Notes under the pieces: model-generated
Seen by the model: only the letters and a program-made list of their open reading frames with translations
What the model was told of the DNA's origin: nothing
Database searches by the model: none
Origin: a virus
DNA length: 64,000 nucleotides
IMG/VR virus record: IMGVR_UViG_3300042874_000422
Location: 13,540-77,539 of that record
Strand: one strand, 5' to 3'
Position numbers and translations under genes: made by a program
Part shown: positions 1 to 64,000 of the stretch, piece after piece
How positions within the stretch are numbered: position 1 is the first letter of the stretch
How the letters are laid out: every line of letters begins with the position of its first letter

Positions 1-801
1 GATACGAACCCACAGACCGTAGTCCTTGCCCGACTCGGGATGCTTGAACCGCGCGAACGGCATGTACCGATCGCTGAACCCGAAGTAACGATCGTCGAAA
101 CCAGGGTCGCCTTTGACGAAGCCGATCTTGCGCATCCAGCCGAAGTTGGTGAGCCAGCAGCCTGGACCCCTGCCGGCGACGCACGCACCCCAGCCCGGTG
201 CCGCTGCGGGCCACCTGTCCGTCGCGCGGATCTTGCCTTCGTTGGTGAAGCGGTAGCTCGTGCTGCCGGGTTCGGCTGCGAAGCCCGCGTAACGATCCCA
301 CTTCTCGTTGAGATTGATCCAATTCGAATCGCCACGCCCGCTGATCTTCTTCATCACCTGCGTTTTGATCTGCGCGCCTTGCTCGGGCGTGAGCTTGTTG
401 TATTCGTCCAAGCCCCAGATGTACGAGGCACCCGATCGCACGACCGGGATCGTGAACAGACCGACGCGCATCACCTTCGTCGGCGACACGGACACGCCGC
501 CCTGCGGGACGTAGTTCTCTGCGCCCGCCCGGTGATCGCGCACTTTTGGGCCGCTGCTGCCCGGCACGATGTTCGCCGGATCGCAGCTTTGTCCGACGCG
601 CAGACGCGACCAGTGGCCCGCCACGGTCGCGGTCGCGGCGACCCAGATGAACTTGCCGTCGGCGGTGCAGGCGCCGTTGTTGGGCTGCGGTGTCGTGACG
701 TTCACGACGGCTTCCCTCGGGACGAACGCCGCCGTGATCCGGTTCAGATCGATGATCTTGATGGGAAAACCGTCGACGCCCTTGAGGGAGAATTGCAGCA
801 C
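1..801 (-). CDS. hypothetical protein, partial (runs off the left edge)
   Basis: Not in the ORF track. Manual translation from GTG at 801 (VLQFSLKGVDGFPIKIIDLNRI...) stays open to position 1 and directly follows 803..1105. Confidence 0.7.
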   Translation of the reverse strand, partial: MLQFSLKGVDGFPIKIIDLNRITAAFVPREAVVNVTTPQPNNGACTADGKFIWVAATATVAGHWSRLRVGQSCDPANIVPGSSGPKVRDHRAGAENYVPQGGVSVSPTKVMRVGLFTIPVVRSGASYIWGLDEYNKLTPEQGAQIKTQVMKKISGRGDSNWINLNEKWDRYAGFAAEPGSTSYRFTNEGKIRATDRWPAAAPGWGACVAGRGPGCWLTNFGWMRKIGFVKGDPGFDDRYFGFSDRYMPFARFKHPESGKDYGLWVRI

Positions 802-802
802 G

Positions 803-1105
803 TCAAGATGATACCGCGCTTATCGGCCGAATCTCCAGCTTCCAGCCCTTGCCGAAATCCTGAACCCATTCGTCGGAGAGCCGGCCCAGGTTCACTTCGA
901 TCCTCGACGTCGGCCACGCTTCGTCGCCCGCATCGATCGACCAACCAGCGGTGATCAGGAGCTTGCCGGTCTTCTCACCTGTCATCTTTACGACGACTTC
1001 GTTGGGCATCCAGGCCACGCCTTTGCCGCACCGTTTCGTCTTGGTGGCGTAGAGCAGACTCTTGGTGACCTTCGGCTTCTTCGCCTTCGTCTTGGGTTTG
1101 TTCAT
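803..1105 (-). CDS. hypothetical protein, Lys-rich N-terminus
   Basis: Coupled (ATGA overlap) ORF in the minus-strand gene string. Confidence 0.6.
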   Translation of the reverse strand: MNKPKTKAKKPKVTKSLLYATKTKRCGKGVAWMPNEVVVKMTGEKTGKLLITAGWSIDAGDEAWPTSRIEVNLGRLSDEWVQDFGKGWKLEIRPISAVSS

Positions 1106-1332
1106 TGGATATCTCCGACTGCGAACACGAGATCTTCACCGGGGAAGTAGCGACCGACCGTCCCGAATTGCTCCTGCGCGAGCCACAGCATCCCGGGCAT
1201 TCCCGGGTATGCCGCCGACGTCAGCTCCAGAATGCAGCGCAGGTCACCGCTATCGACACACCGCTCGCAGTTCTCGATCGAGTATTCCTCGTCGGTGTCG
1301 AACCAAAACTCGCCGCAAGTCGGACACTTCAT
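1102..1332 (-). CDS. small CxxC-CxxC putative zinc-binding protein
   Basis: MKCPTC...NCERC; ATGA overlaps at both ends. Confidence 0.55.
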   Translation of the reverse strand: MKCPTCGEFWFDTDEEYSIENCERCVDSGDLRCILELTSAAYPGMPGMLWLAQEQFGTVGRYFPGEDLVFAVGDIQ

Positions 1333-1532
1333 TGGAGCCTCGCTACCTGCATCAGCAGCATCGCAAGCAACCGCGCGGCGCGCTTGTCGTCGATAGGCGC
1401 CCACTCCTTGGCGTCTGCGCCTTCGAGGTAGTTGGCATCCTCCTTGGGCACGAACTCGCAGATGCGGAACGCCAGACTGTTCAGGGCTGCGAGCAGATCG
1501 CGAGCGTCGTCTTCTTCAGTGCGTCGGCTCAC
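1329..1532 (-). CDS. hypothetical protein
   Basis: Coupled small ORF. Confidence 0.5.
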   Translation of the reverse strand: MSRRTEEDDARDLLAALNSLAFRICEFVPKEDANYLEGADAKEWAPIDDKRAARLLAMLLMQVARLQ

Positions 1533-1575
1533 TTACGTGCTCCTTGGGTGGTAACCGGATAAGCATGGAATGCAC

Positions 1576-1857
1576 TCATCGTTTCCTCGCGAACCGCTGA
1601 CCTGCGAGCAGCGCATGATGCCGCGCTTGCACGGCGCACGTGGTGCGATTCAGCTTGTGCGCGATCAACGCCCACAGCTTCAGACCGCTCAGCTCCGCGT
1701 GCTTGGTGACCAGGCGAAGCAGCCGACGATCTTCGGCCAGCTTCCACGGCTCGCCGTGCCAGACGAGCGACGTCGGCGTCAGGCCGTACTTCTGCGCGAT
1801 CATCTGCTCGGTGGCTACGCGCCAGCTATCGCGCCACAACGGGGCTCGGCCTCTCAC
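1576..1857 (-). CDS. Myb/SANT-like helix-turn-helix protein
   Basis: PWKLAEDRRLLRLV...WALIAHKLNRT..AVQAR fits the Myb-repeat pattern W..eED..L...V....W..IA..L.RT.....R. Confidence 0.55.
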   Translation of the reverse strand: MRGRAPLWRDSWRVATEQMIAQKYGLTPTSLVWHGEPWKLAEDRRLLRLVTKHAELSGLKLWALIAHKLNRTTCAVQARHHALLAGQRFARKR

Positions 1858-1974
1858 GTCAGCGCGGCTCGACGGGCTAGCTCTGCGATCCGGCGGCTGA
1901 TGCGTTGTCCGAGCCGCCGCCGGTTCCGGGCTCGTCAGGGAGCGTGAGAAGCGGGAGGTCTTTGAACCACTCGA

Positions 1975-2919
1975 TCACGGCATCACCAGCTTCGAGAGCC
2001 AGCCCGGCGTCGAGCGGCGCGCCTCTTCGCCGAGGCGCGCTGGATCGATATACACGCCCATGCCGGCGAGCCCTGGCAGGTTCGCCATCTTGTGACCGGT
2101 GATCGCGGCGATCTGGTAGGGCGTCAACCCCGCGACCATCCGCCACGTCACGAACGTGTTGCGGAAGATGTGCGGGTGCATGTGCTCCAGCCCGCACTTC
2201 TCGGCACGACGCTCGACGATCTTGTAGATCGACACGAGCGAGAGCCCCTCGCCGACGTTGTAGTCGAGCCGCCCCGTGCCGCGCGCGATCTTGCGATGCA
2301 GCGATCGGAACACCGAGCCGGTGGTGACCTTCTGCTTGCGCAGCCAGGCTCGCCATGGCGCGAGCGCGGCGACGGCGGTGTCGGAGAGCGGAACCGGGTA
2401 GAGCGTGTCGCCCGAGCCCTTGATCGGGACGGGCGCGACAGGGTAACCTTCTCGGGCGTTCTTGATCGTTTCGAGGGTCATGCCTTGGAGCGACATCCGA
2501 CGCATGCCGGTCTCTAGGCCGACGACGAACATCGCCCGATCGCGCAGGTCGATCGGCGAGCCGGCGGCACAGGTCGCGAGCAGCGTGATGGCTTCGTCGT
2601 GGGTCAGGGCGCGGCGCGGCGCTTTGTCGTCGTCGGGCGCAGTCTGCACGACGGCGAAGTGAAGCTCGGGCTGGTTCTCCTTCTTCGCCCACCACGAGCT
2701 GGCGTGCGCGAGCGCCGCCATGATGCGGTTCGCGCTCTGCGGCTTCATGCGCTCCAGCAAGTGGTTGTAGAATTCCTGGGCTCGGTAGCGCGTCCACCCC
2801 GCTGGGTTCGTGCCGGCGAAGTCGATCCACAGGTCGATGTCGCGCAGGTAGTCGGTGCGGGTCTTCTTCGACAGCCGCAAGCTCGTCTTGACGATCTGGT
2901 GCAGGATGGTGTCGGCCAT
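1975..2919 (-). CDS. tyrosine recombinase/integrase (XerC-like)
   Basis: Catalytic motifs TGMRR (R), IKG (K), HPHIFR (HxxR), TGH, GVY (Y); N-terminal SAM-like region. Confidence 0.9.
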   Translation of the reverse strand: MADTILHQIVKTSLRLSKKTRTDYLRDIDLWIDFAGTNPAGWTRYRAQEFYNHLLERMKPQSANRIMAALAHASSWWAKKENQPELHFAVVQTAPDDDKAPRRALTHDEAITLLATCAAGSPIDLRDRAMFVVGLETGMRRMSLQGMTLETIKNAREGYPVAPVPIKGSGDTLYPVPLSDTAVAALAPWRAWLRKQKVTTGSVFRSLHRKIARGTGRLDYNVGEGLSLVSIYKIVERRAEKCGLEHMHPHIFRNTFVTWRMVAGLTPYQIAAITGHKMANLPGLAGMGVYIDPARLGEEARRSTPGWLSKLVMP

Positions 2920-2923
2920 GGGG

Positions 2924-3463
2924 CTACTTCCCTTTGGGGGAATCATCTTTCTCGATCGTTTTCTTGAGCAGCCACTGCGCGGCTGTGTGGAAGATGACGA
3001 TCCCCTCGGGCTTCATGAAGCCCGGTGCGGCGACGCTTCCACCTTCTTTGAGCTTGTTGATGATGTCGCTCGCGTTGAGCTGATCAAATGGGCCTTGCCA
3101 CAAGATCGGTACGACACCGCAGCACGCGGGCCGTGTTGTCGCATCTGACCAACGATGCGTGTTGAACAGCGAGAAGCGCTTCTCTTTGAGATCGTATCGG
3201 CGCTGAATGCCGGTGCCCCACCACTCACCGAAGTGGCTACCAGGCCCGAGCTTGAGCAGCTCCTCCTTGTGCTCGGCGACCCATCGAGCAAAGCCAAAGT
3301 TGTCGCCATCGGGTCCGATCCATTGTGATCGCGAGCCCGCGAACACTTCGGTCATCGTGTCATTGACGTAGACCTGGCCGTTGGTGCCGTCGATCTTCTC
3401 GGTGACGACGACCTCGCGCGAGTAGCGCGCGATCTTGGGAAATTCAACGAATGGTGGAAGCAT
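2924..3463 (-). CDS. RNA ligase (Rnl2-like adenylyltransferase domain)
   Basis: FPKI, motif I TEKIDGTN, GEWWG.GIQ, EGIVI. Confidence 0.85.
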   Translation of the reverse strand: MLPPFVEFPKIARYSREVVVTEKIDGTNGQVYVNDTMTEVFAGSRSQWIGPDGDNFGFARWVAEHKEELLKLGPGSHFGEWWGTGIQRRYDLKEKRFSLFNTHRWSDATTRPACCGVVPILWQGPFDQLNASDIINKLKEGGSVAAPGFMKPEGIVIFHTAAQWLLKKTIEKDDSPKGK

Positions 3464-3488
3464 AGAATCCTTTTACAACGAGGGTCCG

Positions 3489-3665
3489 TCACTTGCCGCG
3501 ATAGCGGCGAGCGGGGCGTACCGGCACCGGCTCGTGTCCGAGCGCAGGCGCGACGATTTGCTCGATGATGCTCGCGATCGAGACGTTGCGCGCCTTGGCG
3601 TACGCTCGCAGGTGCTCGTACAGCGGGCCGGGGATGCTGATGTGGCAGCGGTTCTTGTCGCTCAT
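3489..3665 (-). CDS. ribbon-helix-helix (Arc/CopG-like) regulator
   Basis: HISIPGPLYEHLRAYAKARNVSIASIIEQIV; ATG at 3665. Confidence 0.7.
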   Translation of the reverse strand: MSDKNRCHISIPGPLYEHLRAYAKARNVSIASIIEQIVAPALGHEPVPVRPARRYRGK

Positions 3666-3967
3666 GGCTTCGTTTCGCGCTCTTTTGCTTTGGCAGGCGG
3701 TATGCGTGGCGCTCGAATCTGATGCACGCCGCGAATGACGAATCGGATCGCGTAGTAAAGCAGAACGAATACCCATAGCGGCCATGTGACCGCGTAGACG
3801 ATCGCCCAGACCGCACGCCCCTCGACAGGCAACCCCGCAGCTCGGCGTCTGTAGCTCTTGATCGGCACGAGGTAGCTATCCGCTGCGAGCAGTGCGGTGA
3901 AACCGATCGTGAACAACACGTAGACAGCGATGGCCGGTGCCAATTCTCTAACCACGGGCAACCTCAC
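3662..3967 (-). CDS. small membrane protein
   Basis: Two hydrophobic segments; start uncertain. Confidence 0.45.
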   Translation of the reverse strand: MRLPVVRELAPAIAVYVLFTIGFTALLAADSYLVPIKSYRRRAAGLPVEGRAVWAIVYAVTWPLWVFVLLYYAIRFVIRGVHQIRAPRIPPAKAKERETKP

Positions 3968-4367
3968 GCTTGTAGAGCGCTTCGAGCAGCTCGATCGCGT
4001 CAGCGAAGTCGACGCCTCGGTTGGTTCCGTGGTTCGGATCTGCCGCGATGCTGGAGTGGATGTTTCGCGAGCGCGCGTAGAGCACGTCGATGCAATCAAG
4101 CACGCCCTTCTGCCAGCCGGGCCCGCCGATCAACGTCATGTTGGTTGGATCGAGGTTGATCTGCCGCTGGCGCCACGTGCGGCGCTCGCGCCACAGGTGC
4201 GCGCTGACGACGCCGATGCCGACACCGAGCACCATCGCGACGATCGTCGGCCACGGCTCCAGCAGAACGCGGTCAGCCACGTATGCGATGGCGATGACGC
4301 TCAGCCACAGCGCGAGCTGCGTGATCACGTAGCGCGTGCGGGTCTTCGCGAACCAGGTGGGCGTCAT
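3948..4367 (-). CDS. membrane protein (2 TM)
   Basis: MTPTWFAK... with two TM helices; coupled to the AlkB-like gene. Confidence 0.55.
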   Translation of the reverse strand: MTPTWFAKTRTRYVITQLALWLSVIAIAYVADRVLLEPWPTIVAMVLGVGIGVVSAHLWRERRTWRQRQINLDPTNMTLIGGPGWQKGVLDCIDVLYARSRNIHSSIAADPNHGTNRGVDFADAIELLEALYKREVARG

Positions 4368-4948
4368 GGCGTGTAGTTCCGGTAGGTGAGAGAGATCCGC
4401 GTCGTCATCGGACGATCGCCTTTGGGGATGCGGTGTTGGTGAGTGCGCTGCATGCCTGGCGGCATGACGAAGATCGAGCCGTGCTCCAAGAGCTGACGCT
4501 GTTCGTGCGGGATGACGCCGGTCTGCTCCTTCTCGCGCCACCAGATCTCGCGAGGCTGCCCGAACGAGACCACCGCGATCGGGTGCTCGTGGTTCATGCC
4601 GGGCGAATCGTCGGAATGCCAGCCCAGCTGCATCGCTGCGTTGTCGTAGCGGTTCAGGAAGCAGACGTTGTACGCGAACACGTCGCGCATCGCGCCGTCG
4701 AGCCCACCGATGTCGTCGCGGTTGAGCTGGTGCTGGATGTCGGCGACGATTGGCGAGTACGGGACCGGCGTGTACGTGCGAACGCCGCGACCTTCGCCGT
4801 AGGTGTACGTCTCGGTGCTCGCCGACATGAAGCACTCCAGCCGTGCGTCGGTCACCTGGATCCACGGCGTGCTCGCGAGCACGTCTTCGAGCTTGATGTC
4901 GCGAAACCCAGGGCGGTAGTAGATCGGTTTTCTGATCAGGTAGTTCAT
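4364..4948 (-). CDS. AlkB-like 2OG-Fe(II) dioxygenase
   Basis: YTYG, CFLNRY, WHSDD (HxD), HQHRIPK (H), RISLTYR. Confidence 0.9.
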   Translation of the reverse strand: MNYLIRKPIYYRPGFRDIKLEDVLASTPWIQVTDARLECFMSASTETYTYGEGRGVRTYTPVPYSPIVADIQHQLNRDDIGGLDGAMRDVFAYNVCFLNRYDNAAMQLGWHSDDSPGMNHEHPIAVVSFGQPREIWWREKEQTGVIPHEQRQLLEHGSIFVMPPGMQRTHQHRIPKGDRPMTTRISLTYRNYTP

Positions 4949-5253
4949 CGTTTGGCCCTCGCGACGATCTCGGCGACCTCTGCGATCGTGTAGAGCCGCT
5001 CGTTCTCGTCGGGTTCTGGGATTCGGAACGGCTCGATGCTGTTCTTGCCGTTGAAATAGGTCCACTTTCCGTCGCTGCTCACGCTCGCGAGCCTCGTTGC
5101 GAATGTGGAGCCCTCTAGGATGAAGTAGTCACCTTCGCGGATCTCATGCGTGCCGCAGTAGAACTGCTCCGCGACCGCATCGAGGCGCACGCGCTCGGCG
5201 AGATCGTTCAGGCGGTCTCGTAGCTCGGCGATCTCTTCTTCCAGCTTCGTCAT
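4945..5253 (-). CDS. hypothetical protein
   Basis: MTKLEEEIAEL..., coupled at both ends. Confidence 0.55.
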   Translation of the reverse strand: MTKLEEEIAELRDRLNDLAERVRLDAVAEQFYCGTHEIREGDYFILEGSTFATRLASVSSDGKWTYFNGKNSIEPFRIPEPDENERLYTIAEVAEIVARAKR

Positions 5254-5628
5254 GGCTTCGTTCTTTCGAGCGCGAGGAGGATGCGCTCGGCTTCTTTGAT
5301 CGCGAATTCGCGCTCGGCGATCTGCGATTCGATCTGCACGGCGCCCTCGCGAATGAGCTGCTCGATGTGGCCACCGCTGAGGACTTCCTGTCGGACGCTG
5401 CGCGGTGCTTGCAGAAGCGCGGTCGTCTCGGTGCCGTTGCGCTTGCTGAGGATCAGCGCCCACTGACCGCGATGCTTGCCGAACACCAGCTGCGTCTCGT
5501 CGTTGAACGCCGTATGCACCCGTCGAGAAGTGCAGGCGCAGGCCCGCCTCGATTTTCGAGATGAAGTCGGCGAGTTGATCGTCGAGCGCGTCGAGCCGCC
5601 GACTGGCTTCGGAGATCTCAGTCTTCAT
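5250..5628 (-). pseudogene. hypothetical gene with an apparent 1-nt frameshift near 5520
   Basis: MKTEISEAS...LHFST in one frame continues as VHTAFNDETQLVFGK...ERTKP in another. Confidence 0.45.
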
Positions 5629-5896
5629 ATGTCAGCCGCTCGTCGATGAACGTGAAGCGCGGGACCGGCTTGAAGCTGTTGGCCGTGAAGCGCGGGACCG
5701 GCTTGAAGTTGGCCACGATCTCGTGAAACTCTTCCTCGTCGCGGATGTTGATCACACCGTGCGCCAGGCTGACGTAGACGACATGCGGGCGATCTTCCGT
5801 GGGCCCGTTGGTCGACATGCGAGCGACGAACAGCACGCGGTACAGCCCGCCCTTGTAGTGACGGTAGACGCCGGGCTTGGTGGGGACGGTGATCAT
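5618..5896 (-). CDS. DUF1653-like protein
   Basis: PGVYRHYKGGLYRV...VVY.SL...R..EEF...PRF. Confidence 0.8.
   Translation of the reverse strand: MITVPTKPGVYRHYKGGLYRVLFVARMSTNGPTEDRPHVVYVSLAHGVINIRDEEEFHEIVANFKPVPRFTANSFKPVPRFTFIDERLTYED
5651..5708. repeat. tandem duplication with 33-bp period inside the DUF1653 gene
   Basis: CGTGAAGCGCGGGACCGGCTTGAAG at 5651 and 5684, giving FKPVPRFT twice. Confidence 0.85.
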
Positions 5897-6300
5897 GTGA
5901 GCGCCTTCACTAGCTCCGCGACGACGGCGTCGCGATCGATGTTGTCGTCGAGGCAGCGGGCTTCGTGCTGAACGAGCACGTCGTGGATCTTGTCGCGCAG
6001 CGTCTGCTCGGTCGCGTGCCGCTCGTCGTGCGTGAGCACGGCGCCGCCGAACAGCTCGGTGATGATCACGCTCGCGAGGTTCCACAGCCGGTTCGCATCG
6101 AGCGCCACGGTCGCGTTGAACCCGCTCGGCGAGTCGACTTCGATCAGGTTGTCGTCGTTGTCGCGCTCGTGAACGGTGATGCAGCCGCCATCGTCGCTTT
6201 CGATGCGGATTTTCCGCGTCATCTCGCCCGCCTTGGCGAACTTCGTCGTGATGACGGCCCAGACCTCGTCGCCGGGATCCTTGCGACGGTCGTTGTTCAC
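5893..6300 (-). CDS. hypothetical protein
   Basis: Coupled ORF; GTG start inferred. Confidence 0.5.
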   Translation of the reverse strand: MNNDRRKDPGDEVWAVITTKFAKAGEMTRKIRIESDDGGCITVHERDNDDNLIEVDSPSGFNATVALDANRLWNLASVIITELFGGAVLTHDERHATEQTLRDKIHDVLVQHEARCLDDNIDRDAVVAELVKALT

Positions 6301-6656
6301 AGCTTGACCGACCCGCTGACCTCGGTCAGCTGGCGAACGGTGTACTCGACGGTGGTCTTGCCGTTCGCGTCGGTGACGAGCGAGAACTTCGCCAGCTCGG
6401 GGAGCTTGGCGCGCAGCATCTTTGAGACGACCTCCAGCTGCTTGGCGAGGTAGCTCGTGGCGCTCGATGCCTTGGGGCTCTTGCGCTTCTGCTTGGGCTT
6501 GCTCGCCGCCTTGACGTGCCGGTGGTACCACGTCGACACGGTCTGGCTCGGGATGCCCAGCTCGTCGGCGATGGCGGTCTGCGTCTTGATGCCGGCCTTG
6601 AGCATCGCGATGGCGCGGGCCTTGAGCTTCGGGTCGTGTTTCGAGGGGAACGGCAT
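6297..6656 (-). CDS. HTH DNA-binding protein
   Basis: KARAIAMLKAG.KTQTAIADELGIPSQTVSTW. Confidence 0.75.
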   Translation of the reverse strand: MPFPSKHDPKLKARAIAMLKAGIKTQTAIADELGIPSQTVSTWYHRHVKAASKPKQKRKSPKASSATSYLAKQLEVVSKMLRAKLPELAKFSLVTDANGKTTVEYTVRQLTEVSGSVKL

Positions 6657-7065
6657 GGCTACCACCGGTCTTTCTTGCGCGAGTCGCGACGACTCGTGCG
6701 GCATTTGCGGACGTCGCGGGCGACTCGTGATCGATCACGATCACCGCACAGGGAAAGTGCGCGGGCTTCTGTGTCACCGTTGCAATACCGGACTCGGGAA
6801 GCTCGGAGATTCGGTCGCAGGGCTGGAACGGGCCCTGGAATACCTACGTCGCCCTTGGGCCATCCCAGTGCATCAGGGCGCCCGAACCGAACCCAGCCGT
6901 CCCAGGAGCCATCAACCGGGGACGTCGACGTTGCAGGGCCCCGTACCGCCGTGCCTGATTTCGAGTACAGGGAAATGTATCCGATCGACCCCGTGCTCGA
7001 CCCCCGATCGGATGTTGGATGGGTGCCCTCGTCGTAAGACAACCGCAAACGTCTGTAATGATTAG
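6655..7065 (+). CDS. endonuclease VII-like HNH domain, N-terminally short (possible remnant)
   Basis: CGICG...LVIDHDHRTGKVRGLLCHRCNTGLG..GDS...L..A..YL. Confidence 0.7.
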   Translation: MATTGLSCASRDDSCGICGRRGRLVIDHDHRTGKVRGLLCHRCNTGLGKLGDSVAGLERALEYLRRPWAIPVHQGARTEPSRPRSHQPGTSTLQGPVPPCLISSTGKCIRSTPCSTPDRMLDGCPRRKTTANVCND

Positions 7066-7157
7066 GTAATTGACAGGATCGCCGATGTTCGTGTATCACA
7101 TAGTATACGCGCATATCGACAAACCTAGGTTGTTGATACAGAACGTCGACGTCGGTG

Positions 7158-7418
7158 TCAAGGTTTCTGCAGCTCGGGTGTCAGATCCCCGGTCTTCCGT
7201 GCGTCATCCGAGTCATCCGAGTCGATCTCCGTCGGTGACTCGGAAGACTCGGATCGATGAGGGCAGCGCTCCTGACACCGTTCGCATAGCGAATCGAGCT
7301 GTTCCCGCAGACTGGAGGCAAGCGTTGCGAGCTCTTCGATGTACGCCTCAACGCAGCCCCTGCAGTCGAAGAACCGGGCTTTGTGGCCACGATCGCAATA
7401 GACCTTCGGTGTCGTCAT
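7158..7418 (-). CDS. small Cys-rich hypothetical protein
   Basis: CxxC pairs and an acidic tail. Confidence 0.5.
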   Translation of the reverse strand: MTTPKVYCDRGHKARFFDCRGCVEAYIEELATLASSLREQLDSLCERCQERCPHRSESSESPTEIDSDDSDDARKTGDLTPELQKP

Positions 7419-7676
7419 CGTTGGGCCTTTCGTGGTGGGTTGCGTGCGAGCGAGCGGGCGATCAGATCCGAGTCGTCGGCCTTCTGGGCGTCGAACAGTA
7501 CGAACGGATTGCCGCAGGCTTCGAGGTACTTCTGCAGATCCGCGAGCGTGGTGTTCTCTTTCATCTTCACTTCACGATCGGTAAAGGTGGTGGCGGCGGC
7601 AGACAACCGACGCACGTCGGAATGGCCCACGTGGTGCGACCGCCGATGATCGGCACGCCGCACGCACAGCGGATGA

Positions 7677-8105
7677 TCATGTCTTCCTCTTCGCGTACTC
7701 GACAGCGTCGGCCCAGCCGTCGCGGTTACCAGGGAACCGCGCAGCTGGCGACGGCGCTTCGATGACGGGATGGTTGGCGTTCGGGCCACGGAAGTGCGGA
7801 TCGATGCTCTTCCAGCGCAGCGCGGAGATTGCCGACACGTTGAGAAACACCATCGTCTTGACGCCGTCGAATTCGCGGTGCTCGCAGTGCGGGTACTTCA
7901 CCAGCATCACGAGATGCTCGCCGACCTGATCAGCGCGCTCGACGATGTAGTCAGTCGTGCTGCGCGATGCCGCGAGCTTCGCGGTCTCGGTCGCACGAGC
8001 GAGCGCCTCGGCTGCACGCTCCTTTTCGAGCCGACCGTAATACTCGGCGCTGTTGGCGTCCGCACGCGCTTGGTGCTCGGCTTGTGTGGCGCAGCGGCAC
8101 GTCAC
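7677..8105 (-). CDS. hypothetical phage protein
   Basis: GTG start coupled to the dCMP deaminase stop; ...IDPHF...PSPAARFP...GWADA. Confidence 0.6.
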   Translation of the reverse strand: MTCRCATQAEHQARADANSAEYYGRLEKERAAEALARATETAKLAASRSTTDYIVERADQVGEHLVMLVKYPHCEHREFDGVKTMVFLNVSAISALRWKSIDPHFRGPNANHPVIEAPSPAARFPGNRDGWADAVEYAKRKT

Positions 8106-8572
8106 CAGAGCACCCGTGTCACGTAGGAGAGGTTGACCATCTCGATGCCGCGCGACTGCATCAGCTCGACGATGTTGATCGCACCCGAGCGGGCGCTGTC
8201 GTACTGCGCGCCGTAGACGATGCGCTTGACGCCGGCCTGTGCTGCCATCTTCGCGCAATCGTAGCAGCAGCTCGCGGTGGTGTAGAGCGTGGAGCCGTCG
8301 AGCCCGCCGCCGTGCCGCGCAGCGGTCACGATCGCGTTCTCCTCGGCGTGAACCGTGCGGACGCAGCTCTGGCGCCCGTTGATGTCGACCAGCTCGTGGC
8401 CGATCTCGTCGCAGCTCGGCCAGCCGCTTGGTGCGCCACCGTAGCCGGTCGACAAGATGCGCCGGTCGGGCGAGACGATCACCGCACCGATGCGGGCGCG
8501 GTCGCATGACATGCGCAGCGACACCGCGTCGGCGATGATCATGAAGTAGAGATCCCAGCCGGGGCGCGTCAC
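8102..8572 (-). CDS. dCMP deaminase
   Basis: RPGWDLYFM..A..VS.R.SC.RA.IGAVIV, HAEENAI, CCYDC zinc ligands. Confidence 0.9.
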   Translation of the reverse strand: MTRPGWDLYFMIIADAVSLRMSCDRARIGAVIVSPDRRILSTGYGGAPSGWPSCDEIGHELVDINGRQSCVRTVHAEENAIVTAARHGGGLDGSTLYTTASCCYDCAKMAAQAGVKRIVYGAQYDSARSGAINIVELMQSRGIEMVNLSYVTRVLW

Positions 8573-8805
8573 TTGCCCCTCCGGTCGCGATCGTTGAGGT
8601 ACTTCTCGACGGACTGGTAGCCCATCGCCTTGGCGACCTCCGCGTCGGGCGGGCGCGAGATCACCTTGCAGGTGACCTCGTTGCCGTTGACGTGCGGGTA
8701 GGCCGCTTGCACCATCTCGTCGGCGCGACGATCGGTGAGATCGAAGCCGTCCTCGACCCACGTCTCGTCCATCGTGACGGTGAGGGTCCACGTGTATTTC
8801 TTCAT
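8569..8805 (-). CDS. hypothetical protein
   Basis: Coupled small ORF. Confidence 0.6.
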   Translation of the reverse strand: MKKYTWTLTVTMDETWVEDGFDLTDRRADEMVQAAYPHVNGNEVTCKVISRPPDAEVAKAMGYQSVEKYLNDRDRRGK

Positions 8806-9296
8806 GGCAGCTCCAGCACGAGAACTTGAAGGATGTTGCGAGCGATGGATTCGATGACGTGATCGGCGTCGGCACCGAGCACGAGCGCGTAGTCGCCGTA
8901 GCCCGACGACAACTTGCTCTCACTGACGAGCGCGATGCCGGCGGTTTGCAGCTGGATCTTGATCGTCCGCTTCATCGCTTCGACGCGAGCGGTGATCGCG
9001 GCTTGCCCGGCGACCCGATCGGCGAGCTGGCGCGCGACGATCAGCGCGCACCGCTCGCGGTTGGTGGTGGGCGACGTCTCGACGCAGCTCGTGCGATCGT
9101 GGTCGGGCACGAGCATCAGCAGAAACTGCCGGACGTCGGGCGAGCGGTGGATCAGATCGCTGATCGCCTGGTTGCGCTCAGCCCGCGCTAGCCGGCGCAG
9201 CTCCTTGCGGTGGGCGAGGACAGCGAGCAGATCGCGGTCGGTCAGATCACCGACGGTCTTGGCTTCGTGCTCGTGGGTTTGATCGTTCTTGGTCAT
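8802..9296 (-). CDS. hypothetical protein
   Basis: Coupled ORF. Confidence 0.5.
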   Translation of the reverse strand: MTKNDQTHEHEAKTVGDLTDRDLLAVLAHRKELRRLARAERNQAISDLIHRSPDVRQFLLMLVPDHDRTSCVETSPTTNRERCALIVARQLADRVAGQAAITARVEAMKRTIKIQLQTAGIALVSESKLSSGYGDYALVLGADADHVIESIARNILQVLVLELP

Positions 9297-9342
9297 GGTC
9301 TTGGACCTGGCATCTTCAGGACGAGTAGGTCAGCTCTCGCCG

Positions 9343-9430
9343 ACGACGGAAGGGTAGTCACCGTTGCTCCCGTCGTTTCGCCGCGCACCGAGGGGACACA
9401 CCCCTGCGTAACCCCGGTGCGAGCGACGAA
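9343..9430 (-). ncRNA. candidate structured RNA (two hairpins) containing the antisense of the left-arm leader motif
   Basis: Minus-strand stems TTCGTCGC/GCGGCGAA, GCACCG/CGGTGC, ACGCA/TGTGT and ACGACGG/CCGTCGT; contains GGGGTGTGTCC (9394-9404). Confidence 0.5.
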
Positions 9431-10540
9431 CTAGCTGCGGCGGCGGCGCCGGACCTTGAGGATTTTGGAGACGAGCGTGGCCTTGCCGCCGGCCATCTTC
9501 GAAGCTCCGACGATCTTGAGATGCGCCGAGGCGTACTTGCGCAGATCTTCGATCGGCTGCTCCATCAGCATGGCCGGCGACATGCGGGCGAACTTCGCAG
9601 CCTTCGGGGCGGCGGGCTTGCCGGCGGGCTTGCCGGCGACGATGCGGGGCGCAGCTTTGACCTCGGTCTTGGTCTTCGCGGGCTCGGGCGTCGCACCGTT
9701 GCTGAGCGCGTCGTAGTCGACGGCGGGCGTGTTGTCGTGCTCGTCCTGGTCCTCGCCCTCGACATCGCCGCCCCACTCTTCGTCGTCCGCGTCGGACGTA
9801 TCGACGTCCACCGACATCGTGGTGCTCGGCATGTACTCGCTGTCGCCCGCGCCGGTCCAGTTGCCGACGACAAGGTACTCGCAGACGCGCATCTTTTGGA
9901 ACAAGTGATCGTTGGGCACGCACACGACGTGCTCGGGATCGATGCGGCAGATGATCACGCGCTCGCTGAAGTTGTGAGCGTACTGCAGCGCGCCCACGTG
10001 CAGCCCCTGGTGACACGCGGTCGCCGGGTTGTCAGAGATCAGGTTGCGCGCCATCTTCACGACGCGACCGGGGCTGTTGTCGATCGTCCCCGAGTGAGCG
10101 TCCATGTAGTCGTGCTTGACGCCCTTGTACGCGAGGAACGTGCCGTCCGGCTCGATCGGCACACCGACGTGCTGCAGGAAAGCGTGCAGCTGCGTGCGCG
10201 ACTGGAACGAGGGATTCTTGTGGAGCCGCTCGTAGAACTTGAACAGCGGCTCCGGGCTCTCGCCAGCCGCCGCCATCGTGAAGATGCGGCGCGACAGCGA
10301 GTCCGGCAGCGGGACGCTGTCGTACGAGATCGTGCGACCGTCGACGACGAACTTGTCGCCCAGCCACTGCTGCAGCGAGCCGCTGAGCGTGACGAGCTTT
10401 TCGATGTCGCCCCACTGCTCGTCGAAGATCGCTCGCCGCAGCGTGTGGTACTGCGGCGTGCCGGCATGCACGGTGTGCGACTTGCCGGTGAGGAGGACGG
10501 TGATGCTCTCGTTGGTCATGGTGAACGGGATCGTTGACAT
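9431..10540 (-). CDS. rIIB: T4 rIIB-like protein with acidic then basic C-terminal tail
   Basis: LFKFYERLHKNPS, DGTFLAYKGV..DY.D.HSG..DNSPG, C..GLHVG...YA, IDPEHVVCVP.D....MRVCEY; adjacent to rIIA. Confidence 0.85.
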   Translation of the reverse strand: MSTIPFTMTNESITVLLTGKSHTVHAGTPQYHTLRRAIFDEQWGDIEKLVTLSGSLQQWLGDKFVVDGRTISYDSVPLPDSLSRRIFTMAAAGESPEPLFKFYERLHKNPSFQSRTQLHAFLQHVGVPIEPDGTFLAYKGVKHDYMDAHSGTIDNSPGRVVKMARNLISDNPATACHQGLHVGALQYAHNFSERVIICRIDPEHVVCVPNDHLFQKMRVCEYLVVGNWTGAGDSEYMPSTTMSVDVDTSDADDEEWGGDVEGEDQDEHDNTPAVDYDALSNGATPEPAKTKTEVKAAPRIVAGKPAGKPAAPKAAKFARMSPAMLMEQPIEDLRKYASAHLKIVGASKMAGGKATLVSKILKVRRRRRS

Positions 10541-10665
10541 GGGGCGTGTCCTTTCGTGTTTGCTGTGGTTGCTGTGCTCGCCGCAGATGCGGCAGCGTGT
10601 CGTGAGTAGCTCGTCGGGAATGAAAGCGTGGGACCTGTACCGGGCCATTGGTGATTCGTCGTCCA

Positions 10666-12747
10666 TTACGGCACGCTCTTGAACTGGACGACGTTGGCCG
10701 GGCTCGGCGCGAGCGCGCTGTCGAAGATCTCGATGTAGCGCGCCCACTCCTCGCGGACCTCGCGGGCCTCAGCGTTGTACGGGTCGCACCACAGCTCGGA
10801 GAAACCGGTGCGACGGAGCAGCGGGTACCGCTTCTTGATGTCAGCGTACGCGACCTTCGCGGCGCTCTTGTCCCACGTGTTGCCGCTGCGCTCGGCGAGC
10901 GTGCCGATGGCGCCCGAAATCTCGGACTTGATCGCCTTCTGAGCGTCGACCCAGCCGGTGAGCCATTCAACGATCGGGTGGTTCTCACCGAGCCGCTCGG
11001 TGACCCACTTGCAGGCCTTCGCGCCCGGCACCGACATGCCGCCGTAGTAGCTGTGGCGATCGTCGCGCGGGTTGGCTCGCCAGTGCAGCGCGATCAGCTC
11101 GATGTTCTCGGGCGTGAGCAGATCTTCGAGGAACGCCTCGCGCCACTTCTCGTACGTGACGCCTTCGAGCGTGGCCTTGTCGACGGGCTTCTTCTCCGTC
11201 GTCTTGTAGCCGTAGACCGCTGGCATCGTGACGCCGAACGCATTCGCCAGCTGGCGATCGGACGTGTAGTGCCGGAAGAAATCGCTGTGGTGCGGCTTGA
11301 AGCCCTCGATGATCACCCAGACGTCGTCGGCCGTCGGGATCCGCGTGACCGCGTTCCAGTTGTCGCTCCACGGCGCGCAGAACGAGGATTGCGTCGTGTC
11401 GAGCACGAACATGCGTGCGCGGTGCTTGGGGTTGGTCTTGCGCTTGGGCTCGACGTACGGCGCGTTCCAGTGCCGCGTCGACAGCAGCTCGATCTTGACG
11501 CCGACGAGCCCGCTGGCGACGAGCGCCGCGTCGAGCGAAGCTCGCAGCTCCTCGGGCGTCTTGGTCTGCGAGCGCACGACGTAGTCGTCGTGACCGAACA
11601 TGTAACCGCCGAGATCCTTGCCGGTGTCGTCGATCAGGAGGACCGTCGAGTCGGTGACGAGCAGGCGCGTGCAGGCCGACTTGTTGTGGATGATCGAAAA
11701 GTCATCGTAGGTGTACGTGACCTTCGCGAACCCCTCGGCGTACGGCTTCCACTTCTCGGGCAGCGGCAGATCCATCTTCGCCAGCACCTGCACGCGGAGC
11801 CGCGTTTCCCAGCCGGTGAACACGCCGGCCTCCAGCTGCTTGAGCGCATGCGTGACGAATTCGTCGACGAGCAGCGTGAACTTGCTCGCGAGCGCGGCCT
11901 TGGTCGCGGGGTTGTACTTCAGCTCCTCGCGGGACGCCGACATCGCGACCTCGCCGATCCCAAACTTCAGCTGGCCCGACACCGAACGGAGGCACGCGGG
12001 GATCGTGCGCGGGTCGAGCGCGTCGAGAGAGATGCGGTACGGGACGCAGCCCATGATCGCGATCCAGTCGCCGCCGCCGGGCGTGATGACGCCGGCCTCC
12101 AGCACCGTCTGCTCGTCGGGCAGCGCCGGCAGCTCGATGTTGATCGCGGGGCGCGGCGTGAAGTGACGGAACAGCCGCTTGGCGGTCCGCTGGAATTCGT
12201 AGATGTCGCTGTGGCGCACAGCGATCTGGATCTCGACACCGGTCTCGGTGGGCTCGCACGCGGTCTCGTCGAGCAGGTTGATCGCACCCTTTTCGCTCTC
12301 GTCGAGCACCGCAACGTACGTGCGCCGCATGCCGCCGTGCCACGAGACGATCGTGAAGCTGTCGGCGTACGCGAAACCGGACTTGCTGCCGATTCCCAGC
12401 TGGCCCACGACCTCGTTGCTGTCGCGCTTGGTGCTCTTGCCGTACTGCGTGTAGACGGAGAACACGTCCTCGTGCGAGAGCCCGGGACCGAAGTCACGGA
12501 TCCGCAGCGTGGCGTCGTCGTCGTCCGGCAGCGTGACGCTGATCGGCAGCTCGGGCTTGCCGATCGAACGGTGGGCGTCCCAGGCGTTCGCGCTGTACTC
12601 GCGGAGCACCGCGAGCACCTTGTCGGTGTACAGCGTGTCGCGGAGGATGCCCATGATGTGGGCGCTATCCTCGACGGAGATTTCGAAGCTAGCGGTCGCT
12701 TGAGCGCCGCCGATCAGCGTGGCGCGATTGTTCTGGTGAGGGATCAT
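10666..12747 (-). CDS. rIIA: T4 rIIA-like protein (N-terminal GHKL/Hsp90-like ATPase)
   Basis: LYTDKVLAVLREYSANAWDAH, IRDFGPGLS, YGKSTKRDSN..VGQLGIGSKSGFAY. Confidence 0.88.
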   Translation of the reverse strand: MIPHQNNRATLIGGAQATASFEISVEDSAHIMGILRDTLYTDKVLAVLREYSANAWDAHRSIGKPELPISVTLPDDDDATLRIRDFGPGLSHEDVFSVYTQYGKSTKRDSNEVVGQLGIGSKSGFAYADSFTIVSWHGGMRRTYVAVLDESEKGAINLLDETACEPTETGVEIQIAVRHSDIYEFQRTAKRLFRHFTPRPAINIELPALPDEQTVLEAGVITPGGGDWIAIMGCVPYRISLDALDPRTIPACLRSVSGQLKFGIGEVAMSASREELKYNPATKAALASKFTLLVDEFVTHALKQLEAGVFTGWETRLRVQVLAKMDLPLPEKWKPYAEGFAKVTYTYDDFSIIHNKSACTRLLVTDSTVLLIDDTGKDLGGYMFGHDDYVVRSQTKTPEELRASLDAALVASGLVGVKIELLSTRHWNAPYVEPKRKTNPKHRARMFVLDTTQSSFCAPWSDNWNAVTRIPTADDVWVIIEGFKPHHSDFFRHYTSDRQLANAFGVTMPAVYGYKTTEKKPVDKATLEGVTYEKWREAFLEDLLTPENIELIALHWRANPRDDRHSYYGGMSVPGAKACKWVTERLGENHPIVEWLTGWVDAQKAIKSEISGAIGTLAERSGNTWDKSAAKVAYADIKKRYPLLRRTGFSELWCDPYNAEAREVREEWARYIEIFDSALAPSPANVVQFKSVP

Positions 12748-12965
12748 GGGGTGTGTCCTTCAGAGCGTGAGTGGTTGTGGTGGGAGTTACTTGGGGAGGA
12801 CTTCGTACGTGTGCCCGTTGGTCCGGAACTTGGTGCCGGGCTGCAACGTCTGCGAGAACGCATGCGACGACGCGGCGCCAGGCGTGAGGTACTGGTGACC
12901 TCGTGCGCCCGAGTGCCGGTCGTACGTGAGCGTGGTCTCGACGCCGTCGATGAGGACGCGGTACG

Positions 12966-13394
12966 TCACGGCGTGTGGTTGACGAGCGCGTGCTCGCTCC
13001 AGAACTTGGTCGACGCCTCGACGTCCTTGCAGCCGGGATCGGCCGGCTCCTGCGGCGTCGGCGGGCCACCGAACGCGGTGTAGAGCACGCACGGCTGGCC
13101 GTCGTGCGGACCGGCGATCACCGTGACCTTGCGCGTGGTGCGGATGCCGTTGCGCTGCACGATGCGCGAGAACCACGCTCGCGTGCCACGGACGCCGTAC
13201 GTGACTTCGTCCTCGGTGACCGGCGCGTCGCCCATGACCGGACCGAACAGCGCGCACAGCACGGCGCCCAGGCTCTCGGGCAGCTCGATCGTCTCGATGA
13301 AAAACCCGGTGCGCCCGACGAACAGGGCGAACACGTGTTCGACCTGCGCGGGCGTGAGCCCGTGGTCGAGGTGACTGTCCTTGTGCTTGATCAT
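12966..13394 (-). CDS. hypothetical phage protein
   Basis: MIKHKDSHLDHGLT...LYTAFGGP..PQEP...FWSEHAL. Confidence 0.65.
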   Translation of the reverse strand: MIKHKDSHLDHGLTPAQVEHVFALFVGRTGFFIETIELPESLGAVLCALFGPVMGDAPVTEDEVTYGVRGTRAWFSRIVQRNGIRTTRKVTVIAGPHDGQPCVLYTAFGGPPTPQEPADPGCKDVEASTKFWSEHALVNHTP

Positions 13395-13807
13395 GGTTGC
13401 TTGCTCGCTAGACGCCAGATGGTTTCGTTGCCGCTCGCCCGCCACCACAATCGGAGTGCGTCCTTCGCAGCCATGCTGAGCGTGCGGAAGTTGTACGCGA
13501 CGGGTACGACAGTGATGCCGGTGACCTCGGTGACAGCCGCCGCGAACGTCGACTGCCAGCGTTGATCGTGCGCCGCCTCGATCGTCGCGGCGTGCGCAAG
13601 CTCGTGGATCAACGTGCCCAGCTCGTCGACGAACGAGACGCCCCGGTAGATCACGAGCCGCTGCTGCAGCGGCCAGCACGTGCCGAGGCGATCGGCGTGC
13701 TGCTTGTCGCTGATCTCGATCTTGGTCTCCGAGAGATCCCGCCGCCACGCGCGGAGCGTGACCCAGCGGGACGCCCACGTGCGGAGCCCTTGTTCACGGG
13801 TGATCAC
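13391..13807 (-). CDS. SprT-like zinc metallopeptidase
   Basis: LGTC, TLIHELAHA (HExxH), AHDQRW. Confidence 0.7.
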   Translation of the reverse strand: MITREQGLRTWASRWVTLRAWRRDLSETKIEISDKQHADRLGTCWPLQQRLVIYRGVSFVDELGTLIHELAHAATIEAAHDQRWQSTFAAAVTEVTGITVVPVAYNFRTLSMAAKDALRLWWRASGNETIWRLASKQP

Positions 13808-14646
13808 GACTTGCCGCCCTTCAGCCGGCCACGTCCGGCGGGGAGTCCTGCGCGCTTGCCACCGAGCGACACGCGGCCACCGGCCTCGCGGCCCGCGTCG
13901 TAGCCCGAGCGGTTCGACACCTGCCCGACGGACGCCACGGTCCCCCAGCCCTTGCTGTAGGTGGCGTACTCGCGATCGACCTCCTCGCGGTCGCGCTCGA
14001 CGATCGCGAGAGCTTTGCTGCGGTCCACCGAGCCGCCGTCGCCGCTGCTCGCGCTCGCGTCACCGGCCGGCTCGCGCTCGTCGTTGACGTGCGTGTGAAC
14101 GGGCGCCGCTTCGCGGGCCTGCCGTTCGGTCCAGATGCGCTCCGCGATCCGCTGCGAGCAGCCGACGCGGAAAGCGTTGCGGTACGCGCGGGCGGTCGCC
14201 CACTGCGGGGCGCTCTCGGCCTCGGCCAGCTCGTCGATCTGGCGCCACAGGTACTGGCACGTGTAGCGCCAGGTCTGGATCGCACTCTCGCGGCCGAACC
14301 CACGCACGTCGCTGTACTTGCGCCCGCTCTTGTTCCAGTCGCGAGCGTGCGTCCAGTGCATGCGGACGCCGAGATCCTTGGCGACAGCGAGCGCGATGGT
14401 CTCGCGCCACGCCACACGCTTGCGACCGACGAGCGGTTGGTCGGGCTCCAGGCGCGCCGACTTCTCGATGGGCTCGGGCGGAAGGTCGGGCTGATCGACG
14501 CGCAGCTGCGCCTCGGTCAGCTGGTACTCGGCGATCAGCGCGGTCGCGCGACCGGCGGCGGCGGCAGCTTCGTGCTCGCTGCCGGCACCTTCGGACAGCG
14601 CGAGCAGTTTGCGCACGCGGTCGATGATTTTCTCGATGTTCGACAT
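13804..14646 (-). CDS. DUF2786-domain protein
   Basis: IIDRVRKLLALS....EHEAAAA...A..LIAEY; RNAFRVG; GYDAGREAG. Confidence 0.8.
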   Translation of the reverse strand: MSNIEKIIDRVRKLLALSEGAGSEHEAAAAAGRATALIAEYQLTEAQLRVDQPDLPPEPIEKSARLEPDQPLVGRKRVAWRETIALAVAKDLGVRMHWTHARDWNKSGRKYSDVRGFGRESAIQTWRYTCQYLWRQIDELAEAESAPQWATARAYRNAFRVGCSQRIAERIWTERQAREAAPVHTHVNDEREPAGDASASSGDGGSVDRSKALAIVERDREEVDREYATYSKGWGTVASVGQVSNRSGYDAGREAGGRVSLGGKRAGLPAGRGRLKGGKS

Positions 14647-14916
14647 GGGGGTGTGTCTCGGGGTGTTGGGTGTGTCGTGTCGGCGGTTCGCGGCGAACCA
14701 CGCGATCGGCTGCACGGGTATCAACCGTGCGCAGCTGCAGACTGCAGAGCGCGTGGCGCGCCGCCAGCCGTCGTCGGCGACGGGGCGAGGGTTAGTCGAG
14801 TGCTGCGATGCCCCACGCTGTCGCGCGGTGGAGCGTGAATCCGAGGCGGGTGATCACGGCGCACGACTTGCGACCGTTGAGCACGGTGTGAACGTGTTTG
14901 AGGCGGGCCATGGATG

Positions 14917-15600
14917 TCACTTCGGGTTGATGGTCAGCGACAGCGAAGAGTTGTTGTAGGCGCACGGCAGGAGAGTACGAGCGCGCAGCTCGCTTGCGCT
15001 CGGGAACCGCTGACACGCGAACGCGGTCTGCCGTAGCTGCACGGGCGGGCCGTCGTCGTCCCAGACGTACAGGCGGTACTGCAGACCGGCTGCAGTCAGC
15101 GTGACCTCGATCGGACCGGGGAACGTCACGGCGAGCCCGGTCACCGTCGGTGTCAAGCGGACGAAGTCGTTCTGGTTGCCGAGGTAGAGATCCGGCGCGC
15201 TGCTGTCGGGATCCCACATGGCGCCCTGGTTCGTCGTCGAGATCGACACCACGACGTCGGTGATCACGTACGTGCGGGGGAACGCCGCGACGCAGGCGCC
15301 GCCGACGCAGAGCGTGTCGCCCGTGCAGGTGTCGTTCGCGGCGGTGCAGGCCGGCGCCCCGCAGTCGCTCGCGCAGTTGGCGGGCGACTCCGAGCCTTCG
15401 CACGTGCCGTCGCCGCAGACCGGGCCACCCGGCACGCAGTCGACGCCGCACGTATCGGGCGTCTCGGCATCGGCGCACGCGCCGTCGCCGCAGACGCCGC
15501 CGTCGATCGCAGCGTCGGTGCCGCCGTCGACGGTGTCGTCGTCGCCCGTGTTCGTGCCGCCGCATGCGGCGATGACTGCCAGCAAAATGATCCGCTTCAT
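14917..15600 (-). CDS. lipoprotein with myxobacterial-type Cys-rich CGDG repeats
   Basis: Signal and lipobox MKRIILLAVIAAC; VCGDGAC..AET..TC..DC twice. Confidence 0.75.
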   Translation of the reverse strand: MKRIILLAVIAACGGTNTGDDDTVDGGTDAAIDGGVCGDGACADAETPDTCGVDCVPGGPVCGDGTCEGSESPANCASDCGAPACTAANDTCTGDTLCVGGACVAAFPRTYVITDVVVSISTTNQGAMWDPDSSAPDLYLGNQNDFVRLTPTVTGLAVTFPGPIEVTLTAAGLQYRLYVWDDDGPPVQLRQTAFACQRFPSASELRARTLLPCAYNNSSLSLTINPK

Positions 15601-15617
15601 GGTCGTGTCCCCGTCCC

Positions 15618-15914
15618 CTAGTTGGTGTTGGTGTTGTCGGTTTCGACGGCGGGCCTGCAGTTGCTGCAGTCGCACATCGCGGCGATCTCGGCGCCCACGT
15701 TGGGGCTGCTCGCCAGCGAGTCGATGATCGTGAACGCCTCGGCGAGCACGCGGGCGTGCGCCGCGACCTTCAGCGCACGGTCCTCACGGGTCTCGCCCGG
15801 TTCGAACGCGGTGTAGAGCAGGCGCTCGATCTCGGCGCTCGCGCGCCGTGCGTTGTCCGTGGCCTGGACGAAAAGCCCGCCGGGCGACAGATCGGTGATG
15901 ATGACAGTCGGCAT
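15618..15914 (-). CDS. hypothetical protein
   Basis: Preceded by both the leader motif and the promoter motif. Confidence 0.6.
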   Translation of the reverse strand: MPTVIITDLSPGGLFVQATDNARRASAEIERLLYTAFEPGETREDRALKVAAHARVLAEAFTIIDSLASSPNVGAEIAAMCDCSNCRPAVETDNTNTN

Positions 15915-15978
15915 CGTGGGGTGTGTCCTTTCAGAGTGACAGACGCAGAGTAGGGGCAGGGTTTGACAGACAATCGTC

Positions 15979-16455
15979 TCAGATCGGGCAGTCGCCGTCG
16001 GCGTCGGCGCTGGCGCGGTCGTACTCGATCGAGCCCGACTCCTCGGGGTGGATCTCGCCTTCCGGGGCGCCGCCGCTGCTGGCCAGGAACCGGTCGTAGC
16101 TGTCGTTACGGTCAGAGAGCGCCGTGGACACCGGCTGCGCGAAGATCGCCGCGTCCCGTGCCGCGAGTAGCTCCTGCACGTGGGCGGCGAGCGCCAGCCG
16201 CACCGACTCGCTCGTGGCGAGCACCGTGCGCAGCTGGGCGATCACCGCGTCCTGTTCGCCGATCCGCTTGCGCAGTGCCTGCGCGTCGGCCTGTGCCGCG
16301 TTGCGCTCCTGCTCGCAGCGCGAGATCAGCTCGCCGGCCAGCGTCGCCGTCGATTGCGCCGCCGGCTGCGTACCTCGCGCGGGCTCTTTGGTGCGGTCTC
16401 GCTTGTCGTCGGCTGCGGGCGTATCGGTAGCGGGTTCTTTGCTCTTCTTACTCAC
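15979..16455 (-). CDS. coiled-coil hypothetical protein
   Basis: Heptad-like central region; start uncertain. Confidence 0.55.
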   Translation of the reverse strand: MSKKSKEPATDTPAADDKRDRTKEPARGTQPAAQSTATLAGELISRCEQERNAAQADAQALRKRIGEQDAVIAQLRTVLATSESVRLALAAHVQELLAARDAAIFAQPVSTALSDRNDSYDRFLASSGGAPEGEIHPEESGSIEYDRASADADGDCPI

Positions 16456-16804
16456 GGTTAAAGCCCTCAAATTCGAGTGTGTTGTAGATAAAGGATGAGA
16501 GTGTGCCGCAATCTAGTCGCCCGGTTTCGCCGTCAAGTAGTGTATGAATGGCTCGCCCTACCGCTTGCCAGCCTTCACCCATAACGTGGTCATCACTTAC
16601 GCGTGACTCGTAGCGTCGCTTATGCTCGTCGGCGTACCTAGCCCAGCCTTCTAACATCTCAACGATTGAGCGTTCGAAATCGCGCGGTACCTTCAGCGCG
16701 GCAATGTGGCGAGTCTGCCACCCCGAATCGTTTGGCATGACGAGACCGTCAGCGGGGTTAATGAACGTCGGATTACGCAATGCATGTGAGTAGCTAGTCG
16801 ACAT
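16448..16804 (-). CDS. hypothetical protein (visibly lower-GC cassette)
   Basis: Leader motif directly upstream; more A/T-ending codons than neighbouring genes. Confidence 0.7.
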   Translation of the reverse strand: MSTSYSHALRNPTFINPADGLVMPNDSGWQTRHIAALKVPRDFERSIVEMLEGWARYADEHKRRYESRVSDDHVMGEGWQAVGRAIHTLLDGETGRLDCGTLSSFIYNTLEFEGFNRE

Positions 16805-16874
16805 GGGGTGTGTCCTTCGGGTCGAGTGTGTGAAAGGGGAGGGGCTCGCAGCCCCGGTGGGTTGTTGTCGTCGG

Positions 16875-18671
16875 CTACGCCTTCGGGGCGAGGACGTCCA
16901 GCTCCAGCAGCGACGCCCGGAGATCGCCGTCGCTGCACAGGCCGCGCAGCGATTCCATGGCGACCGCGATACCGTCGCGGACCTTCGCGGCGTACGTGCC
17001 GCCGAGGACCTCGGCGTGCTTGCTGGCGCGGGCGCCCAGCTCGGACAGCTGCGCGAGGAACGCCGCAGCGCGGGCGGGCGTCAGCTGCGAACGCTTGGGC
17101 GACGCCTTGAGACCGGCTTGGTGCTCGGTCTCGATGTCCGCGAGCACCGCGTTGACCTCGTCGGCCAGCGACTTGGTGAGACCGGCGCGGAGCGCGTCAC
17201 ACGTCACCATCGGCATGGGCACGCGCCAGCGTCCCCACTTGCGCTCGACGGCGTCGTACAGCCGCTGCGCGGCGGCGGCGTGCTTGGCGGGGATGTACCA
17301 GCCGTAGTGCTTGATCCCGTGCCACTGGCCCGTGATGATCTCCTGCAGCCACGCCGTGACCTGGCCCGCTTCGTAGACTTCCTCGTCGCGGCGGCGGTTG
17401 TACTCGGTCTCGACGCGAGCCCGGATGTTCTCGTCACCCTCGACGGTGATCGAGCCGTCCACCCAGACCGTCGCCGTGGCGAGAATGGTGCCGGCGTGCT
17501 CGCCGACTTCACCGTGCGACGGCTGCTGAATCGTCCACCGCGACAGGTACGAGCGCGGCATGCCGTCGATCATCACGACGCGGTGCTTGCGCTGGCCCTT
17601 GACCATACGCTCGGGCTTGGCGATCAGACCGTGGCGGTTTTCGCCGGTCACGACGAGCCCGGCGAGCGCCTTGGGCGACGTCGGCGCCTTGACCCACGCC
17701 TCGGGCAGCTTGGCCTCGGCGAGCACCGCGAGCATTTCGCTGCGCTTGAATTCGCCCAGACCGTCCCAGGCGATGGCGACGCCCGACGACACCGCGCCAG
17801 CGACCGCCATGATCTCGCCGCTGCGCATCGCATCGCGGACGCTGCGCATCGTCTCGGTCTCGCCGCTGACGATCGGCTTGGCCCAGTGCGCCTTGACCTC
17901 GGCGGGCGTCATCTGGTCCACCGACTTGCCGCTGGTCACGCGGTGAACGATGCCGGGACCGACCGGCAGCGCCGCTGCCTCGGGGATGACCGTGACGACG
18001 AGCGCGGCGATCTGCGCCTCGGTGTAGCCGTACGAGCCGCGCAGCGTGCTCTTGTAGCTGTCGGCGGTCGCTTGCTTGACGCCGTTTGCGAGCGCCGTGA
18101 CGTAGCCGGCAGCCGTCGAGAAACCGACGCCGCGCAGCTGTCCACCGGCCATGCTGCCGGCGCCCTGCACTGCCGCGTTGCTGCTCGCCTCATGGCCGAT
18201 GCCCTGCAGCGTGTCGACGAGCGCGTCACCCGTCGGTGCCGGTACCGTGGTGTCGACCGCGACCGGCGCGAGCGCGGGGCGCCGCACGAGCGACGGGCGC
18301 TCCTCGATCGCGTCGGCCAGCGTCGCCCAGATGCGGACCCAGAGCAGCGCGAACATGGCGACGAACGCCTGGCGCTGCAGATCGGCGCGGCGCGTCTTGA
18401 ACACGTCGCGGAGTGCCACGCGCGTCGGGTGGTCCTTGTCGGCCAGACCGTTCGCGAGGCAGAGCGCGGCGACCTTCTGCGCCGCAGCGTCGAGCGCCTC
18501 GATCGTGGTCGCGGCGCGGAGCATGTCGGTGCCGGTCGCGAGCGGCGAGACCGGCGCCGGGCGCGGCGTCACGACGGGAGCCGCCGCCTTGGGCGCGGTG
18601 GCGGGCTTGGTGTTGGGGACCGAGTCAAGCTCGATCATGCTGAAGCGGTCAGCGGTGTCGTCGGTGGCCAT
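16875..18671 (-). CDS. large hypothetical early protein
   Basis: ATG at 18671 preceded by the leader and promoter motifs. Confidence 0.7.
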   Translation of the reverse strand: MATDDTADRFSMIELDSVPNTKPATAPKAAAPVVTPRPAPVSPLATGTDMLRAATTIEALDAAAQKVAALCLANGLADKDHPTRVALRDVFKTRRADLQRQAFVAMFALLWVRIWATLADAIEERPSLVRRPALAPVAVDTTVPAPTGDALVDTLQGIGHEASSNAAVQGAGSMAGGQLRGVGFSTAAGYVTALANGVKQATADSYKSTLRGSYGYTEAQIAALVVTVIPEAAALPVGPGIVHRVTSGKSVDQMTPAEVKAHWAKPIVSGETETMRSVRDAMRSGEIMAVAGAVSSGVAIAWDGLGEFKRSEMLAVLAEAKLPEAWVKAPTSPKALAGLVVTGENRHGLIAKPERMVKGQRKHRVVMIDGMPRSYLSRWTIQQPSHGEVGEHAGTILATATVWVDGSITVEGDENIRARVETEYNRRRDEEVYEAGQVTAWLQEIITGQWHGIKHYGWYIPAKHAAAAQRLYDAVERKWGRWRVPMPMVTCDALRAGLTKSLADEVNAVLADIETEHQAGLKASPKRSQLTPARAAAFLAQLSELGARASKHAEVLGGTYAAKVRDGIAVAMESLRGLCSDGDLRASLLELDVLAPKA

Positions 18672-19249
18672 GGGGTGTGTCCTTCCGGGTGAGGGATCTT
18701 GAGTGTGGGGTGGATGGTAGGGGTGGGGTCTGACGTCAGGCTGGCGCGCGGTGGCCCCGTCGCGAGCGCGACCAGCGCCGCGTACAGCCGGCGGGCCGCG
18801 CGACACGCGGGGCACGCGGGGAACGTGGGGGCCGGCGTGGGGCGTGCCGCCGGGCGGGCTGCGAGCGCGGCACGGACGACCGTGCGGACAACCGTGCGCA
18901 GCGTCGCGCGGACCGTCGCCGCGACCTTGCGCGCCGTGCGGGCGAGCGCCGCTGCAGCGCGGGCACGGACGAGCGCCGCCGCCCGAGCGAACGCCCGAGC
19001 GAACACGCGGCCGATTTCGGCCAGCGCGAGCATGCCCTGGCGGGCGCGGTTGCGGGGCGTGCGGGGCAGCGCCGCCACGGGCAGCGGGAGCCCTGCTTCG
19101 ACCATGCGGAGCCGGTGCAGCGCGCGGCCCGACGCAGCGGCCAGGCGCCATGCCCGGGGCTCCGTGGCGGCGTTTTCCTCGGCGCGGATGGCTGCCGCGT
19201 ACTCGCGGGCCAGGCGCCGCAGGAGCCGGCTGTGTTGTTTCTGGGTCAT
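18635..19249 (-). CDS. Ala/Arg-rich protein, first gene of the left-arm string
   Basis: Leader motif upstream of ATG 19249; low complexity; CPAC near the end. Confidence 0.5.
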   Translation of the reverse strand: MTQKQHSRLLRRLAREYAAAIRAEENAATEPRAWRLAAASGRALHRLRMVEAGLPLPVAALPRTPRNRARQGMLALAEIGRVFARAFARAAALVRARAAAALARTARKVAATVRATLRTVVRTVVRAALAARPAARPTPAPTFPACPACRAARRLYAALVALATGPPRASLTSDPTPTIHPTLKIPHPEGHTPWPPTTPLTASA

Positions 19250-19289
19250 GGGGGTGTGTCCGTCCCGAGGGGTTGCCCCGGTGAAAACG

Positions 19290-19600
19290 GTTGTATCGCG
19301 ATGCCCAGAATGCAGATACAAGTATTTCGTAAGTGCGTGATATTTCAGGCGAAAAACAGGGTATTTTTCCTGTTCTGGGGGGTCTAAAAACGTATTACAG
19401 GGGCCCCGAAAAACGGCCGATCCCCGGGGATCTGACTCGGATCCCTATCCGAGTCGACTCGAATGAATCCAAGTAGTTAGCCCAACCCCTTCACTGAAGG
19501 CCGAAATCCGACCGGTTCCGATCGGATCCGACCCGCCGTGCGGGCCGGTTCCGAGCAGGTTCCGAGCGGGCGCGCGGGCGGGGGGCCGCAAGCTCGCAAA
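19290..19600. promoter_or_regulatory. non-coding divergence region with AT-rich tract, palindromes and short repeats
   Basis: GATCCCCGGGGATC (19419-19432), GACTCGGAT/ATCCGAGTC (19434-19455), three GGTTCCGA copies. Confidence 0.6.
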
Positions 19601-19620
19601 GCTTGAAAGGACGTCCACGA

Positions 19621-19908
19621 ATGGCAGGTCCACTGTGTTTTCGACTACCCGCTGATCTCCACGCTGCCGTCGAAGATCTCGCGCAACAGGCCGGCATCAG
19701 CACGTCGGAGTGGGTCCGTGATGTGCTGTTCCGGATCGTCTACGGCGAGCCGCCGGGGATCGATCAAGGCTACATGACCGGTCGCCAGCTGGGCTTCCGG
19801 ATGATGCAGCTCGCATTCAAAGACGCCTGGGACATGACGCCGATGACCGCCGAGGAGGCGACGGAGCGGCTCGGCGTGGGTAATCCCGGGAAAGGCTCCG
19901 GGGGCTAG
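19621..19908 (+). CDS. ribbon-helix-helix regulator
   Basis: LCFRLPADLHAAVEDLAQQAGISTSEWVRDVL; RBS GAAAGGA. Confidence 0.75.
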   Translation: MAGPLCFRLPADLHAAVEDLAQQAGISTSEWVRDVLFRIVYGEPPGIDQGYMTGRQLGFRMMQLAFKDAWDMTPMTAEEATERLGVGNPGKGSGG

Positions 19909-19910
19909 GC

Positions 19911-20297
19911 TTATGCGTTGTAGACGTCGGCTTCGCCGGGTCCGATCGCCGTCGCCGGGTTCCAGAACAGGATGTTGACGACGAGTCCGGCGAGCCCAGC
20001 GTTGTTGATCGTCACGAACACGGTGCCGGTGGCGGTGTTGAACCACGGCTCGCCGTGCGTGATCGGCGTGGTCACCCAGATGTCGGTCGGCGCCAGCGGG
20101 ATCACCATGACGCGCGACGGAGGCTCGGTGCCATCAGCGGGGGCCGCAGCACCCGCGATACCGAGGTTCGGCTCGGCGACAGAGCTGAGTGCGAAGCCTT
20201 GGTTCACCTGCGTGAGCCCGGTGTTGATGCTGTTCGCGCCTGCCGCCAGCGTGATGCGCTGACGATTCCAAAGAAGCTGCCCTGCGTTCGTGCTCAT
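19911..20297 (-). CDS. MSTNAG-family paralog 1 (putative minor virion protein)
   Basis: Clearly homologous to 20816..21196 and 37108..37476. Confidence 0.7.
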   Translation of the reverse strand: MSTNAGQLLWNRQRITLAAGANSINTGLTQVNQGFALSSVAEPNLGIAGAAAPADGTEPPSRVMVIPLAPTDIWVTTPITHGEPWFNTATGTVFVTINNAGLAGLVVNILFWNPATAIGPGEADVYNA

Positions 20298-20351
20298 GTG
20301 GCCTCCAGGTCCGAAGATACGGGAACATCGGAGACCACGTCAAACACGGAG

Positions 20352-20819
20352 CTAGCGAGCTTCGAACGCGATCGTCACACGCGGCGAGCCACCGAAGCAT
20401 GGCTCGACGTAATGCGGAACCTTCGACGGCGAGATCACGAGCAGCCCGACCTCGGGTGTGACGCGCTCGATCCGGTCGGGGAATTCGAACACCGTGTCGC
20501 CTGAGCCTGACGTCACGTAGTAGATCCCGGTCCAGTCGCCGCTGTGCTTGTGGCGCTCGTGGTGACTGCCGTTGCGATTGACGATCGCCCACGCTTGCCA
20601 CTTCTTGCGGCTGGTGTTCGCGATCTCGTCGAACGCGGCGCGCACGCGATCATGGAGCTGGCCGATCGCCGGCACGGGCCACATGAGCAAATCTTCGTCG
20701 GAGCGCCAGCCTCCCCGGTTGTAGCTCGGGTGGCTGGGCTCGTATTGAGCACGCAACAAAATCGCGTCGTACAGCTCAAGATCGAGATGCGCGGTCGCGA
20801 GACGACGGCGATAGATCAC
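20352..20819 (-). CDS. 2OG-Fe(II) oxygenase (TIGR02466-like)
   Basis: GGWRS, WAIVN..G..H..HKH...WTGIYYV, HYVEP, RVTIAF; GTG coupled to the paralog 2 stop. Confidence 0.8.
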   Translation of the reverse strand: MIYRRRLATAHLDLELYDAILLRAQYEPSHPSYNRGGWRSDEDLLMWPVPAIGQLHDRVRAAFDEIANTSRKKWQAWAIVNRNGSHHERHKHSGDWTGIYYVTSGSGDTVFEFPDRIERVTPEVGLLVISPSKVPHYVEPCFGGSPRVTIAFEAR

Positions 20820-21196
20820 GCGATCGGATGATACGTCTCGGCTTCGCCGGGGCCAATCGCCGTGTGCGGGTCCCAGAACAGGACGTTGATGGTCTCGCCA
20901 CCACCGCCGGTGAACGTGACGAACACGGTGCCGGTCGCCGTGTTCACCCACGGCTCGCTGTGGTCCACGTTGGTCCACTGCGAGAGGGGCGCCATCGGGA
21001 TCACCTGCACGCGCGAGGCGGGCAGCGTGCCGTCGCCCGGCGCCGCGATGCCCGGAATGCCGAGGTTCGGCTCGCCGACGCTGTTCGCCGCGAAGTTCTG
21101 GTTCACTTGGCGGATGCCGGTGTCGACGAGGGTGTCACCCGCTGCGAGGGTGATGCGCTGACGGTTCCAGAGAAGCTGACCTGCGTTGGTGCTCAT
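20816..21196 (-). CDS. MSTNAG-family paralog 2
   Basis: Homologous to paralogs 1 and 3. Confidence 0.7.
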   Translation of the reverse strand: MSTNAGQLLWNRQRITLAAGDTLVDTGIRQVNQNFAANSVGEPNLGIPGIAAPGDGTLPASRVQVIPMAPLSQWTNVDHSEPWVNTATGTVFVTFTGGGGETINVLFWDPHTAIGPGEAETYHPIA

Positions 21197-21246
21197 GGCC
21201 TCAGAAGATACCAGACGTGTCGGACCCTTGTGTTACGCACGTCAAC

Positions 21247-21456
21247 GTGGACGTGATTGTCAGGCCCAAAGCTCCTCCTGCGGCGCAGGTCGCCAACCCT
21301 CCAATCGCCCGAACCTTCGTGCTGATGTGCGCCGGAAAGTGCCGATCGCCGACGTCACACGGCTACGTCATTACACGTCGCGCGGGCATGATCGGCTTCG
21401 AGCACGTCTACGCTTGCTCGTGCTGTAAGACCGAACGGCGCTTCGGGCTCGTATAG
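21247..21456 (+). CDS. small zinc-ribbon protein
   Basis: CAGKC...CSCC; promoter motif at 21218. Confidence 0.55.
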   Translation: MDVIVRPKAPPAAQVANPPIARTFVLMCAGKCRSPTSHGYVITRRAGMIGFEHVYACSCCKTERRFGLV

Positions 21457-21468
21457 TAGCATCGGTGG

Positions 21469-22368
21469 ATGCAGCTCGGAATCGACTACGCATCCGTCGA
21501 CGACAACGCCCCGCCGAACTGGGCCCTCGCGAAGCAGCCGAGCGCCGACGGCTCTCGCCTGACGTTCGCGATCGTTCGCGGCGCGTACGGAAACTGGTCG
21601 GATACGACGTGCATCCGCGATTGGTCCGGGATCAAAGCCGCCGGGCTCGTGCGCGGTTCGTATCTCTACCCACGCTACAAGAACGGCCAAGGCGAGCTGA
21701 TGCCGATCATGTCGCAGGTCGCGGCGCTGCAACACGCGATCAAAGCGGGCGGCGGGCTCGACGCCTACAAGGATTTGCCGCCCGCGATCGACATCGAATC
21801 AGGTGGCAGCCCGACGTCATTTGGTTGCACCGCTGAGCAGGCGCTCGTGTGGTACCGCGAGATCTGGAACGAGATGCAGCTCGCGTTCGGTGTGCGCCCG
21901 CTCATCTACACGAGCGGTCGCGTGTGGCTGGAAGATCTCGACAACCAGATGGCGCCAGATCTTGCGACGAGCGCAGCGTGGCTCGCAAAGCCGTGGCCCT
22001 GGAAAGCCAAGACCACTGCGCATCGCGACATCACCAAGCCGTTTTCGAATGGCGCGTACGATCCGCAGGTGCCGATCCCGTGGGGCGGCGGGAACTGGTG
22101 GATTCATCAGTACCAAGGCGACGCGGTGAACTTCCCGGGCTTCACGCACACCGTCGACATCAATCGCTTCAACTTGATGCGCATCGGCGAGAAAGGCGCT
22201 CGCGTGTCGTGGGTGCAACGCCGCGTCGGTACGAAGCCTGATGGCGACTTCGGCCCGAAGACGGAGACAGCGGTCAAGACGTTCCAGAGCCAGCACAAGC
22301 TCACCGCTGATGGTGTGATCGGTCCGCTCACGTTCGCGCCACTCTGCTGGACGCCGCCGGTCTACTAG
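21469..22368 (+). CDS. endolysin: GH25 muramidase plus C-terminal peptidoglycan-binding domain
   Basis: GIDYAS, LPPAIDIE (DxE), PLIYTS, WWIHQY, VDINRF; DGDFGPKTETAVKTFQ..HKL.ADGVIGP.T. Confidence 0.9.
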   Translation: MQLGIDYASVDDNAPPNWALAKQPSADGSRLTFAIVRGAYGNWSDTTCIRDWSGIKAAGLVRGSYLYPRYKNGQGELMPIMSQVAALQHAIKAGGGLDAYKDLPPAIDIESGGSPTSFGCTAEQALVWYREIWNEMQLAFGVRPLIYTSGRVWLEDLDNQMAPDLATSAAWLAKPWPWKAKTTAHRDITKPFSNGAYDPQVPIPWGGGNWWIHQYQGDAVNFPGFTHTVDINRFNLMRIGEKGARVSWVQRRVGTKPDGDFGPKTETAVKTFQSQHKLTADGVIGPLTFAPLCWTPPVY

Positions 22369-22388
22369 CGCGTGTTACCCTTCGCGGC

Positions 22389-22763
22389 ATGAAGCTCATC
22401 GCCGCGCTCTTGCTTCTCGTGGGTCTCAACGTCGGCTGTCCGGGCACCGGCCCCGTGCCGGCCGTCACCGCGATCGTCGATTGCACGATCCAGAACAAGG
22501 ATCAGCTCGGTGCGCTCGTCGCCGAGTTTCGGACAATCCTCTCCGGGCAAGCACCGGATTGGTCGGCGGTCTACCAGCGCGCGAAGAACGCCGGCAAGGC
22601 GATCGGCGGCTGCGCGCTCGCGACGATCGTGCAGGAGTACCTCGGCAACCGCGCCGCGCCGCCCGCGCAGGCGGATGGCTGGGCCGCGTACAACACGTTG
22701 GAGCGGTTCCGTCGCGAGGAAGCCGCCAACGCGACCTTCCGGACTGCAGCCGGGGATCTCTAG
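22389..22763 (+). CDS. lipoprotein in the lysis cassette (possible spanin-like role)
   Basis: Signal peptide with lipobox LNVGC; position after the endolysin. Confidence 0.55.
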   Translation: MKLIAALLLLVGLNVGCPGTGPVPAVTAIVDCTIQNKDQLGALVAEFRTILSGQAPDWSAVYQRAKNAGKAIGGCALATIVQEYLGNRAAPPAQADGWAAYNTLERFRREEAANATFRTAAGDL

Positions 22764-23527
22764 TGGAGCACGGCAGGCTCGGGCGCTCTGCGCCCTCACG
22801 CCGCGACCTGCGCACGCTGTGGTTTTCTAGGTACGCGGCAGGGCCCGGCTTCTCGGCGCCGCCGCCGATGGACGACTGGACCGGACCGCAGACCGACTAC
22901 ACGTGGCTCGGCAACGATCGCGTCGGCTGCTGCACGCGCACCTGTTACGGCCACATCGTGCAACAACGGTGTGCGCTGATCGGCGCTCGTTGCGAGCTGA
23001 CCGCCGACGACGTCCTGAAATCGTACAAGGACGGCACGAGCTGGGACGGTGTGCCGGGATCTGCGTCCGATCGCGGAGATCAGATCCTCAACGCGCTCGT
23101 GCAGATGCGCAACGTCGGGATCGGTCCGTACAAGATCGCCGCGTTCGGCCGCGTGAACCACAACGACACGCTGGAAATGCGCGCCGCGTTGCACCTGTTC
23201 GGGTCGCTCATTGTCGGCGCGAGCTTGCCCAAGGCGATCTTCCGTCAGGGCGTCGACTGGGACGTCAGCGAGCCCGGCCACCGGCAACCGGATGAAGCGG
23301 TGGGCTCTGCCGGTGGGCACGCCTTCATCCTGACCGGTCACCAGCGCGGCCGGTGGACGGGCATGCCGTGGGTCCGCAAGGCGACGATGACGTACGCCTG
23401 GGACGATCTCTACATCGACGAGGCGTGGTTCGTGATCGACGGGCTATGGGCTCATCAGAACCGAGCGGCCCCCAACGGCTTCGACCTCGCGCGCCTCGAA
23501 GCGGAGGCTGCTGCGATCACGGCGTAG
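22763..23527 (+). CDS. papain-like (C1) cysteine peptidase
   Basis: LGNDRVGCCT (Cys), GGHAFILTG (His); the third triad residue looks divergent. Confidence 0.7.
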   Translation: MEHGRLGRSAPSRRDLRTLWFSRYAAGPGFSAPPPMDDWTGPQTDYTWLGNDRVGCCTRTCYGHIVQQRCALIGARCELTADDVLKSYKDGTSWDGVPGSASDRGDQILNALVQMRNVGIGPYKIAAFGRVNHNDTLEMRAALHLFGSLIVGASLPKAIFRQGVDWDVSEPGHRQPDEAVGSAGGHAFILTGHQRGRWTGMPWVRKATMTYAWDDLYIDEAWFVIDGLWAHQNRAAPNGFDLARLEAEAAAITA

Positions 23528-23774
23528 GCGGTGCGGGCGGGATCAGAGCAGGCGGAACTTCCGCCGGCTTGGCGGCAGCGCCCTTGGTGGCGATCAGCGC
23601 GACCGACGTCGTCACGGTCTTGCCGCCGACGAAGATGCCGAAGATCGTCATCGAGAAGTCCTGCCACTGCGTCACCGTCATCAGGCTCAGCGCCGCGAGC
23701 ACGGTCGCGGCGATGACGAGGACGATCGCGAACAGGCCACGCTCACTTGCGAACAGGTCTTTGATGGCTCCCAT
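23517..23774 (-). CDS. holin-like 2-TM protein
   Basis: Two TM helices; next to the lysis genes. Confidence 0.55.
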   Translation of the reverse strand: MGAIKDLFASERGLFAIVLVIAATVLAALSLMTVTQWQDFSMTIFGIFVGGKTVTTSVALIATKGAAAKPAEVPPALIPPAPPTP

Positions 23775-23783
23775 CCGTCCACA

Positions 23784-23820
23784 CTATCACGAGGGTTCGC
23801 TGACACGCCCTCGTGATAGG
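23784..23820. promoter_or_regulatory. back-to-back divergent extended -10 promoters forming an inverted repeat
   Basis: CTATCACGAGGG...CCCTCGTGATAG; each TGnTAnnnT lies 6 nt before an ATG. Confidence 0.65.
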
Positions 23821-23828
23821 GTCAGGCC

Positions 23829-24398
23829 ATGGCCGAGGATCGGCGGTACGAAGGGTTCAGCTTGCTTGCCGGATTCGTGATCGGCTCGCTCACGATCGGT
23901 TTGCTGGCGTACCTCCTCGCCAAAACCTTCGCGGCTCTGCGCGGTACATCCGGTGGTCAACTCGGTAACGGTAGCCCGCCAATCAACATCTACAACAATC
24001 ACGGTCACGTGTTACCGCAGCCTGTTCCGACGACGGAGTGGGGCACGCGCGATCGGACCGACGCGATGGCGCTGCCCGATGGCATCTCGCTCGCGTCGAA
24101 GATGGAGACGTACACGCTGAGCCCGTTGCGATCGGCGCGGGTGTTCACCGCACCACGCAAGGGTCCGATGTGGCGCGTCCGCATTCAAGTGGTCGGCCCG
24201 GCTGGCGGCTTCGGTGTGTTCGCGATCGATTCGCCGATCTCGGACACCACACCGATCGGCTCGCCACAGGGCATCGTCGTACCGTCGAACGGCTTCAGCG
24301 AGATTCGCCTTGGGCCTCGTCAGATCCTCTACGGTCGCGCCGCCGGTACCGAGGAAGACGTACAGGTGAGCATCACGGCGTCGGCTGAGATCGTCTAG
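23829..24398 (+). CDS. TM-anchored beta-rich virion protein
   Basis: N-terminal TM; C-terminus (IVVP......IRLGPRQILYG) resembles 38601..38924. Confidence 0.55.
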   Translation: MAEDRRYEGFSLLAGFVIGSLTIGLLAYLLAKTFAALRGTSGGQLGNGSPPINIYNNHGHVLPQPVPTTEWGTRDRTDAMALPDGISLASKMETYTLSPLRSARVFTAPRKGPMWRVRIQVVGPAGGFGVFAIDSPISDTTPIGSPQGIVVPSNGFSEIRLGPRQILYGRAAGTEEDVQVSITASAEIV

Positions 24399-24400
24399 CA

Positions 24401-24802
24401 ATGGCGAAGAAAGGCCCCATCACTGGGGCGGCGGTTCGCGACGACCCGCCGGACCTCGATGATTGGGGGCTTGTCGTACGCCCGATCTTCGCCGGTCCGG
24501 TCATCGTCATCGCGACGATCGCGGGTCCTACCGTCGGCGTCACGACGACGATCGCAGCGTCTGTGGTGCCAGCGGTGTATCTTGCCGTGAACGCTGCGCG
24601 ACTCGGCGCGACGATCAACAACGACTCGGCAGGCCGCTTTCTCTACATCAAGCTCGGCGCGGGCGTGAGCGGTGTCAGCTACTCGGTTCGTCTGGGGCCA
24701 CACAGCTATTACGAGCTGCCGTTCCCCGCGTACACGGGCGTGATCGAAGGTGTCTGGACCGCAGGCGTCGGCGGCTTCGCGACCGTGACCGAATTGACGT
24801 AG
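24401..24802 (+). CDS. beta-rich putative vertex/spike protein (paralog of 26076..26627)
   Basis: Shared RLGA...Y.KL...SVRL...SYYELPFP.YTGVIEG...TELT. Confidence 0.65.
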   Translation: MAKKGPITGAAVRDDPPDLDDWGLVVRPIFAGPVIVIATIAGPTVGVTTTIAASVVPAVYLAVNAARLGATINNDSAGRFLYIKLGAGVSGVSYSVRLGPHSYYELPFPAYTGVIEGVWTAGVGGFATVTELT

Positions 24803-24811
24803 GATGGGCGC

Positions 24812-25087
24812 ATGCCCGCTCAAGCGTTGATTCGTAACCTGAACCGTCAGCAGGTCGAAAAGGCCATCGCCGACTCCAAGCAGAAACTGTCGATTCATGA
24901 CAGCAACGGGCAGATGCTCGTTGTCGTCGACGGATCGGCCGAAGGCACGGACCCGGTCGCGCTCAAGGCGTTGCAGGGCATCGCGGACGCCGACTCCGCG
25001 ATCACGCTGAAGAACCAGGCTGACGCGAAAACGAAGGCAAAGACAGAAGCCGATGCTGCGAAGGCGAAAGCAGCGGCGAAGCCCTAA
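24812..25087 (+). CDS. hypothetical protein with Ala/Lys-rich tail
   Basis: TAGGAT 6 nt before the ATG. Confidence 0.55.
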   Translation: MPAQALIRNLNRQQVEKAIADSKQKLSIHDSNGQMLVVVDGSAEGTDPVALKALQGIADADSAITLKNQADAKTKAKTEADAAKAKAAAKP

Positions 25088-25989
25088 CGACGCTTCGCCT
25101 TCGTCACCGAGCGCACGGGCTTACCCTTGCGCTTGGCTGCCGCGACTTTCTTGATGAGGCTCGACGGGTTCTCAGGCAGCGGCGCGGGCGGCGGTGGCGG
25201 ATTCGCATTGTACCGTGCGAGTGCGATGATCTGCTGCACCGTCACGATCAGCGGCTTGGGTGGGTGCTCAGCGTCGTACCAGTCCACGCTCTCCCACATC
25301 GGATCGAGCGGTACCGGCACGCCCTCGATGTACTGCACCGACATCACCAGCGAGATGAAATGCTGTCCGGCTTTCTCGACGAACGTCGAGACGTAAGGTG
25401 CGTGCTTGGACACTGAGACCGCGCCGACGTCGAGGCCGGTCGAGATCTTCACCGCGCGGCGGATCGCACTCTCGTTCGACTCGCCGACTTCTAGCTCGCC
25501 TTCGGGGAGCACGTAGTGCCCACTCTTCTTGAGCTTGCCGAGGAGGACTTTGCCTTGGTGCAAAATCAGCGCGGCGACCGCGACGCGGACGACGGGCTTG
25601 TCGGTCGCATCGATCTCGCCGATCTTGTAGTGCGGCGAGACAGCGCCCGGATCAGCGGGATCCGTCGGCCACTTTGTGATGGAGTAGTGCTCGGCGTCTG
25701 AGCGATAGAAAAACGTCGCGACCGGCTCCTGGCTCTCGGGCGGTGAAAACACACCGTGAACGCGGCGACCGCCGATTGCCAGCTCGGGCGGTTTCGAGCC
25801 TATCGTGATGTAGACAGGCTTTCCATCCCCGCCTTTGCCGAGCACGAGCAGCGCGTCATCGCCTAGTTCTGCGCGGCGTTGCGCATAGGCTTCCGACAGC
25901 ATGTTGATCGCGAGCGATGGTAGTTTTTCCTGGGCGATTCGCTCAGGTGTGTCGACAGCGTGCGGGCTGATGCGAATGATCGTCTTCAC
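25084..25989 (-). CDS. Nudix-fold protein with a degenerate Nudix box
   Basis: VRVAVAALI...GKVLLG...LPEGELEVGESNESAIRRAVKISTGL; start placed from the promoter motif at 26012. Confidence 0.7.
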   Translation of the reverse strand: MKTIIRISPHAVDTPERIAQEKLPSLAINMLSEAYAQRRAELGDDALLVLGKGGDGKPVYITIGSKPPELAIGGRRVHGVFSPPESQEPVATFFYRSDAEHYSITKWPTDPADPGAVSPHYKIGEIDATDKPVVRVAVAALILHQGKVLLGKLKKSGHYVLPEGELEVGESNESAIRRAVKISTGLDVGAVSVSKHAPYVSTFVEKAGQHFISLVMSVQYIEGVPVPLDPMWESVDWYDAEHPPKPLIVTVQQIIALARYNANPPPPPAPLPENPSSLIKKVAAAKRKGKPVRSVTKAKRR

Positions 25990-26075
25990 CGGTCGGCACG
26001 CTAACACGCACGTCCGACAGCGGTTGGAGTAGACTCGGTGGGACGATCGCAGTTCGCGGTCGCTAGGGAGCACAG

Positions 26076-26627
26076 ATGTCGCTGACGAACGCCTACACGG
26101 TCCTCTACGATTCTGCTGACGTCGAAGTCGGTACCGCCACCAACCCGCTCCGCGTGGATCCCACCGGTACGACGCCGCAGCCGGTCACCGGTACGGTCAC
26201 GGCGAATCAAGGCACAGCGGCAGTCGTCGCGAGCGCGTGGCCGATCCTCGTCACCGACGGCGTTGATACCGCTGAGATCGTGAACGCCGCACCGGGCGCG
26301 GGCGCGTTCGGTCTCGTCGTTCGTATCGCAGGCACCATCTCGACCACGATCGCGCAGCCAGCCACGTCGACCGTCACTTCGGTTGTTGTGGCAGTTGCGA
26401 CGACGGTGATCCTCGCTGCCAACGCGAACCGCCTGGGCGCGATGCTCTACAACGTCGACGGCACGACGTACGTCAAGCTCGCGACCGCCGCATCAAACAC
26501 GAGTTTTACGGTTCGCCTCACGGCCAACTCGTACTACGAGCTGCCGTTCCCGGTGTACACGGGCGTGATCGAGGGTTCGGCCGGCGCGGGCACCAACACC
26601 GTTCTCGCCACCGAGCTGACGCCGTAA
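26076..26627 (+). CDS. putative vertex/spike protein
   Basis: GTATNPLRVD, QPVTGTVTANQG and a C-terminal domain shared with 24401..24802. Confidence 0.65.
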   Translation: MSLTNAYTVLYDSADVEVGTATNPLRVDPTGTTPQPVTGTVTANQGTAAVVASAWPILVTDGVDTAEIVNAAPGAGAFGLVVRIAGTISTTIAQPATSTVTSVVVAVATTVILAANANRLGAMLYNVDGTTYVKLATAASNTSFTVRLTANSYYELPFPVYTGVIEGSAGAGTNTVLATELTP

Positions 26628-26641
26628 GCTAAGCTCGGCGC

Positions 26642-27865
26642 GTGCCGGTCGACCTCAACGAAGAACATGTACTGCTCTTCGACTCCGCTGGAGTCGAGAT
26701 GGCAGTACAGAACGGCGTTGCGATCCCGGTCAGCACGCGCGGGTATCTAGCGGCGGGATCCGACGGCGCCAACGCGCGCTTTCTGATCACGGACACGACC
26801 GGTCGGCAGATCGCCGTCGGCGCCGCAGCAGCGGGTGCCGCTCCGACGGGCAACCCGCTGCTGGTCTCCGGATCCGACGGCGCCGCTGTTCGTGCGCTGC
26901 TGACTGACGTCGGCGGGCGCCAGATCGCCGTCGGTGCCGCTGCTGCGGCGGCGGCGCCCATCGGCAACCCCGTGCTTGTCGGCGGCTCCGACGGTGTGGC
27001 GGTGCGCACGCGACTGCTCGACACGTCGGGGCGTGGCATCGCCGTCGGTGCCGGCGCAACGGGTGCAGCGGTGACGGGCAACCCCGTCTTGATGGCCGGC
27101 AGCGACGGCGCGAACGCGCGCACGTTGCTCACCGACGCGTTCGGGCGGCTGGCTATTACAACAACGGCTGGGACACCGGACAGCATCATGGGCGAAGTCA
27201 GTACCAACGCGCAGACGCGCACCGCGATCAACGCGACCGTGTACACAAACCAGAGCACGAACGCACAGCGGTCGGTATCGAGCACGAGTGCAAACGACAC
27301 CGCAGCAGGTACAGGCGCACGGACGATTCGGATCACGTACTACTCGATCGCGGCCGGTGTCGTTACGGGACCGTTCACCGAGACGATCACGATGAACGGC
27401 GTCGCCGCCGTGAACACAGTCTCAACGACGATCGCGTTCGTCGAGAAGATCGAGGTCATGACTGCCGGCTCGGGCGGCGTCCCGGCCGGCGTGATTTCAA
27501 TCTTCGTCACAACCGGTGGCGGCGGTGGTGCGTTCGGGACGCTGGGCTCTGGTAGTAACGTCACGCGATGGTCACAGCACTGGGTTCCGTCGGGCAAGAC
27601 CTGTTCGATCTACAGCGTGTACACCCAGAATACGGCGGCGTCGGGCAACAACCCTCGAATTACCATCGACGTGTTCGATGTCGCGACAGTAAACGCCGCC
27701 GAACGTACGATCGCAACGTACCGCATCGATGGCCGAACCAACATGGCGCTCGGCGCAACCACGCCCATCAACGTCGTCGGTCCAGCGCGTATCCGTGCGT
27801 ATGTGACACCTGCGAACAACCCCGTGCAGATCACGACCTTCGAGGCGCGGTACATCGAGGCCTGA
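26642..27865 (+). CDS. putative fibre/receptor-binding protein with tandem repeats of about 38 aa
   Basis: GSDG.....L.TD..GR.IAVGA.A.GA...GNP three times plus a partial copy, then a head domain shared with the next two genes. Confidence 0.7.
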   Translation: MPVDLNEEHVLLFDSAGVEMAVQNGVAIPVSTRGYLAAGSDGANARFLITDTTGRQIAVGAAAAGAAPTGNPLLVSGSDGAAVRALLTDVGGRQIAVGAAAAAAAPIGNPVLVGGSDGVAVRTRLLDTSGRGIAVGAGATGAAVTGNPVLMAGSDGANARTLLTDAFGRLAITTTAGTPDSIMGEVSTNAQTRTAINATVYTNQSTNAQRSVSSTSANDTAAGTGARTIRITYYSIAAGVVTGPFTETITMNGVAAVNTVSTTIAFVEKIEVMTAGSGGVPAGVISIFVTTGGGGGAFGTLGSGSNVTRWSQHWVPSGKTCSIYSVYTQNTAASGNNPRITIDVFDVATVNAAERTIATYRIDGRTNMALGATTPINVVGPARIRAYVTPANNPVQITTFEARYIEA

Positions 27866-27866
27866 C

Positions 27867-28565
27867 ATGACGCTGCAATCATCGATCAATCGATCCGGCT
27901 ACGTCGGCACGTCGAATCAGGTTACGACGGCGATCCGCGCGTCCGATTACACAGAGCAAAGCGCGAACGCGCAGCGGTCGATCGCGTCGGCGAGTGCGAA
28001 CGACAGTGCAGCAGGAACCGGTGCCCGCAAGGTACGCATCCGTTATCTCGACAGCACGTTGACGGCGCTCAAGGAAGAAGTCGTCACGCTCAACGGCGCG
28101 ACACCTGTGAACACCGTCGCTACTGATATCTGTTTCATCGAGAGCATGGTCATCGAAGACGTCGGCGCGGTCGGCGGTAACGTTGGCAACATCACGCTGT
28201 TCGTCGGGCTCGCAGGCGCAGGCGGTGCGATCGGTGTGATCCTCGCAGGCGACAACCAAACCAACTGGTGTCAGCACTACGTCGCGCAGGGCTACACGGC
28301 TTACGTGACAGTGATCCAGGCGGACACCAAGGGCGCGAGCAGCGGGCTCGTGTCGATCCGTGCGACGCCGCTCACGGCGCCTGCGAAAGCGGAGCTGACG
28401 ATCGCGGTGCAACTCCGTGTCCCTGCCGGGGACGAGTCAGCACTCGGGTTCAGCGACGTTCCGCTTGCGGTGGTGGGTCCGGCCCGCATCACGCTCTACG
28501 TGAAACAAGATGCGCCTGGCGGCGTCAACACTTGGTATGCCGGCTTCGGCTACTACGAGAACTGA
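27867..28565 (+). CDS. paralogous receptor-binding-like domain protein
   Basis: SANDSAAGTGARKVRIRY...LNG...FIE...W..HYV. Confidence 0.65.
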   Translation: MTLQSSINRSGYVGTSNQVTTAIRASDYTEQSANAQRSIASASANDSAAGTGARKVRIRYLDSTLTALKEEVVTLNGATPVNTVATDICFIESMVIEDVGAVGGNVGNITLFVGLAGAGGAIGVILAGDNQTNWCQHYVAQGYTAYVTVIQADTKGASSGLVSIRATPLTAPAKAELTIAVQLRVPAGDESALGFSDVPLAVVGPARITLYVKQDAPGGVNTWYAGFGYYEN

Positions 28566-28567
28566 TC

Positions 28568-29359
28568 ATGCTGACCAACCGTCCTGCGCGTAACGCAGTC
28601 AGTTTCAATCCAGGCTTGCTGATCAACGCAGGGCTCGACGAGGGCGCCGCAGGGCACGTAGTCGCGTACGCCGCTGCAACCGCTGCTCCGACGACCGTCG
28701 TCCGCGCGACAGCATACGTCGAGCCTGCCGCAGCCGCGCAGCTCGAAGTCGTGTCGAGCAACGCCAACGACGATGGCGCCCCGGCAGGTACCGGAACGCG
28801 GACTGTTCGTATCGTCTACTACGATGGCAGTTGCAACGGTCCGTTCACGACGGATGTCGTGATGAACGGTGTGACGGCTGTGCCGACGACACCGACGGAC
28901 CTACGCTTCATCGAAAGCATCTGCAGTCTCACCGTCGGCAGCAACGGGACCAACGTTGGGACGATCACCCTTCGTGGGCTCGGCGGCGGTGCACTGGTCG
29001 GGACGATCGCAGCAAGTGACGGTCGAACGTACTGGGGCCACCACTACATTGCGACGGGCCGCATCGGGCAAATCCTCGACGTGAACGGCGCGTTCACGCT
29101 CGCCAAAGGATCGCTCTTTCTACGATCGATCGATGTCCTGACCGCCAACGCTTTCGAGCTGCAAATCACGCCGCAGCTTCGACTCACCCCCGGCGCGGTT
29201 GGTGCGGCAGCGAACCCTGCACCGTTTCAGCCAACGTTGGTGTTCCCGTTCGGGGGCTTGTACGTCGCCGGCCCCGCGCGCGTGACTGCATACGTAGACC
29301 CGGACACAGCCGTCGCGAACAATGTCGCGTTCGTGGGGTTCAGCTACCTTGATGTTTGA
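28568..29359 (+). CDS. paralogous receptor-binding-like domain protein
   Basis: NANDD...GTGTRTVRIVYY...MNG...FIE...WGHHYI...GPAR. Confidence 0.65.
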   Translation: MLTNRPARNAVSFNPGLLINAGLDEGAAGHVVAYAAATAAPTTVVRATAYVEPAAAAQLEVVSSNANDDGAPAGTGTRTVRIVYYDGSCNGPFTTDVVMNGVTAVPTTPTDLRFIESICSLTVGSNGTNVGTITLRGLGGGALVGTIAASDGRTYWGHHYIATGRIGQILDVNGAFTLAKGSLFLRSIDVLTANAFELQITPQLRLTPGAVGAAANPAPFQPTLVFPFGGLYVAGPARVTAYVDPDTAVANNVAFVGFSYLDV

Positions 29360-29601
29360 AAAACTCTGCCGTTTTTTCAATCAGGCAGCCTCGATGAGTT
29401 CCGGTCCGGCGGGACCGACGTACGTGAGCTGTTCAACCTGATCGTCGATGCCGTCGTCTTCGAGCTGATCCCAGGCGAGGTCTCGCAGTTTTCGTGTGTT
29501 CTTGAAGGTCACGCCGGGCGGTACCTCGACGAATAGATCGGCCGCGCCGCCTTCGGTAAAGACAGCCACGAACCGTACGTAGCGCTTCCGTCGAGACATC
29601 G

Positions 29602-29814
29602 TTACACCCTGCAGCGGTGCTGACGCAGCACCTTGGTGGTATCCCGAATTTGCTTCTCGGCGAGGTGGCGCCTGACCTTGCTGCGGACGCGCTTCAGATC
29701 CTTCTGGGCGCGTTCCAGATAGACCTCGGCTTCGATGCAATTCCCCGCACGCGCCTCACGCCGCGCATGATGAGTGAACTGCGCGATGTAGCTGAGCATC
29801 GACCGACGCGGCAT
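29602..29814 (-). CDS. small basic hypothetical protein
   Basis: Part of a string of small minus-strand ORFs (29381-29948). Confidence 0.45.
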   Translation of the reverse strand: MPRRSMLSYIAQFTHHARREARAGNCIEAEVYLERAQKDLKRVRSKVRRHLAEKQIRDTTKVLRQHRCRV

Positions 29815-29956
29815 GACTAGATCTCCTCGAAGTCTTCATCGAAGATCGCCGTCACTTCACCGTTCACCTGGTTAGCGACCTGTTGAGCTGCTGCTTCGGC
29901 CTGTGCCAGCGTGCCGTGGAAGTCGAAACGGACTTTGGGTGTCGGCATCCTGAACC

Positions 29957-30583
29957 TCACCGAGAAGTTATCACGAAACCGGCAATAATTTTGCCACGAT
30001 CCAGCGCCCGCTCGATGCTGCCGTAGGTGTCGAAAAGGACCAAGCGGCCGGACCCGTCAGCGTACGGCTTGGTGTTCTGGCCCGAGGGCACGACGAACTG
30101 GCGCATCTTATCGCGCTCTGCTAGGATTTCTTCGTTCACGGGTTGCTCCGTGAAACCGGCGGGCCCGTGGCTGGGCGCCGCCGGATTTCTTAGCGAGCGA
30201 TGCGCTTCTTGGCCATCGGTCAGCACGGCGCCGACATAGGTGTCGGTCGGATTCGCGACCTCGACCCCGTAGTGATGCAGCAGGCACTGCGTGTCGAACG
30301 CGAGGTTGTGGCCGATCTTCGACGACGGCCCTTCGAGGATCGCGCGCAGCGCATCCGGCATGCAACCGAGCTGGCCGAGATCGAAGATGGTCGCGGCCTC
30401 GGCGGTCCCGAGCTGCAGGAGACGCACCTTGTTGCGAAATGGATCGAGCGCAGCCTTGCCGTCGGTATTCGGGCCTGCCGCGAACGTCTCGATGTCGAGC
30501 CCGAGGTGAGGCCGTTCCGCGAGGGCGCTGCAGGCGGCCACCGCTTGGTCGAGAGTCACGGCGACCTTGTACGCAGGCGTCAT
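29957..30583 (-). pseudogene. truncated family-A DNA polymerase 3'-5' exonuclease domain fused to an unrelated C-terminus
   Basis: ExoI LGLDIET, LDP...VRLLQL, ExoII KIGHNLAFD, DTY; ExoIII and the polymerase domain are absent. Confidence 0.7.
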
Positions 30584-31044
30584 CGCGACCCCGCCCGTGA
30601 TCGTCGGGCCCGGTTGCTCTGGTGGGCTTGGTGGGCAAGCATCGGATCGCGCAGAGGCGGGATCCGAGACTCGAATCGCTGACCTCGTATGGGGTAGAGG
30701 GTGGAGACCCACCAGACCCACCAGACCCACCGGGCTCGTGGCGACCCGGCTTGCATTGCTCGACACGCCACCTCGCCACGCCCGCTCGACCCGGCTGGAT
30801 CGCGAGGACCCTCTCAGCGGACACGCGCATCAGCGCCGCAGAACGTCGGCTATCCCGTTACTGCGCTACTGCCGCGTCCGGATCGCGTTGCAGATTGATG
30901 GCTCGTTCCAAACGCCGGCTCGCTGCGCATCCTCTTCGGTGAGCGTGTGCAAGAGACGGATGTCGAGCGTCTCGACGCGCAGGAACAGGCCCGCGCGCTC
31001 GCGCGGCATCGGCTCGAAACGTTCGATCATCCGTTCGGGCACGG

Positions 31045-31506
31045 CTAACCTCGCTTCTTTCGGCCACGGATCAAGAGGAACATGCTCAGCACGAACGCCG
31101 CGCCGCCTCCGTAGACGGCCCAGTTCGGTAGCCCGAGCCCGAGCAGCCCGGCGCCGATCGCGTTCTGGTTCTTGAGGATGTTGACCGGGTTGAGCGAGGC
31201 GCCTGGCTTTGGCGTGACCGTGATCGCCACCGTTGGCGGGGGCAGCGCGCCTTCGTCGGCGGCTTGCCCGAGGAACACCGCGAGCCCGGCGGCGCCTGAT
31301 TTGATCGCCGCGATGTCGATCGCGCCGCTGTCCGTGACGAGCGCGACCGAGAGGCCTGACGCCGTGTCCGAGCCGATCGCCGCGAGCGCCTTGAACAGCG
31401 CCGCTGCCGTGGCCGATCCGATGTTGCCGTCGACGCCGATCGACGTGAAGCCAGCGGACGCTGCGAAGCGATTGATCGTGGCCTGCAGATCAGTGGCGGC
31501 TGACAT
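31045..31506 (-). CDS. peptidoglycan-binding-like domain with C-terminal TM anchor
   Basis: LQ..IN....IGVDGNIGSAT..AL; TM followed by RGRKKRG. Confidence 0.6.
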   Translation of the reverse strand: MSAATDLQATINRFAASAGFTSIGVDGNIGSATAAALFKALAAIGSDTASGLSVALVTDSGAIDIAAIKSGAAGLAVFLGQAADEGALPPPTVAITVTPKPGASLNPVNILKNQNAIGAGLLGLGLPNWAVYGGGAAFVLSMFLLIRGRKKRG

Positions 31507-31552
31507 GACCTGACGCTATCACGGGGCCCCAAGGCTGCGGTAATCTGCCCAT

Positions 31553-32215
31553 ATGGCCTTCAGCCCGTCCGTCGAGAAATGGCGCCCGCTCGCGGAGCTA
31601 TTCATCGCGGACGCGCCGACGAACTACCTGCTCGATTGGATTCGCGGCGAGTCTGGCGGCAACCGCTGCAACGTGACGACGAGCGCCGGCTTCCCCGAGA
31701 TCGGCCTGTTCCAGCTCGACCCTGGCAACGCACGGCTCGGCGGCATCGAGCAGGATGCTCTACGTGTCGGCTGTTCTGGTTCGTCCGAAATCGACGACTC
31801 GCCCGCGTTGCAGCTGCTCGCGATGTCGAGCGGTGTCGAGTACATCAAGGCGCTAAAGACGCTCGCCCACAAGCGACTGCAAGCCGTCGGCACGGATTGG
31901 TCGGAGACCGACCCCGGATTCTGGGCGTTCGTGCGCTACCACTTCTCGGCGGGCTCGGGCGCGGCGCAGTCCGCACTATCGCGCGCGACGACCGCGCTCG
32001 GTCGTGCGCCGACGAGCTGGGGCGAGATCGTCGCGAACGGATCACCGTCGCAGCACTGGGCCGAGGTCTCGACCGCGAACGGGCTGTACGCGCTCGGCTG
32101 GGCGCCGGGTGGTGGGACGCTGTCGCGAGGCGAGTGGGCTCTGATGGCGCTCGCTGGGATCCTGGGTGTCGCCGCTGCGATGCGGTTCGATCAGTGGCTG
32201 GCCAAGCCCGTGTAA
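31553..32215 (+). CDS. lytic transglycosylase-like protein with C-terminal TM anchor
   Basis: VEKWRPL, I.GESGGN (catalytic Glu), GLFQ. Confidence 0.7.
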   Translation: MAFSPSVEKWRPLAELFIADAPTNYLLDWIRGESGGNRCNVTTSAGFPEIGLFQLDPGNARLGGIEQDALRVGCSGSSEIDDSPALQLLAMSSGVEYIKALKTLAHKRLQAVGTDWSETDPGFWAFVRYHFSAGSGAAQSALSRATTALGRAPTSWGEIVANGSPSQHWAEVSTANGLYALGWAPGGGTLSRGEWALMALAGILGVAAAMRFDQWLAKPV

Positions 32216-32464
32216 GGGCTTTGTCGTCGACGGGAGCCCCAGTCCCCGGTGTGTCGCCATCTGCCGAGGTCACCTGAAGCAGAAGGGCCGTAAGAGCGCA
32301 CAAGCTCCGCAAGAGCACTGGTCCTTCGGGCTGTGATACCGTAGGCAGCATCATGAACGTCAACGTACAGAAGCCCAAGCAGGCACCGGCCAGCGCCGGT
32401 TGCTGCACGCGCCCCGTTCGTCCCATCAAGCCGATCAAGCCGATCAAGCGCTAGGATTACGACC

Positions 32465-32725
32465 ATGGCCAAAGCAAAGACCGCATCGTCCACGAAGTCC
32501 GCGAAGAAGAAGGCCGGCTGCCGTGGCGCGACGATTTCGTTCAAGACCAAGCGCGGCAAGACGATCGAATTCAAGGGCCGCGCCGGCAAGGCGTGCGGTC
32601 CTCGTCGCAAGCCGACGCCGCCGCCCAAGCACTTCCGCACCGAGTTTGCCCGTCAGGCGAAAGCCTGCAAGGGCGGAACGCGCGGCGTGTTCCTGAAGTG
32701 CATGAAGCGCCTGCAGTACAGCTAG
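32465..32725 (+). CDS. small highly basic protein (candidate DNA-condensing core protein)
   Basis: Lys/Arg-rich with 4 Cys. Confidence 0.6.
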   Translation: MAKAKTASSTKSAKKKAGCRGATISFKTKRGKTIEFKGRAGKACGPRRKPTPPPKHFRTEFARQAKACKGGTRGVFLKCMKRLQYS

Positions 32726-32732
32726 CCCTGCG

Positions 32733-33287
32733 ATGGCGCGCTGGCCGACCGCCCCGTACACGACGCATCGCACCGGTTGCTATCGATGCCGTCGGATGAC
32801 GTCGGCCGACGGCGGGTGCGGTGTGAAGGGCTACCCCTGCACGCACTGGGGTGTCGACACATTCACGATCGACGGCAGCCGCGATGTGTGGGCGCCAGAG
32901 GCCGGCACCGTCGTCGCGGTCGCCAACGGCAGCTCGCCACCATTTTCAGGCTACGGCCCCGGTATCGTGCTGATGCTGGGCGCGAGCGGCGTCTACCATC
33001 TGCTTGCGCATCTCGACTACTCGACGATCGACGTTCGCGAAGGTCAGCAGCTCGCCGAAGGTGAGCCGATCGCGATGTTCAGCGAGGCATACGGCCACTG
33101 CCACTACGAGATTCGTCTGGCGCCGACGGGCCCGTCCGACGTGAACACAGTCGACCCGGTCGCGTGGCACGCGGGAGCCACCGGCATCACCACCGGCGAG
33201 ATCGCGCTCATGTTCGTCGCGGGCGTCGTCGGGCTCGCGGGTGCGATCATGCTCGACCGCTGGCTTGCTGGCGAGCCCGTTGGTTGA
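32733..33287 (+). CDS. M23-family peptidase with C-terminal TM anchor
   Basis: HWGVD (HxxxD), AP..GTV, LAHL, HCHYE (HxH). Confidence 0.85.
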   Translation: MARWPTAPYTTHRTGCYRCRRMTSADGGCGVKGYPCTHWGVDTFTIDGSRDVWAPEAGTVVAVANGSSPPFSGYGPGIVLMLGASGVYHLLAHLDYSTIDVREGQQLAEGEPIAMFSEAYGHCHYEIRLAPTGPSDVNTVDPVAWHAGATGITTGEIALMFVAGVVGLAGAIMLDRWLAGEPVG

Positions 33288-33570
33288 TCGCGACGAGATC
33301 GCCGAACACCTTCGACTCGCGGATCCGACGCAGATGCCCGACGAACGTACGGGCGTCGCACTCGATCGCGCCGGCCGCGACCGCGAGCGCCCGCTTGCCC
33401 TTCGCGATGTCGTAGTGCCAGAAGCTCGCCTTGGGTGGGACCTGATACCAACGACGAGCGACGCCAATGCGATCGGCCATCGCGTGTAACTCGTCCGGCG
33501 TGTCCGCGATCATGTGGCACATCACCATCTGACCGAGCGGATGGATCGAGCTGTCGACGTACACGCTCAT
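33247..33570 (-). CDS. DUF4031-like protein
   Basis: VYVD...MCHMIADT.DELHAMA..IG..R.WYQ...HYDI...KRALA...GA. Confidence 0.8.
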   Translation of the reverse strand: MSVYVDSSIHPLGQMVMCHMIADTPDELHAMADRIGVARRWYQVPPKASFWHYDIAKGKRALAVAAGAIECDARTFVGHLRRIRESKVFGDLVAINQRARQQASGRA

Positions 33571-33899
33571 TTCGAGGCGTTCTCGATCGCTCGGTTCAGG
33601 TACCACGCGGCTTTTTTGAGGTCTTCGACGAGCTTCGCGGGATCCTTCTTGCCGGCGCGACTGATGTACTTCACCGCGTTGCCGAGCGCGAAATCGAGCT
33701 GCCACGCTTCGATCACCTTGATCGCTTCGTAGGTCGTGTCGCCACCGTAGTGGTTCGGGTGATTCACCGCCTCGGGTTTGGCATCGGGATGCGGACGACA
33801 CGGACCCTCATGTTGATCAGGCAACGTGCATTTTCGGCCGGACTTGCACCACGGCAGCCCGCTGATAACCGACTCACCGATTTCACTTCCCGCTGGCAT
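33567..33899 (-). CDS. DUF3310 (SaV-like) protein
   Basis: VNHPNHY...E.I..I....F.LGNAVKYISRAGKK...EDLKKA.WYL. Confidence 0.85.
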   Translation of the reverse strand: MPAGSEIGESVISGLPWCKSGRKCTLPDQHEGPCRPHPDAKPEAVNHPNHYGGDTTYEAIKVIEAWQLDFALGNAVKYISRAGKKDPAKLVEDLKKAAWYLNRAIENASK

Positions 33900-34569
33900 T
33901 GGCTTTCTCCCAGCTGGCGATGATGGTCGGATAAATCGGTCGGAGCAGAGCCAGCATCGCGTCGGCATACACCCGGACCTCGTATTGCGCGTGCGGATCG
34001 CGCCGCAGGCTCAGCAGGTGAAGCGTATTGTGGAGGTCGCACTGCCAATACCACTCCGTGTACGTCCCGACGGGAAGAACGGAGCGGGCTAGCTCGGGCG
34101 CGAGGCCCATTTCGAGTAGCTGCTCGTAAGCGTCAAACGCCTTGTGGCCGATGTCGACCATGATGCGGTTGCACGCAAGCGGATCGTCGACGATCTCAGA
34201 AGAGCTGCCCTGCTTGTTCGTCTCGGCCTTGCGCTGCATCCGGTCGCCCGTCGGGACGTAGAATTCACGAGCGGCTTTGACGTAGCGGTAACTGACTTCG
34301 TTGATGCTCGCGGTTCGATGGCGAACGAGCTGCCGCGCGACGAAGATCGGCATCTTCATGTAGAAGAGCACCTGACAGAATTCGAGCGGCGTCGTGTGAC
34401 GATTGCGCACGAGGTAGTCGGTCAGCTTCGCGTCTTCGTCGGGCGTCCGCTCCTTGCGGTTACGGAAGCTGGTGCGCGCGGTCGATGCTGGCGTGCGATC
34501 GGTGCCCATCGTGTCGACGAGCGCGACGAAGCCATGATCGAGGAGCAGAACTTCGTTGAGTCGTTCCAT
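33883..34569 (-). CDS. thyX: FAD-dependent thymidylate synthase
   Basis: H.TPLE, PIFVARQLVRHRTASINEVSYRY, ELARSVLP, HAQYEVR. Confidence 0.95.
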   Translation of the reverse strand: MERLNEVLLLDHGFVALVDTMGTDRTPASTARTSFRNRKERTPDEDAKLTDYLVRNRHTTPLEFCQVLFYMKMPIFVARQLVRHRTASINEVSYRYVKAAREFYVPTGDRMQRKAETNKQGSSSEIVDDPLACNRIMVDIGHKAFDAYEQLLEMGLAPELARSVLPVGTYTEWYWQCDLHNTLHLLSLRRDPHAQYEVRVYADAMLALLRPIYPTIIASWEKANASGK

Positions 34570-34606
34570 TCGTATGCTTTGTCGGTACCACGAGGGTCCG
34601 ACAGCT

Positions 34607-34810
34607 CTACGGATCGCGACGTCCTGCATGAAGCCCGGCACGTCGACGTTCTTTCGCCGCTTCGATCTTCTTCTGCGATCGGAGCTGGCTCGCGGCGGTG
34701 AGCTTAGGTCCGCGTTTATTTCGCGGCGCCATCCTCTTCCCGTTCGCCCGTCGCGAGCCGACCTTCATCACGTCACCGTTGATGACCCACCACGACGAGC
34801 GAATTTCCAT
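34607..34810 (-). CDS. small basic hypothetical protein
   Basis: Promoter motif directly upstream. Confidence 0.45.
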   Translation of the reverse strand: MEIRSSWWVINGDVMKVGSRRANGKRMAPRNKRGPKLTAASQLRSQKKIEAAKERRRAGLHAGRRDP

Positions 34811-34832
34811 TCAGACGATCCTACATCGAGGG

Positions 34833-35117
34833 TCAGACACCCGGCAGCGGGGCCCTTGGTGGCCAGCTCCACGTGCCGGGGTGCTTGTTCTCGTAGGCGC
34901 GTTCGCTGATGCCGAGCCGGTAATTGTCGAACAAGGCGCAGCTGGTGCCCAAGCCGTGCTCTGCGTCGGTGGGTTCGAAGAACACGTGCAGGTTCACCCG
35001 GCCATCGACGAGGATCGACGTGATCAGCGCGGGGCGCGACACGATCGGCTGCGTCGGATCAGAGACGAAGTGATACAGGACGAGGCGGCAGGGCGAGGGC
35101 AACATCTGCACGAGCAT
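34833..35117 (-). CDS. hypothetical protein
   Basis: PS..R.VLY...PA.IT....VNL.VF...TWSWPPR pattern. Confidence 0.6.
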   Translation of the reverse strand: MLVQMLPSPCRLVLYHFVSDPTQPIVSRPALITSILVDGRVNLHVFFEPTDAEHGLGTSCALFDNYRLGISERAYENKHPGTWSWPPRAPLPGV

Positions 35118-35134
35118 AGCCCGCCCCTCTGACG

Positions 35135-35419
35135 TTACCGCTTGGTACCTGCGCGAGCGGGCGCCGTACGAACGGGCGCCGACGCGATCACACGCTCGAC
35201 CGCGATCACCATCGAGTCCTCTTCGCTCAGCTCTGTCGTCGGGATGCCGTGCGGCGAAGTGACCTCGTCCAGCTCTTCAGAGAGTCGCGTCGCGACGCGA
35301 CGAAGGCGTGTGTACGATTCGAGGGCGCGAGCGCCGGCTGCTTGTACACGTGGGTTCAACGTGGTGATCGAACCGCCAGGTGTCATCGTGGGCTTGATCA
35401 TACTCGTACGAGGGTGCAA
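35135..35419 (-). CDS. hypothetical protein
   Basis: In the minus-strand string; start uncertain. Confidence 0.45.
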   Translation of the reverse strand: MHPRTSMIKPTMTPGGSITTLNPRVQAAGARALESYTRLRRVATRLSEELDEVTSPHGIPTTELSEEDSMVIAVERVIASAPVRTAPARAGTKR

Positions 35420-35422
35420 GAA

Positions 35423-35848
35423 CTAGCGCCGCCTCGGGCCGACCAGGCGATCGTAGAACTTCTGGAGCATGTCGACGAGCGCTGCCGACGACTTGCTCGC
35501 CTCCGACGAGACTTGCTCCATCAGCTCCGCGAATTCTTTGCGGACGAGGTCTTCGTGCGTGCGGTTTTCTGCGCGCTCGTCCCGCGCAATGCGCGCGTAC
35601 GTCTCAGCAAGTTGCAGGTGCTTGTGCTCGTAGTCGGCGCGGATCGACTCTCGCTCGGTCGCCCAGCTCTCCCGCTCCACCGCCCAGTCGGAGCGCTCCT
35701 TTTCGCGAGCAGCGTCGGACGCCCGGATGCTCGCTTGATCGGCCCTAAGAGCCTTGAACAAATGAATAATCGCATACCCGAAAACGAGCGCGACAACGCC
35801 TAGAACGCCGTACTGCCAGGCGGTAGGTGCGATGGAGCTTGATTCCAC
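35423..35848 (-). CDS. N-terminal TM plus coiled-coil protein (holin/spanin-like architecture)
   Basis: QYGVLGVVALVFGYAII then a charged helix. Confidence 0.55.
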   Translation of the reverse strand: MESSSIAPTAWQYGVLGVVALVFGYAIIHLFKALRADQASIRASDAAREKERSDWAVERESWATERESIRADYEHKHLQLAETYARIARDERAENRTHEDLVRKEFAELMEQVSSEASKSSAALVDMLQKFYDRLVGPRRR

Positions 35849-35905
35849 CCTGCAATATTACATGGAGGCTCTGACGCCAGACTGCCGCAAAATGTTGCGA
35901 TTGGC

Positions 35906-36262
35906 CTATTGGTTGGCGTTTAGGGCATCCACGAGCAGTTTGTCGATGTCGCCCGGCGGGATCGCACCCTCGACCTTCGTCGTGCCGCGCTTGGTCATGA
36001 CGCACGTGGTTGGCGTGGCCGTGACGCCGAGCTTGTCGGCGAATGCCTGCAGCTCTTCGTTCTCGGCGGCGGCGTCGTAGAACATCACCGGGATCTGGCC
36101 GGGCTCCAGTACGTCACCGGGCTGGTAGATGTGAAGCGGCGCTCCACGCTTCTTGAGGGCGTTCACCCGCTTGGTGAATTCCGGCAGGTACTGATCGCAC
36201 GCGCCGCAGCCGGGCATGGCCCAGACGACGATGAGCACGCTCGTGTTGCGAAGATCGACCAT
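35906..36262 (-). CDS. thioredoxin-fold protein
   Basis: W...CGAC, cis-Pro loop GVTATPT. Confidence 0.8.
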   Translation of the reverse strand: MVDLRNTSVLIVVWAMPGCGACDQYLPEFTKRVNALKKRGAPLHIYQPGDVLEPGQIPVMFYDAAAENEELQAFADKLGVTATPTTCVMTKRGTTKVEGAIPPGDIDKLLVDALNANQ

Positions 36263-36413
36263 CAGTCAGGAAGCTGCCACGCCTCGGGTAGCTTTGGAAG
36301 AAACGAGCCGCGCTCGACCTTGCGTAATCCGGGACGCCTGCTCGTTCATGTCGGCCATGAGGGTTACTGTACCTCTGCTTGCAACTGAGCTTCAACTTCG
36401 GACCGTCTACGTA

Positions 36414-37178
36414 ATGTACCCCCGAGCCATCGGCTTACTCGCGACGAGGAACCGCCACGAACTGGCGCACCAGGCCGCGCACGCCTTTTTGGACCAGCAG
36501 TACGCGGGCGATAAGACGTTGCTCATCTATGACGACAGCCAAACGCCATTCGCCCTCTGCGACGAATTGCGACAGTTCGATGTCGTCGTGAAGAACATCG
36601 CGCCTACGAGGCTTCCGGTGAAACGGAACCAAATGATGCGATTGGCCATCGAGCGCGATCCCGAAGCGATCTACTTCGTCTGGGATGACGACGATTACAT
36701 CAGCCCGCATCGCGTGCGGCGCCAGATCGAAGCGCTGCTCGCCAACCCAAACGCCGACGGTTGCATCCTGTGCCCGTACCTGACGTACGACGTCACTACG
36801 CGAGAGGTCGCGCAGCTCGGCAAGGCGAACATCACCGGGCTACGGCTTCGCGTGTTCGCCGACGCCACGCTCGCGTTCCGACGACGATTGTGGGAACGGC
36901 TGCCGTGGGACGAGACCCGCGATCCGAACGCTTGTTGGCGCTGGATGCGTGAACCCGTCGACCGCATCGTCGACATCCCAGGCGATGACGACTACATCGT
37001 GATCCGTCACCCGACGAATCACACGGTAGGCATGCTCCCCAAGACGTTTCACCCTCAGCTACGCACGCTGGACGTCCGGCTCTCGGCCGACGACGTCGAG
37101 CGGCGAATCACGGCGCGTTGTACGTGTCCGCGTCGCCAGGGCCCGCCAGCGTGTGGGGATCCCAGAACAGCACGTTGA
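36414..37178 (+). CDS. glycosyltransferase family 2
   Basis: F..QQY....LLIYDD, KRN, WDDDDY..P.R...Q. Confidence 0.8.
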   Translation: MYPRAIGLLATRNRHELAHQAAHAFLDQQYAGDKTLLIYDDSQTPFALCDELRQFDVVVKNIAPTRLPVKRNQMMRLAIERDPEAIYFVWDDDDYISPHRVRRQIEALLANPNADGCILCPYLTYDVTTREVAQLGKANITGLRLRVFADATLAFRRRLWERLPWDETRDPNACWRWMREPVDRIVDIPGDDDYIVIRHPTNHTVGMLPKTFHPQLRTLDVRLSADDVERRITARCTCPRRQGPPACGDPRTAR

Positions 37179-37476
37179 TCTCGGCGTCAGCGGCGTTGTC
37201 GTTGCTGAAGATGACGTGGATGGTGTTCGTCACGGCGCTGAGCGTGGGCTCGCCGTGCGTGATGAACGTCCACGCCGAGATCGGCGACATCGGCATCACC
37301 TGGACGCGCGACGGGTCCGTGAAACCCGGCTCGGCGACCGAGTTAGCGACGAAGTTCTGATTCACCTGACGAAGTCCGGTGTCGATGTCTAGGACGCCAG
37401 GGGCGCCGCCGTTGACGCCTGCCGGAATCGTGGCCCGGATACGGTTCCAAAGGAGATTGCCCGCGTTGGTGCTCAT
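37108..37476 (-). CDS. MSTNAG-family paralog 3
   Basis: MSTNAGNLLWNR...INVLFWDPHT..GPG.ADTY. Confidence 0.7.
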   Translation of the reverse strand: MSTNAGNLLWNRIRATIPAGVNGGAPGVLDIDTGLRQVNQNFVANSVAEPGFTDPSRVQVMPMSPISAWTFITHGEPTLSAVTNTIHVIFSNDNAADAEINVLFWDPHTLAGPGDADTYNAP

Positions 37477-37598
37477 GACCCACACTCTACCCCCGCTTGC
37501 AACCGAGCTTCAACTCGTGCGATACGGGCCGGATCGTGGGGTGGACAGACGACGAGAGGATCGAGCGAGCCCTGTGCGAGCTAGCCGACCACTGGTGG

Positions 37599-38588
37599 CT
37601 AATCTTCGGCGACGATCGTCCACGCGCCGCCGGCGGGGCCGACGTTGCCGTTGGTGATGTGGACCGAGAGATAGTCCGCACACGGGTTGGTGAGCTGAAC
37701 GTTGACGGGAACGTCTGCGGGGGCGGCGAGCTGTTCGAACGCCTTGACCTCGAAGACAGGCGTGAACGAACCAACTGGATGCTCGTTGATGTTGCGAATG
37801 AGGCCAACGCGGTAATCAACGATCTGCGCCGGAATACCGTCGAAATTGTGCGAGAGGAGCGAGATGCCGATGCTCTTACGTCCGTAGATCGGAATCATCG
37901 CGAAGTAACCCGAGTTACCAGCGCCGAGCCCCCAAAGCCCCTCGCGCGCCATCGCAGCACGCTTGGTGGGTGGCGAGAACGCGGGCAGCTTGGCGTAGAA
38001 CTGGAGATGTAAAAACGGCGCTTCTGTCGGCGTGAACGCACCCGTTACGCCGAACATGTTCGTGAACTGCTGACCTGCGTAGTAGCCGGTCGTCGTTCCG
38101 AACTGACCGCCGTGCCCATTCGCACCGACACCCTGGGCCAGATCGTTGTTGGACGGCTTGGGGCCCCACGGAAACACGTAGGCGGTCCCGGCCTGCATCG
38201 CGTCCCACCACGACTGGTTCGCGGTGCCCAGCGTGGGCTCCTTCTGCGTCGCTTGCGAGAACAGCAGCGGCGCTTCGCGCGTGATGATGCGCGGGAGACT
38301 GACGACCAGCTCGGGGAGCATGACATCAGCCGGCGGGATGTTGAGCGTCTTCAGCCGATCCCACGTGTACCAGCAACGATCGATCGTGCTGCGCGGGCCG
38401 ATCGCGACCGCCGCCACCGACGACGGCACTGGACGGCTGCCGGGCGGTGGCCACTGCAGGTTGATCTCGGGTGTGACAGCGCCCGGCGTATCTGACCGAA
38501 CGCCCCAGTCCGTGAATTCAAGCTCGAAGACGTCGTTGCTACGCGCGAGCGCGTCTTCGAACGGGAAGCTGTGCAGGGATTGAGGCAT
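37599..38588 (-). CDS. putative virion structural protein
   Basis: Beta-rich; same string as the capsid candidates. Confidence 0.55.
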   Translation of the reverse strand: MPQSLHSFPFEDALARSNDVFELEFTDWGVRSDTPGAVTPEINLQWPPPGSRPVPSSVAAVAIGPRSTIDRCWYTWDRLKTLNIPPADVMLPELVVSLPRIITREAPLLFSQATQKEPTLGTANQSWWDAMQAGTAYVFPWGPKPSNNDLAQGVGANGHGGQFGTTTGYYAGQQFTNMFGVTGAFTPTEAPFLHLQFYAKLPAFSPPTKRAAMAREGLWGLGAGNSGYFAMIPIYGRKSIGISLLSHNFDGIPAQIVDYRVGLIRNINEHPVGSFTPVFEVKAFEQLAAPADVPVNVQLTNPCADYLSVHITNGNVGPAGGAWTIVAED

Positions 38589-38600
38589 GGTCTCTCCGCG

Positions 38601-38924
38601 TTAAACGACGTCGCTGTTGGGCTTGACCGGGATTGCCTCGGACGCAGCCACCGAAATGATGACGCCGGTGCCGATGCCGACGGCGTAGAGCGCCTGACCC
38701 GGCGCGAGGACGAACGTGTCCTCTTTGTTGATCGGAATGATCCAGGCGTTCGCGAACACAGGGATGTTCGACAGCGTGCCGACGTCATGCGCGAGCAGCG
38801 CATTGTTCGGTCCGAAGTTGCGAACGACCACACGAAGCGGCACGCCAGCGGCCTTCATCAAGGTCGCAGGATTCTGCGTGCCCTGAATCGGGAGAACGAG
38901 GCTGTTCAGCTGTGAAGGCTGCAT
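38601..38924 (-). CDS. small beta-rich virion protein (penton-like candidate)
   Basis: RBS GGAGG; similar to the C-terminal domain of 23829..24398. Confidence 0.55.
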   Translation of the reverse strand: MQPSQLNSLVLPIQGTQNPATLMKAAGVPLRVVVRNFGPNNALLAHDVGTLSNIPVFANAWIIPINKEDTFVLAPGQALYAVGIGTGVIISVAASEAIPVKPNSDVV

Positions 38925-38944
38925 GTCGGACCCTCCGAGTAGAA

Positions 38945-39475
38945 CTAGCGCGTGTTCGACGGCGGTGCGACTTGCAGGAGAAACCCTTGAAAGCCCACTT
39001 CGATGCGGAGCGAGACGAGCGGATCGACGGGAACCGCCGTCGGGATCTGCGCGCCATCCCACGTCGGCAGCGCGAGCGTGTCAACCACGACCTGGAAGCC
39101 CTCGGAGCGGATCAGGTAGTACGGCTCGGCCCACTCCCACGTCCGCTCGCTGCTGCCCTTGGTGAGCAGGTTTATCAGCGTCGGATTCTTCGTCATGATG
39201 ACGTTCTTGCCGAAGTCGTTGATGCGCAGGCGCACCAATTCAGCAAGCATGTCTTGCGACGGCTGGTTCGGCAGCACGCCGTTCGCGTCGTCGAGCGCGG
39301 TGATGCGCGGGATCATGCGGTGGCACTCGAAGGGCATGTCGATGTTGTTGGTGAACACCGCGTCGGGGAACTGCGTGCCCGACTGACTGCCCTGCATGAT
39401 GATTTCACCTGGCATCTCGTACGGGATGCGCATGGTGATTTCGCGATTGGCCCACGTGCTCGGAAGACGACCCAT
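38945..39475 (-). CDS. candidate single-jelly-roll capsid protein (small)
   Basis: All-beta pattern D.PFE...VRLRIND......M.K.P..I....W..PY.L.....FQV.V...IEVGFQG; strong RBS AAGGAG. Fold inferred. Confidence 0.6.
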   Translation of the reverse strand: MGRLPSTWANREITMRIPYEMPGEIIMQGSQSGTQFPDAVFTNNIDMPFECHRMIPRITALDDANGVLPNQPSQDMLAELVRLRINDFGKNVIMTKNPTLINLLTKGSSERTWEWAEPYYLIRSEGFQVVVDTLALPTWDGAQIPTAVPVDPLVSLRIEVGFQGFLLQVAPPSNTR

Positions 39476-39548
39476 GTCAGCAGCTCCTTGTCGACGTTTT
39501 AACTTGATGTCGACGTCCAAACCCTATCACGGTGCCGACCCGTTGGTC

Positions 39549-39860
39549 ATGTTCAAGGCTCCGACCATCGGTCCGCACATGTACCTGGTCGTGGCGACGA
39601 TCTCGACGTGGCCCGAGGCGTTCGACCGTAAGACCGCCGACAAGGCGCTCGCGGCGTTCGTCGAACCACTCGATATGGACACGATACTGTCGACGTTCGA
39701 CACGAACGTTCAGCTCGAAGAGCGAGCCCTCAACTGGGCCGACGTCATCGGTTTCCTCGCTCGCATCACCCAGCGAACGAATGACCTGGTACCGACGAAC
39801 GTCGGCGTCGCGTTCTGGGCGCACTACCTACTTTGGGAAAACCAACAAGGAACGAATTGA
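39549..39860 (+). CDS. hypothetical protein
   Basis: ORF upstream of the NDT-like gene. Confidence 0.5.
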   Translation: MFKAPTIGPHMYLVVATISTWPEAFDRKTADKALAAFVEPLDMDTILSTFDTNVQLEERALNWADVIGFLARITQRTNDLVPTNVGVAFWAHYLLWENQQGTN

Positions 39861-39861
39861 G

Positions 39862-40380
39862 ATGAAGATTTACGTCGCAGCGGCATCCAGCGAGATCGAG
39901 CGCGCAGAGAAGCGCATGGCGCAGCTTAAGGAGATCGGCTTCGACGTCGTCTCGACGTGGCCAGAGGTCATCCGCAAGGTCGGCTCCGCGAACCCAATAG
40001 AGGCGTCGCGCGAGGACCGCGCGACGTGGGCTGCCGAGGATCTATCCCAAGTCGCGACGGCGGAAGTGCTCTGGTACCTGATCCCCGAGAGCGCGCCGAC
40101 GGACGGCGCTAACGTCGAATTCGGCTACGCCTTGATGCTCGGCGTGATGTCGCAGGAAGCCCGCGCCGCCGGGATCAACGCCCCCGTCTATCGCTTGCTC
40201 ACGTCGGGCAAAGAGCGGTCGATCTTCACGGCGCTCGCGATCCATTACAAGACCGACGAAGAGGCGCTCACGGCGCTCAGGGTTCAGCTTGGCTTCCACC
40301 AGATGCTGGCCGGAAAAACGAAAAGCCCCGGAGCTTCCTCCGGGGCCGGACTCGACGGGCCGTCGAGCGAAGGTGGTTAG
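39862..40380 (+). CDS. nucleoside 2-deoxyribosyltransferase-like protein
   Basis: MKIYVA, EDL..V..A, GANVEFGYA (catalytic Glu). Confidence 0.7.
   Translation: MKIYVAAASSEIERAEKRMAQLKEIGFDVVSTWPEVIRKVGSANPIEASREDRATWAAEDLSQVATAEVLWYLIPESAPTDGANVEFGYALMLGVMSQEARAAGINAPVYRLLTSGKERSIFTALAIHYKTDEEALTALRVQLGFHQMLAGKTKSPGASSGAGLDGPSSEGG
40313..40347 (-). terminator. intrinsic terminator
   Basis: GCCCCGGAG-GAAG-CTCCGGGGC-TTTTCGTTTTT on the minus strand. Confidence 0.7.
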
Positions 40381-41424
40381 GGCGTCCAGCGAGTGCGATC
40401 TCGGCACGGCCCAAACCCGGGCGGCGTGCCCAGCGCCTCACCAATCTCCCAGCCGTAACGCTGGACCCGACGAGCAACCAATTCGTAGCGGACGTTAGCC
40501 AGCTCAGCCCATTCGCTGATGGTCCGCGATTGGCCGTTCAGCTCGTACCGGCGCGTAGTGCGTTGGTTCCGGTTCTGCTCGGTGGGTGTCGCCCACCTGA
40601 TGTTGCCGGGCTCGTAATGCCCGTCATTATCGATGCGATCCAACGAGAACAATCGCTCCGATCCGTGGTCACGCGGCGGCCTCGATGCGAACGAGGGCCG
40701 CCGCAAACTTATCGAGGGTTGCGGCGACGACCGCCGCCACCGGCTGTGTCGAGCGCATCTACATCTGCGACGTCGACGGTGGTCCTCCCGTACACGCGGC
40801 GCGTGTGTAGGTCACCGCGAGCAATGGCTCGCCAAATGGTCGACGCGCTGACACCACGTCGAGCGGCAGCGGCTTCGATCGTGACCTGCCGGGCCAGATC
40901 GACGATGCGAGAGAGTGATTTCATGTGAGTCATGCGATGCTTTCTGTCGCATGCCTCGCCGTGGTCCATGGCGAGCATTACTAGTGACACCGATGTCATG
41001 CCTGGCCCTCGTCGAACGAGACCCAAGAAAGCGCCTCGCACCGCCAAGAAGCTGGCGAAGCGCAAGCGCAAGCGCACGACCGCGCGGAAGCCGCGTGACG
41101 TGGAGGTCACCCGCCGTTCACTAGCGATCGCGTCCTGTGACAATGCGACCCGCGCTCGATGCGCGGGAGGGACACGGCGTGCCCGCCTTGGCAGGATGTG
41201 TCCACCCGACACGTGTGGGCGCACACTGCGTGCATTGTGATGCCGCGACCGCCGTAGTCCGGGTACGGCTCGCTGCGCTTGTTGAAGCACCGCGTCTTGA
41301 TGCTCGACCAGGCACGGTAGAGGGCGTTCACGGTTGTGCCGGTGGCGCGCGTGCCTCTGGCCGCACCGTGCTTGGCGCTAGCGATATTCCGCGCGACGAG
41401 ATCTGGTCGAGGTCCAACACCCAT
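40377..41424 (-). pseudogene. HNH-type endonuclease gene split by about 0.5 kb of unrelated DNA
   Basis: 5' part YRAW..IK.RC.N....Y.DYGGRGIT; 3' part SLDRIDNDG.YEPGN.RWAT..EQ.RN. Confidence 0.8.
40709..40933 (-). CDS. excisionase-like HTH protein inside the insert
   Basis: TIEAAAARRGVSASTIWRAIARGDL. Confidence 0.55.
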   Translation of the reverse strand: MTHMKSLSRIVDLARQVTIEAAAARRGVSASTIWRAIARGDLHTRRVYGRTTVDVADVDALDTAGGGGRRRNPR

Positions 41425-41451
41425 GACCGACCGTCGCACGCAGGTCAGACA

Positions 41452-41481
41452 AACGAAAAGCCGCCCACGTTGGGCGGCTTT
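41452..41481 (-). terminator. intrinsic terminator after the capsid gene
   Basis: AAAGCCGCCCA-ACG-TGGGCGGCTTTTCGTTT. Confidence 0.8.
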
Positions 41482-41520
41482 GGTTGCCGAAGCAGCTACG
41501 CCTAAATAGGCGTAATTGCT

Positions 41521-42231
41521 TTAGACAACGCTCCTCTTGATGAGGCCGTAGAGGTACGTCTTGACGTCCGCGAACGTCAGAGCCGCACCGTTGTCAGCAG
41601 CCGCCTGGCTGATGACGATCGGCGCCTCGGGCTGGAACGACATCTTGAAGCCGAGGTTCTCGCGGAGGTCGATCGGCAGGACCATCGCGTTGCGATCACG
41701 GGGCGACGGGACGCCGTTCTGCGCCAGCTCGAATGAGCTGGTCGTGGCGAACACGTAGTAGCCGTGACCCTGCGGGTAGTCCTGCATCACGCCGTACGTG
41801 TAGACCTTCCCGTTGTACGAGAATTCCAGGTACGTCACGCGATCGAACTGGAACAGCGTGTTGAGGATCGGCGGGGCCGAGAGCGCGCCCGAGCCGTCCG
41901 CGAGGACAGGCTGCGTCGGGTTCGCCGTCGGGCCGCGCATGACGCGGACCATCTTCACGCCGATGCCGTACACGTACATCTCCCACGACTGCGGCAGACC
42001 GGAGTCGCCGTTACGGGGGACGTTGGTGTCGACGCGCGTCGAGGCGCGCGTGCCGCCCGGGATGGGCTGCGAGCGGCCAGCCGTGAACGCCTCGACCGGC
42101 GAGGTCTGGGTGTTCGTGATCTGGACGGTGCTGTAGAGCTTGTCGTCGATCCAGTCGCTGATCGCGACCGTCTGCCCGTTGGGCAGGGTGAGGGTCGTGG
42201 TTCCGGGTGCTACGCCAACAGTTCCAGCCAT
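41521..42231 (-). CDS. candidate major capsid protein, single-jelly-roll type
   Basis: LYST, DTN.....LP....VYGI, NGVPSP.....LPI.L.....F...F, C-terminal VK.YL.GL..R.V; RBS AGGAG, own terminator, strongly biased codons. Fold inferred. Confidence 0.65.
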   Translation of the reverse strand: MAGTVGVAPGTTTLTLPNGQTVAISDWIDDKLYSTVQITNTQTSPVEAFTAGRSQPIPGGTRASTRVDTNVPRNGDSGLPQSWEMYVYGIGVKMVRVMRGPTANPTQPVLADGSGALSAPPILNTLFQFDRVTYLEFSYNGKVYTYGVMQDYPQGHGYYVFATTSSFELAQNGVPSPRDRNAMVLPIDLRENLGFKMSFQPEAPIVISQAAADNGAALTFADVKTYLYGLIKRSVV

Positions 42232-42317
42232 GTCACGTTCTCCTGAGAAGAGGGTCTAGGAAGCCCGAACGTCGGGGGACGTCCCCCTGGGTTCGGTAGG
42301 CCGCGAAACACGCGGCT

Positions 42318-42399
42318 TGGCCGGCTTAAACGGGGTCGAACCGTCTCCTCCCTCGGGCCTTGAACCTTCGGGTGCTCTCACCGGAGAGCTTGTCAGCCG
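42318..42399 (-). tRNA. tRNA-like element / pseudo-tRNA with aberrant anticodon arm (possible CAA)
   Basis: Acceptor CGGCTGA/TAAGCCG plus GCCA, D arm GCTC..GGT..GAGC, T arm GACGG-TTCGACC-CCGTT. Confidence 0.6.
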
Positions 42400-42438
42400 T
42401 CGACACGGGTTGCCCCGTGCGAGCGAGTTGTCAGGGAA

Positions 42439-43131
42439 CTAGCGGCTGCCGCCGAGCAAGGTCGCGCCGTACGCAGCCGACAGACCGTGGATCTGCGGAC
42501 CGCCGAGGAGCGAGACCTGGCTCGACCGCGAGCTGGGCTGGCCGAGCAAGCTCACGGGAGCCGAGCGACCGAGTGACGTACCGGCGAAGCCGGGACCCGC
42601 AACGCCCGGGATCGTGCCGACCGACTGCGGCTGTGGCGCGATCGACGGGATGCCAAGGCCATTCAGGTAATTCATCTTCGGGATGCCGAGACCGTTCAGG
42701 TACGTCCCATCAGCCTGACGACGCATACCGAGGCCGTTGAGCGCGTTCACCTGCGCGATACCGAGGCCGGCCATCGCGCCCGGCTCCTTCTCGACGGCGG
42801 TCTGCACGGCGGCACTCGCCACCGCGACCGGGAACAGGAGCTTCTCGATGTACGAGAGGCCCGCTGCGAGGAACGAACCAACGACGGAGCCGAGCGCCAT
42901 CGGGCGCGTCGAGCGCATCGCTGCGAGGAGACCGGAGGTGCCGAGGCCCGCGAGCAGGCCGTACAGCTCGCGGTTCTTCGCGTTCTTGCCGCCCTGGACG
43001 TGAGCGAGCGCCATCGACGTCACGCCTGCGACGCCACCGCCGATGAGCGTGCCGTAAAAGCTCAGCGGACCAGCGCTGAGACCGAGGCCGAGCAGGTTGA
43101 CTTCTCCGAGTAGCTTCGCGCGACGGGCCAT
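42439..43131 (-). CDS. major membrane protein candidate (3 TM) with LNGLG repeats
   Basis: Three hydrophobic helices; MAGLG and three LNGLG; directly upstream of the capsid gene. Confidence 0.65.
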   Translation of the reverse strand: MARRAKLLGEVNLLGLGLSAGPLSFYGTLIGGGVAGVTSMALAHVQGGKNAKNRELYGLLAGLGTSGLLAAMRSTRPMALGSVVGSFLAAGLSYIEKLLFPVAVASAAVQTAVEKEPGAMAGLGIAQVNALNGLGMRRQADGTYLNGLGIPKMNYLNGLGIPSIAPQPQSVGTIPGVAGPGFAGTSLGRSAPVSLLGQPSSRSSQVSLLGGPQIHGLSAAYGATLLGGSR

Positions 43132-43145
43132 TGACGTTCTCCTTG

Positions 43146-43328
43146 TTATCGAGTCGGGTTGGAGCAGCTACCGGTGAACACCAGCCCGCTGCGATGCTTC
43201 TTGCTCTTGGGGACTCTGCAGATCTCGACGCCGCGCTTCGTTCGCTTGTTGAACACGCAGCGACAGTCGGTGCGCTGAACCGGACGTTCCCCGACGCCGG
43301 CCAACGTCATGACGTGATTCTTCGCCAC
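43146..43328 (-). CDS. small basic Cys-containing protein
   Basis: GTG overlapping the upstream TAG; LAGVG then a K/R-rich segment. Confidence 0.5.
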   Translation of the reverse strand: MAKNHVMTLAGVGERPVQRTDCRCVFNKRTKRGVEICRVPKSKKHRSGLVFTGSCSNPTR

Positions 43329-43813
43329 TAACCGTTCCACCAACGGTTGGTCCACTGGTGCCAGCTCGTCTCGGCCTGCGAGCGAGCGTAAGCGTTCGGC
43401 AGACCACCACCCTTGAGGAGATGGGCGACCATCTGCTCCTTGGCGATCATCTGCGGCGCGATCTCCTCGCCGACCTGCGGGTAGCCCGCGCCCCAGCCGG
43501 GCTGGATCATGCCGCCGGCGCCGATCGCGTGCATCCGCTCCATCGGAAGCGCCTGGAGGACCTGCTTCTTCGCCTGCTTCTTCGCGCGCCACGCGGCGAA
43601 TTGCAGACGAATGCGATCGATGACGCCGACACCGCGAAGACCGCCGAGACCGTTGGTCTGGAGATCCATCGGGTACTGCGTGAACGACGCCGCCACCGAC
43701 TGGACGTCGGCATTCGGGTCGTAGCCGATCGCCGGCTGGAGGACGCTCGTGCGGTAGACCCTATCGGGCCTGACGTAGTGCGAGGTGCCCCCATGCCGCG
43801 TGATGATCTGCAT
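43328..43813 (-). CDS. putative virion protein with a GLGGLRGVG motif
   Basis: In the capsid gene string. Confidence 0.6.
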   Translation of the reverse strand: MQIITRHGGTSHYVRPDRVYRTSVLQPAIGYDPNADVQSVAASFTQYPMDLQTNGLGGLRGVGVIDRIRLQFAAWRAKKQAKKQVLQALPMERMHAIGAGGMIQPGWGAGYPQVGEEIAPQMIAKEQMVAHLLKGGGLPNAYARSQAETSWHQWTNRWWNG

Positions 43814-43879
43814 GGTTCATGTGTACCGACGTAGACGTAACTAAGCAATATTGTTAAAGAACTTAGAACAGCAGATCAC

Positions 43880-44515
43880 ATGAGGCTTCATAACACCCTG
43901 AAAGATCGTTCCAAGCGCCCGCGCTTGATCAATTCTTTGATCTGTCGTTCGGAAGGTGCGACAGAACGTAGACACGTGCGAACCGTGTATTTCCTGTCGA
44001 ACAGCGATCTCTCGCGCGTGAAGATCGGCAAAGCGACACGAACTTCGACACGGGTTCGCGCCGTTCAGGCTGGGTCTGCCGAGCAACTCTTACTCGTGGC
44101 CGAGGTCGACGGCTACACACACGTCGAACGCTGGTTTCACGATCGCTTCGCGACACGCCGAATCCACAACGAGTGGTTCGTAGTCGACGACGAGCTTGGA
44201 AAAACAATCGCAGAGATCCAGCGCGCAGGGCGCGGCGCGAGCAGACATCTTTGCCCTGATGCTTTTGCGAAAGATCTGCCGCCACAGATCAACGCGCACA
44301 CGAAACTGACACCCGAGATCGTCGAAGAAGCACGCTGTCGCTACGATCGCGGAGAATCGATCACGGCGCTGATTCACCGCTTCTCGGCGATCAAGCCGCT
44401 CGATCTCAGTCGGGCGGTGTTCGGGCTCACCTGGCAACAACTGGCGCCGACGACGCGAAAACCACCTGACGATCTGCGTCGGTTGCTTCAGGGCAAGTAT
44501 CGTAGAGTCTCGTAG
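43880..44515 (+). CDS. T5orf172/MUG113 (GIY-YIG-like) domain protein
   Basis: VYF.....VKIG......R...Q.GS...L......ER.FH.RF...RI..EWF. Confidence 0.8.
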   Translation: MRLHNTLKDRSKRPRLINSLICRSEGATERRHVRTVYFLSNSDLSRVKIGKATRTSTRVRAVQAGSAEQLLLVAEVDGYTHVERWFHDRFATRRIHNEWFVVDDELGKTIAEIQRAGRGASRHLCPDAFAKDLPPQINAHTKLTPEIVEEARCRYDRGESITALIHRFSAIKPLDLSRAVFGLTWQQLAPTTRKPPDDLRRLLQGKYRRVS

Positions 44516-44517
44516 CC

Positions 44518-45054
44518 ATGATGATCCTCAATCCGACGACCGCTGCTGCCGTGGTGCTGCACGCGAGCGATGGGGTGTGGATCATGTTCCTGCAGTCGAC
44601 GGCGCCCTGTGATCCGTACGGCCCAATCATGATCGAGAGCACGATGCGGGAACGGCTCGCGGCTCGTTTGACAGATCTCAACGAGGACAACGCCTACGGT
44701 CTCCGATTGATCGGTCTGATGCCGGTGAACGACCCCAAGAATGTCGACACCGTCTTGGAGGCGTTCGACGCCTACCGGCTGCACGATGCGTGGTTCGCAC
44801 CGAACGCCGAGCTTTTGGCGTTCATCGCCGAGAACGCCCAAGACGCGATCTCGTTGCTCCTGGCGCAAACGCGGCCCGGCGCGCTCCCTGACGCACCGAT
44901 CATGATCAACGAAATGGCTGACATCCTCGGGGTCTCGGTACCGACGGTGCGGCGCATGATCAAGCTGGAGGAGATCCCGTTCCTGAAGTTCGGCCGAGTC
45001 TACCGTTTCATCGCCGCCGATGTTCTCGCGAGCCTAGAACGACGCCAGCGGTAA
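44518..45054 (+). CDS. degenerate T5orf172-like domain plus excisionase-type HTH
   Basis: F..YRL..AWF; INEMADILGVSVPTVRRMIK...IP..KFGR..RF. Confidence 0.7.
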   Translation: MMILNPTTAAAVVLHASDGVWIMFLQSTAPCDPYGPIMIESTMRERLAARLTDLNEDNAYGLRLIGLMPVNDPKNVDTVLEAFDAYRLHDAWFAPNAELLAFIAENAQDAISLLLAQTRPGALPDAPIMINEMADILGVSVPTVRRMIKLEEIPFLKFGRVYRFIAADVLASLERRQR

Positions 45055-45080
45055 CCGCACTGCCGCGCTGCCGGATCCTA

Positions 45081-45353
45081 CTACTTCAGAATCGCCGCGA
45101 GCCCGCCGAGAACGCCGAGACCGAGCGCGGCCACGGTGCCGACGACAATCCACTTGCGATTCTTCCACCACCATGAATCGAACATCGCGTTAGCGGCGTC
45201 GATCGGGGCGTCCATTGTACCGCCGAGGTAAGGGCCGACCGGCTGCGCCGTCGACTGCGTCATGCCCGGCGGGAACCGCATGTCGGTGACCTGCGGATTC
45301 ATCGCGGGATCCATGTTGAACTGCCACGCTGGGATGAACCCGAGGTTGTTCAT
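45081..45353 (-). CDS. small virion membrane protein (C-terminal TM)
   Basis: YLGG; terminal hydrophobic helix. Confidence 0.6.
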   Translation of the reverse strand: MNNLGFIPAWQFNMDPAMNPQVTDMRFPPGMTQSTAQPVGPYLGGTMDAPIDAANAMFDSWWWKNRKWIVVGTVAALGLGVLGGLAAILK

Positions 45354-45367
45354 GGCGTCAGCTTACA

Positions 45368-45682
45368 TCACTTCGGTTTCGCGAAGCCGGGCTTGCGAGC
45401 GATGGCCACGATCGGCGTGAACACCGGGAAGAGCCCACCCATGAGGAACCACCACACACCCCAGCCAATGCTGCCGTGGTTGCGCTTGATCCCGTGGTAA
45501 CCACTCGCGCCTGCTGACGCGAGCGCAAGGAGCCCCCAGATCGTGTTCTTTGTGATCTTCGACGAGTCGACGATCGGCGGTGCGTCGGTGACGACAGGTT
45601 CAGCACTGAGGTGACCGAGCCCGTTCAGCCCGTACAGCCCATGTACACCGGTCATCCCGCGCAACGCTTGCAGATTCAACAT
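45368..45682 (-). CDS. small virion membrane protein with LxG repeats
   Basis: LRGMTGVHGLYGLNGLG then 2 TM. Confidence 0.65.
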   Translation of the reverse strand: MLNLQALRGMTGVHGLYGLNGLGHLSAEPVVTDAPPIVDSSKITKNTIWGLLALASAGASGYHGIKRNHGSIGWGVWWFLMGGLFPVFTPIVAIARKPGFAKPK

Positions 45683-45700
45683 GCGTCGATGATGCCGCTG

Positions 45701-46393
45701 CTACGCGGGGAAGTCGAGAGCCTCGGCGTAAGGGACCTCGACCGCGTACTTGTTGCGGCCGGGTAGCGTCGTGTCGAGCGCGACCCACTTCGACGGGCCG
45801 TTCTTCGGCAACCCTGCGAGCGGGAAGATGTGCGACCAGTCGTCGCTCTTGCTCTCTTTCATCACGCGAAGGCGCGGCGTGATGCCATTGAGCGCGAGCA
45901 AGGTCGCGATCAGCACGCTCTGGTCGTCGCAATCACCGCCGCCGAATTCCAGCGTGCGCCGCGCGCTCTGATAAAGGTCGATACCCTCGACGTCGCCGTT
46001 CGGGAACTTGATCGGCGCGACATCGCCCGTGTACCGGACGTTGTCCTTGACGAAGTTGTACACCGCACGCGCCTCGCACTCACCATCGCGCTCGGGGCAC
46101 TGCGACGTGATCTTGAGTGCGAGCTTGCGCATCTCCGGATCTTGCACCGACTTGTGGACGAGTTTCTGGATCGACGCGAGGCGCTCTTCGATCGGCATTC
46201 CTTCGCTGGCGCGAAGCGTCGTTCGCATGTTGCCGTCGGAGTAGCCGTCGATCGCCGGCGCCTCTTCGTACCGCTTCGACATGAAACGTACACGTCCGAG
46301 GCTCGCCGTCTTGCGCTGACGGTAAATGAAGTACCCGCCAAGGAGAGCGACACCGAGACCAACGAGGCCCCATTGCTTGCGTGACAGCGCCAT
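45701..46393 (-). CDS. TM-anchored transglutaminase-like (papain-fold) cysteine enzyme
   Basis: VYNFVK.NVRY..D, GDCDD (Cys), WSHIF (His), VALDTT (Asp). Confidence 0.85.
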   Translation of the reverse strand: MALSRKQWGLVGLGVALLGGYFIYRQRKTASLGRVRFMSKRYEEAPAIDGYSDGNMRTTLRASEGMPIEERLASIQKLVHKSVQDPEMRKLALKITSQCPERDGECEARAVYNFVKDNVRYTGDVAPIKFPNGDVEGIDLYQSARRTLEFGGGDCDDQSVLIATLLALNGITPRLRVMKESKSDDWSHIFPLAGLPKNGPSKWVALDTTLPGRNKYAVEVPYAEALDFPA

Positions 46394-46432
46394 TGGTCCT
46401 GACGGTATCACGCTCTATGTTAGGCTCGCGAT

Positions 46433-46831
46433 ATGCTCCAGTTCTCCCCTCTTGGCTCCGTGTCCGATGACTACGTGGATTGCTTGGCCGAGGGTGGAGA
46501 TGCGGACGTCTGCCGAGAGCTGCATCCGCCGACACCTGGCGCGCCCACGACCTCGCCGATCATGACGGCGGAAGAACAGCAGATCGCTTCGAGCCATGCG
46601 TGCGACGTCTGCGACCCGAACACGCAGTGGTGTGACGGCACGACGTGTATCCCGTTTACCGTCGAAGAACAGGCTAAGTGGGCTGCTGTCGGAAAGCCGC
46701 CCGAGCAGATCGTCGTTCGGGCGAGCCCGACCCGATCGCTCATCCCCGGTGTTTCCAACACGACGCTCGCGATCGGCGCGGCCTTGCTCGGGCTGGGTGT
46801 CATCGCCTACAAGCGCACGCGCCGAGCGTGA
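46433..46831 (+). CDS. Cys-rich virion membrane protein (C-terminal TM plus basic tail)
   Basis: CDP.TQW...CIPF module also present in the next gene. Confidence 0.6.
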   Translation: MLQFSPLGSVSDDYVDCLAEGGDADVCRELHPPTPGAPTTSPIMTAEEQQIASSHACDVCDPNTQWCDGTTCIPFTVEEQAKWAAVGKPPEQIVVRASPTRSLIPGVSNTTLAIGAALLGLGVIAYKRTRRA

Positions 46832-46862
46832 TAGCCTACGTTCCAAGGAAGGTGAAGAAGAC

Positions 46863-47225
46863 ATGATTACGATGAACGGACTCGGAGCAGGCGGCGATAA
46901 CTGCGACCCAGCAACGTCGTGGTACCAGTCCGACCCGAACATGGCGTACTACGGGAGCTGCATCCCGTTCGCCGGCCTTCCCGGCTCAAGCTCGACCGGC
47001 CCCGCGCCGACGACGCAGACGACGGCAGCGTCTCCGTGGTGGGGCTCGCTCCTCACCAGCCTCACGTCGGGCGTGGTCAAGGGCATCGTCGGCAACGACG
47101 GTCAGCCCGCGACTCCGACGATGCCGCCGCCCAGGATGCCGCCCACGCCGTGGTACGCAACGCCGACCGGCATGATCGGCATCGGTGTCGGTGCGGTCGC
47201 GCTGATCTTCCTGCTGAGGAAGTAA
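46863..47225 (+). CDS. virion membrane protein
   Basis: MITMNGLG; CDP..SW...CIPF; TM then RK. Confidence 0.65.
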   Translation: MITMNGLGAGGDNCDPATSWYQSDPNMAYYGSCIPFAGLPGSSSTGPAPTTQTTAASPWWGSLLTSLTSGVVKGIVGNDGQPATPTMPPPRMPPTPWYATPTGMIGIGVGAVALIFLLRK

Positions 47226-47479
47226 TGCTGGCGGTCTCACCAGCAAAGCAACCGCTCGCCGGGATTCTCGATAACTTCATCGACTCAGTCACCGGTAGAG
47301 CCGTCTCCAGCGCGACCACCGCCGCACAACCGCTGCTCGACGACGTCGAGCGACGAGTCAAGGCGCTCATTCTGCCTGTGGTCTTCTTCACCGCCGGTAG
47401 CTTCTTGATCGGGCTACTCACGTACCGCGAAGTGGCCAAGCGATCGAAACCGGTCGCGGGACTCCGAGGGCGCCGATGA
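47225..47479 (+). CDS. small membrane protein
   Basis: LAG; TM; VAGLRGRR. Confidence 0.55.
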   Translation: MLAVSPAKQPLAGILDNFIDSVTGRAVSSATTAAQPLLDDVERRVKALILPVVFFTAGSFLIGLLTYREVAKRSKPVAGLRGRR

Positions 47480-47775
47480 TTCTCCTGAACCCGAACGTTG
47501 GCGTTGCGCCAGGCACCACGACCATGCAGCTCGGCGAAGCGTGCGCGCCGGATCCGATCGAGCCCGAGTCGCCGTTCACGCAGATGGTCACGACGTACGC
47601 GCCGTCGTCGACGACACTCGACACCGGCGTGGAGCTGTGGATCCCGTACCAAGACACCGTTCGCTTACGTGGGCTCGGTGAGATTGCGCCGCCGCGCTGG
47701 GGGCTCGTGCTGCTCGCCGGACTCACCGCGTTCGGCATCGTGCTCGGATTGCGACGTTGGCGCGCCAAGCGTTGA
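47476..47775 (+). CDS. small membrane protein
   Basis: LRGLG; TM; RRWRAKR. Confidence 0.6.
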   Translation: MILLNPNVGVAPGTTTMQLGEACAPDPIEPESPFTQMVTTYAPSSTTLDTGVELWIPYQDTVRLRGLGEIAPPRWGLVLLAGLTAFGIVLGLRRWRAKR

Positions 47776-47793
47776 GCGTGATACCGTAGCCGC

Positions 47794-48237
47794 ATGCTCG
47801 GTTTCATTCCCGCGCCGATGGGCCAGAAGGTCCCCGGGCAGTACCCGAATCAGATCCAGTACAGCTACGGCGGCGACGGTCACTACCTCTGTCCCCCGGA
47901 TCCGCGGTTCAACCAGCACGGCGAGATCGGGATGTACTACGACACGCCGCTCGGTGGCCCACAGATCCCGACGGACGCAGAGCTGGCGACCGTCTACGGC
48001 CGGACACCGGTCGCGAGCGCGTGGATCACCGCCAAGGAAGGCTACTTCCCGTCGCCGTGGCGACCGCCGGGCGGCTGGAACCCCGCTGGCGCATGGGGCC
48101 CGCAGCCGAGCTTGGGCGCTGCGCCCATGATCTTCTACAAGTTCGGCATGTCGCCGCTACTGTGGGGGCTCGTCGCGGGCGCGGGCGGGCTCCTCTGGTG
48201 GATGACGCACAAGACCAAGCCGCGTCGGAGGCGTTAG
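47794..48237 (+). CDS. Pro/Gly-rich membrane protein
   Basis: SLG; TM; KTKPRRRR. Confidence 0.6.
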   Translation: MLGFIPAPMGQKVPGQYPNQIQYSYGGDGHYLCPPDPRFNQHGEIGMYYDTPLGGPQIPTDAELATVYGRTPVASAWITAKEGYFPSPWRPPGGWNPAGAWGPQPSLGAAPMIFYKFGMSPLLWGLVAGAGGLLWWMTHKTKPRRRR

Positions 48238-48477
48238 ATGCTGACGCTCGGGCTCGGTGATCCCGTCGATCTGACGTTGCCAGAAACGGCGACGGCGACC
48301 GAGACACAGGCTGTGATCGCCGCGCTCAACGCGCACAACGATCGTGTTTTCAAGGTCACGCTGATCTCGACGATCGTTGTCGGGCTCGCAGCGGCGCTCA
48401 ACACGCTGCGCACGTTCCGCACCCTTCAGCGCGAGGAAGCGCGCGAGATGGCTCTCTTAAAAAGGCTCAAGAAATAA
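48238..48477 (+). CDS. small membrane protein
   Basis: MLTLGLGD; single TM. Confidence 0.6.
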   Translation: MLTLGLGDPVDLTLPETATATETQAVIAALNAHNDRVFKVTLISTIVVGLAAALNTLRTFRTLQREEAREMALLKRLKK

Positions 48478-48791
48478 TGGCGAAGCAAGCGGCTCTCCCG
48501 ACGTACCGCACTGCCGCTCGCGTTCTTGAGGGCGAAAAGGGTTCGGGCATTCGCCTCGCCGGCTGGACAGTCGCCCGCACGCTCATGATCGCACCGCCGA
48601 TGATGATCGTCGGTGTTCCGATCCGGCAGGCGTTCACAGGCGCGGCGCTCTCGTCAGCGCTGATCAGTCTGTTCACGGTGATCCGCCTCTTCGATGCACG
48701 GCAGACCGGCATGGCCGGGCTCGACTATGGCAAGCAGATGGCCGGGCTCACTCGTCGACGGCCGGTTCGCCGGCGCTCTTACGCAAGGTAA
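48477..48791 (+). CDS. small membrane protein
   Basis: 2 TM; MAGL twice; Arg-rich tail. Confidence 0.6.
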   Translation: MAKQAALPTYRTAARVLEGEKGSGIRLAGWTVARTLMIAPPMMIVGVPIRQAFTGAALSSALISLFTVIRLFDARQTGMAGLDYGKQMAGLTRRRPVRRRSYAR

Positions 48792-49035
48792 GAATCAGCG
48801 GGATCGACGGCCAGATCACGCCGAACACGATCGACGAGCCCGTGATCAGGAGCAGCTCTTGGATGTCGAGCGGTTCGTCGATCACGTGACGCCGGGCCGC
48901 TTCGTAGAGCAGCACGACACTGGTCATCGTCACAAGGATCGCGACGGCGACGTACGTTGGCCCGACGAATACCGCGACAGCGCCCGAGATGAACAGCGCG
49001 AAGACAATCTGACCAAGTGCGGTGAGGAACTGCAC
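48748..49035 (-). CDS. 3-TM membrane protein
   Basis: Hydrophobic throughout. Confidence 0.5.
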   Translation of the reverse strand: MQFLTALGQIVFALFISGAVAVFVGPTYVAVAILVTMTSVVLLYEAARRHVIDEPLDIQELLLITGSSIVFGVIWPSIPLILTLRKSAGEPAVDE

Positions 49036-49075
49036 CCCCTCTATCTACACGAGGGGTACGTCATCGCGCGAAATT

Positions 49076-51163
49076 TCACGCTCGCGCGCGCCCGTTCGCG
49101 GGCTTGGCGGGCTTGACAGGCGGCTGAACCTCGACTGCGTTGTCGTCACCGGTCTCGTCACCTTCGTCTTCCTCGTCCTCATCTTCGTCGTCATCGGTGT
49201 TGCCCGACAGCTCGTTGAGAACGATCTGTGCGGCCTCGTCGCGGAACTGCTGCGAAGCATCCGGCAGGAGGACGTCCATGAAGTCGGCGACACGACCCTG
49301 ACCGAGCAGCTCGGTCATCGCGAGGATTTGGATCTGCTGCTGCATCACGATCATCGCGGCCTGCAAGATCACACTCGCCGCCTGTTCTGGCTCGACACCG
49401 TCGACGGTGCTGTCCTTCTTGAGACGCGGCGGCGACATCTTCAGCGACTCGTGGAAATGCGCGACACCGACACGAAGCTCTTCGACCTTCGGCAGAATCG
49501 GACCGAACCATTCAAGATCGGTGCGCCCATGGATACGCCTGACCTGTGCGCCCTCGACGACAGCGGGAACCGGGCCCGTCGTCCATTGTGCGTTCGGATC
49601 CTTGCCGTTGCCGTTCGAGGCTCGCACCGACGACGTCTGCGAGACTTGCGTGTCACCGGCGGGGCCCGCGCTCGCGGGAACCTGTGGGCCGTTCAGACCG
49701 CCAGCTTGCTGACGCGCCTGCATCTGCGCCTGCACCGTCATCGCCTGCGCCTGTGCCTGCATCGCGGCGGCGTTCGCCTGCGCGAGTGACGCCTGCGATT
49801 GCTGTGTCGCTACGGCTTCCTTGGTCTTGCCGCCGAGATACCGCTCGGCCATCGACGACGCGCGCTCCAGTCCCTTCTCGATCAGCTGGATGGTCTCGCT
49901 ACCACCGCCGCTGTTGAGCTGCAGGATTTGCTCGACGGCGTTGCGCTGCATTTCGAGGATCGACTGGTACGTCGACGTGATCGAGCGCGTCGCCTGATCG
50001 AGCCCGTTGCTTGACTCCTTGGCCATCGCCATCACGTCGCGCGGGTTCATCATGTACGACTGCATCTGCGCCATCTGTGCGGTCTGGTTGCGGGCTTGCT
50101 CCTTCACCGCTTCGACCTGCTGGCGTGCGTTCTCCTGTAGGAACATCAGCATCGGGTCCGGGCCCTTGTTCGCTGACGCTGCGGCGAGCGCAGCGGTCTG
50201 TGCCGCAGCTTGCTGTTGTGCCACGACCGACGCCTGCATCGCTTCCATCTGGCGACGGCTCTCCTCGGCCTGACGCTGGATCATCTCCTTCATCTCGCGC
50301 TCGCGGCGTTCAGCTTCGCGCTCGCGGCGCTCATCGGCGGCTTGCTGCGCGAGCACGCGGTTCTGTTCCTTCAACGCCTCGATCGCGGGGTCGGTCGTCG
50401 GGCGCTGCGTCGCCGCCGTGGCGAGGGCCGCGATCATCTGCTCCAGCTTCGAGAACTTCTCGTTCTGGGCGTTCGCCTCGGCACGCATACGAGCCTCGGC
50501 GCGCTCCAGCTCCTGTCGGTGCTGCGCCTGCATCTGCTCCTCGCGGGCGCGCTGCAACTGCGCCTGCATCTCCTTGAGCTGCTCTTCCATGCGTCGACGG
50601 TCCGCGTCAGCCGCAGCGAGCGCGGCGCTGTTCGGGTCATAGCGGACGACCGGCTCACGCGGCGTGTACTGCGAGGCCGGCGGCTGCTGCACGTAGACCG
50701 TCTGCGGCTGACCGGGAACGTTGGCGGGGAGACCGTTGTGGAACGCGGAAGGGAAAGAACCCATAGGACGCACCTGCTGTGGCTGTGAGGGGGCGATCGG
50801 ACGATCGGGGGCGGCTGCTGCCGAGAGCGTCGGCGGAACCTTCTCGGGGTAATCTTGCGGGTTGTAGAAGATCGTCCAGTCGTGCTTCGCCGGCTGCGGC
50901 ATCGACGAATCGGTGACGGTGATGGCGTACATGCCGCCACCCGACCAATCCGTCACGAGCCACTGCTCCAGTCCCTTGACGTCTTCCTTCGACCAATTCG
51001 AGCCCTGCGATGACCCATCGTCACCGGCGGGCAGCGGGATCATCGTGCGGGCGTTGCCCTTCAGCTTCTCCACACGAACGGAGAGCGGTTCTGACATGGA
51101 CTCCAGCTTGGCTGGATCGAACACCTTGGCGCCGATGGGTTGCTTGCTCACGGCGTCCACCAT
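49076..51163 (-). CDS. large Gln/Ala-rich coiled-coil protein
   Basis: Globular N-terminus, Pro-rich linker, long helical middle, acidic tail. Confidence 0.75.
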   Translation of the reverse strand: MVDAVSKQPIGAKVFDPAKLESMSEPLSVRVEKLKGNARTMIPLPAGDDGSSQGSNWSKEDVKGLEQWLVTDWSGGGMYAITVTDSSMPQPAKHDWTIFYNPQDYPEKVPPTLSAAAAPDRPIAPSQPQQVRPMGSFPSAFHNGLPANVPGQPQTVYVQQPPASQYTPREPVVRYDPNSAALAAADADRRRMEEQLKEMQAQLQRAREEQMQAQHRQELERAEARMRAEANAQNEKFSKLEQMIAALATAATQRPTTDPAIEALKEQNRVLAQQAADERREREAERREREMKEMIQRQAEESRRQMEAMQASVVAQQQAAAQTAALAAASANKGPDPMLMFLQENARQQVEAVKEQARNQTAQMAQMQSYMMNPRDVMAMAKESSNGLDQATRSITSTYQSILEMQRNAVEQILQLNSGGGSETIQLIEKGLERASSMAERYLGGKTKEAVATQQSQASLAQANAAAMQAQAQAMTVQAQMQARQQAGGLNGPQVPASAGPAGDTQVSQTSSVRASNGNGKDPNAQWTTGPVPAVVEGAQVRRIHGRTDLEWFGPILPKVEELRVGVAHFHESLKMSPPRLKKDSTVDGVEPEQAASVILQAAMIVMQQQIQILAMTELLGQGRVADFMDVLLPDASQQFRDEAAQIVLNELSGNTDDDEDEDEEDEGDETGDDNAVEVQPPVKPAKPANGRARA

Positions 51164-51226
51164 AAGTCGTCTCAACGAGCCTAGCTAATATTTGCGAGCA
51201 GAAGATCGAAAGCCTATGTTGCCGGC

Positions 51227-51706
51227 ATGGGCCATTCGAACCTCAAGAAAGAGCTGAACACCCTCCTCGTTCCCAAAGAGCGAGTGATCTCGAAAGGTCA
51301 GGGCTGCTGGAACTGCAAGCACTGGGATCGCGAGATGGCCAAACCCCTGTGGACACAGAAACGCCAAGGGGATCTCACGACGGCGTTGAACCTCGCGCTC
51401 GATCTCCCCAAAGGCGAACCGACGACGATGCAGGAGGCAGTCGAGGCCGGACCGAACGGTGTTCGCTGCTTCAACATCAAGTCGATGGTCGACAGCCTCG
51501 ACCACCTGGTCGCCTCCGGTCACGTGGGCGTCTGTAAGGGCGGGGGCCGGAACGAGAAGGACGACCCCGTCGGTGACTTCGTCGTCCACTCGTTCCAGTG
51601 CGATCGATGGACCGGTGTGTCCGGCGCCTCGCTCGCGACCGGCGGCAAGAGCGACACGCTGCCGATGGAGCTGGCCGAGAAGATCGACAAGCCCAAGCCG
51701 AGCTGA
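51227..51706 (+). CDS. hypothetical Cys-containing protein
   Basis: CWNCKHW...GVC...CDRW. Confidence 0.6.
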   Translation: MGHSNLKKELNTLLVPKERVISKGQGCWNCKHWDREMAKPLWTQKRQGDLTTALNLALDLPKGEPTTMQEAVEAGPNGVRCFNIKSMVDSLDHLVASGHVGVCKGGGRNEKDDPVGDFVVHSFQCDRWTGVSGASLATGGKSDTLPMELAEKIDKPKPS

Positions 51707-51731
51707 CCCGTTTTACGGCTCGACGCCTTCT

Positions 51732-52247
51732 ATGTCGGGCTCCACCCAGAAACACGCGGAGAATCGACAGGCTCAAGAACTGATGCAGCTCGACGCCAAC
51801 AATCTCACAGAAAAACGTTGCACTAAGTGCAAACAGATTAAGGCGTTAGATCAGTTCTACGCGCAACCCAGAGGTCACTTAAAACGCGCGGCCCAGTGCA
51901 AGGCGTGCGACCGCACGTACTACAGCAAACGCTGGCGGGACAACAAAGACGCTCTGCGCCCCAAGCTCAACGCCTGGAAGAAAAACAACCCGGACAAAGT
52001 CCAAACCATAGCCCTCCGACGGTACGGGCTAACCAGCGCGTCCTACAAAGCCATGCTGAAGGCTCAAGGCGGCTTGTGCGGGCTCTGCGGCAAGCCGTTC
52101 GACAACACCCGTCTGGGGCGCCCGAACATTGATCACGACCACGATACCGGCGTCGTTCGTCAACTGATTCACGGGTCCTGCAACCTCGTGCTCGGCATGG
52201 CCAAAGAGGACGTCGAGGTACTACGTGGAGCCATCGACTACCTATAG
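51732..52247 (+). CDS. endonuclease VII-like HNH endonuclease
   Basis: KRCTKC, CKAC, RYGLT...Y..M...Q.G.C.LC, IDHDHDTG.VR.L....CN..LG. Confidence 0.85.
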   Translation: MSGSTQKHAENRQAQELMQLDANNLTEKRCTKCKQIKALDQFYAQPRGHLKRAAQCKACDRTYYSKRWRDNKDALRPKLNAWKKNNPDKVQTIALRRYGLTSASYKAMLKAQGGLCGLCGKPFDNTRLGRPNIDHDHDTGVVRQLIHGSCNLVLGMAKEDVEVLRGAIDYL

Positions 52248-52258
52248 AGGCACAAACG

Positions 52259-52594
52259 ATGATGGAAGTCCTGTTTGTCTACTCGTTGTTAACGTCGGCG
52301 CTGTTCTACCTTGGTAGCCGCGCCAAAATCACCCAAGTCTTGTGGTCGAAGTACCCGCCGTGGCTTGCGAGCTGGGCCGATTGTGCGGCTTGCTCAGGAG
52401 CCTGGTACGGCTTCGCTGTCGGACTCGTGGCCTCCAACAGCGGCGCAGACCTCCCCCGTATACTGACGCAGTGGTGGTCGCCCCTGATCGTCGGCCTGTG
52501 CTCGATCGTGTGGACCCCCATCGTCGCAGGCTTCATGCAGGCCGGGTTCGAACGGCTCGGCACCACGATCGCAGAAGACGATGCCCAGACCTAA
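52259..52594 (+). CDS. DUF1360-like membrane protein
   Basis: TM helices around CAACSGAW. Confidence 0.5.
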   Translation: MMEVLFVYSLLTSALFYLGSRAKITQVLWSKYPPWLASWADCAACSGAWYGFAVGLVASNSGADLPRILTQWWSPLIVGLCSIVWTPIVAGFMQAGFERLGTTIAEDDAQT

Positions 52595-52862
52595 CCGGTC
52601 GATGGCGCCGTACTTCGTGCAGATGCGGGAGCTGGAACGCAGGCTCTTGCGCAGCGCGTTGACACAAGCGCAAGAATCGGTCGGTTCTGTCACTACCAAG
52701 CCCGGGGATCTCATACACGTCGTCGCCGCGATGCTTGGCGTCAAGCCCGGCTACATCAAGGTGCGCGCGAAGGTGCTCGGCGGCGTACTCGACGATCAGC
52801 CTCTGGAACCACCACCCAAGATCGCGACCGAGGTCTGGGCAGAACAGGACAACAAATCGTGA
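52581..52862 (+). CDS. Fis-like HTH protein
   Basis: ELERRLLRSAL...AAMLGV. Confidence 0.5.
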   Translation: MPRPNRSMAPYFVQMRELERRLLRSALTQAQESVGSVTTKPGDLIHVVAAMLGVKPGYIKVRAKVLGGVLDDQPLEPPPKIATEVWAEQDNKS

Positions 52863-53134
52863 TGCGAAACCTGGTCGTTCAGGCTCTGCCGGCGGGCGCC
52901 GTGATGACAATCAACGTCGAGCCGCCGATGGCTGACGACGAACGGCCGATCCTCCTCCCGTTTCGAGGCAGCGGGACCGTTGTCGTACGTGTGATCCATA
53001 ATGCCTGCCTCGAAATCGAAAACACGACATCCGAAATCGCGCCGTTCGCGATCTGCGTCGGGAAACCGCCACAGCTGCCCCCACAGGTGCAAGTGCTGGC
53101 GAACCTGCTCATTCACACGTTGAGGAACCGCTGA
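52859..53134 (+). CDS. hypothetical protein
   Basis: Coupled ORF. Confidence 0.5.
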   Translation: MMRNLVVQALPAGAVMTINVEPPMADDERPILLPFRGSGTVVVRVIHNACLEIENTTSEIAPFAICVGKPPQLPPQVQVLANLLIHTLRNR

Positions 53135-53610
53135 TGCAATCTGCCACGCTGACCCTGACTCTCGCCGACTACGACGCGCTCAAAAACGCCCGCACGACGG
53201 CCGAGAACGAAGCTGCCGATCTCCGACGACAACTCAAAGAGGCGCGCACGGCCGACCCGCTCGGCAAGCTGACCGACCTCAACAAGTTCACGCGCGACTG
53301 CATGACGGTCGCTCGCTTCGCCGTCGCGAATCTTCCGCCCGAGACGATTCGCGGCTGGCCGTACGAGGCGCTGCAGAACCTCGCGCACAACATCCACGTG
53401 CTGCCGGACTTCTCGACGAACGATCGCGACATGGCGCTCGATTTGCTCGCGTTCGCGCGCGACGCCGAGGAGCTGGAGAAGCGTCGTAAGGCGACCGCGA
53501 TGGTGCCGACGAAGTTCACCGCTGAAGAGCTGGAAGAGCGTCGACGTCGACTAGAACAGGATCCGATCGCACAAGGATTGATCGCCAAGATGCAGGGCAC
53601 GAACGTTTAG
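53134..53610 (+). CDS. helical hypothetical protein
   Basis: Coupled ORF with typical codon bias. Confidence 0.6.
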   Translation: MQSATLTLTLADYDALKNARTTAENEAADLRRQLKEARTADPLGKLTDLNKFTRDCMTVARFAVANLPPETIRGWPYEALQNLAHNIHVLPDFSTNDRDMALDLLAFARDAEELEKRRKATAMVPTKFTAEELEERRRRLEQDPIAQGLIAKMQGTNV

Positions 53611-53749
53611 TTGCTCGCGATCTCTGTCGTGTGGTAACTCCGAGATCAGGATCGTCGTCCGTCTCGACCCGGACCGATCCAAGGCACCCTCGACACACTC
53701 GCCCCCGAGAGTTGAGGGTGCCCAACCGCTTTCTGATACGATGATCGCC

Positions 53750-54106
53750 ATGATCATCCGTGTCGCGTACGACGGCCCACCGTACTCGTACGAACCGAAA
53801 GAGCAGCCGATGCTGGGCTGCGGTTCGTGTAACAAGCCGCTCGGGCTCGTTCGCGAGGGTCTCCGTGGACTCGGACGTAGCGCACCGCCAGTGGTGAACC
53901 CAGGTGATGGGGGCTTCGATCCGGTGAGGGATGATCCGGCTGTCAAAGACTATTACGAGCAGCAAACGGCTGCAGCCTCAGCCTCAATAGCGGCCGGCTC
54001 GATGCCGATCCACATGATGCAGAAAGTGCAGCCTGTTGTGAAATATTGGCCGTACATCTTCGCAGCTGGCGCGATCGGGCTCTACTTCATCGTCAGGAAG
54101 AAGTGA
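53750..54106 (+). CDS. virion membrane protein
   Basis: MLG, PLG, GLRGLG; C-terminal TM then RKK. Confidence 0.6.
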   Translation: MIIRVAYDGPPYSYEPKEQPMLGCGSCNKPLGLVREGLRGLGRSAPPVVNPGDGGFDPVRDDPAVKDYYEQQTAAASASIAAGSMPIHMMQKVQPVVKYWPYIFAAGAIGLYFIVRKK

Positions 54107-54312
54107 TGCTGACGCTCAGCGACGCGGTCCCACCGCAGGATCCGACCACCGCTGACGCGCCGATCGTCAAGCCACCAGCTATCGAGATGGTGAAGATCAA
54201 GGCGCTGTCAACGTGGAACGCGCTCACGATCGGCGTGATCACCGGGTTCGCGCTCAGCCTCGGCACGTTCATCTTCGAGAGCGCACGCGATAAGATTCGC
54301 GCTCGTCGCTAG
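54106..54312 (+). CDS. small membrane protein
   Basis: MLTLSD (compare MLTLGLGD at 48238); TM. Confidence 0.55.
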   Translation: MLTLSDAVPPQDPTTADAPIVKPPAIEMVKIKALSTWNALTIGVITGFALSLGTFIFESARDKIRARR

Positions 54313-54926
54313 TACACCTGCTTCTGCGGCTTCCGTCGATTCTCCCACTCTTCCTTGGCGATCTCCTGGCCAGCCCTCTCTCTGACCTGCTGAACGCTCA
54401 AGGTGTCTTGGTGCTCGTCGGCGATTCGCTTGAGTCGGATCGCGTACTCGCCGTACGGGAGCTTGTGCTTCTGGTAGTGGAGGTAGCGCGCCCACGCCGC
54501 TTCTTCGGCGGCTGGGAAGAAACCGATCACCATCTCCTCGTTCAAGAGGGGATTGCGCCCCACGGCGCGGAATCGCTTCTTGCCGTTCGTTCCGCCGGTC
54601 ACGTAGATGCCGACGAACCCGCTCGCCAGGTCATCGCTCCGGTGCAGCTTTGAGAGGTCGATCTGATCGATGAGCTGTTGATGCGCGTTCAAAAACTCGG
54701 GGCCGAACACGTCTAGGTCCCCAGTTTTCACCATGTGATCGATCTTCCGGAAGAACCACCGGAGGACCCATCGGGGTGTCGTATCCATGTCCGAGGCCAG
54801 CTGGAAGAACAGCTGCCAAACAGCGGGAGGTATCGCAATCCTCGTTTGCCTGAAGCCGGAATCGTCCAAATCCGAGGGCTCGGTGGTTTCTGGATCCGGC
54901 TGATCTGTAGTGCTTTTGGCAATCAT
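54309..54926 (-). CDS. AP2-domain DNA-binding protein
   Basis: SGFVGIY...KRFRA...IGFF.AAEEAA.A; RHH-like N-terminal part; no HNH motif seen. Confidence 0.6.
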   Translation of the reverse strand: MIAKSTTDQPDPETTEPSDLDDSGFRQTRIAIPPAVWQLFFQLASDMDTTPRWVLRWFFRKIDHMVKTGDLDVFGPEFLNAHQQLIDQIDLSKLHRSDDLASGFVGIYVTGGTNGKKRFRAVGRNPLLNEEMVIGFFPAAEEAAWARYLHYQKHKLPYGEYAIRLKRIADEHQDTLSVQQVRERAGQEIAKEEWENRRKPQKQVY

Positions 54927-54929
54927 CCC

Positions 54930-55200
54930 CGGCCATCTAAACGAATTTCGACCAAAACGTCCATCTCATTTTCCGGAAAACCCTCAAATCCGACCCTCCC
55001 CTGTCGAGCAACTTGATACACGGGATGTATCACCAAATCGCAAGTATCTGTATATATAGGCTTCTATAAAACCGTAGTAGTAAAGAGTGTGTTTGGGAAA
55101 GTCCGTAGGATTTTTCGAGATTTCGAAATAGAAAACGAAAGCTCGAAGGATAATTACAAAGACTACTAACCCCATTTTTGCCTCCGAGCGATGTTGATAC
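54930..55200. promoter_or_regulatory. AT-rich non-coding region (candidate origin or control region)
   Basis: Sharp GC drop; inverted repeat TGATACA-CGGGA-TGTATCA at 55014-55032. Confidence 0.5.
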
Positions 55201-55255
55201 ACCGCCAGAACGAGGACGCAGCTATCCCGACAGGTTGAGCCGGCTTCGGTGAGCC

Positions 55256-56038
55256 CTACTCGGACTTGCGGCTGAGCGGCTTGATCGCGCGGAGTGCCGG
55301 GAAGCGATCCTTGATCGCCTCGCGATGCCGCCAGGCGTAGCGCCCGCCGAAGAACAGGATCGCCCCTCCGATGAGGAGGGGAGCGTGCGTCGACACCCAA
55401 CCGAGGAGGTCGAAGCTCTTCTTCGCGATGGTCACCACGGCTTTGCCGGCCTGGTAGGTCGCATTCACGACGTCCTCTGCGACACCTGCGATATTGCGCA
55501 GAATCTCGTAGGCGTCGCTGACCAGGTTGATCACGATGAGCGCCATCTGCGACCACCAGGGTCGAATGCAGCTGACGACGTACGAGTCGCCAATCGCGTC
55601 AGAAGCGGCCCCCAGCGCGTCCATCGCCCATTCCTTGAAGCCGTCGGCGAAGACGTAGGCGGTCTTGAACGCAGCGGCAGCGGAGGTCTCAGCGCTGTCT
55701 GCGGCGTCGAGGTAGTTCTTGGACTGGTTGGTCACGCGCAGGAGCGCCCGGTAGCGGTCCATCCCCGTCGGGAACGAGCAGCCCGGAGCGACCGCGCAGT
55801 CGGTCTGAGCCTTCGCCAACACGTCGAACGCCTGCGAGAGCACAGCTTGCACCGACGCCACGCCGCGCCGGATCGACTCGGGCTCAAAGTAGTTCGTCGG
55901 GTGCCAGTCCCTGCCGAGCGCGTACCGGCGCTCGTCGATCGGCGACGTCAGCTCGTTCGCCTTGTTGATGCACCGGATCGTGTCGTCCTCGCCCGCGCCG
56001 ATCGGCACCAGCGAGTCAAAGAAGCCGTTAAGCGCCAT
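55256..56038 (-). CDS. virion membrane protein
   Basis: MALNGFFD start; C-terminal TM. Confidence 0.6.
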   Translation of the reverse strand: MALNGFFDSLVPIGAGEDDTIRCINKANELTSPIDERRYALGRDWHPTNYFEPESIRRGVASVQAVLSQAFDVLAKAQTDCAVAPGCSFPTGMDRYRALLRVTNQSKNYLDAADSAETSAAAAFKTAYVFADGFKEWAMDALGAASDAIGDSYVVSCIRPWWSQMALIVINLVSDAYEILRNIAGVAEDVVNATYQAGKAVVTIAKKSFDLLGWVSTHAPLLIGGAILFFGGRYAWRHREAIKDRFPALRAIKPLSRKSE

Positions 56039-56381
56039 GGCGCGCCCCCTTGGTCGAGTGCGTGAAGAGGTAGACGCCGAGACTGAGCCCGATCGCGATG
56101 GCGGTCCCGACGCGCCACCAGTTCGTCTTGTACTGAGGCTCGTAGCCCGGGGGCGGCTGTAGCTCCGGGGGGAGGTCCGACGGGTTCATGCCCGGCGGCA
56201 GATCGGCCACCACGATCGGGATGTTGTAGTTCTCGTCGAGCACACACTGACGCAGGCACGTGGCATACGCAGCAGCGTAGGCGTCCGTCGACGGAAACAT
56301 GCGCGGGTTGACCGCATCGCAGCGATCAAGGCACAGCCCGTAGTTGGTACGAGGATTAGCGAGCCCGCGTCGAAATCGCAT
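56028..56381 (-). CDS. virion membrane protein
   Basis: Cys pairs, Pro-rich repeat, C-terminal TM. Confidence 0.6.
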   Translation of the reverse strand: MRFRRGLANPRTNYGLCLDRCDAVNPRMFPSTDAYAAAYATCLRQCVLDENYNIPIVVADLPPGMNPSDLPPELQPPPGYEPQYKTNWWRVGTAIAIGLSLGVYLFTHSTKGARHGA

Positions 56382-56408
56382 GGCTCCGAGCCTATCACGA
56401 GCGACAAG

Positions 56409-56597
56409 TTAATCGCGCAGCGGCTCCTTCTGGGGTGGCGCCGGTGGCGGGTCCCATGCAGATTCAACGTCCTCGTCGACGACGGCGTTCACGAGAGCGT
56501 CGACGGTCGCGAGCAAATCGTCGATCACCGGCATCAGCCGCTCCATCACCTTGTCGGCGACACGCTCAGCGAGAGCATCGATCTCGGCTTCGGTCAT
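56409..56597 (-). CDS. small acidic hypothetical protein
   Basis: MTEAEIDALAERVA; RBS GGAG. Confidence 0.45.
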   Translation of the reverse strand: MTEAEIDALAERVADKVMERLMPVIDDLLATVDALVNAVVDEDVESAWDPPPAPPQKEPLRD

Positions 56598-56776
56598 TTC
56601 TTCTCCGGGTGTTTGCAGTTGGAGCCGTGCCCGAAGGAGATTGAGCAATGCGCTCGCCACACCGCGTGCGCGAGGCAGACGTCGACGCATCCGCGCCCGT
56701 CGTGCGTCGTGAATACAACCGGGCCCTCGCACTTCGGTGAAACAGAATCGACGTACGCGCACTTCACTTATCAACC

Positions 56777-57349
56777 CTAGCTCATGGGCCCGACGCGGGC
56801 GATTTTCCGAAGCCGTGCGGCGAGTCGCCGGATCCTCGACGGGTAGCCGTTGCAGCGACCGGTGGTCACGCCGTGGTTGCCGCAGCCGTAGCCCGCGAGC
56901 GCGAGCGGCATGTCGCCACGGGTGCGCTTGAGCCACGTCCGCAGCTCGGCCGCTTGCGCGAGCATCGCGGGCCTGAGGTCACGGAGCGCGAGGCACGCAC
57001 GCCACGTGGTCGCCGCCGTCTGCGCGATCCCGCAGTAGAGGTTCCCGGTCCAGCCGAACGGGGCGCGCATCGATCGCCAGGCTCCGGTCTGTCGGGCATC
57101 ACCGATGAGTCGCGACACCGCTGTGGGATCGAAGCGACTCTCGATGTATTGCTGCGCGAGCAGCGCCACCGGGTCGAGATCGTCACCAGCTGCGTCCATA
57201 GCGGACGAGACCAGTCGGTCAGCAGCCGCCCGATCGAGCTTGGTGTTTGGGAGATCTTGGATCGCTTTGGAGAGCCGTTTGTCGTCGAGGATCTCGGCGG
57301 AAACTGATCTGGAAAGCAAGGCGAAACCTACAACAAGAATCGGTCTCAT
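56777..57349 (-). CDS. SLT-family lytic transglycosylase with signal peptide
   Basis: IESRFDP.AVS (Glu), GIAQ, ALAGYGCG. Confidence 0.8.
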   Translation of the reverse strand: MRPILVVGFALLSRSVSAEILDDKRLSKAIQDLPNTKLDRAAADRLVSSAMDAAGDDLDPVALLAQQYIESRFDPTAVSRLIGDARQTGAWRSMRAPFGWTGNLYCGIAQTAATTWRACLALRDLRPAMLAQAAELRTWLKRTRGDMPLALAGYGCGNHGVTTGRCNGYPSRIRRLAARLRKIARVGPMS

Positions 57350-57377
57350 TCCAGCGTGGTAACACGCGGGTCCGACG

Positions 57378-57653
57378 CTACCGCTTGAGGTACAGGCGCT
57401 GAAAAATCTCCGAGGTCGTTCGGCCCCTTACCTTCTCGAAGTCGCCATCGCTGACGTCGGCCGCGACCAGCGGACGCTCCTCGCGCCAGCCCTCGCGGAT
57501 CGATCCTTCGCGCACTGATTCGTTCGCGACGACCTCGCTCGGTTTGAAGTCTGGATCGTCCTTGATCGCCAAGACCAGCGCCTTGCGGGCAGCTTCGCCG
57601 GACTCGGCGACGATGTAGATGTCGTAGATCGCAATCGCGTTGAACAGCTTCAC
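57378..57653 (-). CDS. hypothetical protein
   Basis: GTG coupled to the upstream stop. Confidence 0.5.
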   Translation of the reverse strand: MKLFNAIAIYDIYIVAESGEAARKALVLAIKDDPDFKPSEVVANESVREGSIREGWREERPLVAADVSDGDFEKVRGRTTSEIFQRLYLKR

Positions 57654-58267
57654 GAACCCTTCCCTCCTTTGATGACGGGCAGCTTGATCACGGCTTGCGG
57701 CAAGCTGTACGCGGCGGCGTAGAGCCCGCGCTTCCACGCGATCCAGAACGCGCGACGCAGACGATCGTCGGCGTCGCCGACGAGCCGCGCGCTGACGCCG
57801 ATCGAATCGCGACAGCGGTATTCGAGCACCAGCTCCTCGACGTTCATCGGGTCGAACCCAGAGAATGTGCCGATCAAGATCGCGTTGTAGATCTCGCCGC
57901 CGCCGTCGCTCTTCGCGAGCATGACTTGCAGACACCGGAGCGCGGCGCGCAGCGTGCGATTCGGCGTTGTCGTCGTTGCGAGCAGATCCTGCGCGGTCCA
58001 GTAGGTGTCATCGCTCGTCGTGCGATTACGGCAGACGTCGTCGAGCCAGAGCAGCTCGCACTCACCTTTGTCGTGACACGCAGCGCGATTCGCCAGCTCG
58101 ATCGCGTTCCAGCCGTTTCGCCACGGCAGCGTGAACCAACCGTTGGCGTTGTTGTCGAGCTGATGCTCGGCAATGACGGCGGCTAGCTCATGCAGATCTT
58201 CGTCGACGATCGGTTCTTTGGCTGGCGGTCGGCGGGGTCGTTTACGGCTCGGCGATTTGCAGGCCAT
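57650..58267 (-). CDS. hypothetical protein
   Basis: Downstream of the helicase. Confidence 0.55.
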   Translation of the reverse strand: MACKSPSRKRPRRPPAKEPIVDEDLHELAAVIAEHQLDNNANGWFTLPWRNGWNAIELANRAACHDKGECELLWLDDVCRNRTTSDDTYWTAQDLLATTTTPNRTLRAALRCLQVMLAKSDGGGEIYNAILIGTFSGFDPMNVEELVLEYRCRDSIGVSARLVGDADDRLRRAFWIAWKRGLYAAAYSLPQAVIKLPVIKGGKGS

Positions 58268-58297
58268 CCATCGCTTGTAGCAGGCGGGTCCGACACG

Positions 58298-59902
58298 TCA
58301 CTTGAACAGCGTGTTGCCTTCGTCCTCATCTGGCGGGCGTGGCACGCTCTTGAGCTTGGGCTCACCTTTGCGCCAGATACGGTAGACCCGATGGCCACCC
58401 GTGACGACGGTCTCTACCTCGAAGTCGCGATCAATGTGCGGCGAGCGGAGTTTCTGCGCCAGCGTCTTCGACGATTTGTAGAACGTCACACCGTTGGCTT
58501 GCGCGAACCCTTCCAGCTCGTGGTGCAGTTCGTTGAGGGACATCTCGCGACCGGTGTTCTTGTAGCCGCCGCCGCGATAGACGACCCACTTGTGGAGTAA
58601 CTCTACGAGCGGGTCCTCTTCGTTGATGAACGCATCACGCTCAGCGGCGAGCGCCAGCATCAGATCGCTGACGGCGTTCTTCTCCCAGTGCAGCACTTCC
58701 CCGACGATGCGCGCAAACGCCGCGAAGTCGGCCATACGAGTCGTTTCGACACTCTTCTCGTCGTTATAGACGCGCATGTGATGGACGATCCGGTTGACGT
58801 ACCACATGTATTCGCCGAGAAGCTCCGAGCGCAGGTCGAGGATTTCTTGCCGGATCTCCTGGAACGGAACGAAGTTTTCGAGTCGCTCCAAACGCAAGAT
58901 CACCGAACGATCAGCGACGTCTTCTCGACGGAAGCTGGCCGGGTTCTTTGACGCGATGACGACGAAGGCGTGCGGCTTAATCTTGACCTCTTCGCTGTCG
59001 GAGAACAGCTTGCGCTTCACCCAGAAGCCGAGCGTCGTGTACGCGCAGATCGCATCCGGCACCCATTCGATGTAGCTGTCGGTGTTGTCGAACAGTGCGA
59101 TCGGCGAGCGCAGCAGCATCACACCGAAGTCGTCTTCCTTGTTCTTCGATAAGATCATCGGCTTGGCTTCGCCGAGGAGCGCGAGCTGCAGGAGTTGTGC
59201 GCCGACGGTCTTGCCTGAGCCTTGCGTGCCTTCGACGATCAACAGCGGCTTGGTCGGCATCAGGTCGGGGAACGCGAGCGCGAACACCCAGACCGTGAGC
59301 GCCTGTCGCTGCTGTTCAGGCGTCATGCCGCCGAAGCTGACCGGCGCGAAATTCAGATTCGTTAGCTTGTCAAACAAGATCCCGTGCGGCGCGATGCTGG
59401 GCTCAGCGGTAACGCCGCCGTCGTCGTCGATGAAGAACACGTTGTCGTCGCCGTTGTTCATCTTCGTCGGAAGTCCACCCCCGTCGATCTTCCACATGGT
59501 GCCGTCATACGACGACATGTAGACGGTCTTGGAGGCGTTATCGAACATCACGAATCGGCGCAGCTCGCCGTCGATCGCGTTCATCACGCCGAAATCGATC
59601 AGCGAAGCGAGGATGAATTTTCCAACCGGCGTCGTCTGCGACAGACCGTAAACGTGGTTCAAGTATGCCTGCACGCGCTCGCTGCTTTTGCTTAGCGGCA
59701 ACATCTCTTGCGCCATCCCGAGATAGGCATAGAGCGCACCCTCACGACTACGGATGACGCGCGTACCGGCCATCACCTCAGCCTCGATAAAGTAGTTCCA
59801 GATCGCCATGTTGCGGGCGTTGGTGTTCGGGTACGCCTTCGAAAACAACAACCCGTGAACCTTCATTCGATGCCGCGCACACAGGTCGTTGGTCACCATC
59901 AT
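58298..59902 (-). CDS. SF3/D5-like replicative helicase (primase-associated P-loop ATPase)
   Basis: Walker A GTQGSGKT, Walker B IALFDN, R.LFSD, motif C VVIASKN, D.ADR. Confidence 0.75.
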   Translation of the reverse strand: MMVTNDLCARHRMKVHGLLFSKAYPNTNARNMAIWNYFIEAEVMAGTRVIRSREGALYAYLGMAQEMLPLSKSSERVQAYLNHVYGLSQTTPVGKFILASLIDFGVMNAIDGELRRFVMFDNASKTVYMSSYDGTMWKIDGGGLPTKMNNGDDNVFFIDDDGGVTAEPSIAPHGILFDKLTNLNFAPVSFGGMTPEQQRQALTVWVFALAFPDLMPTKPLLIVEGTQGSGKTVGAQLLQLALLGEAKPMILSKNKEDDFGVMLLRSPIALFDNTDSYIEWVPDAICAYTTLGFWVKRKLFSDSEEVKIKPHAFVVIASKNPASFRREDVADRSVILRLERLENFVPFQEIRQEILDLRSELLGEYMWYVNRIVHHMRVYNDEKSVETTRMADFAAFARIVGEVLHWEKNAVSDLMLALAAERDAFINEEDPLVELLHKWVVYRGGGYKNTGREMSLNELHHELEGFAQANGVTFYKSSKTLAQKLRSPHIDRDFEVETVVTGGHRVYRIWRKGEPKLKSVPRPPDEDEGNTLFK

Positions 59903-59916
59903 GAGGAGCCCGCGAA

Positions 59917-59962
59917 GCTAACACGCACGTCCGACAGGCTTGTCGGACCCACGGGATAGGGT
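59917..59962. promoter_or_regulatory. divergent pair of TGTCGGAC-N8-TAnnnT promoters
   Basis: GTCCGACA-GGCT-TGTCGGAC; the left copy shares 21 identical bp with 26000-26020. Confidence 0.75.
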
Positions 59963-59968
59963 GCTTGC

Positions 59969-61531
59969 GTGACGGTGAACCACAGAATCAGCGGAACCAA
60001 GCGCATCGACTGGTACCTCGGCGATGTGCAGGTGGTCGCACCGATCATCGGCGTACCTGGTCTGAAGATGATCAACAGCGCGACGTGGCAGCTGCATCGC
60101 AGTCACCTTCCACTGCTCGCACATAACGACGCCGCAGCGCGAATTCTGATGCTGGCGATGAAACCGGATTGGGGGGCGCGAAACCTCACGACCGAGCCGC
60201 TGGGTTTCACTCTCCGCAACGTACAGCACGCGGGCATCGACTACATCACCCAACGAAAAGGCGTGCTGCTCGGCGACGACATGCGCGTCGGCAAGACGTT
60301 GACGTCCATCATGAGCCACGACCCCGCGTCGGGCCCGATCGTCATCATCTGCCCTGCGATGGTGCGGCCGGTCTGGATCAGCTGGCTCTCACGAGTATTC
60401 CCTGACGAGCCGATCGGCGTGATGACCGGCCACACCTTCGACCACAAGGCTCTGCAAAACCGCATCATCGTTGGCCATTACGACATCCTGCCGTGGTGGC
60501 AGTCGGCGATGCGCATCGGCACGCTGATCTTCGACGAGGCGCACACGCTGACCAACCGCAAGTCGAAGCGATCGAAGGCGGCGATTTTTCTCTCGATGCG
60601 CGCGGAGCGCGTAATCGCTGCCACCGGTACGCCCATCTGGAACATGCCGCCGGATCTGTGGAATGTGTTGGGGCTCGTAGCCCCCGGAGCCTTTGGGGGC
60701 TTCCACGATTTCGCGTATCGCTACGGGCTGCCGGTTCCGACCGCGCACGGCACGAAGTACACCGGCATCTCTAATGAGGAGGAGCTGAGCGCCCGGCTCT
60801 CCGAGGTCATGATCCGCCGGCGCTGGGTCGATGTCGCGGACGACTTGCCGCCGATCACTCGCTCGGTCTCGCTCGTCGAGCTGGACGATGTGCAGCGCCG
60901 GAAGCTCGACATCATCGCGGCGTCGCTCCGTGAAGCGAAGGGCACGCCCGCGACGACGATCGGTGTGCTCTCCGCATATCGCGAGAAGCTGTCGACGATC
61001 AAGCGGGGCGCGTGCGTGAAAGAGGCGACCACGATCCTTGATCGCGGCGAGCCCGTCGTCCTGTGGACGTGGCATCGGGCGCTCGCGGAGCGGATCGCGG
61101 CCGATCTCGGGTCCCGTGCGTTCCTTCTGACCGGCGACGTCCCGAACAACAAACGCGACGAAGCGATCGGCGGCTGGAAGGAGCGCCCCGCAGCGGCGCT
61201 CGTCTGCACGATGTCGGTCGCGCAGGTTGGTCTCGACTTCTCGCACGCGCACCTAGCGATCTTCGCTGAGATCGACTACACGCCGGCCATTCTCGCGCAG
61301 GCCGAGATGCGCACGTACTCGCCGCTGCGCCCGATGAGCATCACGTTCATTGTCGCTGACCACTTCATGGACCAGCGGATCGTCCTCGCGCTGACGCGCA
61401 AGTTGTCAGCAGCGGATCCGCTCGGCGTCGGCGCCGCGAACGATGCAATTTCCGCATTGCAGTTCGCTATTCACGGCAAGCCTGAAGAAGCTGACCTCGG
61501 CAAGATGCTCGACGACTGGCTTGCCGCGTGA
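59969..61531 (+). CDS. SNF2-family (SF2) helicase
   Basis: LLGDDMRVGKT, FDEAH, ATGTP..N, GLD, QAEMR. Confidence 0.9.
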   Translation: MTVNHRISGTKRIDWYLGDVQVVAPIIGVPGLKMINSATWQLHRSHLPLLAHNDAAARILMLAMKPDWGARNLTTEPLGFTLRNVQHAGIDYITQRKGVLLGDDMRVGKTLTSIMSHDPASGPIVIICPAMVRPVWISWLSRVFPDEPIGVMTGHTFDHKALQNRIIVGHYDILPWWQSAMRIGTLIFDEAHTLTNRKSKRSKAAIFLSMRAERVIAATGTPIWNMPPDLWNVLGLVAPGAFGGFHDFAYRYGLPVPTAHGTKYTGISNEEELSARLSEVMIRRRWVDVADDLPPITRSVSLVELDDVQRRKLDIIAASLREAKGTPATTIGVLSAYREKLSTIKRGACVKEATTILDRGEPVVLWTWHRALAERIAADLGSRAFLLTGDVPNNKRDEAIGGWKERPAAALVCTMSVAQVGLDFSHAHLAIFAEIDYTPAILAQAEMRTYSPLRPMSITFIVADHFMDQRIVLALTRKLSAADPLGVGAANDAISALQFAIHGKPEEADLGKMLDDWLAA

Positions 61532-61560
61532 ATGTCAGACCCCCCGTGTAAGGTCGTCGC

Positions 61561-62589
61561 GTGTTCAAGACCTCGTGTTTTCTCTGCGGTGCGGCCCTCA
61601 AAGCGGTCGACGACGATCTGCAGGAACACCCGAGCACGCCGGACTGCGACGTTCGCCATACCGATGCGTGGGGCGTCGCGATCACGCAGGTCACCGTCGA
61701 CGGCAAGCTGAAGCTGGCGATCGATGACCCCGAGCAGTACGAGTTTCAGACGTTCCCGTTCGTCGACGTCATACTCGAAGACATCTTCGCGCAGCTCGGG
61801 CTCCCGCGCCTCGGCGGCATGTCAACCGGTCGCGGCTGGTCCAGCTTCTCCACGTTCCAGCGGTGCCCGTATGCGTGGCGTCGCAAGTACGTCGACAAGA
61901 TCAAGCCGGCGTTCCTCATCGAGAGCCCGAGCCTGGCGATCGGCTCGCTCGTCCACACGTTCCTCGCGGTGTTCTACACACAGATGATCGACTCGAAGTA
62001 CCCGCTCACGCCCGAGGCGATTTACGACCACACCAAGGCGCAATGCAATCCAGAATTTGTCGACAAGTCGTGGCGGATGTTCGTCGGCTACCGGCTCTAC
62101 TTCAAGAACGAGAAAATCACACCGCTCGCCGTCGAGCACGATCTCAAAGACCCGCGCACGGGTGAGAGCTGCCGCTACGACTTGGTGGCGTTCTTCGCGG
62201 AGTGGGAAAACGGGCGCGCACCAGGCACGTACATCATCGAGCACAAAACCGCGAGTCGGTTCGATGCTGATGCACTCGATGGTTGGGTTAACGATGGCGA
62301 GGTCATCGGCGAAGTCGCGTTGTGGAAGCATCTCGGGCTCGACCTGCGGTTCGGCAAGCTCAAGGGCGTGATCGTGAATCTGCTTGGCAAGCACAAGGAG
62401 CCGCAGTTTCACCGCACGATCGTCGCGCCCGAGTCGTGGCAGATCGAAGCGCACCTCGACGATCTTCGTCGGTGGGAAGGGCTGATCCAGCTCTCGCGCT
62501 CGTCGAACAATTTCCCTCGCTCGCGCAACGGCTGTATCGGGCGCTACGGCAGGTGCGACTATTTCGACCACTGCGCCACAGGAGAATGA
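61561..62589 (+). CDS. PD-(D/E)xK exonuclease (RecB/Cas4-like)
   Basis: F..CP, GSLVH, VE, RYDL, IIEHKT, C-terminal C......C.Y...C. Confidence 0.85.
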   Translation: MFKTSCFLCGAALKAVDDDLQEHPSTPDCDVRHTDAWGVAITQVTVDGKLKLAIDDPEQYEFQTFPFVDVILEDIFAQLGLPRLGGMSTGRGWSSFSTFQRCPYAWRRKYVDKIKPAFLIESPSLAIGSLVHTFLAVFYTQMIDSKYPLTPEAIYDHTKAQCNPEFVDKSWRMFVGYRLYFKNEKITPLAVEHDLKDPRTGESCRYDLVAFFAEWENGRAPGTYIIEHKTASRFDADALDGWVNDGEVIGEVALWKHLGLDLRFGKLKGVIVNLLGKHKEPQFHRTIVAPESWQIEAHLDDLRRWEGLIQLSRSSNNFPRSRNGCIGRYGRCDYFDHCATGE

Positions 62590-62748
62590 CGTGTCACCCG
62601 TTCTCGTAGAAGCCAAGCGTTACATCTATCTCTACGGCACCGTCACCGACACCACCATCGAGCCGATCGAGCTGATCCGCGATCTCACCGCGCAGCTGGA
62701 GAAGTACGAAGGCAAGCCGCCGAAGAAACCCAAAGCCAACTCCGCACG

Positions 62749-62991
62749 ATGATCGTTCCCGACCACCCCGACGACCTCTTACTCGATCCGGACTTCAAAC
62801 CGTGTCGCGACGAGCGGTGCCCGGAACCTTCCCTGCACGCGGAGCACAACGTTCCGGTCGGGCGTGGTCGTCAAACTCGTCGCTGTCCGATCTGCAGTAG
62901 CCGTATCATCCACGTCCCGCGTAAGTGGGCGTCTTGCTCCAAGTGCTCTTGGCGCATCAACAACCAAGCGAAGGAATCCAGCTGTGCGTGA
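62749..62991 (+). CDS. small zinc-finger protein
   Basis: CPIC...CSKC. Confidence 0.5.
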   Translation: MIVPDHPDDLLLDPDFKPCRDERCPEPSLHAEHNVPVGRGRQTRRCPICSSRIIHVPRKWASCSKCSWRINNQAKESSCA

Positions 62992-63856
62992 AATCAACCT
63001 CGATCAACCAACGGACGTGATGCCGATCAACACGTTCCTCACCTACGGTGACAGCCGTACAGGCAAGACCACGTGGGCAGGATCGTTCCCGCGCCCGGTG
63101 TTCTTTTCTGACGTCTCCGAGGGCGGCTGGGATTCGCTCGCGAACATGGAAGACGACCAGCTCTTCGAACCCGGTGTGCGCCCGCTCGTGTGGGGCATCG
63201 AGGAGATGGCCGATATGCTCAAGGCCCGCGAGAAAGCGATCCCGCTGATCCAGTCGGGCCGCATCCGCACGATCGTCGTCGATTCGCTCTCGTTCTACAG
63301 CGACCTGTTCCTGAACTTCCTCGTCGGTATGCAGACGAAGAAGGACATGCGGGCCGCGTACGGCGACCTCGGCAACCACTTGCGCGATCTCCGCGTGAAG
63401 ACCCACGCGCTCAACGTCAACGTGGTGTGGCTCTGCCTCGCCCGTCACCCGGATGACGACGTCCCGACGGGCCGACCGATGATCCCTGGCCAGCAGGGCG
63501 ACAAGTTCATGGCCGGCGTCCATTACATCTTCCACTCTCGCGTCGACCAGAAGAAGCAGGGGCAGATCACGCTGCCGCCGGTCTTCGAGATGCGGACGAA
63601 AAAATACTTCAATTACATCGCCGGTAACCGCCTCGGCGGTCGCGCGATCGATCTGCCCGATCCGCTCGTCGGCGACTACGAGACGATGATCACCGCGCTC
63701 GGTTACGACGCGGACGCGATCCGCGCGAGCATGCCGAAGTTGCCGGCGCCCGGCGCGAAGCCGGCGATCGTCCAGAATGCGCAAGCTCGTCCTGTTGTTA
63801 CGCAAGTCGTTGCGCGCCCTGCGGCCCCCATCGTTCGTCCGGCAGTTCGCCGATAG
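62984..63856 (+). CDS. AAA_24/Sak4-like ATPase (single-strand annealing)
   Basis: YGDSRTGKTT, TIVVDSLS; located between the exonuclease and the putative SSB. Confidence 0.8.
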   Translation: MREINLDQPTDVMPINTFLTYGDSRTGKTTWAGSFPRPVFFSDVSEGGWDSLANMEDDQLFEPGVRPLVWGIEEMADMLKAREKAIPLIQSGRIRTIVVDSLSFYSDLFLNFLVGMQTKKDMRAAYGDLGNHLRDLRVKTHALNVNVVWLCLARHPDDDVPTGRPMIPGQQGDKFMAGVHYIFHSRVDQKKQGQITLPPVFEMRTKKYFNYIAGNRLGGRAIDLPDPLVGDYETMITALGYDADAIRASMPKLPAPGAKPAIVQNAQARPVVTQVVARPAAPIVRPAVRR

Positions 63857-63929
63857 CGGCTGATGTCGGACCCCTGTTGTAGAACCCTTCACACACGTTC
63901 CCTCTGATCAGAGAAAAAGGAAAAAGGAA

Positions 63930-64000
63930 ATGGCGAATCAGCAGCAAGCGGTCGATTTCGAAGTACAGATCAACACCGAAGGCGTTCAGGAATTCGGTGG
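63930..64000 (+). CDS. start of a probable ssDNA-binding protein (partial)
   Basis: Strong RBS and position after the Sak4-like gene; function inferred from synteny only. Confidence 0.4.
   Translation, partial: MANQQQAVDFEVQINTEGVQEFG

Follow-up and report, generated by a model that had tools for sequence, protein, structure and literature searches.

The early gene block and its shared leader

The sequence analysed belongs to a 77.5-kb IMG/VR virus record that has repeated termini and a G+C content of 64%; positions refer to a stretch of 64,000 nucleotides of this record, which we call the window. A block of minus-strand genes runs from about 19250 down to 9431, and its last two members are rIIA (10666-12747) and rIIB, whose identities were confirmed with PHROGs. 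Downstream on the same arm there are a tyrosine integrase-like gene (1975-2946, minus strand; phrog_1, E 4e-28) and a gene for an AlkB-like alkylated-DNA repair protein (4364-5065, minus strand; phrog_21963, E 1.8e-51).

Allowing at most one mismatch, the sequence GGACACACCCC occurs seven times on the minus strand, rIIA and rIIB included, and each copy ends 0-3 nt before an ATG (Table 1). Over both strands this makes eight matches where 1.14 would be expected, a number reached in none of 100 shuffles, and the whole 77.5-kb genome held no copies beyond the seven on the minus strand and the one on the plus strand. The wider leader consensus is (G/C)AAGGACACACCCC-ATG, i.e. an AAGGA Shine-Dalgarno element with a conserved C/A-rich spacer, and the spacing of the AAGGA is the same as that of the AAGGAG sites of other genes. 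The original prediction had assigned eight genes to the set that could pair with an antisense downstream of rIIB. Complementarity holds for seven of them, while the eighth, with the variant leader GGGGACACGACC at 15600, has a poor hybrid energy (only -11.9 kcal/mol, against opening costs of about 13 kcal/mol) and is, on these calculated energies, not a credible target.

Upstream of the first leader gene, the segment 19300-19480 is likely the early promoter region. It looks AT-richer by eye, and a sigma-70 promoter scan found no site within it. N4-like hairpin promoters were also considered and rejected, there being no ORF of vRNAP size. Many leaderless gene starts are preceded, at a distance of about 10-25 nt, by a different motif, GACCC-N3-6-KKTA (often cGGACCC...TGnTA), with eight matches against 2.5 expected. 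It is probably a compact phage promoter that produces very short leaders, in which case a second class of genes would exist beside those with the shared leader.

Table 1. Positions in the window of the leaders, of the elements in the gap after rIIB and of the GACCC motif
Feature	Position	Strand	Description
Leader of the first gene of the series	19251..19261	-	exact GGACACACCCC; just downstream of the probable promoter region 19300-19480
Leader of the 598-aa gene	18672..18682	-	exact
Leader of the 118-aa gene	16805..16815	-	exact
Leader of the 98-aa gene	15918..15928	-	exact; 3 nt before ATG
Leader of the DUF2786/DUF7168 gene	14648..14658	-	AGACACACCCC
rIIA leader	12748..12758	-	exact GGACACACCCC
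rIIB leader	10541..10551	-	GGACACGCCCC; directly before ATG; pairs with the anti-leader through one G-U
rIIB	9431..10540	-	phrog_609 RIIB, E 6.9e-58; final leader-bearing gene of the operon; stop UAG at 9431-9433
Hairpin 1	9377..9430	-	MFE fold: 8-bp basal, 9-bp middle and weak 5-bp apical stem (ACGCA/UGUGU), GGGG tetraloop
Anti-leader GGGGUGUGUCC	9394..9404	-	complementary to all 11 nt of GGACACACCCC; apical loop formed by GGGG 9401-9404
Candidate type II hammerhead	9301..9383	-	RF02276; E 0.026-0.041 for the short stretch searched
Stem II, 3' strand GGC	9380-9382	-	from alignment and coordinate check
Core GAA (G12-A14)	9377-9379	-	GAAA at 9376-9379, with A15.1 at 9376
Stem III, A..U	9343-9376	-	9 bp; the second hairpin of the original prediction
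C17	9342	-	H17 position in the hammerhead alignment
Predicted self-cleavage site GUC/G	9341..9342	-	between C9342 and G9341
Stem I hairpin	9320-9341	-	6 bp
Core box CUGAAGA	9313-9319	-	fits CUGANGA
Extra U	9312	-	between A9 and G10.1
Stem II, 5' strand GCC	9309-9311	-	3-bp stem II, GCC/GGC
Pseudoknot	9304-9308 + 9327-9331	-	AGGUC tail with loop I GACCU; 5 Watson-Crick pairs
Next gene	8802..9296	-	164 aa; no family; no leader
GACCC-N3-6-KKTA sites	3474-3486, 34586-34598, 34822-34834, 57360-57372	-	
GACCC-N3-6-KKTA sites	21223-21235, 41766-41778, 61538-61550, 63869-63881	+	

The anti-leader hairpin downstream of rIIB

The sole reverse complement of GGACACACCCC in the genome is the plus-strand copy at 9394-9404, which in minus-strand RNA reads GGGGUGUGUCC and lies 27 nt after the rIIB stop codon, inside a hairpin. 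The sequence thus reads as originally described, with an exact antisense of the leader in a hairpin just past rIIB, and the region 9335-9430 does fold into two hairpins, as had also been claimed (-52 kcal/mol, z = -3.25). Reading the same copy as the leader of a plus-strand gene was rejected, since no start codon follows it. The complementarity to the ribosome-binding regions extends over 11 nt without exception for five leaders, and involves one G-U pair or one end mismatch for the other two. The GGGG loop of hairpin 1 has an unpaired probability of 0.94-1.00, and the remainder of the anti-leader lies in the weak stem. All leader-bearing genes are upstream of the hairpin, both here and in the related contig L020, and a full-length transcript carries one antisense against seven or eight leaders.

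As no U-tract (T-run) follows either of the two hairpins, neither is a classical intrinsic terminator, and a terminator scan of 9300-9430 gave no match. An Rfam scan at gathering thresholds found no family in the window; hairpin 1 is covered by no Rfam family either at these thresholds or in a permissive scan. Apart from the ribozyme match described below, the low-scoring matches of the permissive scan were dismissed as miRNA-type hairpin noise. Other GC-rich hairpins, of the form CCGGGG-loop-CCCC, occur between early genes on the minus strand (19400-19427, 19269-19281 and 16841-16857), and they share CACCGGGG...CCCCUCGG arms with hairpin 1.

A candidate type II hammerhead ribozyme

The second hairpin had been described as a stem-loop in its own right; it is instead stem III of what is probably a type II hammerhead. 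With permissive settings, an Rfam scan of the gap after rIIB matched RF02276 with 21.4 bits, and because this is under the gathering score of 37 the hammerhead had been missed in the first scan. The sequences GCGAAAC, GUC and CUGAAGA are present, as are the A-U closing pair, a stem II of 3 bp and a pseudoknot. Stem III is closed by the A15.1-U16.1 pair (A9376-U9343), and stems I and III end in loops, with stem II open and short, as in type II hammerheads. A short stem II, which commonly has as few as two pairs, together with a pseudoknot of at least four pairs between loop I and the bases immediately 3' of stem II is the signature of this type, and hammerheads between genes of phage operons have been described (PMC3088659). 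Besides its sub-threshold score, the candidate departs from RF02276 in a bulged U next to A9: the G10.1-C11.1 pair (G9311-C9380) requires U9312 to be bulged, and the covariance-model alignment takes "ug" as an insertion.

We also searched with a purpose-made descriptor that requires, in this order, GAAA, a stem III with a minimum of 4 bp, UH, a stem I with the same minimum, and CUGANGA. Its single match in the genome is the candidate site, and it matched one other site in 2.4 Mb, in an unrelated viral contig (L123; IMGVR_UViG_3300029260_000451, reverse strand, 3527-3574 in reverse-complement coordinates). This other site is a textbook type II hammerhead, GCC-GAAAC-stem III-GUC-stem I-CUGAUGA-GGC, and provides a positive control for the descriptor. 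Among 2000 dinucleotide shuffles of the genome, core and stems were found 119 times, 30 times also with stem II and 15 times also with the pseudoknot, so that the full descriptor arises at a rate of about 0.0075 per genome, with thresholds looser than the real site. In the X2 contig, a relative described below, the ribozyme differs only at N7, where CUGAAGA has changed to the canonical CUGAUGA, and in three loop bases of stem III; N7 is the one free core position, and all other core bases are spared by the variation. Taken on its sequence signature, the hammerhead is very probably real. None was found in the L018-type relatives. A hammerhead that cleaves in trans, with the leader as its substrate, was considered and rejected, as the leader has no NUH triplet.

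The AGG at 9305-9307, in the pseudoknot tail, is the only Shine-Dalgarno-like AGG before the AUG of the next gene at 9296. Because this AGG sits in the ribozyme strand and tail, the predicted ribozyme fold (stem II strand plus tail GCCAGGUC, 9304-9311) may mask or time the translation of that gene.

Conservation in relatives

The rIIB protein has many metagenomic homologues, and our comparison covers the loci that were retrieved. The sequence GGGGUGUGU is found downstream of rIIB in four relatives, namely L018 (rIIB identity 52%), L019/L020 (58%), L062 and the X2 contig (86%); L019 and L020 are two copies of one sequence, and sets that include the window comprise five sequences. The expectation that the antisense would be conserved is thereby borne out, as the motif persists after rIIB in all four relatives despite their divergence, and always at a hairpin tip, which also argues that the match to the leader is not due to chance. 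What had been expected of its length holds in part: the complement is exact over 11 nt in the window, but the relatives conserve only 9-10 nt, GGGGUGUGU(C), rather than 11-14. In L018, L019/L020 and L062 the motif appears as GGGGTGTGT about 65-70 nt after the rIIB stop codon, in flanks that are unalignable with the window. These three also carry the leader, as caaGGACACGCCCCC-ATG before rIIB, and L019/L020 has GGACACACCCC-ATG two times further upstream. Elsewhere in 2.4 Mb of DNA, the 12-mer tip pattern was present in only one unrelated contig.

The X2 contig (record 1) is a 12,735-nt bog-metagenome contig that was aligned over 9200-18580. Within hairpin 1 it shows eight differences from the window, two single-base deletions among them, and GCAGGGGUGUGUC is intact. 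Its middle stem has compensatory changes (A-U to G-C, plus one deletion per side), and an apical C-G pair has become U-G. All five sequences fold to a long hairpin with a GGGG apical tetraloop on a weak stem of 4-5 bp. The 3' strand of the tip, UGUG(U), is invariant, and the 5' strand is ACGCA, AUGCA, CGCA, UGCA or CAUA, pairing in every case. A frozen UGUG facing a partner strand that drifts fits a strand that has a second partner outside the hairpin. Leader and antisense are both invariant among the available relatives, and covariation between them is thus absent. In the L018-type relatives the tip hairpin lies inside a perfect helix of 16-18 bp, with one compensatory G-C to A-U change; such a helix would suit RNase III.

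The antisense hairpin is not universal, since the close relatives L016 and L017 have the leader but lack the hairpin in the sequence covered downstream of rIIB, a few hundred bases. Nor does the leader depend on the antisense, because more distant contigs have it too: GGACACACCCC-ATG or GGAG(G)ACACC-ATG precedes genes in L046 (reverse strand, near 5799), L056 (near 5253 and 10522) and L014 (8710, 9991 and 11504), whose rIIB identities are 40-46%. The ACAC-rich ribosome-binding context thus predates the antisense hairpin and has a wider distribution.

Further searches added no close relatives. An IMG/VR search with the rIIB protein gave none that were useful, a 16-mer of the leader gave 27 single matches in IMG/VR, which we attribute to chance, and a pattern of the L018-type scaffold gave 36, all by chance. 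Megablast against GenBank phages found no match, and tblastn found only distant rIIB genes with at most 38% identity. An RNAduplex screen of rIIB leaders against downstream regions at 40 loci was noisy, and its matches in L014 and L050, which fall inside coding sequence, were dropped. Among the RNA-seq runs listed, none contained the present sequence.

The X2 alignment also shows that whole pieces of the early operon have been exchanged (10534-10708, 12782-12849, 14856-15656 and 16370-16818). The X2 contig has 378 other bases in place of the rIIA-rIIB spacer, 125 bases in place of the lipoprotein gene whose leader is the odd one (14917-15600), and 174 bases in place of the 118-aa gene with its leader (16448-16815). 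Early genes act as interchangeable cassettes in this comparison, and the shared leader might be a recombination junction as well.

Energetics of leader pairing

The hybrid of the anti-leader with the consensus leader was estimated at -22.3 kcal/mol (an RNAup-style estimate for the tip). Opening costs are +0.04 kcal/mol for the loop, +8.3 for all 11 nt of the anti-leader and +1.4 to +5.1 for the leaders, so that local pairing is favourable, with a net energy of about -9 to -13 kcal/mol. Accepted pairs of small RNAs and their targets fall in a range that includes these values. Cofolding the entire hairpin 1 with the leaders is not favourable (-5 to 0 kcal/mol), and complete strand invasion of the hairpin was rejected on this ground. 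Since full opening is unfavourable, pairing would have to stay within the apical 18 nt, where there is little steric room for 11 bp. In a genome-wide duplex scan with the 18-nt tip, the leaders were not separable from the GC-rich background (64% G+C).

The ribozyme has its own competitor. In the MFE fold the base of hairpin 1 engages the ribozyme's GAA core and one strand of stem II in pairing. A fold compatible with the ribozyme costs 7.0 kcal/mol in stability, not counting the pseudoknot, which contributes about -5.4 kcal/mol. Given this cost and this gain, the base of hairpin 1 and the ribozyme are expected to compete.

A possible RNA switch for early-gene translation

Taken together, hairpin and ribozyme look like an RNA switch for early-gene translation. 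The 134-nt gap between rIIB and the next gene would be a two-part RNA module that closes the leader-bearing early operon. In its first part, the hairpin tip would present GGGGUGUGUC(C), the complement of the leader spacer and of the 3' edge of the Shine-Dalgarno element. The C-run of a leader, beside the AUG, would nucleate on the open GGGG loop as on a toehold, and the ACACA of the leader would then displace the ACGCA strand from its weak, G-U-rich stem with UGUGU. The resulting duplex of 10-11 bp would cover positions -1 to -11 of the target, within the footprint of the 30S subunit, and the effect would be less translation of the leader genes as a set, possibly with faster decay. Pairing could take place within the polycistronic RNA itself (in cis), or in trans once the RNA has been released.

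The second part would be the type II hammerhead, which begins within the base of hairpin 1. Since no U-tract follows either hairpin, transcription probably continues into the next gene (8802-9296). Cleavage after C9342 would split the rIIB message from that of the downstream gene, freeing the latter, and would leave the rIIB message with the anti-leader hairpin and stem III as a stable 3' end capped by a cyclic phosphate. The candidate hammerhead would thus offer a way to make the 3' end of the anti-leader RNA. Transcription through the gap, cleavage, leader pairing and repression are inferred from sequence and fold, and the "shut-off timer" of the original prediction is purely inferential. 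The reading that we prefer, at about even odds, is that an RNA directed against ribosome-binding sites lies at the end of the leader operon, that the ribozyme generates the 3' end of this RNA, and that it pairs with the leaders and lowers early translation.

One may also consider an alternative explanation in which hairpin 1 serves processing or stability or binds a protein, and no RNA-RNA pairing ever makes use of its match to the leader. It could be a protective 3' hairpin, a substrate of RNase III or a site where an RNA-binding protein reads the GGGGUGUG tip, with the ribozyme simply cutting the operon. This is the main rival and, although we think it somewhat unlikely, several observations agree with it: the hairpins are long, stable and conserved, with compensatory changes; RNase III typically acts on helices like the perfect one of 16-18 bp around the tip in the L018-type relatives; other spacers between early genes also contain GC-rich CCGGGG...CCCC hairpins; operon-cutting phage hammerheads are known (PMC3088659); and full strand invasion is energetically marginal. 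It does not explain, however, why two conserved 9-11-mers in one operon are exactly complementary (a coincidence with a chance of about 1e-5), nor why it is precisely the leader-complementary strand that is invariant.

On DNA, leader and antisense are the same 11-bp site, and the inverted copy lies exactly at the end of the leader-bearing block. They could therefore be, as the original prediction had offered as its alternative, a double-stranded site that a phage or host protein binds in either orientation, the inverted copy acting as a polar roadblock or boundary. Yet the leaders stand at a fixed 0-3 nt from the start codon with an AAGGA Shine-Dalgarno element at the usual spacing, which points to a role of the leader in RNA, and only 9-10 bp are conserved. 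Moreover, the inverted copy invariably occupies a hairpin tip, on stems maintained by compensation, which duplex DNA would not need, and a DNA site is for that reason less likely than a processing hairpin; we consider it improbable. It must also be said that the leader match was found post hoc, and that the ribozyme match falls under the Rfam threshold and is missing from the gathering-threshold scan. Chance, or a historical by-product such as an inverted leader copy generated by recombination, with the hammerhead-like motif as a false positive, nevertheless seems very improbable indeed: four relatives retain the core although their flanks have diverged, the stems show compensatory changes, shuffles speak against both the leader match and the ribozyme motif as random occurrences, and the variation in the X2 contig avoids every ribozyme core base that is constrained.

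Within the preferred reading, in which the anti-leader pairs with the leaders, a bolder version can be formulated, which we hold to be unlikely: an RNA counterpart of RegA, in which translation of rIIB licenses self-cleavage and an RNA of about 90 nt shuts off the leader regulon by the toehold. Ribosomes that terminate at the rIIB stop codon would open the basal stem that locks the GAA core and the stem II strand, because the 5' strand of this stem starts right after the stop codon. A further, putative 5' cut would release the RNA of about 90 nt, which would accumulate and repress the leader genes through pairing of its GGGG loop. If true, this would amount to a translation-counted timer for the switch from early to middle expression.

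Phages must switch their early genes off, and in the textbook case, RegA of phage T4, this is done by a protein. If the proposed pairing is real, an RNA that recognises a private ribosome-binding tag on the early gene set does the job of RegA by base pairing. Two elements are added here, namely the seed design, with an open GGGG loop beside a weak, displaceable stem, and the physical link of the anti-leader hairpin to a putative self-cleaving ribozyme. To our knowledge, the roles of bacterial hammerheads are still mostly unknown; making the 3' end of a regulatory RNA would, if confirmed, be a concrete one.

Comparison with known systems

RegA of T4 is a protein repressor that acts on the initiation regions of many early messages, rIIA and rIIB included. 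The logic of one repressor for many early messages is the same, but RegA is an RNA-binding protein and the candidate repressor here is an RNA; no RegA-like family was seen among the proteins searched, which represent part of the phage's genes. The c4 RNA of phages P1 and P7 is processed from the transcript that it regulates, and its exposed loops pair near a downstream ribosome-binding region. It resembles our element as a phage antisense RNA derived from the regulated transcript, with an exposed loop directed (here by prediction) against a ribosome-binding region. However, c4 is encoded upstream of its targets, RNase P sets it free, and it acts on the leader of one operon (icd-ant), whereas the phage module described here is at the 3' end, beside a ribozyme, and matches many gene starts. 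Neither sequence nor Rfam similarity of the phage element to c4 was found. In the gene 1.1/1.2 mRNA of phage T7, as reportedly described by Saito and Richardson in 1981, an unprocessed 3' end pairs with an upstream ribosome-binding site until RNase III removes it. The likeness is in the long-range pairing of a 3' end with an initiation region in an early phage message, tied to RNA processing; the difference is that in T7 processing relieves the inhibition and a single site is concerned.

Outside phages, the icaR mRNA of Staphylococcus aureus has a UCCCC in its 3'-UTR that pairs with the Shine-Dalgarno element of its own 5'-UTR (PMC3868564). Both systems have a 3'-UTR sequence complementary to the ribosome-binding region of the same transcript, with a block of initiation and cleavage proposed. 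In icaR there is one target in one gene, and the effect has been demonstrated experimentally; the phage module has seven near-identical targets, carries its antisense at a hairpin tip and has a predicted effect.

With the type II hammerheads of phage and prophage operons (RF02276; Perreault et al. 2011, PMC3088659) the candidate shares all core bases. It differs in its score below the cut-off, a stem III loop that is 20 nt longer, the extra U after A9 and its overlap with the base of an upstream hairpin, and its activity is only predicted here. Finally, the module resembles the bacterial small RNAs derived from 3'-UTRs (PMC9438474), which are likewise RNAs from mRNA 3' ends that direct a short seed against initiation regions, and UTR-derived small RNA candidates have been reported from phages (PMC10914365). 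As a rule RNase E frees such RNAs, and their 3' end is an intrinsic terminator, whereas in the phage module there is no U-tract and the 3' end would be made by a ribozyme.

Follow-up and report, generated by a model that had tools for sequence, protein, structure and literature searches.

SPV1 (Portogloboviridae) builds its shell from two single jelly-roll proteins of ~180 aa, VP4 and VP10 (PDB 6OJ0), which form hexamers and pentamers. Beneath the shell lie subcapsomer proteins and a lipid layer that enclose a core of DNA and protein; the published profile of this virus names no packaging ATPase (PMC8459092). Two different single jelly-roll capsid proteins, of ~170–290 aa, are also combined with an internal membrane in Helvetiavirae/Singelaviria (P23-77, SH1, HHIV-2 and HCIV-1), and the host of P23-77 is bacterial. 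Published accounts describe genomes of 16–31 kb for these viruses, with capsid genes that adjoin an FtsK/HerA-type packaging ATPase (PMC8328091, PMC12642351, PMC12643093). The PRD1/PM2-type viruses (Tectiviridae, Corticoviridae, Autolykiviridae) are tailless, with an internal membrane that contains many small proteins and with a muralytic enzyme associated with the virion; their genomes of 10–20 kb encode a capsid protein of the double-jelly-roll type together with a P9-type ATPase.

The DNA analyzed here, referred to as the window, is 64 kb of a complete 77.4-kb circularly assembled genome. The assembly closes on itself through a 127-bp overlap of its termini, and in IMG/VR the record falls in the class with direct terminal repeats. 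The CheckV completeness estimate for the record is only 73%, which conflicts with the terminal repeat and which we count against the explanation given below. Relatives with direct terminal repeats measure 85 and 138 kb, complete relatives span 85–221 kb, and many contigs bearing homologues cluster at 77–89 kb; the genomes of the lineage cover ~77–221 kb. We found no published description of the lineage in the literature. The genes for replication, host takeover and accessory functions are phage-like (rIIA/rIIB, Sak4, SNF2, ThyX, the family A polymerase PolA, a PD-(D/E)XK exonuclease and an endolysin) and, like the genome size, resemble those of Caudoviricetes of 70–220 kb; in contrast to the latter, terminase, portal, HK97 capsid and tail genes were not detected. 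No deposited phage exceeds 28% identity to PolA, and g098, g093 and the helicase had no match among 50,697 deposited phage genomes. The automatic taxonomy of the Atlas neighbours is Uroviricota.

We read this record, with moderate confidence, as the genome of an uncultured, non-tailed bacterial virus with a jelly-roll shell and no packaging motor, from a lineage that is widespread in soil and sediment and is not one of tailed phages. We infer the internal membrane, the shape of the virion, its taillessness and its mode of assembly. To our knowledge, no bacterial virus combines a jelly-roll capsid with a genome so large, which gives such a reading a low prior.

Two single jelly-roll proteins

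An earlier note had picked out two all-beta, capsid-like proteins, g098 and g093 (Table 1). Both are conserved genes, and structure prediction with structural search gave a single jelly roll as the high-confidence predicted fold of both products. The AF2 model of g098 (pLDDT 86.7, pTM 0.82) had SPV1 as its top match in two independent searches, Foldseek (prob 0.99–1.00) and VIA, where 6oj0_T reached Z 7.4 (rmsd 3.3, 135 aa), HHIV-2 6.9, HCIV-1 6.4 and P23-77 VP17 5.5. The g093 model (pLDDT 89.5) was matched in VIA by EhV-201 (Z 8.8), PBCV-1 (8.1–8.2), PR772/PRD1 P3 (7.5/7.1, within a range of 6.5–7.5 for the P3 single barrels), SPV1 (7.1–7.2), HHIV-2/HCIV-1 (7.0) and SH1 (6.7), and non-viral beta-sandwiches (PHM, nucleoplasmin, GOLD) tied with these capsid proteins. 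The two models match two different proteins of 6OJ0, and HHIV-2, HCIV-1, SH1 and P23-77 VP16/VP17 are among the matches of both at Z 4.4–7.0; the likeness to Helvetiavirae/Singelaviria is one of fold only.

Overall, the best structural matches of g098 and g093 are capsid proteins of SPV1, HHIV-2/HCIV-1/SH1, P23-77, PRD1 and PBCV-1 at Z 5.5–8.8, a range that, as the tool warns, can mirror just a common beta-sandwich arrangement and that, for these models, supports the jelly-roll fold and not homology. Because the SPV1 scores lie below Z 8, common descent with SPV1 is not established; the two viruses also have no sequence similarity. As judged from the models, SPV1 would nevertheless be the best structural analogue. 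The pair may consist of two major capsid proteins, or of one protein that forms hexamers and one that is a penton protein.

The most conserved protein of the lineage is g098, with 60–81% identity across 18 loci; its 472 homologues are unannotated, and its nearest named neighbours in the Atlas are the PRD1 P3/P2 families, at 0.76–0.78 only. Distant members of its family occur in Gemmatimonadota genomes as three tandem copies, with no other gene in common with the virus. Of the 15 IMG/VR loci, 12 keep the g093 gene, which the relatives of 138 and 221 kb also have. The g098 and g093 profiles are unrelated, and opposite-strand genes lie between the two.

Gene content around the jelly-roll pair

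The two jelly-roll proteins are, replication aside, encoded by the most conserved genes, which lie in a conserved block together with small membrane proteins, g106 and g114. This core of virion candidates, at ~35.9–51.2 kb, is narrower than the region 19911–56381, for which the earlier note had proposed a structural role and the absence of terminase, portal, HK97 capsid and tail genes. The absence stood; the region, however, is not purely structural but mosaic, since it also holds ThyX, NUDIX, a 3'-5' exonuclease, a 2OG-Fe(II) oxygenase, endonuclease VII, HNH nucleases, a nucleotide kinase and a thioredoxin-like protein. Small proteins with TM helices are enriched there (21 of 67 versus 7 of 68 elsewhere, Fisher p = 0.003). 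About 15 of these had been described as carrying basic tails; we counted 19 small TM proteins, and a basic C-terminal tail is present in only 7.

Table 1. Features named in the text, with positions in the window.
Feature	Position	Strand	Remarks
g059 and g061, three-member family with g090 (37108-37485), ~125 aa	19911..21196	-	
g062, GH25 lysozyme + PG_binding_1, endolysin-type	21469..22368	+	without TM helix
g071/g072/g073, three paralogues with a common C-terminal domain of ~200 aa	26642..29359	+	
g082, M23 peptidase, C-terminal TM helix at 130-148	32796..33287	+	PF01551, E 2.5e-9
g091, 329 aa, candidate vertex/spike protein or possibly double jelly roll	37599..38588	-	
g092, 107 aa, C-terminal TM helix, conserved partner gene	38601..38924	-	directly downstream of g093
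g093, 176 aa, second single jelly roll, candidate penton or second capsid protein	38945..39475	-	
g098, 236 aa, single jelly roll, candidate major capsid protein (hexamer former)	41521..42231	-	
g099 (Gly-rich membrane protein, repeated LNGLG), g100, g101	42439..43813	-	conserved block adjoining g098, same strand
g103, 178 aa, C-terminal HTH_17	44518..45054	+	Pfam PF12728, E 1.7e-11
g104 and g105, small, C-terminal TM helices	45081..45655	-	
g106, 230 aa, transglutaminase-like (papain-fold) Cys enzyme	45701..46393	-	PF01841, E 7e-7, above cut-off
g107-g112, run of small proteins	46433..48477	+	five with C-terminal TM helix, tails mostly basic
g114, 695 aa, Gln/Ala-rich coiled-coil-like middle, acidic C-terminus	49076..51163	-	
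g131, 534 aa, SF3 (DUF5906/VapE-like) replicative helicase	58298..59902	-	replication arm

Within the conserved block, g100 is a basic protein of 60 aa with 4 Cys, and g103 is kept in 12 of 15 loci. The g106 enzyme is present in all 15 loci at 45–62% identity and is a candidate maturation protease. The g114 protein had no family match; its homologues measure 711 aa (138-kb relative) and 880 aa (221-kb relative), and another occurs in a Gemmatimonadota MAG. Its sequence suggests a candidate scaffold or size-determining protein.

The paralogy noted earlier for g071/g072/g073 was borne out at 38–42% identity (blastp). These proteins are poorly conserved among relatives, the N-terminus of g071 has Gly/Ala-rich repeats, and the three are candidate spikes or receptor binders. 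The TM-anchored muralytic enzymes that had been proposed come down to one, g082; g062 has no such anchor. The g059/g061/g090 family shares 48–66% identity (blastp), and g060, between g059 and g061, is a 2OG-Fe(II) oxygenase (Pfam). Beside the polymerase are encoded ~11 small Arg/Lys-rich proteins, of which g016 is 71–77% identical across relatives.

Packaging and head-tail genes

Searches of the called proteins of at least 45 aa with PHROGs, Pfam and NCBIfam yielded no match to a family of terminase, portal, HK97 capsid or tail proteins (for small proteins, among the PHROG matches listed). For the portal, this means no family among the proteins scanned singly nor among the matches listed for the remainder. 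Six-frame searches of this genome with TerL_ATPase, Terminase_3, Phage_portal and Pox_A32 gave nothing, nor did the same models together with Terminase_6N and Phage_capsid, the latter two run on relatives only, in the relatives; the same searches gave matches in controls and in two Gemmatimonadota genomes. The three large-terminase models (TerL_ATPase, Terminase_3, Terminase_6N) were without match in four or five relatives and positive in controls. Phage_portal, the single model of the six-frame portal search, was silent in 5 genomes and matched in G001, G767 and the controls. An HK97-fold major capsid protein had no sequence-family match, with structure predictions covering g098 and g093; a cryptic HK97 fold may conceivably lie in g019, g024, g051, g091 or g124, and some cryptic capsid fold in the conserved g091, g114, g024, g056 or g124. 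In the relatives of 138 and 221 kb, none of the large proteins fell into a structural family. The 13.5 kb of the record beyond the window hold replication genes only, with no terminase/portal/HK97 module. The combination that had been proposed, a large virus with two jelly-roll capsid-like proteins, phage-type rIIA/B, Sak4, SNF2 and ThyX and no head-tail module, is thus far supported.

A highly divergent tailed phage, with HK97 capsid, portal and terminase changed past recognition and with the jelly rolls as cement/decoration or fibre proteins, is nonetheless conceivable, and we consider it unlikely. Tailed phages also use jelly rolls in cement, fibre and receptor-binding domains, and such proteins are among the structural matches here (Pam1 7eel_H, E 1.2e-3; KHP30/40; the HFTV1 turret; 7-7-1 fibres; a lambda Stf-like BFVD entry). 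The genes for replication and rII likewise match the tailed-phage type, as does the taxonomy of the Atlas neighbours. However, terminases are usually the phage genes that searches recover most readily, and several terminase, portal and HK97 models were silent in six genomes of 77–221 kb while positive in controls. The only unassigned proteins above 400 aa are g024 (C-terminal TM helix), g056, g071 (repeat/beta-rich) and g114 (coiled coil), none of which has a Walker A motif in terminase-like surroundings. Moreover, a cement or fibre protein seldom ranks first in conservation within a lineage, as g098 does here, and a layout that changes strand often and includes numerous tiny TM genes does not resemble a head-tail operon.

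The six-frame Walker-A scan identified the SF3 helicase and Sak4 as the only real NTPases, with no candidate of terminase size and no conjugation or partition NTPase. An FtsK/HerA/A32-type packaging ATPase was not detected in the genome: FtsK_SpoIIIE touches only the P-loop of the helicase (E 0.01, below cut-off), and DUF87/HerA and Pox_A32 were absent in G000, G004 and G006. The helicase g131, the only large unexplained P-loop protein, was considered as the packaging ATPase and rejected. Its Atlas features lie at 0.94 to DUF5906/VapE clusters, its structure gives TM 0.70–0.83 to Toprim/DnaG-fused primase-helicases, and some of its homologues contain inteins.

PRD1, PM2 and P23-77/SH1 viruses have an FtsK/HerA-type packaging ATPase in common. 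Without it, the virus cannot be placed with these families, and the earlier suggestion of a PRD1/PM2/P23-77-type inventory fails on this point. In Helvetiavirae/Singelaviria the ATPase gene stands beside the capsid genes, whereas here there is none and opposite-strand genes separate the jelly-roll genes. The missing hallmark leaves SPV1 as the closest analogue. Many small membrane proteins and a set of small basic proteins are encoded here as well; SPV1 differs in its hyperthermophilic archaeal host, 20-kb genome and lack of a polymerase, compared with a bacterial host, 77 kb and an own replication machinery here.

The missing ATPase also bears on whether the true major capsid protein is another one, for example a double jelly roll in g091, in a PRD1/PM2-like (Bamfordvirae-type) virus whose penton, vertex or minor proteins would be g098 and g093. 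The size of g091 fits bacterial double-jelly-roll capsid proteins, it lies directly downstream of g093-g092 in all relatives, g093 is matched best by single barrels from double-jelly-roll proteins (EhV-201, PBCV-1, PRD1/PR772 P3, FLiP), and the named Atlas neighbours of g098, distant as they are, are PRD1 P3/P2. Against this, g091 is only 24–32% identical among relatives, compared with 60–81% for g098, its profile matches no PDB structure, no other profile and neither jelly-roll profile, and double-jelly-roll capsid genes are accompanied by an A32/FtsK-type ATPase, which is absent here. Neither folded protein (g098, g093) is a double jelly roll. We regard this arrangement as improbable.

It is hardly probable that the element has no icosahedral capsid of its own, being a pleomorphic or vesicle-type membrane virus or a large integrative element or plasmid with jelly-roll surface/adhesion proteins. 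An integrase, abundant membrane proteins, the lack of a packaging ATPase and the tandem g098-family copies in an otherwise different gene context in Gemmatimonadota would fit. However, an NTPase for conjugation or partition is missing too. A lytic-capable virus is indicated by rIIA/B, the endolysin, PolA, genes of nucleotide metabolism and closed genomes of 77–221 kb on separate contigs, and both jelly rolls are most like shell proteins, with g098 conserved like a capsid gene.

Host and proposed virion

The GH25 and PG-binding lysozyme, the M23 peptidase and a SPOR domain indicate that the host is a bacterium. A myxococcal host, as had been suspected, was not borne out: MAG bins with relatives are labelled Actinomycetes, Polyangiales, Gemmatimonadota and Tepidisphaeraceae, and the g098 profile was found in 1 of 401 Myxococcota and 2 of 401 Gemmatimonadota genomes, starting genomes included.

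In the non-tailed, jelly-roll-shelled virus that we favor, g098 would form the capsomers of an icosahedral shell and g093 would either take the five-fold (penton) positions or be another shell protein. A lipid layer beneath the shell may contain the numerous small TM proteins, of which several have Lys/Arg tails; g071–g073 may form spikes, and g106 possibly processes virion proteins. Because no packaging motor was found, we propose that the ~11 small Arg/Lys-rich proteins probably condense the DNA and that the shell assembles around it, in the manner of SPV1, whose nucleoprotein core is formed by a VP1-type protein, and that it is not pumped into a preformed capsid. The two small jelly-roll proteins of this 77.4-kb genome resemble the shell proteins of membrane-containing viruses whose genomes are several-fold smaller.

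Predicted jelly-roll proteins and their genomic setting

The earlier note had proposed two jelly-roll capsid-like proteins, and structure prediction bore this out: the models of g098 (the candidate major capsid protein) and g093 (the second candidate) both show the jelly-roll fold, and their match lists are headed by capsid proteins from membrane-containing viruses. The AlphaFold model of g098, built on a 98-sequence alignment, is mainly beta (pLDDT 86.7, pTM 0.82). Its best Foldseek match in the PDB was the capsid protein of Sulfolobus polyhedral virus 1 (SPV1; E 2.2e-3, prob 0.99), with PCV2, SH1 and P23-77 also listed. The exhaustive VIA comparison gave SPV1 (Z 7.4, rmsd 3.3, 135 aa), HHIV-2 (6.9) and HCIV-1 (6.4), followed at lower scores by the STIV turret (6.2), PBCV-1 (5.9) and P23-77 VP17 (5.5), and SPV1 VP4 ranked fourth against BFVD. 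The g093 model (pLDDT 89.5) is a sandwich of eight strands, for which VIA returned EhV-201 (8.8), PBCV-1 (8.1-8.2), PR772 and PRD1 P3 (7.5 and 7.1), ASFV p72 (7.1), SPV1 (7.1-7.2), HHIV-2/HCIV-1 (7.0), FLiP (6.9) and SH1 (6.7); the non-viral sandwiches PHM, nucleoplasmin and GOLD tie at about 7.2, and tailed-phage jelly-roll cement proteins were among its Foldseek matches. At these scores it is the modelled fold alone that we regard as secure.

The capsid role of g098 and g093 is a candidate assignment that rests on genomic context, namely the conservation of g098 and the gene order in relatives. Within the lineage no protein is better conserved than g098, which reaches 60-81% identity compared with 30-60% for neighbouring genes, and the order g098 ... 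g093-g092-g091 is maintained in relatives. Comparison of the g098 and g093 profiles by hhalign revealed no relation, g091 matched neither profile, and the profiles of all three found nothing meaningful among PDB sequences. In a set of 5.8 billion proteins, g098 had 472 homologues, and it also had 131 representative clusters, all without annotation; tblastn of g098, g093 and the helicase g131 against 50,697 deposited phages gave zero matches.

Coordinates of the features discussed (window positions, unless the whole genome record, L001, or another genome is named)
Feature	Position	Strand	Length	Description
g098	41521-42231	minus	236 aa	candidate major capsid protein
g093	38945-39475	minus	176 aa	second jelly-roll candidate
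g099	42439-43131			LNGLG three times
g106				transglutaminase-like core (Pfam E 7e-7); found in 15/15 loci
g114			695 aa	coiled-coil-like
g131	58298-59902		534 aa	predicted SF3 helicase
Conserved core	~35.9-51.2 kb			g089, g091-g094, g098-g101, g103 (HTH_17), g104/g105, g106, g111, g114
Stretches without gene call	36263-37107; 6657-7414		~0.8 kb each
Family A DNA polymerase	L001:1518-4466		982 aa	fusion; N-terminal uracil-DNA-glycosylase-superfamily domain
Run of small basic proteins	L001:5790-8751		39-125 aa each	outside the window
g016	L001:8274-8489			small basic protein
Tandem g098-family copies	G001:C1:1187199-1189336 (L065/L066); G767:C36 (L064)			Gemmatimonadota genomes
Cas8c/Csd1- and Cas7-like proteins	G002:C1:61-2562 (L048)			contig end, 221-kb relative
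Split relative	G001:C1, 2.236-2.262 and 3.690-3.719 Mb (L027-L035)			two pieces

The genome was recovered as a single contig of 77,539 bp, of which the window covers bases 13540-77539. The terminal 127 bases of the contig are identical to its first 127 and IMG/VR classes the record under direct terminal repeats, indicating that the assembly is closed and measures about 77.4 kb. The CheckV completeness of 73% is at odds with this repeat, and the low estimate is likely due to a reference set that includes larger relatives (up to 221 kb). Because the G+C content is high throughout (60-70% along the whole sequence), plain ORF lists are crowded with spurious frames; a codon-usage model for which the contig itself served as training set gave 135 genes, and two stretches carry no call under this model. 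No tRNAs or Rfam families were found in the window.

Positions 19911-56381 had been described as a structural region of 36 kb. Proteins with TM helices are enriched there (21/67 versus 7/68 elsewhere, p = 0.003), 19 of them being no longer than 200 aa and seven ending in a Lys/Arg-rich tail, and the region holds the conserved core. However, it is a mosaic that also carries ThyX, NUDIX, exonuclease, oxygenase, endonuclease VII, HNH nuclease and kinase genes, so that the description overstates its extent. Shuffles gave an expectation of 24.3 for the motif [MIL]xGxG, which was counted 40 times (z 3.3), for the most part in g099 and core proteins close to it, and [LM]xGLG motifs recur in g099, g101, g105-g108, g110, g121 and g073. 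The latter motif, which occurs near the conserved g106, resembles adenovirus protease sites.

About 11 small proteins, 11-51% Lys+Arg, are encoded in a translationally tight run outside the window. Many of them begin with MAK or MAR and finish in poly-Arg/Lys tails, and one, g016, shares 71-77% identity with its counterparts in the 138- and 221-kb relatives. These proteins are candidates for DNA condensation.

Tailed-phage hallmarks, packaging ATPases and replication genes

Scans of the called proteins of at least 45 aa with PHROGs, Pfam and NCBIfam identified an integrase, rIIA/rIIB, ThyX, NUDIX, a GH25 and PG-binding lysozyme, an M23 peptidase, a 3'-5' exonuclease, endonuclease VII, HNH nucleases, a nucleotide kinase, dCMP deaminase, RNA ligase, a methyltransferase and others. 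None of these proteins matched a family of terminases, portals, capsids or tails; for small proteins, this applies to the PHROGs matches listed. In six-frame searches, TerL_ATPase, Terminase_3, Phage_portal and Pox_A32 had no match in this genome and four relatives of 85-221 kb (two with terminal repeats), and Terminase_6N and Phage_capsid had none in five relatives of 85-221 kb; control genomes and two Gemmatimonadota genomes do give matches with these models. In the 221-kb relative and the complete 138-kb one, the large proteins likewise matched no structural family. The flanking 13.5 kb, where a head-tail module would have spoken against the earlier reading of a tailless virus, carries replication genes instead.

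A six-frame Walker-A scan detected only Sak4, g131 and three incidental motifs. As a packaging ATPase, g131 was ruled out by its Atlas features, structure, motifs and position in the replication arm, all of which mark it as an SF3 helicase: it falls with DUF5906/VapE-like clusters in the Atlas (0.94), and its model superposes on Toprim- or DnaG-fused primase-helicases (TM 0.70-0.83). The FtsK model touches only its P-loop (E 0.01). Several homologues of g131 are 795-889 aa long and carry intein/homing-endonuclease domains (PF14890, PF05203/PF05204, PF14528). Sak4 (g135) was excluded from the packaging role by its family matches and its place in the recombination module. A HerA-like ATPase was rejected as a hallmark of the lineage, HerA/DUF87 being confined to two relatives of about 200 kb. 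In the 221-kb relative, which also encodes a ribonucleotide reductase, the HerA-like (DUF87) gene adjoins the polymerase; it recurs in the 196-kb relative and is missing from the 77-138-kb genomes. Taken together, the family, six-frame, Walker-A, FtsK and HerA/DUF87 results describe a lineage without a recognisable terminase or jelly-roll-virus packaging ATPase. A phmmer search of g131, g106 and g016 against the PDB gave nothing useful.

Together with the 3' end of the window, the 13.5 kb beyond it form one replication arm, with an SNF2 helicase, a PD-(D/E)XK exonuclease, Sak4, an SSB-like protein and a GP88-family protein. The family A polymerase fusion and the small basic proteins described above also belong to this arm. 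Among the polymerases of 50,697 deposited phage genomes, none exceeds 28% identity to the family A polymerase.

Relatives and host

Two relatives, of 85.3 and 137.9 kb, are complete genomes with terminal repeats; further related records, of 121, 196 and 221 kb, are linear. For most of its length the 138-kb genome is collinear with the present one, and all three genomes compared have in common both jelly-roll proteins, g091, g092, g105, g106, g114, PolA and the helicase-recombination module. One contig end of the 221-kb relative carries genes for Cas8c/Csd1- and Cas7-like proteins. Hundreds of unannotated homologues of the family occur in soil, sediment and cave metagenomes, automatic pipelines at present class the family as tailed phage, and our literature search found no description of the lineage. 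Three tandem, diverged copies of the g098 family (25-35% identity) lie in two Gemmatimonadota genomes, in a neighbourhood with no other gene in common with this virus. A tailed-prophage context for these paralogues was not found, the closest terminase being 100 kb off. A search for related loci with P0191, a remote family member, returned nothing.

The peptidoglycan hydrolases and a SPOR domain indicate a bacterial host. The Myxococcota assignment of the earlier note was not supported, as the g098 profile matched 1/401 sampled Myxococcota and 2/401 Gemmatimonadota genomes, starting genomes included, and the bins containing relatives are labelled variously Actinomycetes, Polyangiales, Gemmatimonadota and Tepidisphaeraceae. 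One relative lies in a MAG that entered the databases as a closed chromosome of Gemmatimonadota. We rejected this as proof of host because the relative is split into two pieces 1.46 Mb apart, which suggests a concatenated or misassembled record rather than integration. Among the sequencing runs listed, none of RNA contained this genome, and the sole run with all of it was a cave metagenome, perhaps the source sample itself.

Proposed particle and its significance

SPV1 is built as a shell, a membrane and a nucleoprotein core (PMC8459092). In the particle proposed here, g098 would form the capsomers and g093 would either occupy the five-fold vertices or contribute a second capsomer component; the TM proteins would line a membrane beneath the shell, g071-73 would provide spikes, and g106 may process virion proteins. 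Because no packaging motor is recognisable, the small basic proteins (g016 among them) probably condense the DNA, which would be enclosed during assembly, as in the SPV1 scheme. The virus resembles SPV1 at the level of fold and inventory, whereas host domain, genome size and autonomy differ. Viruses of the P23-77/SH1 and PRD1/PM2 types differ in possessing an ATPase hallmark that this virus lacks, and tailed phages in their terminase and portal.

We put forward, tentatively and as a possibility that we rate somewhat below even, a new lineage, at realm level, of dsDNA viruses of bacteria, 77-221 kb in genome size, with an SPV1-like particle (a single-jelly-roll shell and a protein-studded membrane), a protein-condensed genome and no packaging motor. 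Both jelly-roll genes and the SF3 helicase are ready markers for finding the host and isolating the particle. To our knowledge, all characterised bacterial dsDNA viruses larger than about 20 kb are tailed phages with an HK97 capsid, portal and terminase. If the proposal is true, it would break the rule by which every large dsDNA virus of bacteria has a tail, and the SPV1-type architecture would gain a bacterial counterpart. In the known prokaryotic membrane-containing jelly-roll viruses, the genome measures 10-31 kb; a widespread lineage of 77-221 kb that has jelly-roll shell proteins, its own replication and no recognisable motor would stretch the genome size of this architecture four- to ten-fold, and would pose the question of how genomes that large enter the particle.

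What the first reader, a model, noticed from the sequence alone, without database searches (positions are those of the whole stretch)
42240..42438. tRNA-like element in a hairpin-dense region just upstream of the major capsid gene
Seen: the 82-nt minus-strand segment 42399-42318 has an acceptor stem, encoded CCA, a D arm and a canonical T loop. Its anticodon arm is extended with a 3x3 internal loop (CCC-GAA-GG-[TTCAAGG]-CC-CGA-GGG, possible anticodon CAA). Further hairpins flank it (CACGGG/CCCGTG, GCCGCG/CGCGGC, GGGGGACGTCCCCC within CCGAAC/GTTCGG). Inference: not a normal decoding tRNA. It could be an RNase P/Z processing signal for capsid mRNA, a highly expressed decoy for anticodon nucleases (the genome also encodes an RNA ligase), or an attP remnant.
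Basis: partly seen in the sequence, partly recalled or inferred. Interest (0 to 1): 0.7.

Follow-up and report, generated by a model that had tools for sequence, protein, structure and literature searches.

The report
Non-decoding tRNA look-alike before capsid-candidate gene
An uncultured soil and cave phage carries, in the untranslated stretch before its probable capsid gene, a conserved tRNA-shaped RNA that cannot read codons and most likely tells the host's tRNA-trimming enzyme where to cut the long late message.

Summary
Window 42399-42318 (minus strand) can be drawn as a cloverleaf: a 7-pair acceptor stem with one G.A mismatch, a D hairpin, a canonical T arm, G-CCA, and an over-long middle arm.

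The standard tRNA tools miss it in the window. Rfam gives only a weak tRNA-Sec match (21.5 bits).

It is not chance. The same element sits at the same place in the closest relatives. A model built from two sequences recovers four more. Ten of 21 pairs show compensatory changes. The T loop, the GG in the D loop and R-CCA are kept, while the middle arm changes freely in length and "anticodon". It is therefore a tRNA-derived, non-decoding RNA module restricted to one clade.

Best reading (about 0.5, untested): a cut signal for host RNase P that separates the capsid-candidate message from the upstream message. Protective hairpins lie on both sides. The anticodon-nuclease decoy and attP readings are disfavoured.

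Two further hairpins downstream (loops GUGUU and ACGW) are conserved far more widely in the family.

This scan has noted similar tRNA look-alikes before capsid genes in three other phage groups. Those are unchecked AI notes.

The capsid identity of the downstream gene remains unproven.

The parts
42439..43131 (-). Upstream ORF (230 aa, P0002), Gly/Leu-rich, ending ...YGATLLGGSR-TAG. Its stop codon is at 42441-42439.
   Evidence: ORF list and translation. Synteny and the C-terminal motif are conserved in relatives. No Pfam or PHROG match.
42404..42419 (-). Hairpin 0: CACGGG-GCAA-CCCGUG, ending 4 nt before the tRNA-like element. Candidate 3' protective stem for the upstream message.
   Evidence: Read from the sequence. 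Every TLS-bearing relative has a different stable hairpin ending 2-4 nt before the acceptor 5' strand.
42318..42399 (-). tRNA-like structure (TLS), 82 nt. Acceptor 5' strand 42399-42393; D hairpin 42389-42374; variable middle arm 42372-42350; T arm 42345-42329 (T loop UUCGACC 42340-42334); acceptor 3' strand 42328-42322; G-CCA 42321-42318.
   Evidence: Orthologs in L016, L018, L019, L020/L021, L022, L023, L024. CM hits. Covariation. Register test. Single copy in the genome.
42300..42316 (-). Hairpin A: GCCGCG-UGUUU-CGCGGC. It starts one nucleotide after the CCA.
   Evidence: Hairpins with a GUGUU-like loop and many different stems occur in 26 of 82 distinct leaders. A ~92%-identical bog-metagenome contig shows two compensatory double changes (G42313-C42303 and G42311-C42305, both to A-U).
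42265..42296 (-). Hairpin B: CCGAAC-CCA-GGGGG-ACGU-CCCCC-GAC-GUUCGG. This is the most widely conserved element of the leader.
   Evidence: 32 distinct sequences share a 5-pair stem and an invariant ACG+A/U loop. The outer pair covaries: AU 14, GC 11, UA 2. The outer stem has a compensatory change C42291-G42270 to U-A. The motif is unique in the window. Only a weak Guanidine-II match, 17.4 bits against a cut-off of 32.
42238..42244 (-). Shine-Dalgarno AGGAGAA, 6 nt before the ATG at 42231.
   Evidence: AAGGAGA-type sites are conserved in relatives.
41521..42231 (-). Downstream ORF (236 aa, P0001), the capsid candidate. GC3 is 0.90 and it is beta-rich.
   Evidence: 472 homologs with E <= 1e-40, all unnamed. 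No Pfam or PHROG match. AF2 pLDDT 57.8. Foldseek gives nothing at E <= 0.001; the weak top rows are jelly-roll capsid proteins.
41457..41481 (-). Intrinsic-terminator-like hairpin with a T run, just after the capsid-candidate ORF.

Best explanation
Shown:
- The 82-nt segment is a member of a small, conserved family of tRNA-derived RNA structures.
- The family lies between the stop codon of the upstream gene and the two-hairpin leader of the capsid-candidate gene, in one clade of an uncultured phage family.
- The family keeps the upper half of a tRNA: a 7-pair acceptor stem stacked on a 5-pair T stem, a canonical UUCRANY T loop, a GG-bearing D loop, and purine-CCA.
- It has lost any constraint on the anticodon arm, so it cannot decode.

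Inferred:
- The element is transcribed as part of the late polycistronic message.
- Host RNase P cuts at the 5' end of the acceptor stem, predicted between A42400 and C42399.
- This leaves the upstream message ending in hairpin 0.
- It frees a capsid-candidate message whose 5' end is buried in structure. That end is either the acceptor stem itself or, if a second cut follows the CCA, hairpin A, which starts one nucleotide later.
- The effect would be to uncouple the stability, and so the yield, of the highly expressed downstream gene from that of the upstream membrane-type gene.

The module is accessory. One clade member (L017) and most of the wider family do without it and keep only hairpins A and B.
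For: Conservation:
- Orthologous elements lie at the same place in L016, L018, L019, L020/L021, L022, L023 and L024.
- On a protein tree the bearers form a clade with 98/92 support, 6 of 7 rows.
- A covariance model built only from the window and L020 finds L022 (55.8 bits), L023 (30.9), L019 (28.6) and L018 (22.9), full length, at the coordinates chosen by eye. It finds nothing else convincing in 389 kb.
- On the resulting alignment 90.1% of cells pair, against 77.3% in shuffles (0 of 500 reach it). Ten of 21 pairs have double changes (0 of 500). Partners slid by 1-3 columns pair at only 41-49%.
- The tRNA register of the acceptor stem is the best of 12 registers in all six sequences, with 5-7 of 7 pairs. 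Cognate strands beat all 119 other pairings of five independent stems.
- GGUUC.A..CC and C.AA at the 3' end are invariant, and every D loop holds GG.
- R-CCA is present in 6 of 8 elements and R-CGA in the other 2.
- A ~92%-identical contig has only 4 substitutions and no indel in the 82 nt, while the spacer after the stop codon is full of indels.

Fit to RNase P:
- The enzyme recognises the T stem-loop, the 12-pair acceptor/T stack and 3' R-CCA. It also cuts tRNA-like and polycistronic mRNA substrates (PMC11143913).
- tRNA-like t-elements mark mRNA ends in plant mitochondria (PMC1920247).

Context:
- No sigma-70-like promoter lies in the spacer.
- No copy of the genome's GTCNGAC-N8-TA motif lies between 42232 and 52030 on this strand.
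- A strong ribosome-binding site and the gene's own terminator are present.
- Hairpin 0 ends 2-4 nt before the element, and hairpin A starts 1 nt after the CCA, in the bearers.
Against: - No RNA data exist. No listed sequencing run is on record as RNA, so transcription, cleavage and ends are all inferred.
- The window's copy alone folds no better than shuffles (z = -0.43).
- Its own minimum-energy fold uses a register shifted by 4 that pairs into the CCA. In the 210-nt context the cloverleaf is not the minimum-energy fold.
- Only 6 full-length and 2 partial sequences support the covariation. The alignment was fitted to the model's structure.
- A looser test, the best complement anywhere in the 5' region, shows no cognate advantage (p about 0.18).
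- The sixth and seventh acceptor pairs are often mismatched, and T-stem pair 50-64 is often broken.
- L017 and most relatives lack the element, so it is dispensable.
- CCA is known to hinder RNase Z, so a cut after the CCA has no obvious enzyme (own knowledge).
- The host and its RNase P type are unknown.
Confidence: 0.5

Rival explanations
1. Relic of a once-functional phage tRNA gene that is decaying and has no present function. Its shape persists only because the relatives are close.
For: - ARAGORN calls the L019 copy tRNA-Leu(tag) and the L020 copy tRNA-Met(cat).
- Rfam tRNA scores L022 at 32.3 bits (cut-off 29) and L019 at 25.2.
- The element is lost in L017 and is absent from or replaced in most of the family.
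- The sample is small.
Against: - Stems differ completely between lineages yet stay complementary, with 10 of 21 pairs showing double changes.
- The T loop, the D-loop GG and R-CCA are invariant, while the adjacent intergenic sequence cannot be aligned.
- Against a 92% relative there are 4 substitutions and no indel in 82 nt, while the neighbouring spacer is indel-ridden.
Confidence: 0.15
2. A trans-acting tRNA mimic. Once released from the abundant late transcript it soaks up a host factor that binds the acceptor/T/CCA half of tRNA, for example a defence toxin acting on tRNA 3' ends. It may instead recruit a tRNA-binding enzyme.
For: - Only the upper half of the tRNA shape and R-CCA are conserved.
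- The position in a highly expressed leader would give high copy number.
- The genome carries an Rnl2-type RNA ligase domain at window 2993-3418, 57.3 bits, so RNA damage and repair is a theme.
Against: - No target is known and nothing here points to one.
- Two orthologs have CGA in place of CCA.
- The element is missing in close relatives with otherwise the same genes.
- An anticodon-nuclease decoy in particular is excluded by the variable middle arm.
Confidence: 0.1
3. A cis-acting structural block or protein-binding operator in the leader. It would work by translation control or as a barrier to nucleases, and would act without being cut. The tRNA shape would be incidental to its origin.
For: - It is one of several alternative structured modules at this slot. 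A sister clade has a different conserved hairpin with apex GAACGGAAGCCCCGU at the same place.
- Hairpins A and B show that the leader as a whole is under structural selection.
Against: Generic stability or blocking would not require an invariant T loop, a D-loop GG and R-CCA. An RNA with these features embedded in a transcript is expected to be an RNase P substrate (PMC11143913).
Confidence: 0.12
4. A working but unusual decoding tRNA.
For: - The cloverleaf has U33 and a purine at position 37 in the window copy (loop UUCAAGG, anticodon CAA).
- There are weak tool calls in two or three orthologs.
Against: - ARAGORN finds none in the window or the genome.
- RF00005 gives no match in the window.
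- The window's anticodon stem is 8 steps long with a 3x3 internal loop.
- Orthologs that share the same acceptor, D and T arms have different "anticodons" and loop sizes.
- The "Leu" copies lack the long variable arm of bacterial tRNA-Leu, and U8 and A14 are absent (own knowledge of tRNA identity, read).
- The 92% relative changes position 37 from G to U.
Confidence: 0.04
5. attP core or remnant: a copy of the 3' part of a host tRNA gene used for integration.
For: - The genome has a tyrosine integrase at window 1975-2946.
- The 3' half (T arm, acceptor 3' strand, CCA) is the best-formed part.
Against: - The 5' acceptor strand and D hairpin are present and covary with the 3' strand. An attP core does not need them.
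- The site lies between two co-directional late genes, about 40 kb from the integrase.
- The position relative to hairpins 0 and A is fixed to the nucleotide.
Confidence: 0.03

Closest known systems
t-elements of plant mitochondria (tRNA-like structures at mRNA ends; Forner et al. 2007, PMC1920247)
   Same: Non-decoding tRNA-shaped modules embedded in longer transcripts next to protein-coding genes. They are proposed as cut signals for RNase P and/or RNase Z that define mRNA 5' or 3' ends.
   Different: Those are in organelles and have mapped transcript ends. This one is in a double-stranded-DNA phage of an unknown bacterium, has an encoded CCA and flanking hairpins, and has no end mapping.
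Bacterial RNase P non-tRNA substrates: precursor of the C4 antisense RNA of phages P1/P7, his-operon and other polycistronic mRNAs, tmRNA precursor, TYMV tRNA-like structure (listed in PMC11143913)
   Same: RNase P recognises an acceptor/T-like stack plus R-CCA outside true tRNAs, and can change the fate of operon mRNAs.
   Different: None of those is a full four-arm cloverleaf sitting in front of a phage structural gene. No sequence relation was found: Rfam gave no match.
Canonical tRNA (Rfam RF00005) and phage-encoded tRNA genes
   Same: Acceptor stem, D hairpin with GG, T arm with UUCRANY, and R-CCA. It probably descends from a tRNA gene. One ortholog scores 32.3 bits.
   Different: No RF00005 match in the window. 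The middle arm is not an anticodon arm. U8 and A14 are absent. The D stem has 6 pairs with a 3-4-nt loop. Orthologs do not share an anticodon.
tRNA-Sec (Rfam RF01852)
   Same: It is the best Rfam match of the window copy (21.5 bits), driven by the 6-pair D stem with a 4-nt loop and by the T arm.
   Different: The score is below the cut-off of 47. There is no UCA anticodon in register and no long variable arm. The acceptor plus T stack is 12 pairs, not 13.
mascRNA from the MALAT1 transcript and the tRNA-like parts of gammaherpesvirus 68 TMER transcripts (own knowledge)
   Same: A tRNA mimic at a transcript boundary is used as a handle for tRNA-processing enzymes to make the end of a neighbouring RNA.
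   Different: Those use eukaryotic enzymes, and the mimic lies at the 3' end of a long non-coding RNA or ahead of microRNAs. They are unrelated in sequence.
Guanidine-II riboswitch, mini-ykkC (Rfam RF01068), compared with hairpins A and B only
   Same: Two GC-rich hairpins lie ahead of a ribosome-binding site. Hairpin B in most relatives reads GGGGACGACCCC, like the model's second hairpin.
   Different: Only one hairpin has an ACGN loop. The fourth loop base is U in the window and in about a third of relatives. Hairpin A has loop GUGUU. The score is 17.4 against a cut-off of 32.

Membership tests
Canonical decoding tRNA (RF00005) | Detected by tRNA finders or by the covariance model at the curated score | tested here: not met
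   ARAGORN finds 0 in the window and the genome. There is no RF00005 match in the window even at E <= 10 on 106-501 nt. Among orthologs, L022 scores 32.3 bits (just over 29), L019 scores 25.2, and ARAGORN calls L019 and L020.
Canonical decoding tRNA (RF00005) | 5-pair anticodon stem with a 7-nt loop, and an anticodon conserved among orthologs | tested here: not met
   The window has an 8-step stem with a 3x3 internal loop. Orthologs have 5-, 7- or 9-nt loops, a 39-nt insert, or no arm, and their "anticodons" differ: CAA, CAU, UAG.
Canonical decoding tRNA (RF00005) | Acceptor stem, T arm with UUCRANY loop, D loop with GG | tested here: met
tRNA-Sec (RF01852) | Score at the curated cut-off; UCA anticodon; long variable arm; 13-pair acceptor/T stack | tested here: not met
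   21.5 bits against 47. The variable region is 4 nt, the stack is 12 pairs, and no UCA lies in register.
RNase P substrate of the tRNA-like (t-element) kind | Coaxial acceptor/T stack of about 12 pairs, with a T loop and a single-stranded 3' R-CCA | tested here: met
   The stack is 7+5 pairs in five sequences, and about 6-7+6 in L024. R-CCA is present in 6 of 8. The recognition rules come from PMC11143913.
RNase P substrate of the tRNA-like (t-element) kind | Cleavage at the 5' end of the acceptor stem | not testable with these tools
   No RNA run holds the sequence. An in vitro assay or end mapping is needed.
Guanidine-II riboswitch (RF01068), for hairpins A and B | Two hairpins, each with an ACGR tetraloop | tested here: not met
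   Hairpin A has loop UGUUU or GUGUU. Hairpin B has loop ACGU in the window, and ACGA or ACGU in relatives. The score is 17.4 against 32 bits.
Bacterial Y RNA (YrlA) with a tRNA-like domain | A Ro60 (TROVE) gene nearby, and a match to the Rfam families | tested here: not met
   There is no TROVE domain in the genome and no Rfam match. The family is described in PMC4201824 (listed; not read in full).
attP core derived from a host tRNA gene | Only the part of the tRNA that is shared with attB, lying next to the integrase | tested here: not met
   A whole cloverleaf with a covarying 5' strand is present. The integrase is at window 1975-2946. Identity to a host tRNA could not be tested because the host is unknown.

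The most novel reading that the evidence does not exclude
The element is cut out of the abundant late transcript and accumulates as a free, CCA-ended "upper-half" tRNA mimic. This mimic acts in trans as a sponge for host defence enzymes that attack or modify the acceptor/CCA end of tRNAs. That would make it an RNA anti-defence factor hidden in a capsid-gene leader. The same trick may recur in the unrelated phages where this scan noted tRNA look-alikes before capsid genes.
Probability: 0.08. Interest if true: 0.8.

Novelty: new variant of a known kind. Interest (0 to 1): 0.5.

Why it matters
If RNase P cutting is confirmed, this would be a bacterial-virus counterpart of the "tRNA punctuation" used by mitochondria. 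A phage with no tRNA genes of its own would keep a non-decoding tRNA shape only to borrow the host's tRNA-trimming enzyme, and so set the boundary and stability of its most expressed message.

The element also defines an RNA family that no Rfam model detects at its curated score. It has a clear evolutionary pattern: the upper half is kept and the anticodon arm is free. It is easy to test in vitro.

Together with the widely conserved hairpins A and B, it gives a handle on late-gene control in a large, entirely uncharacterised phage family. That family has 472 homologs of the downstream protein, all unnamed.

Because this scan noted similar modules in three other phage groups, it may be a recurrent design. 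Those notes have not been checked.

Tried and rejected
- **Loose ARAGORN settings.** Relaxed thresholds and intron mode gave hundreds of calls across the genome, which is noise.
- **Phage database searches.** DNA and protein searches of the phage genome collection found nothing.
- **IMG/VR pattern scans.** Two DNA-pattern scans, for T loop + CCAAG + GUGUU and T loop + GUGUU + GGGGACG, returned only unrelated true tRNAs or coding sequence. None lay next to a P0001 homolog.
- **Sequencing runs.** No RNA holder is listed. The best holder is the probable source, a cave metagenome. Only contigs could be laid.
- **Sliding "best complement anywhere" test** of the acceptor strands: no cognate advantage. 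It was replaced by fixed-register and model-based tests.
- **MAFFT alignments.** They placed gaps inside the acceptor stem. Model R2, built from two well-aligned sequences, was used instead.
- **Structure of the downstream protein.** The model has low confidence and Foldseek found nothing significant.
- **True tRNAs at this slot in relatives.** ARAGORN found none there in 60 further related loci.
- **Guanidine-II, Y RNA, tmRNA, tRNA-Sec and attP readings.** All were considered and rejected (see membership tests).

Full report
**What the window is**

The window is bases 13540-77539 of a 77.5-kb virus record with direct terminal repeats. GC content is about 64%. The record encodes rIIA/rIIB-like proteins, a tyrosine integrase, an SNF2 helicase, a PD-(D/E)XK nuclease and an Rnl2-type RNA ligase domain. 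It has no tRNA gene.

The finding lies in a 207-nt spacer on the minus strand. The spacer runs from the stop codon of a 230-aa Gly/Leu-rich ORF (42439-43131) to a 236-aa ORF (41521-42231). That downstream ORF has a strong AGGAGAA ribosome-binding site, a GC3 of 0.90 and its own terminator.

**Checking the observation**

These are:
- an acceptor stem with 6 of 7 pairs (G6.A67 mismatched), followed by G-CCA;
- a D hairpin, GCUCUC-CGGU-GAGAGC;
- a middle arm, CCC-GAA-GG-[UUCAAGG]-CC-CGA-GGG;
- a T arm, GACGG-UUCGACC-CCGUU;
- three flanking hairpins.

Taken alone the case is weak:
- ARAGORN and Rfam at gathering thresholds find nothing.
- A 501-nt Rfam scan at E <= 10 shows no tRNA match.
- The 82-mer folds no better than shuffles (z = -0.43).
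- Its minimum-energy fold closes in a register shifted by four bases.
- Only when 106 nt are scanned does Rfam report tRNA-Sec at 21.5 bits (cut-off 47), E = 0.018. This match is driven by the 6-pair D stem with a 4-nt loop and by the T arm.

**Relatives decide the matter**

The downstream protein has 472 homologs with E <= 1e-40, all unnamed. I fetched 15 loci from IMG/VR, 78 from metagenomes and 3 from genome bins. Gene order is conserved, and the spacer varies from about 20 to more than 200 nt.

In eight distinct sequences a homologous element lies at the same place, with its T loop 107-123 nt before the start codon. These are the window, L016 (cut by the contig end), L018, L019, L020 (identical to L021), L022, L023 and L024.

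The stems differ between lineages but stay complementary:

| Sequence | Acceptor 5' strand | Acceptor 3' strand |
|---|---|---|
| window | CGGCU | AGCCG |
| L022 | GGGCA | UGCCC |
| L019 | GAGCAG | CUGCUC |
| L018 | GGACGGU | ACUGUCC |
| L024 | GGCGAG | CUCGCC |

T stems also covary: ACGG/CCGU, UUGG/CCAA and CGGG/CCCG.

A covariance model built from the window and L020 alone found L022, L023, L019 and L018, full length, at exactly the coordinates chosen by eye. It found nothing else convincing in 389 kb. The genome holds a single copy.

On the model-made alignment of six sequences:
- 90.1% of cells form standard pairs, against 77.3% in shuffles (0 of 500 reach it).
- Ten of 21 pairs carry changes on both sides (0 of 500).
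- Sliding the 3' partners by one to three columns drops pairing to 41-49%.

The tRNA register gives the most acceptor pairs of twelve registers in all six sequences. The +4 register favoured by the window's own energy minimum is good only in the window and L020. With five independent stems, the cognate pairing beats all 119 other assignments.

Caveats:
- The sample is small.
- The alignment leans towards the model.
- A looser sliding test was not significant.

A bog-metagenome contig about 92% identical adds an independent look. Inside the 82 nt it has four substitutions and no indel:
- the discriminator G changes to A;
- U66 changes to G, which breaks pair 7-66;
- the middle-loop G changes to U;
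- A26 changes to G.

In the same contig the spacer after the stop codon is full of insertions, and hairpins A and B carry three clean compensatory double changes.

**What is kept and what is free**

Invariant or nearly so:
- GGUUC.A..CC of the T arm;
- a GG in every D loop;
- a purine discriminator followed by CCA (six sequences) or CGA (two), then A;
- a 12-pair acceptor/T stack.

The middle arm is free:
- loop UUCAAGG on an 8-step stem in the window;
- ACAUG (or GACAUGC) in L020;
- GAUAA in L022;
- UGUAGCC in L019;
- CAAGU in L018;
- a 39-nt insert in L023;
- no arm in L024.

ARAGORN reads the L019 copy as tRNA-Leu(tag) and the L020 copy as tRNA-Met(cat). Rfam's tRNA model gives L022 32.3 bits, just over the cut-off of 29, and gives L019 25.2 bits. 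So the family very probably descends from a tRNA gene.

Orthologs with the same acceptor, D and T arms but different "anticodons" cannot be decoders. They also lack U8 and A14. The "Leu" copies lack the long variable arm of bacterial tRNA-Leu (own knowledge of tRNA identity rules).

**Distribution**

On a tree of the downstream protein the bearers form a clade with 98/92 support. Within it only L017 lacks the element: there hairpin A follows the stop codon directly. The reduced L024 form sits elsewhere, next to genomes that carry a different conserved hairpin (apex GAACGGAAGCCCCGU) at the same slot.

The window's middle arm resembles that hairpin. This hints at common descent of the two modules, but I did not test it. 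No relative carries a true tRNA at this slot.

**How it most likely works**

The conserved set matches what bacterial RNase P reads. That is the T stem-loop (with its D-loop partner), the 12-pair acceptor/T "ruler", and base pairing of 3' R-CCA with the enzyme's RNA. The enzyme is known to cut tRNA-like and operon mRNA substrates (PMC11143913). Plant mitochondria use tRNA-like t-elements in this way to make mRNA ends (PMC1920247).

The surroundings fit:
- Each bearer has a stable hairpin ending 2-4 nt before the acceptor 5' strand (GNRA-type loop in the window and L020). This would protect the 3' end of the upstream message after the cut.
- Hairpin A starts exactly one nucleotide after the CCA. 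The downstream message would therefore begin either with the paired acceptor stem or, after a second cut, with a 5' hairpin.
- I found no promoter-like site in the spacer, so co-transcription with the upstream gene is likely but not shown.

I put the whole processing reading at about 0.5. That the structure is real, conserved and non-decoding I put near 0.9.

**Rivals**

In order of weight:
- a decaying tRNA relic;
- a cis-acting block or operator;
- a released tRNA mimic acting in trans;
- a working odd tRNA;
- an attP core.

The anticodon-nuclease decoy fails on the variable middle arm. The attP reading fails on the covarying 5' strand and the location.

**The rest of the hairpin-dense region**

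Hairpins A and B are the broadly conserved part of the leader.
- Hairpin A has a 6-7-pair stem and a GUGUU-like loop. It occurs in 26 of 82 distinct leaders with at least nine different stems.
- Hairpin B occurs in 32 distinct sequences, usually 50-80 nt before the start codon. Its loop is an invariant ACG plus A or U, and its closing pairs covary. It is unique in the window.

Their weak likeness to the guanidine-II riboswitch (17.4 bits) fails that family's defining feature of two ACGR loops. Their function is open. An invariant tetraloop suggests a specific protein or RNA partner.

**The "major capsid gene"**

The downstream ORF has no Pfam or PHROG match and no match in the phage collection. 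The predicted model is poor (pLDDT 57.8). Foldseek finds nothing at E <= 0.001. The weak top rows are almost all jelly-roll capsid proteins. "Capsid candidate" is fair; "major capsid gene" is not shown.

**Novelty**

No Rfam family covers the element. I found no paper describing non-decoding tRNA look-alikes in phage capsid-gene leaders. A large computational survey mentions tRNA-like candidates in viruses only in general terms (PMC10690425).

This scan's own earlier notes describe similar modules before capsid genes in three other phage groups. They are unchecked AI notes and I did not test them. The principle, a tRNA-like cut signal, is known. The setting and the family are new.

Noticed in passing
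window 42265-42296 (-), and L001-L228 about 50-80 nt before the start codon: Hairpin B has an invariant ACG(A/U) tetraloop on a covarying GC-rich stem. It is conserved in 32 distinct leaders of the family, far more widely than the tRNA-like element. It resembles one half of a guanidine-II riboswitch but fails that family's definition. Its partner and function are unknown.
   Followed up: partly
window 42300-42316 (-), and 25 other distinct leaders: Hairpin A has a GUGUU-like loop and at least nine different complementary stems. Two compensatory double changes separate the window from a 92%-identical contig.
   Followed up: partly
L001:2860-2890, L025, L228, L010, L086 (upstream of hairpin A): A sister clade carries a different conserved hairpin at the slot where the tRNA-like element sits. 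Its apex is GAACGGAAGCCCCGU and its stem covaries. It is followed by a GG.G.TCGAAGG stretch that could be a decayed T arm. The window's middle arm resembles this hairpin.
   Followed up: no
window 1294(-), 13911(+), 20034(-), 51382(-): The T-loop-like word GGTTCRANNCC occurs 6 times in the window against 1.5 expected (0 of 100 shuffles reach 6). Two copies are in the tRNA-like element; the other four were not examined. The covariance models found no second element.
   Followed up: no
L229 (CP070815.1, 4.74-Mb Gemmatimonadota chromosome), L228 (Polyangiales bin), L227 (Actinomycetes bin): Relatives of the capsid-candidate gene lie in three bacterial genome records of different phyla. The Gemmatimonadota one is on a complete chromosome, which suggests an integrated relative and gives a host lead. 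The two bins may be mis-binned phage contigs.
   Followed up: no
window 2993-3418 (-): An Rnl2-type RNA ligase domain (PF09414, 57.3 bits) lies next to the tyrosine integrase gene.
   Followed up: partly
window 41521-42231 (-): The 236-aa capsid candidate belongs to a large family of 472 homologs with E <= 1e-40. None has a name or a Pfam domain. They come from soil, sediment, bog, cave and freshwater metagenomes.
   Followed up: partly
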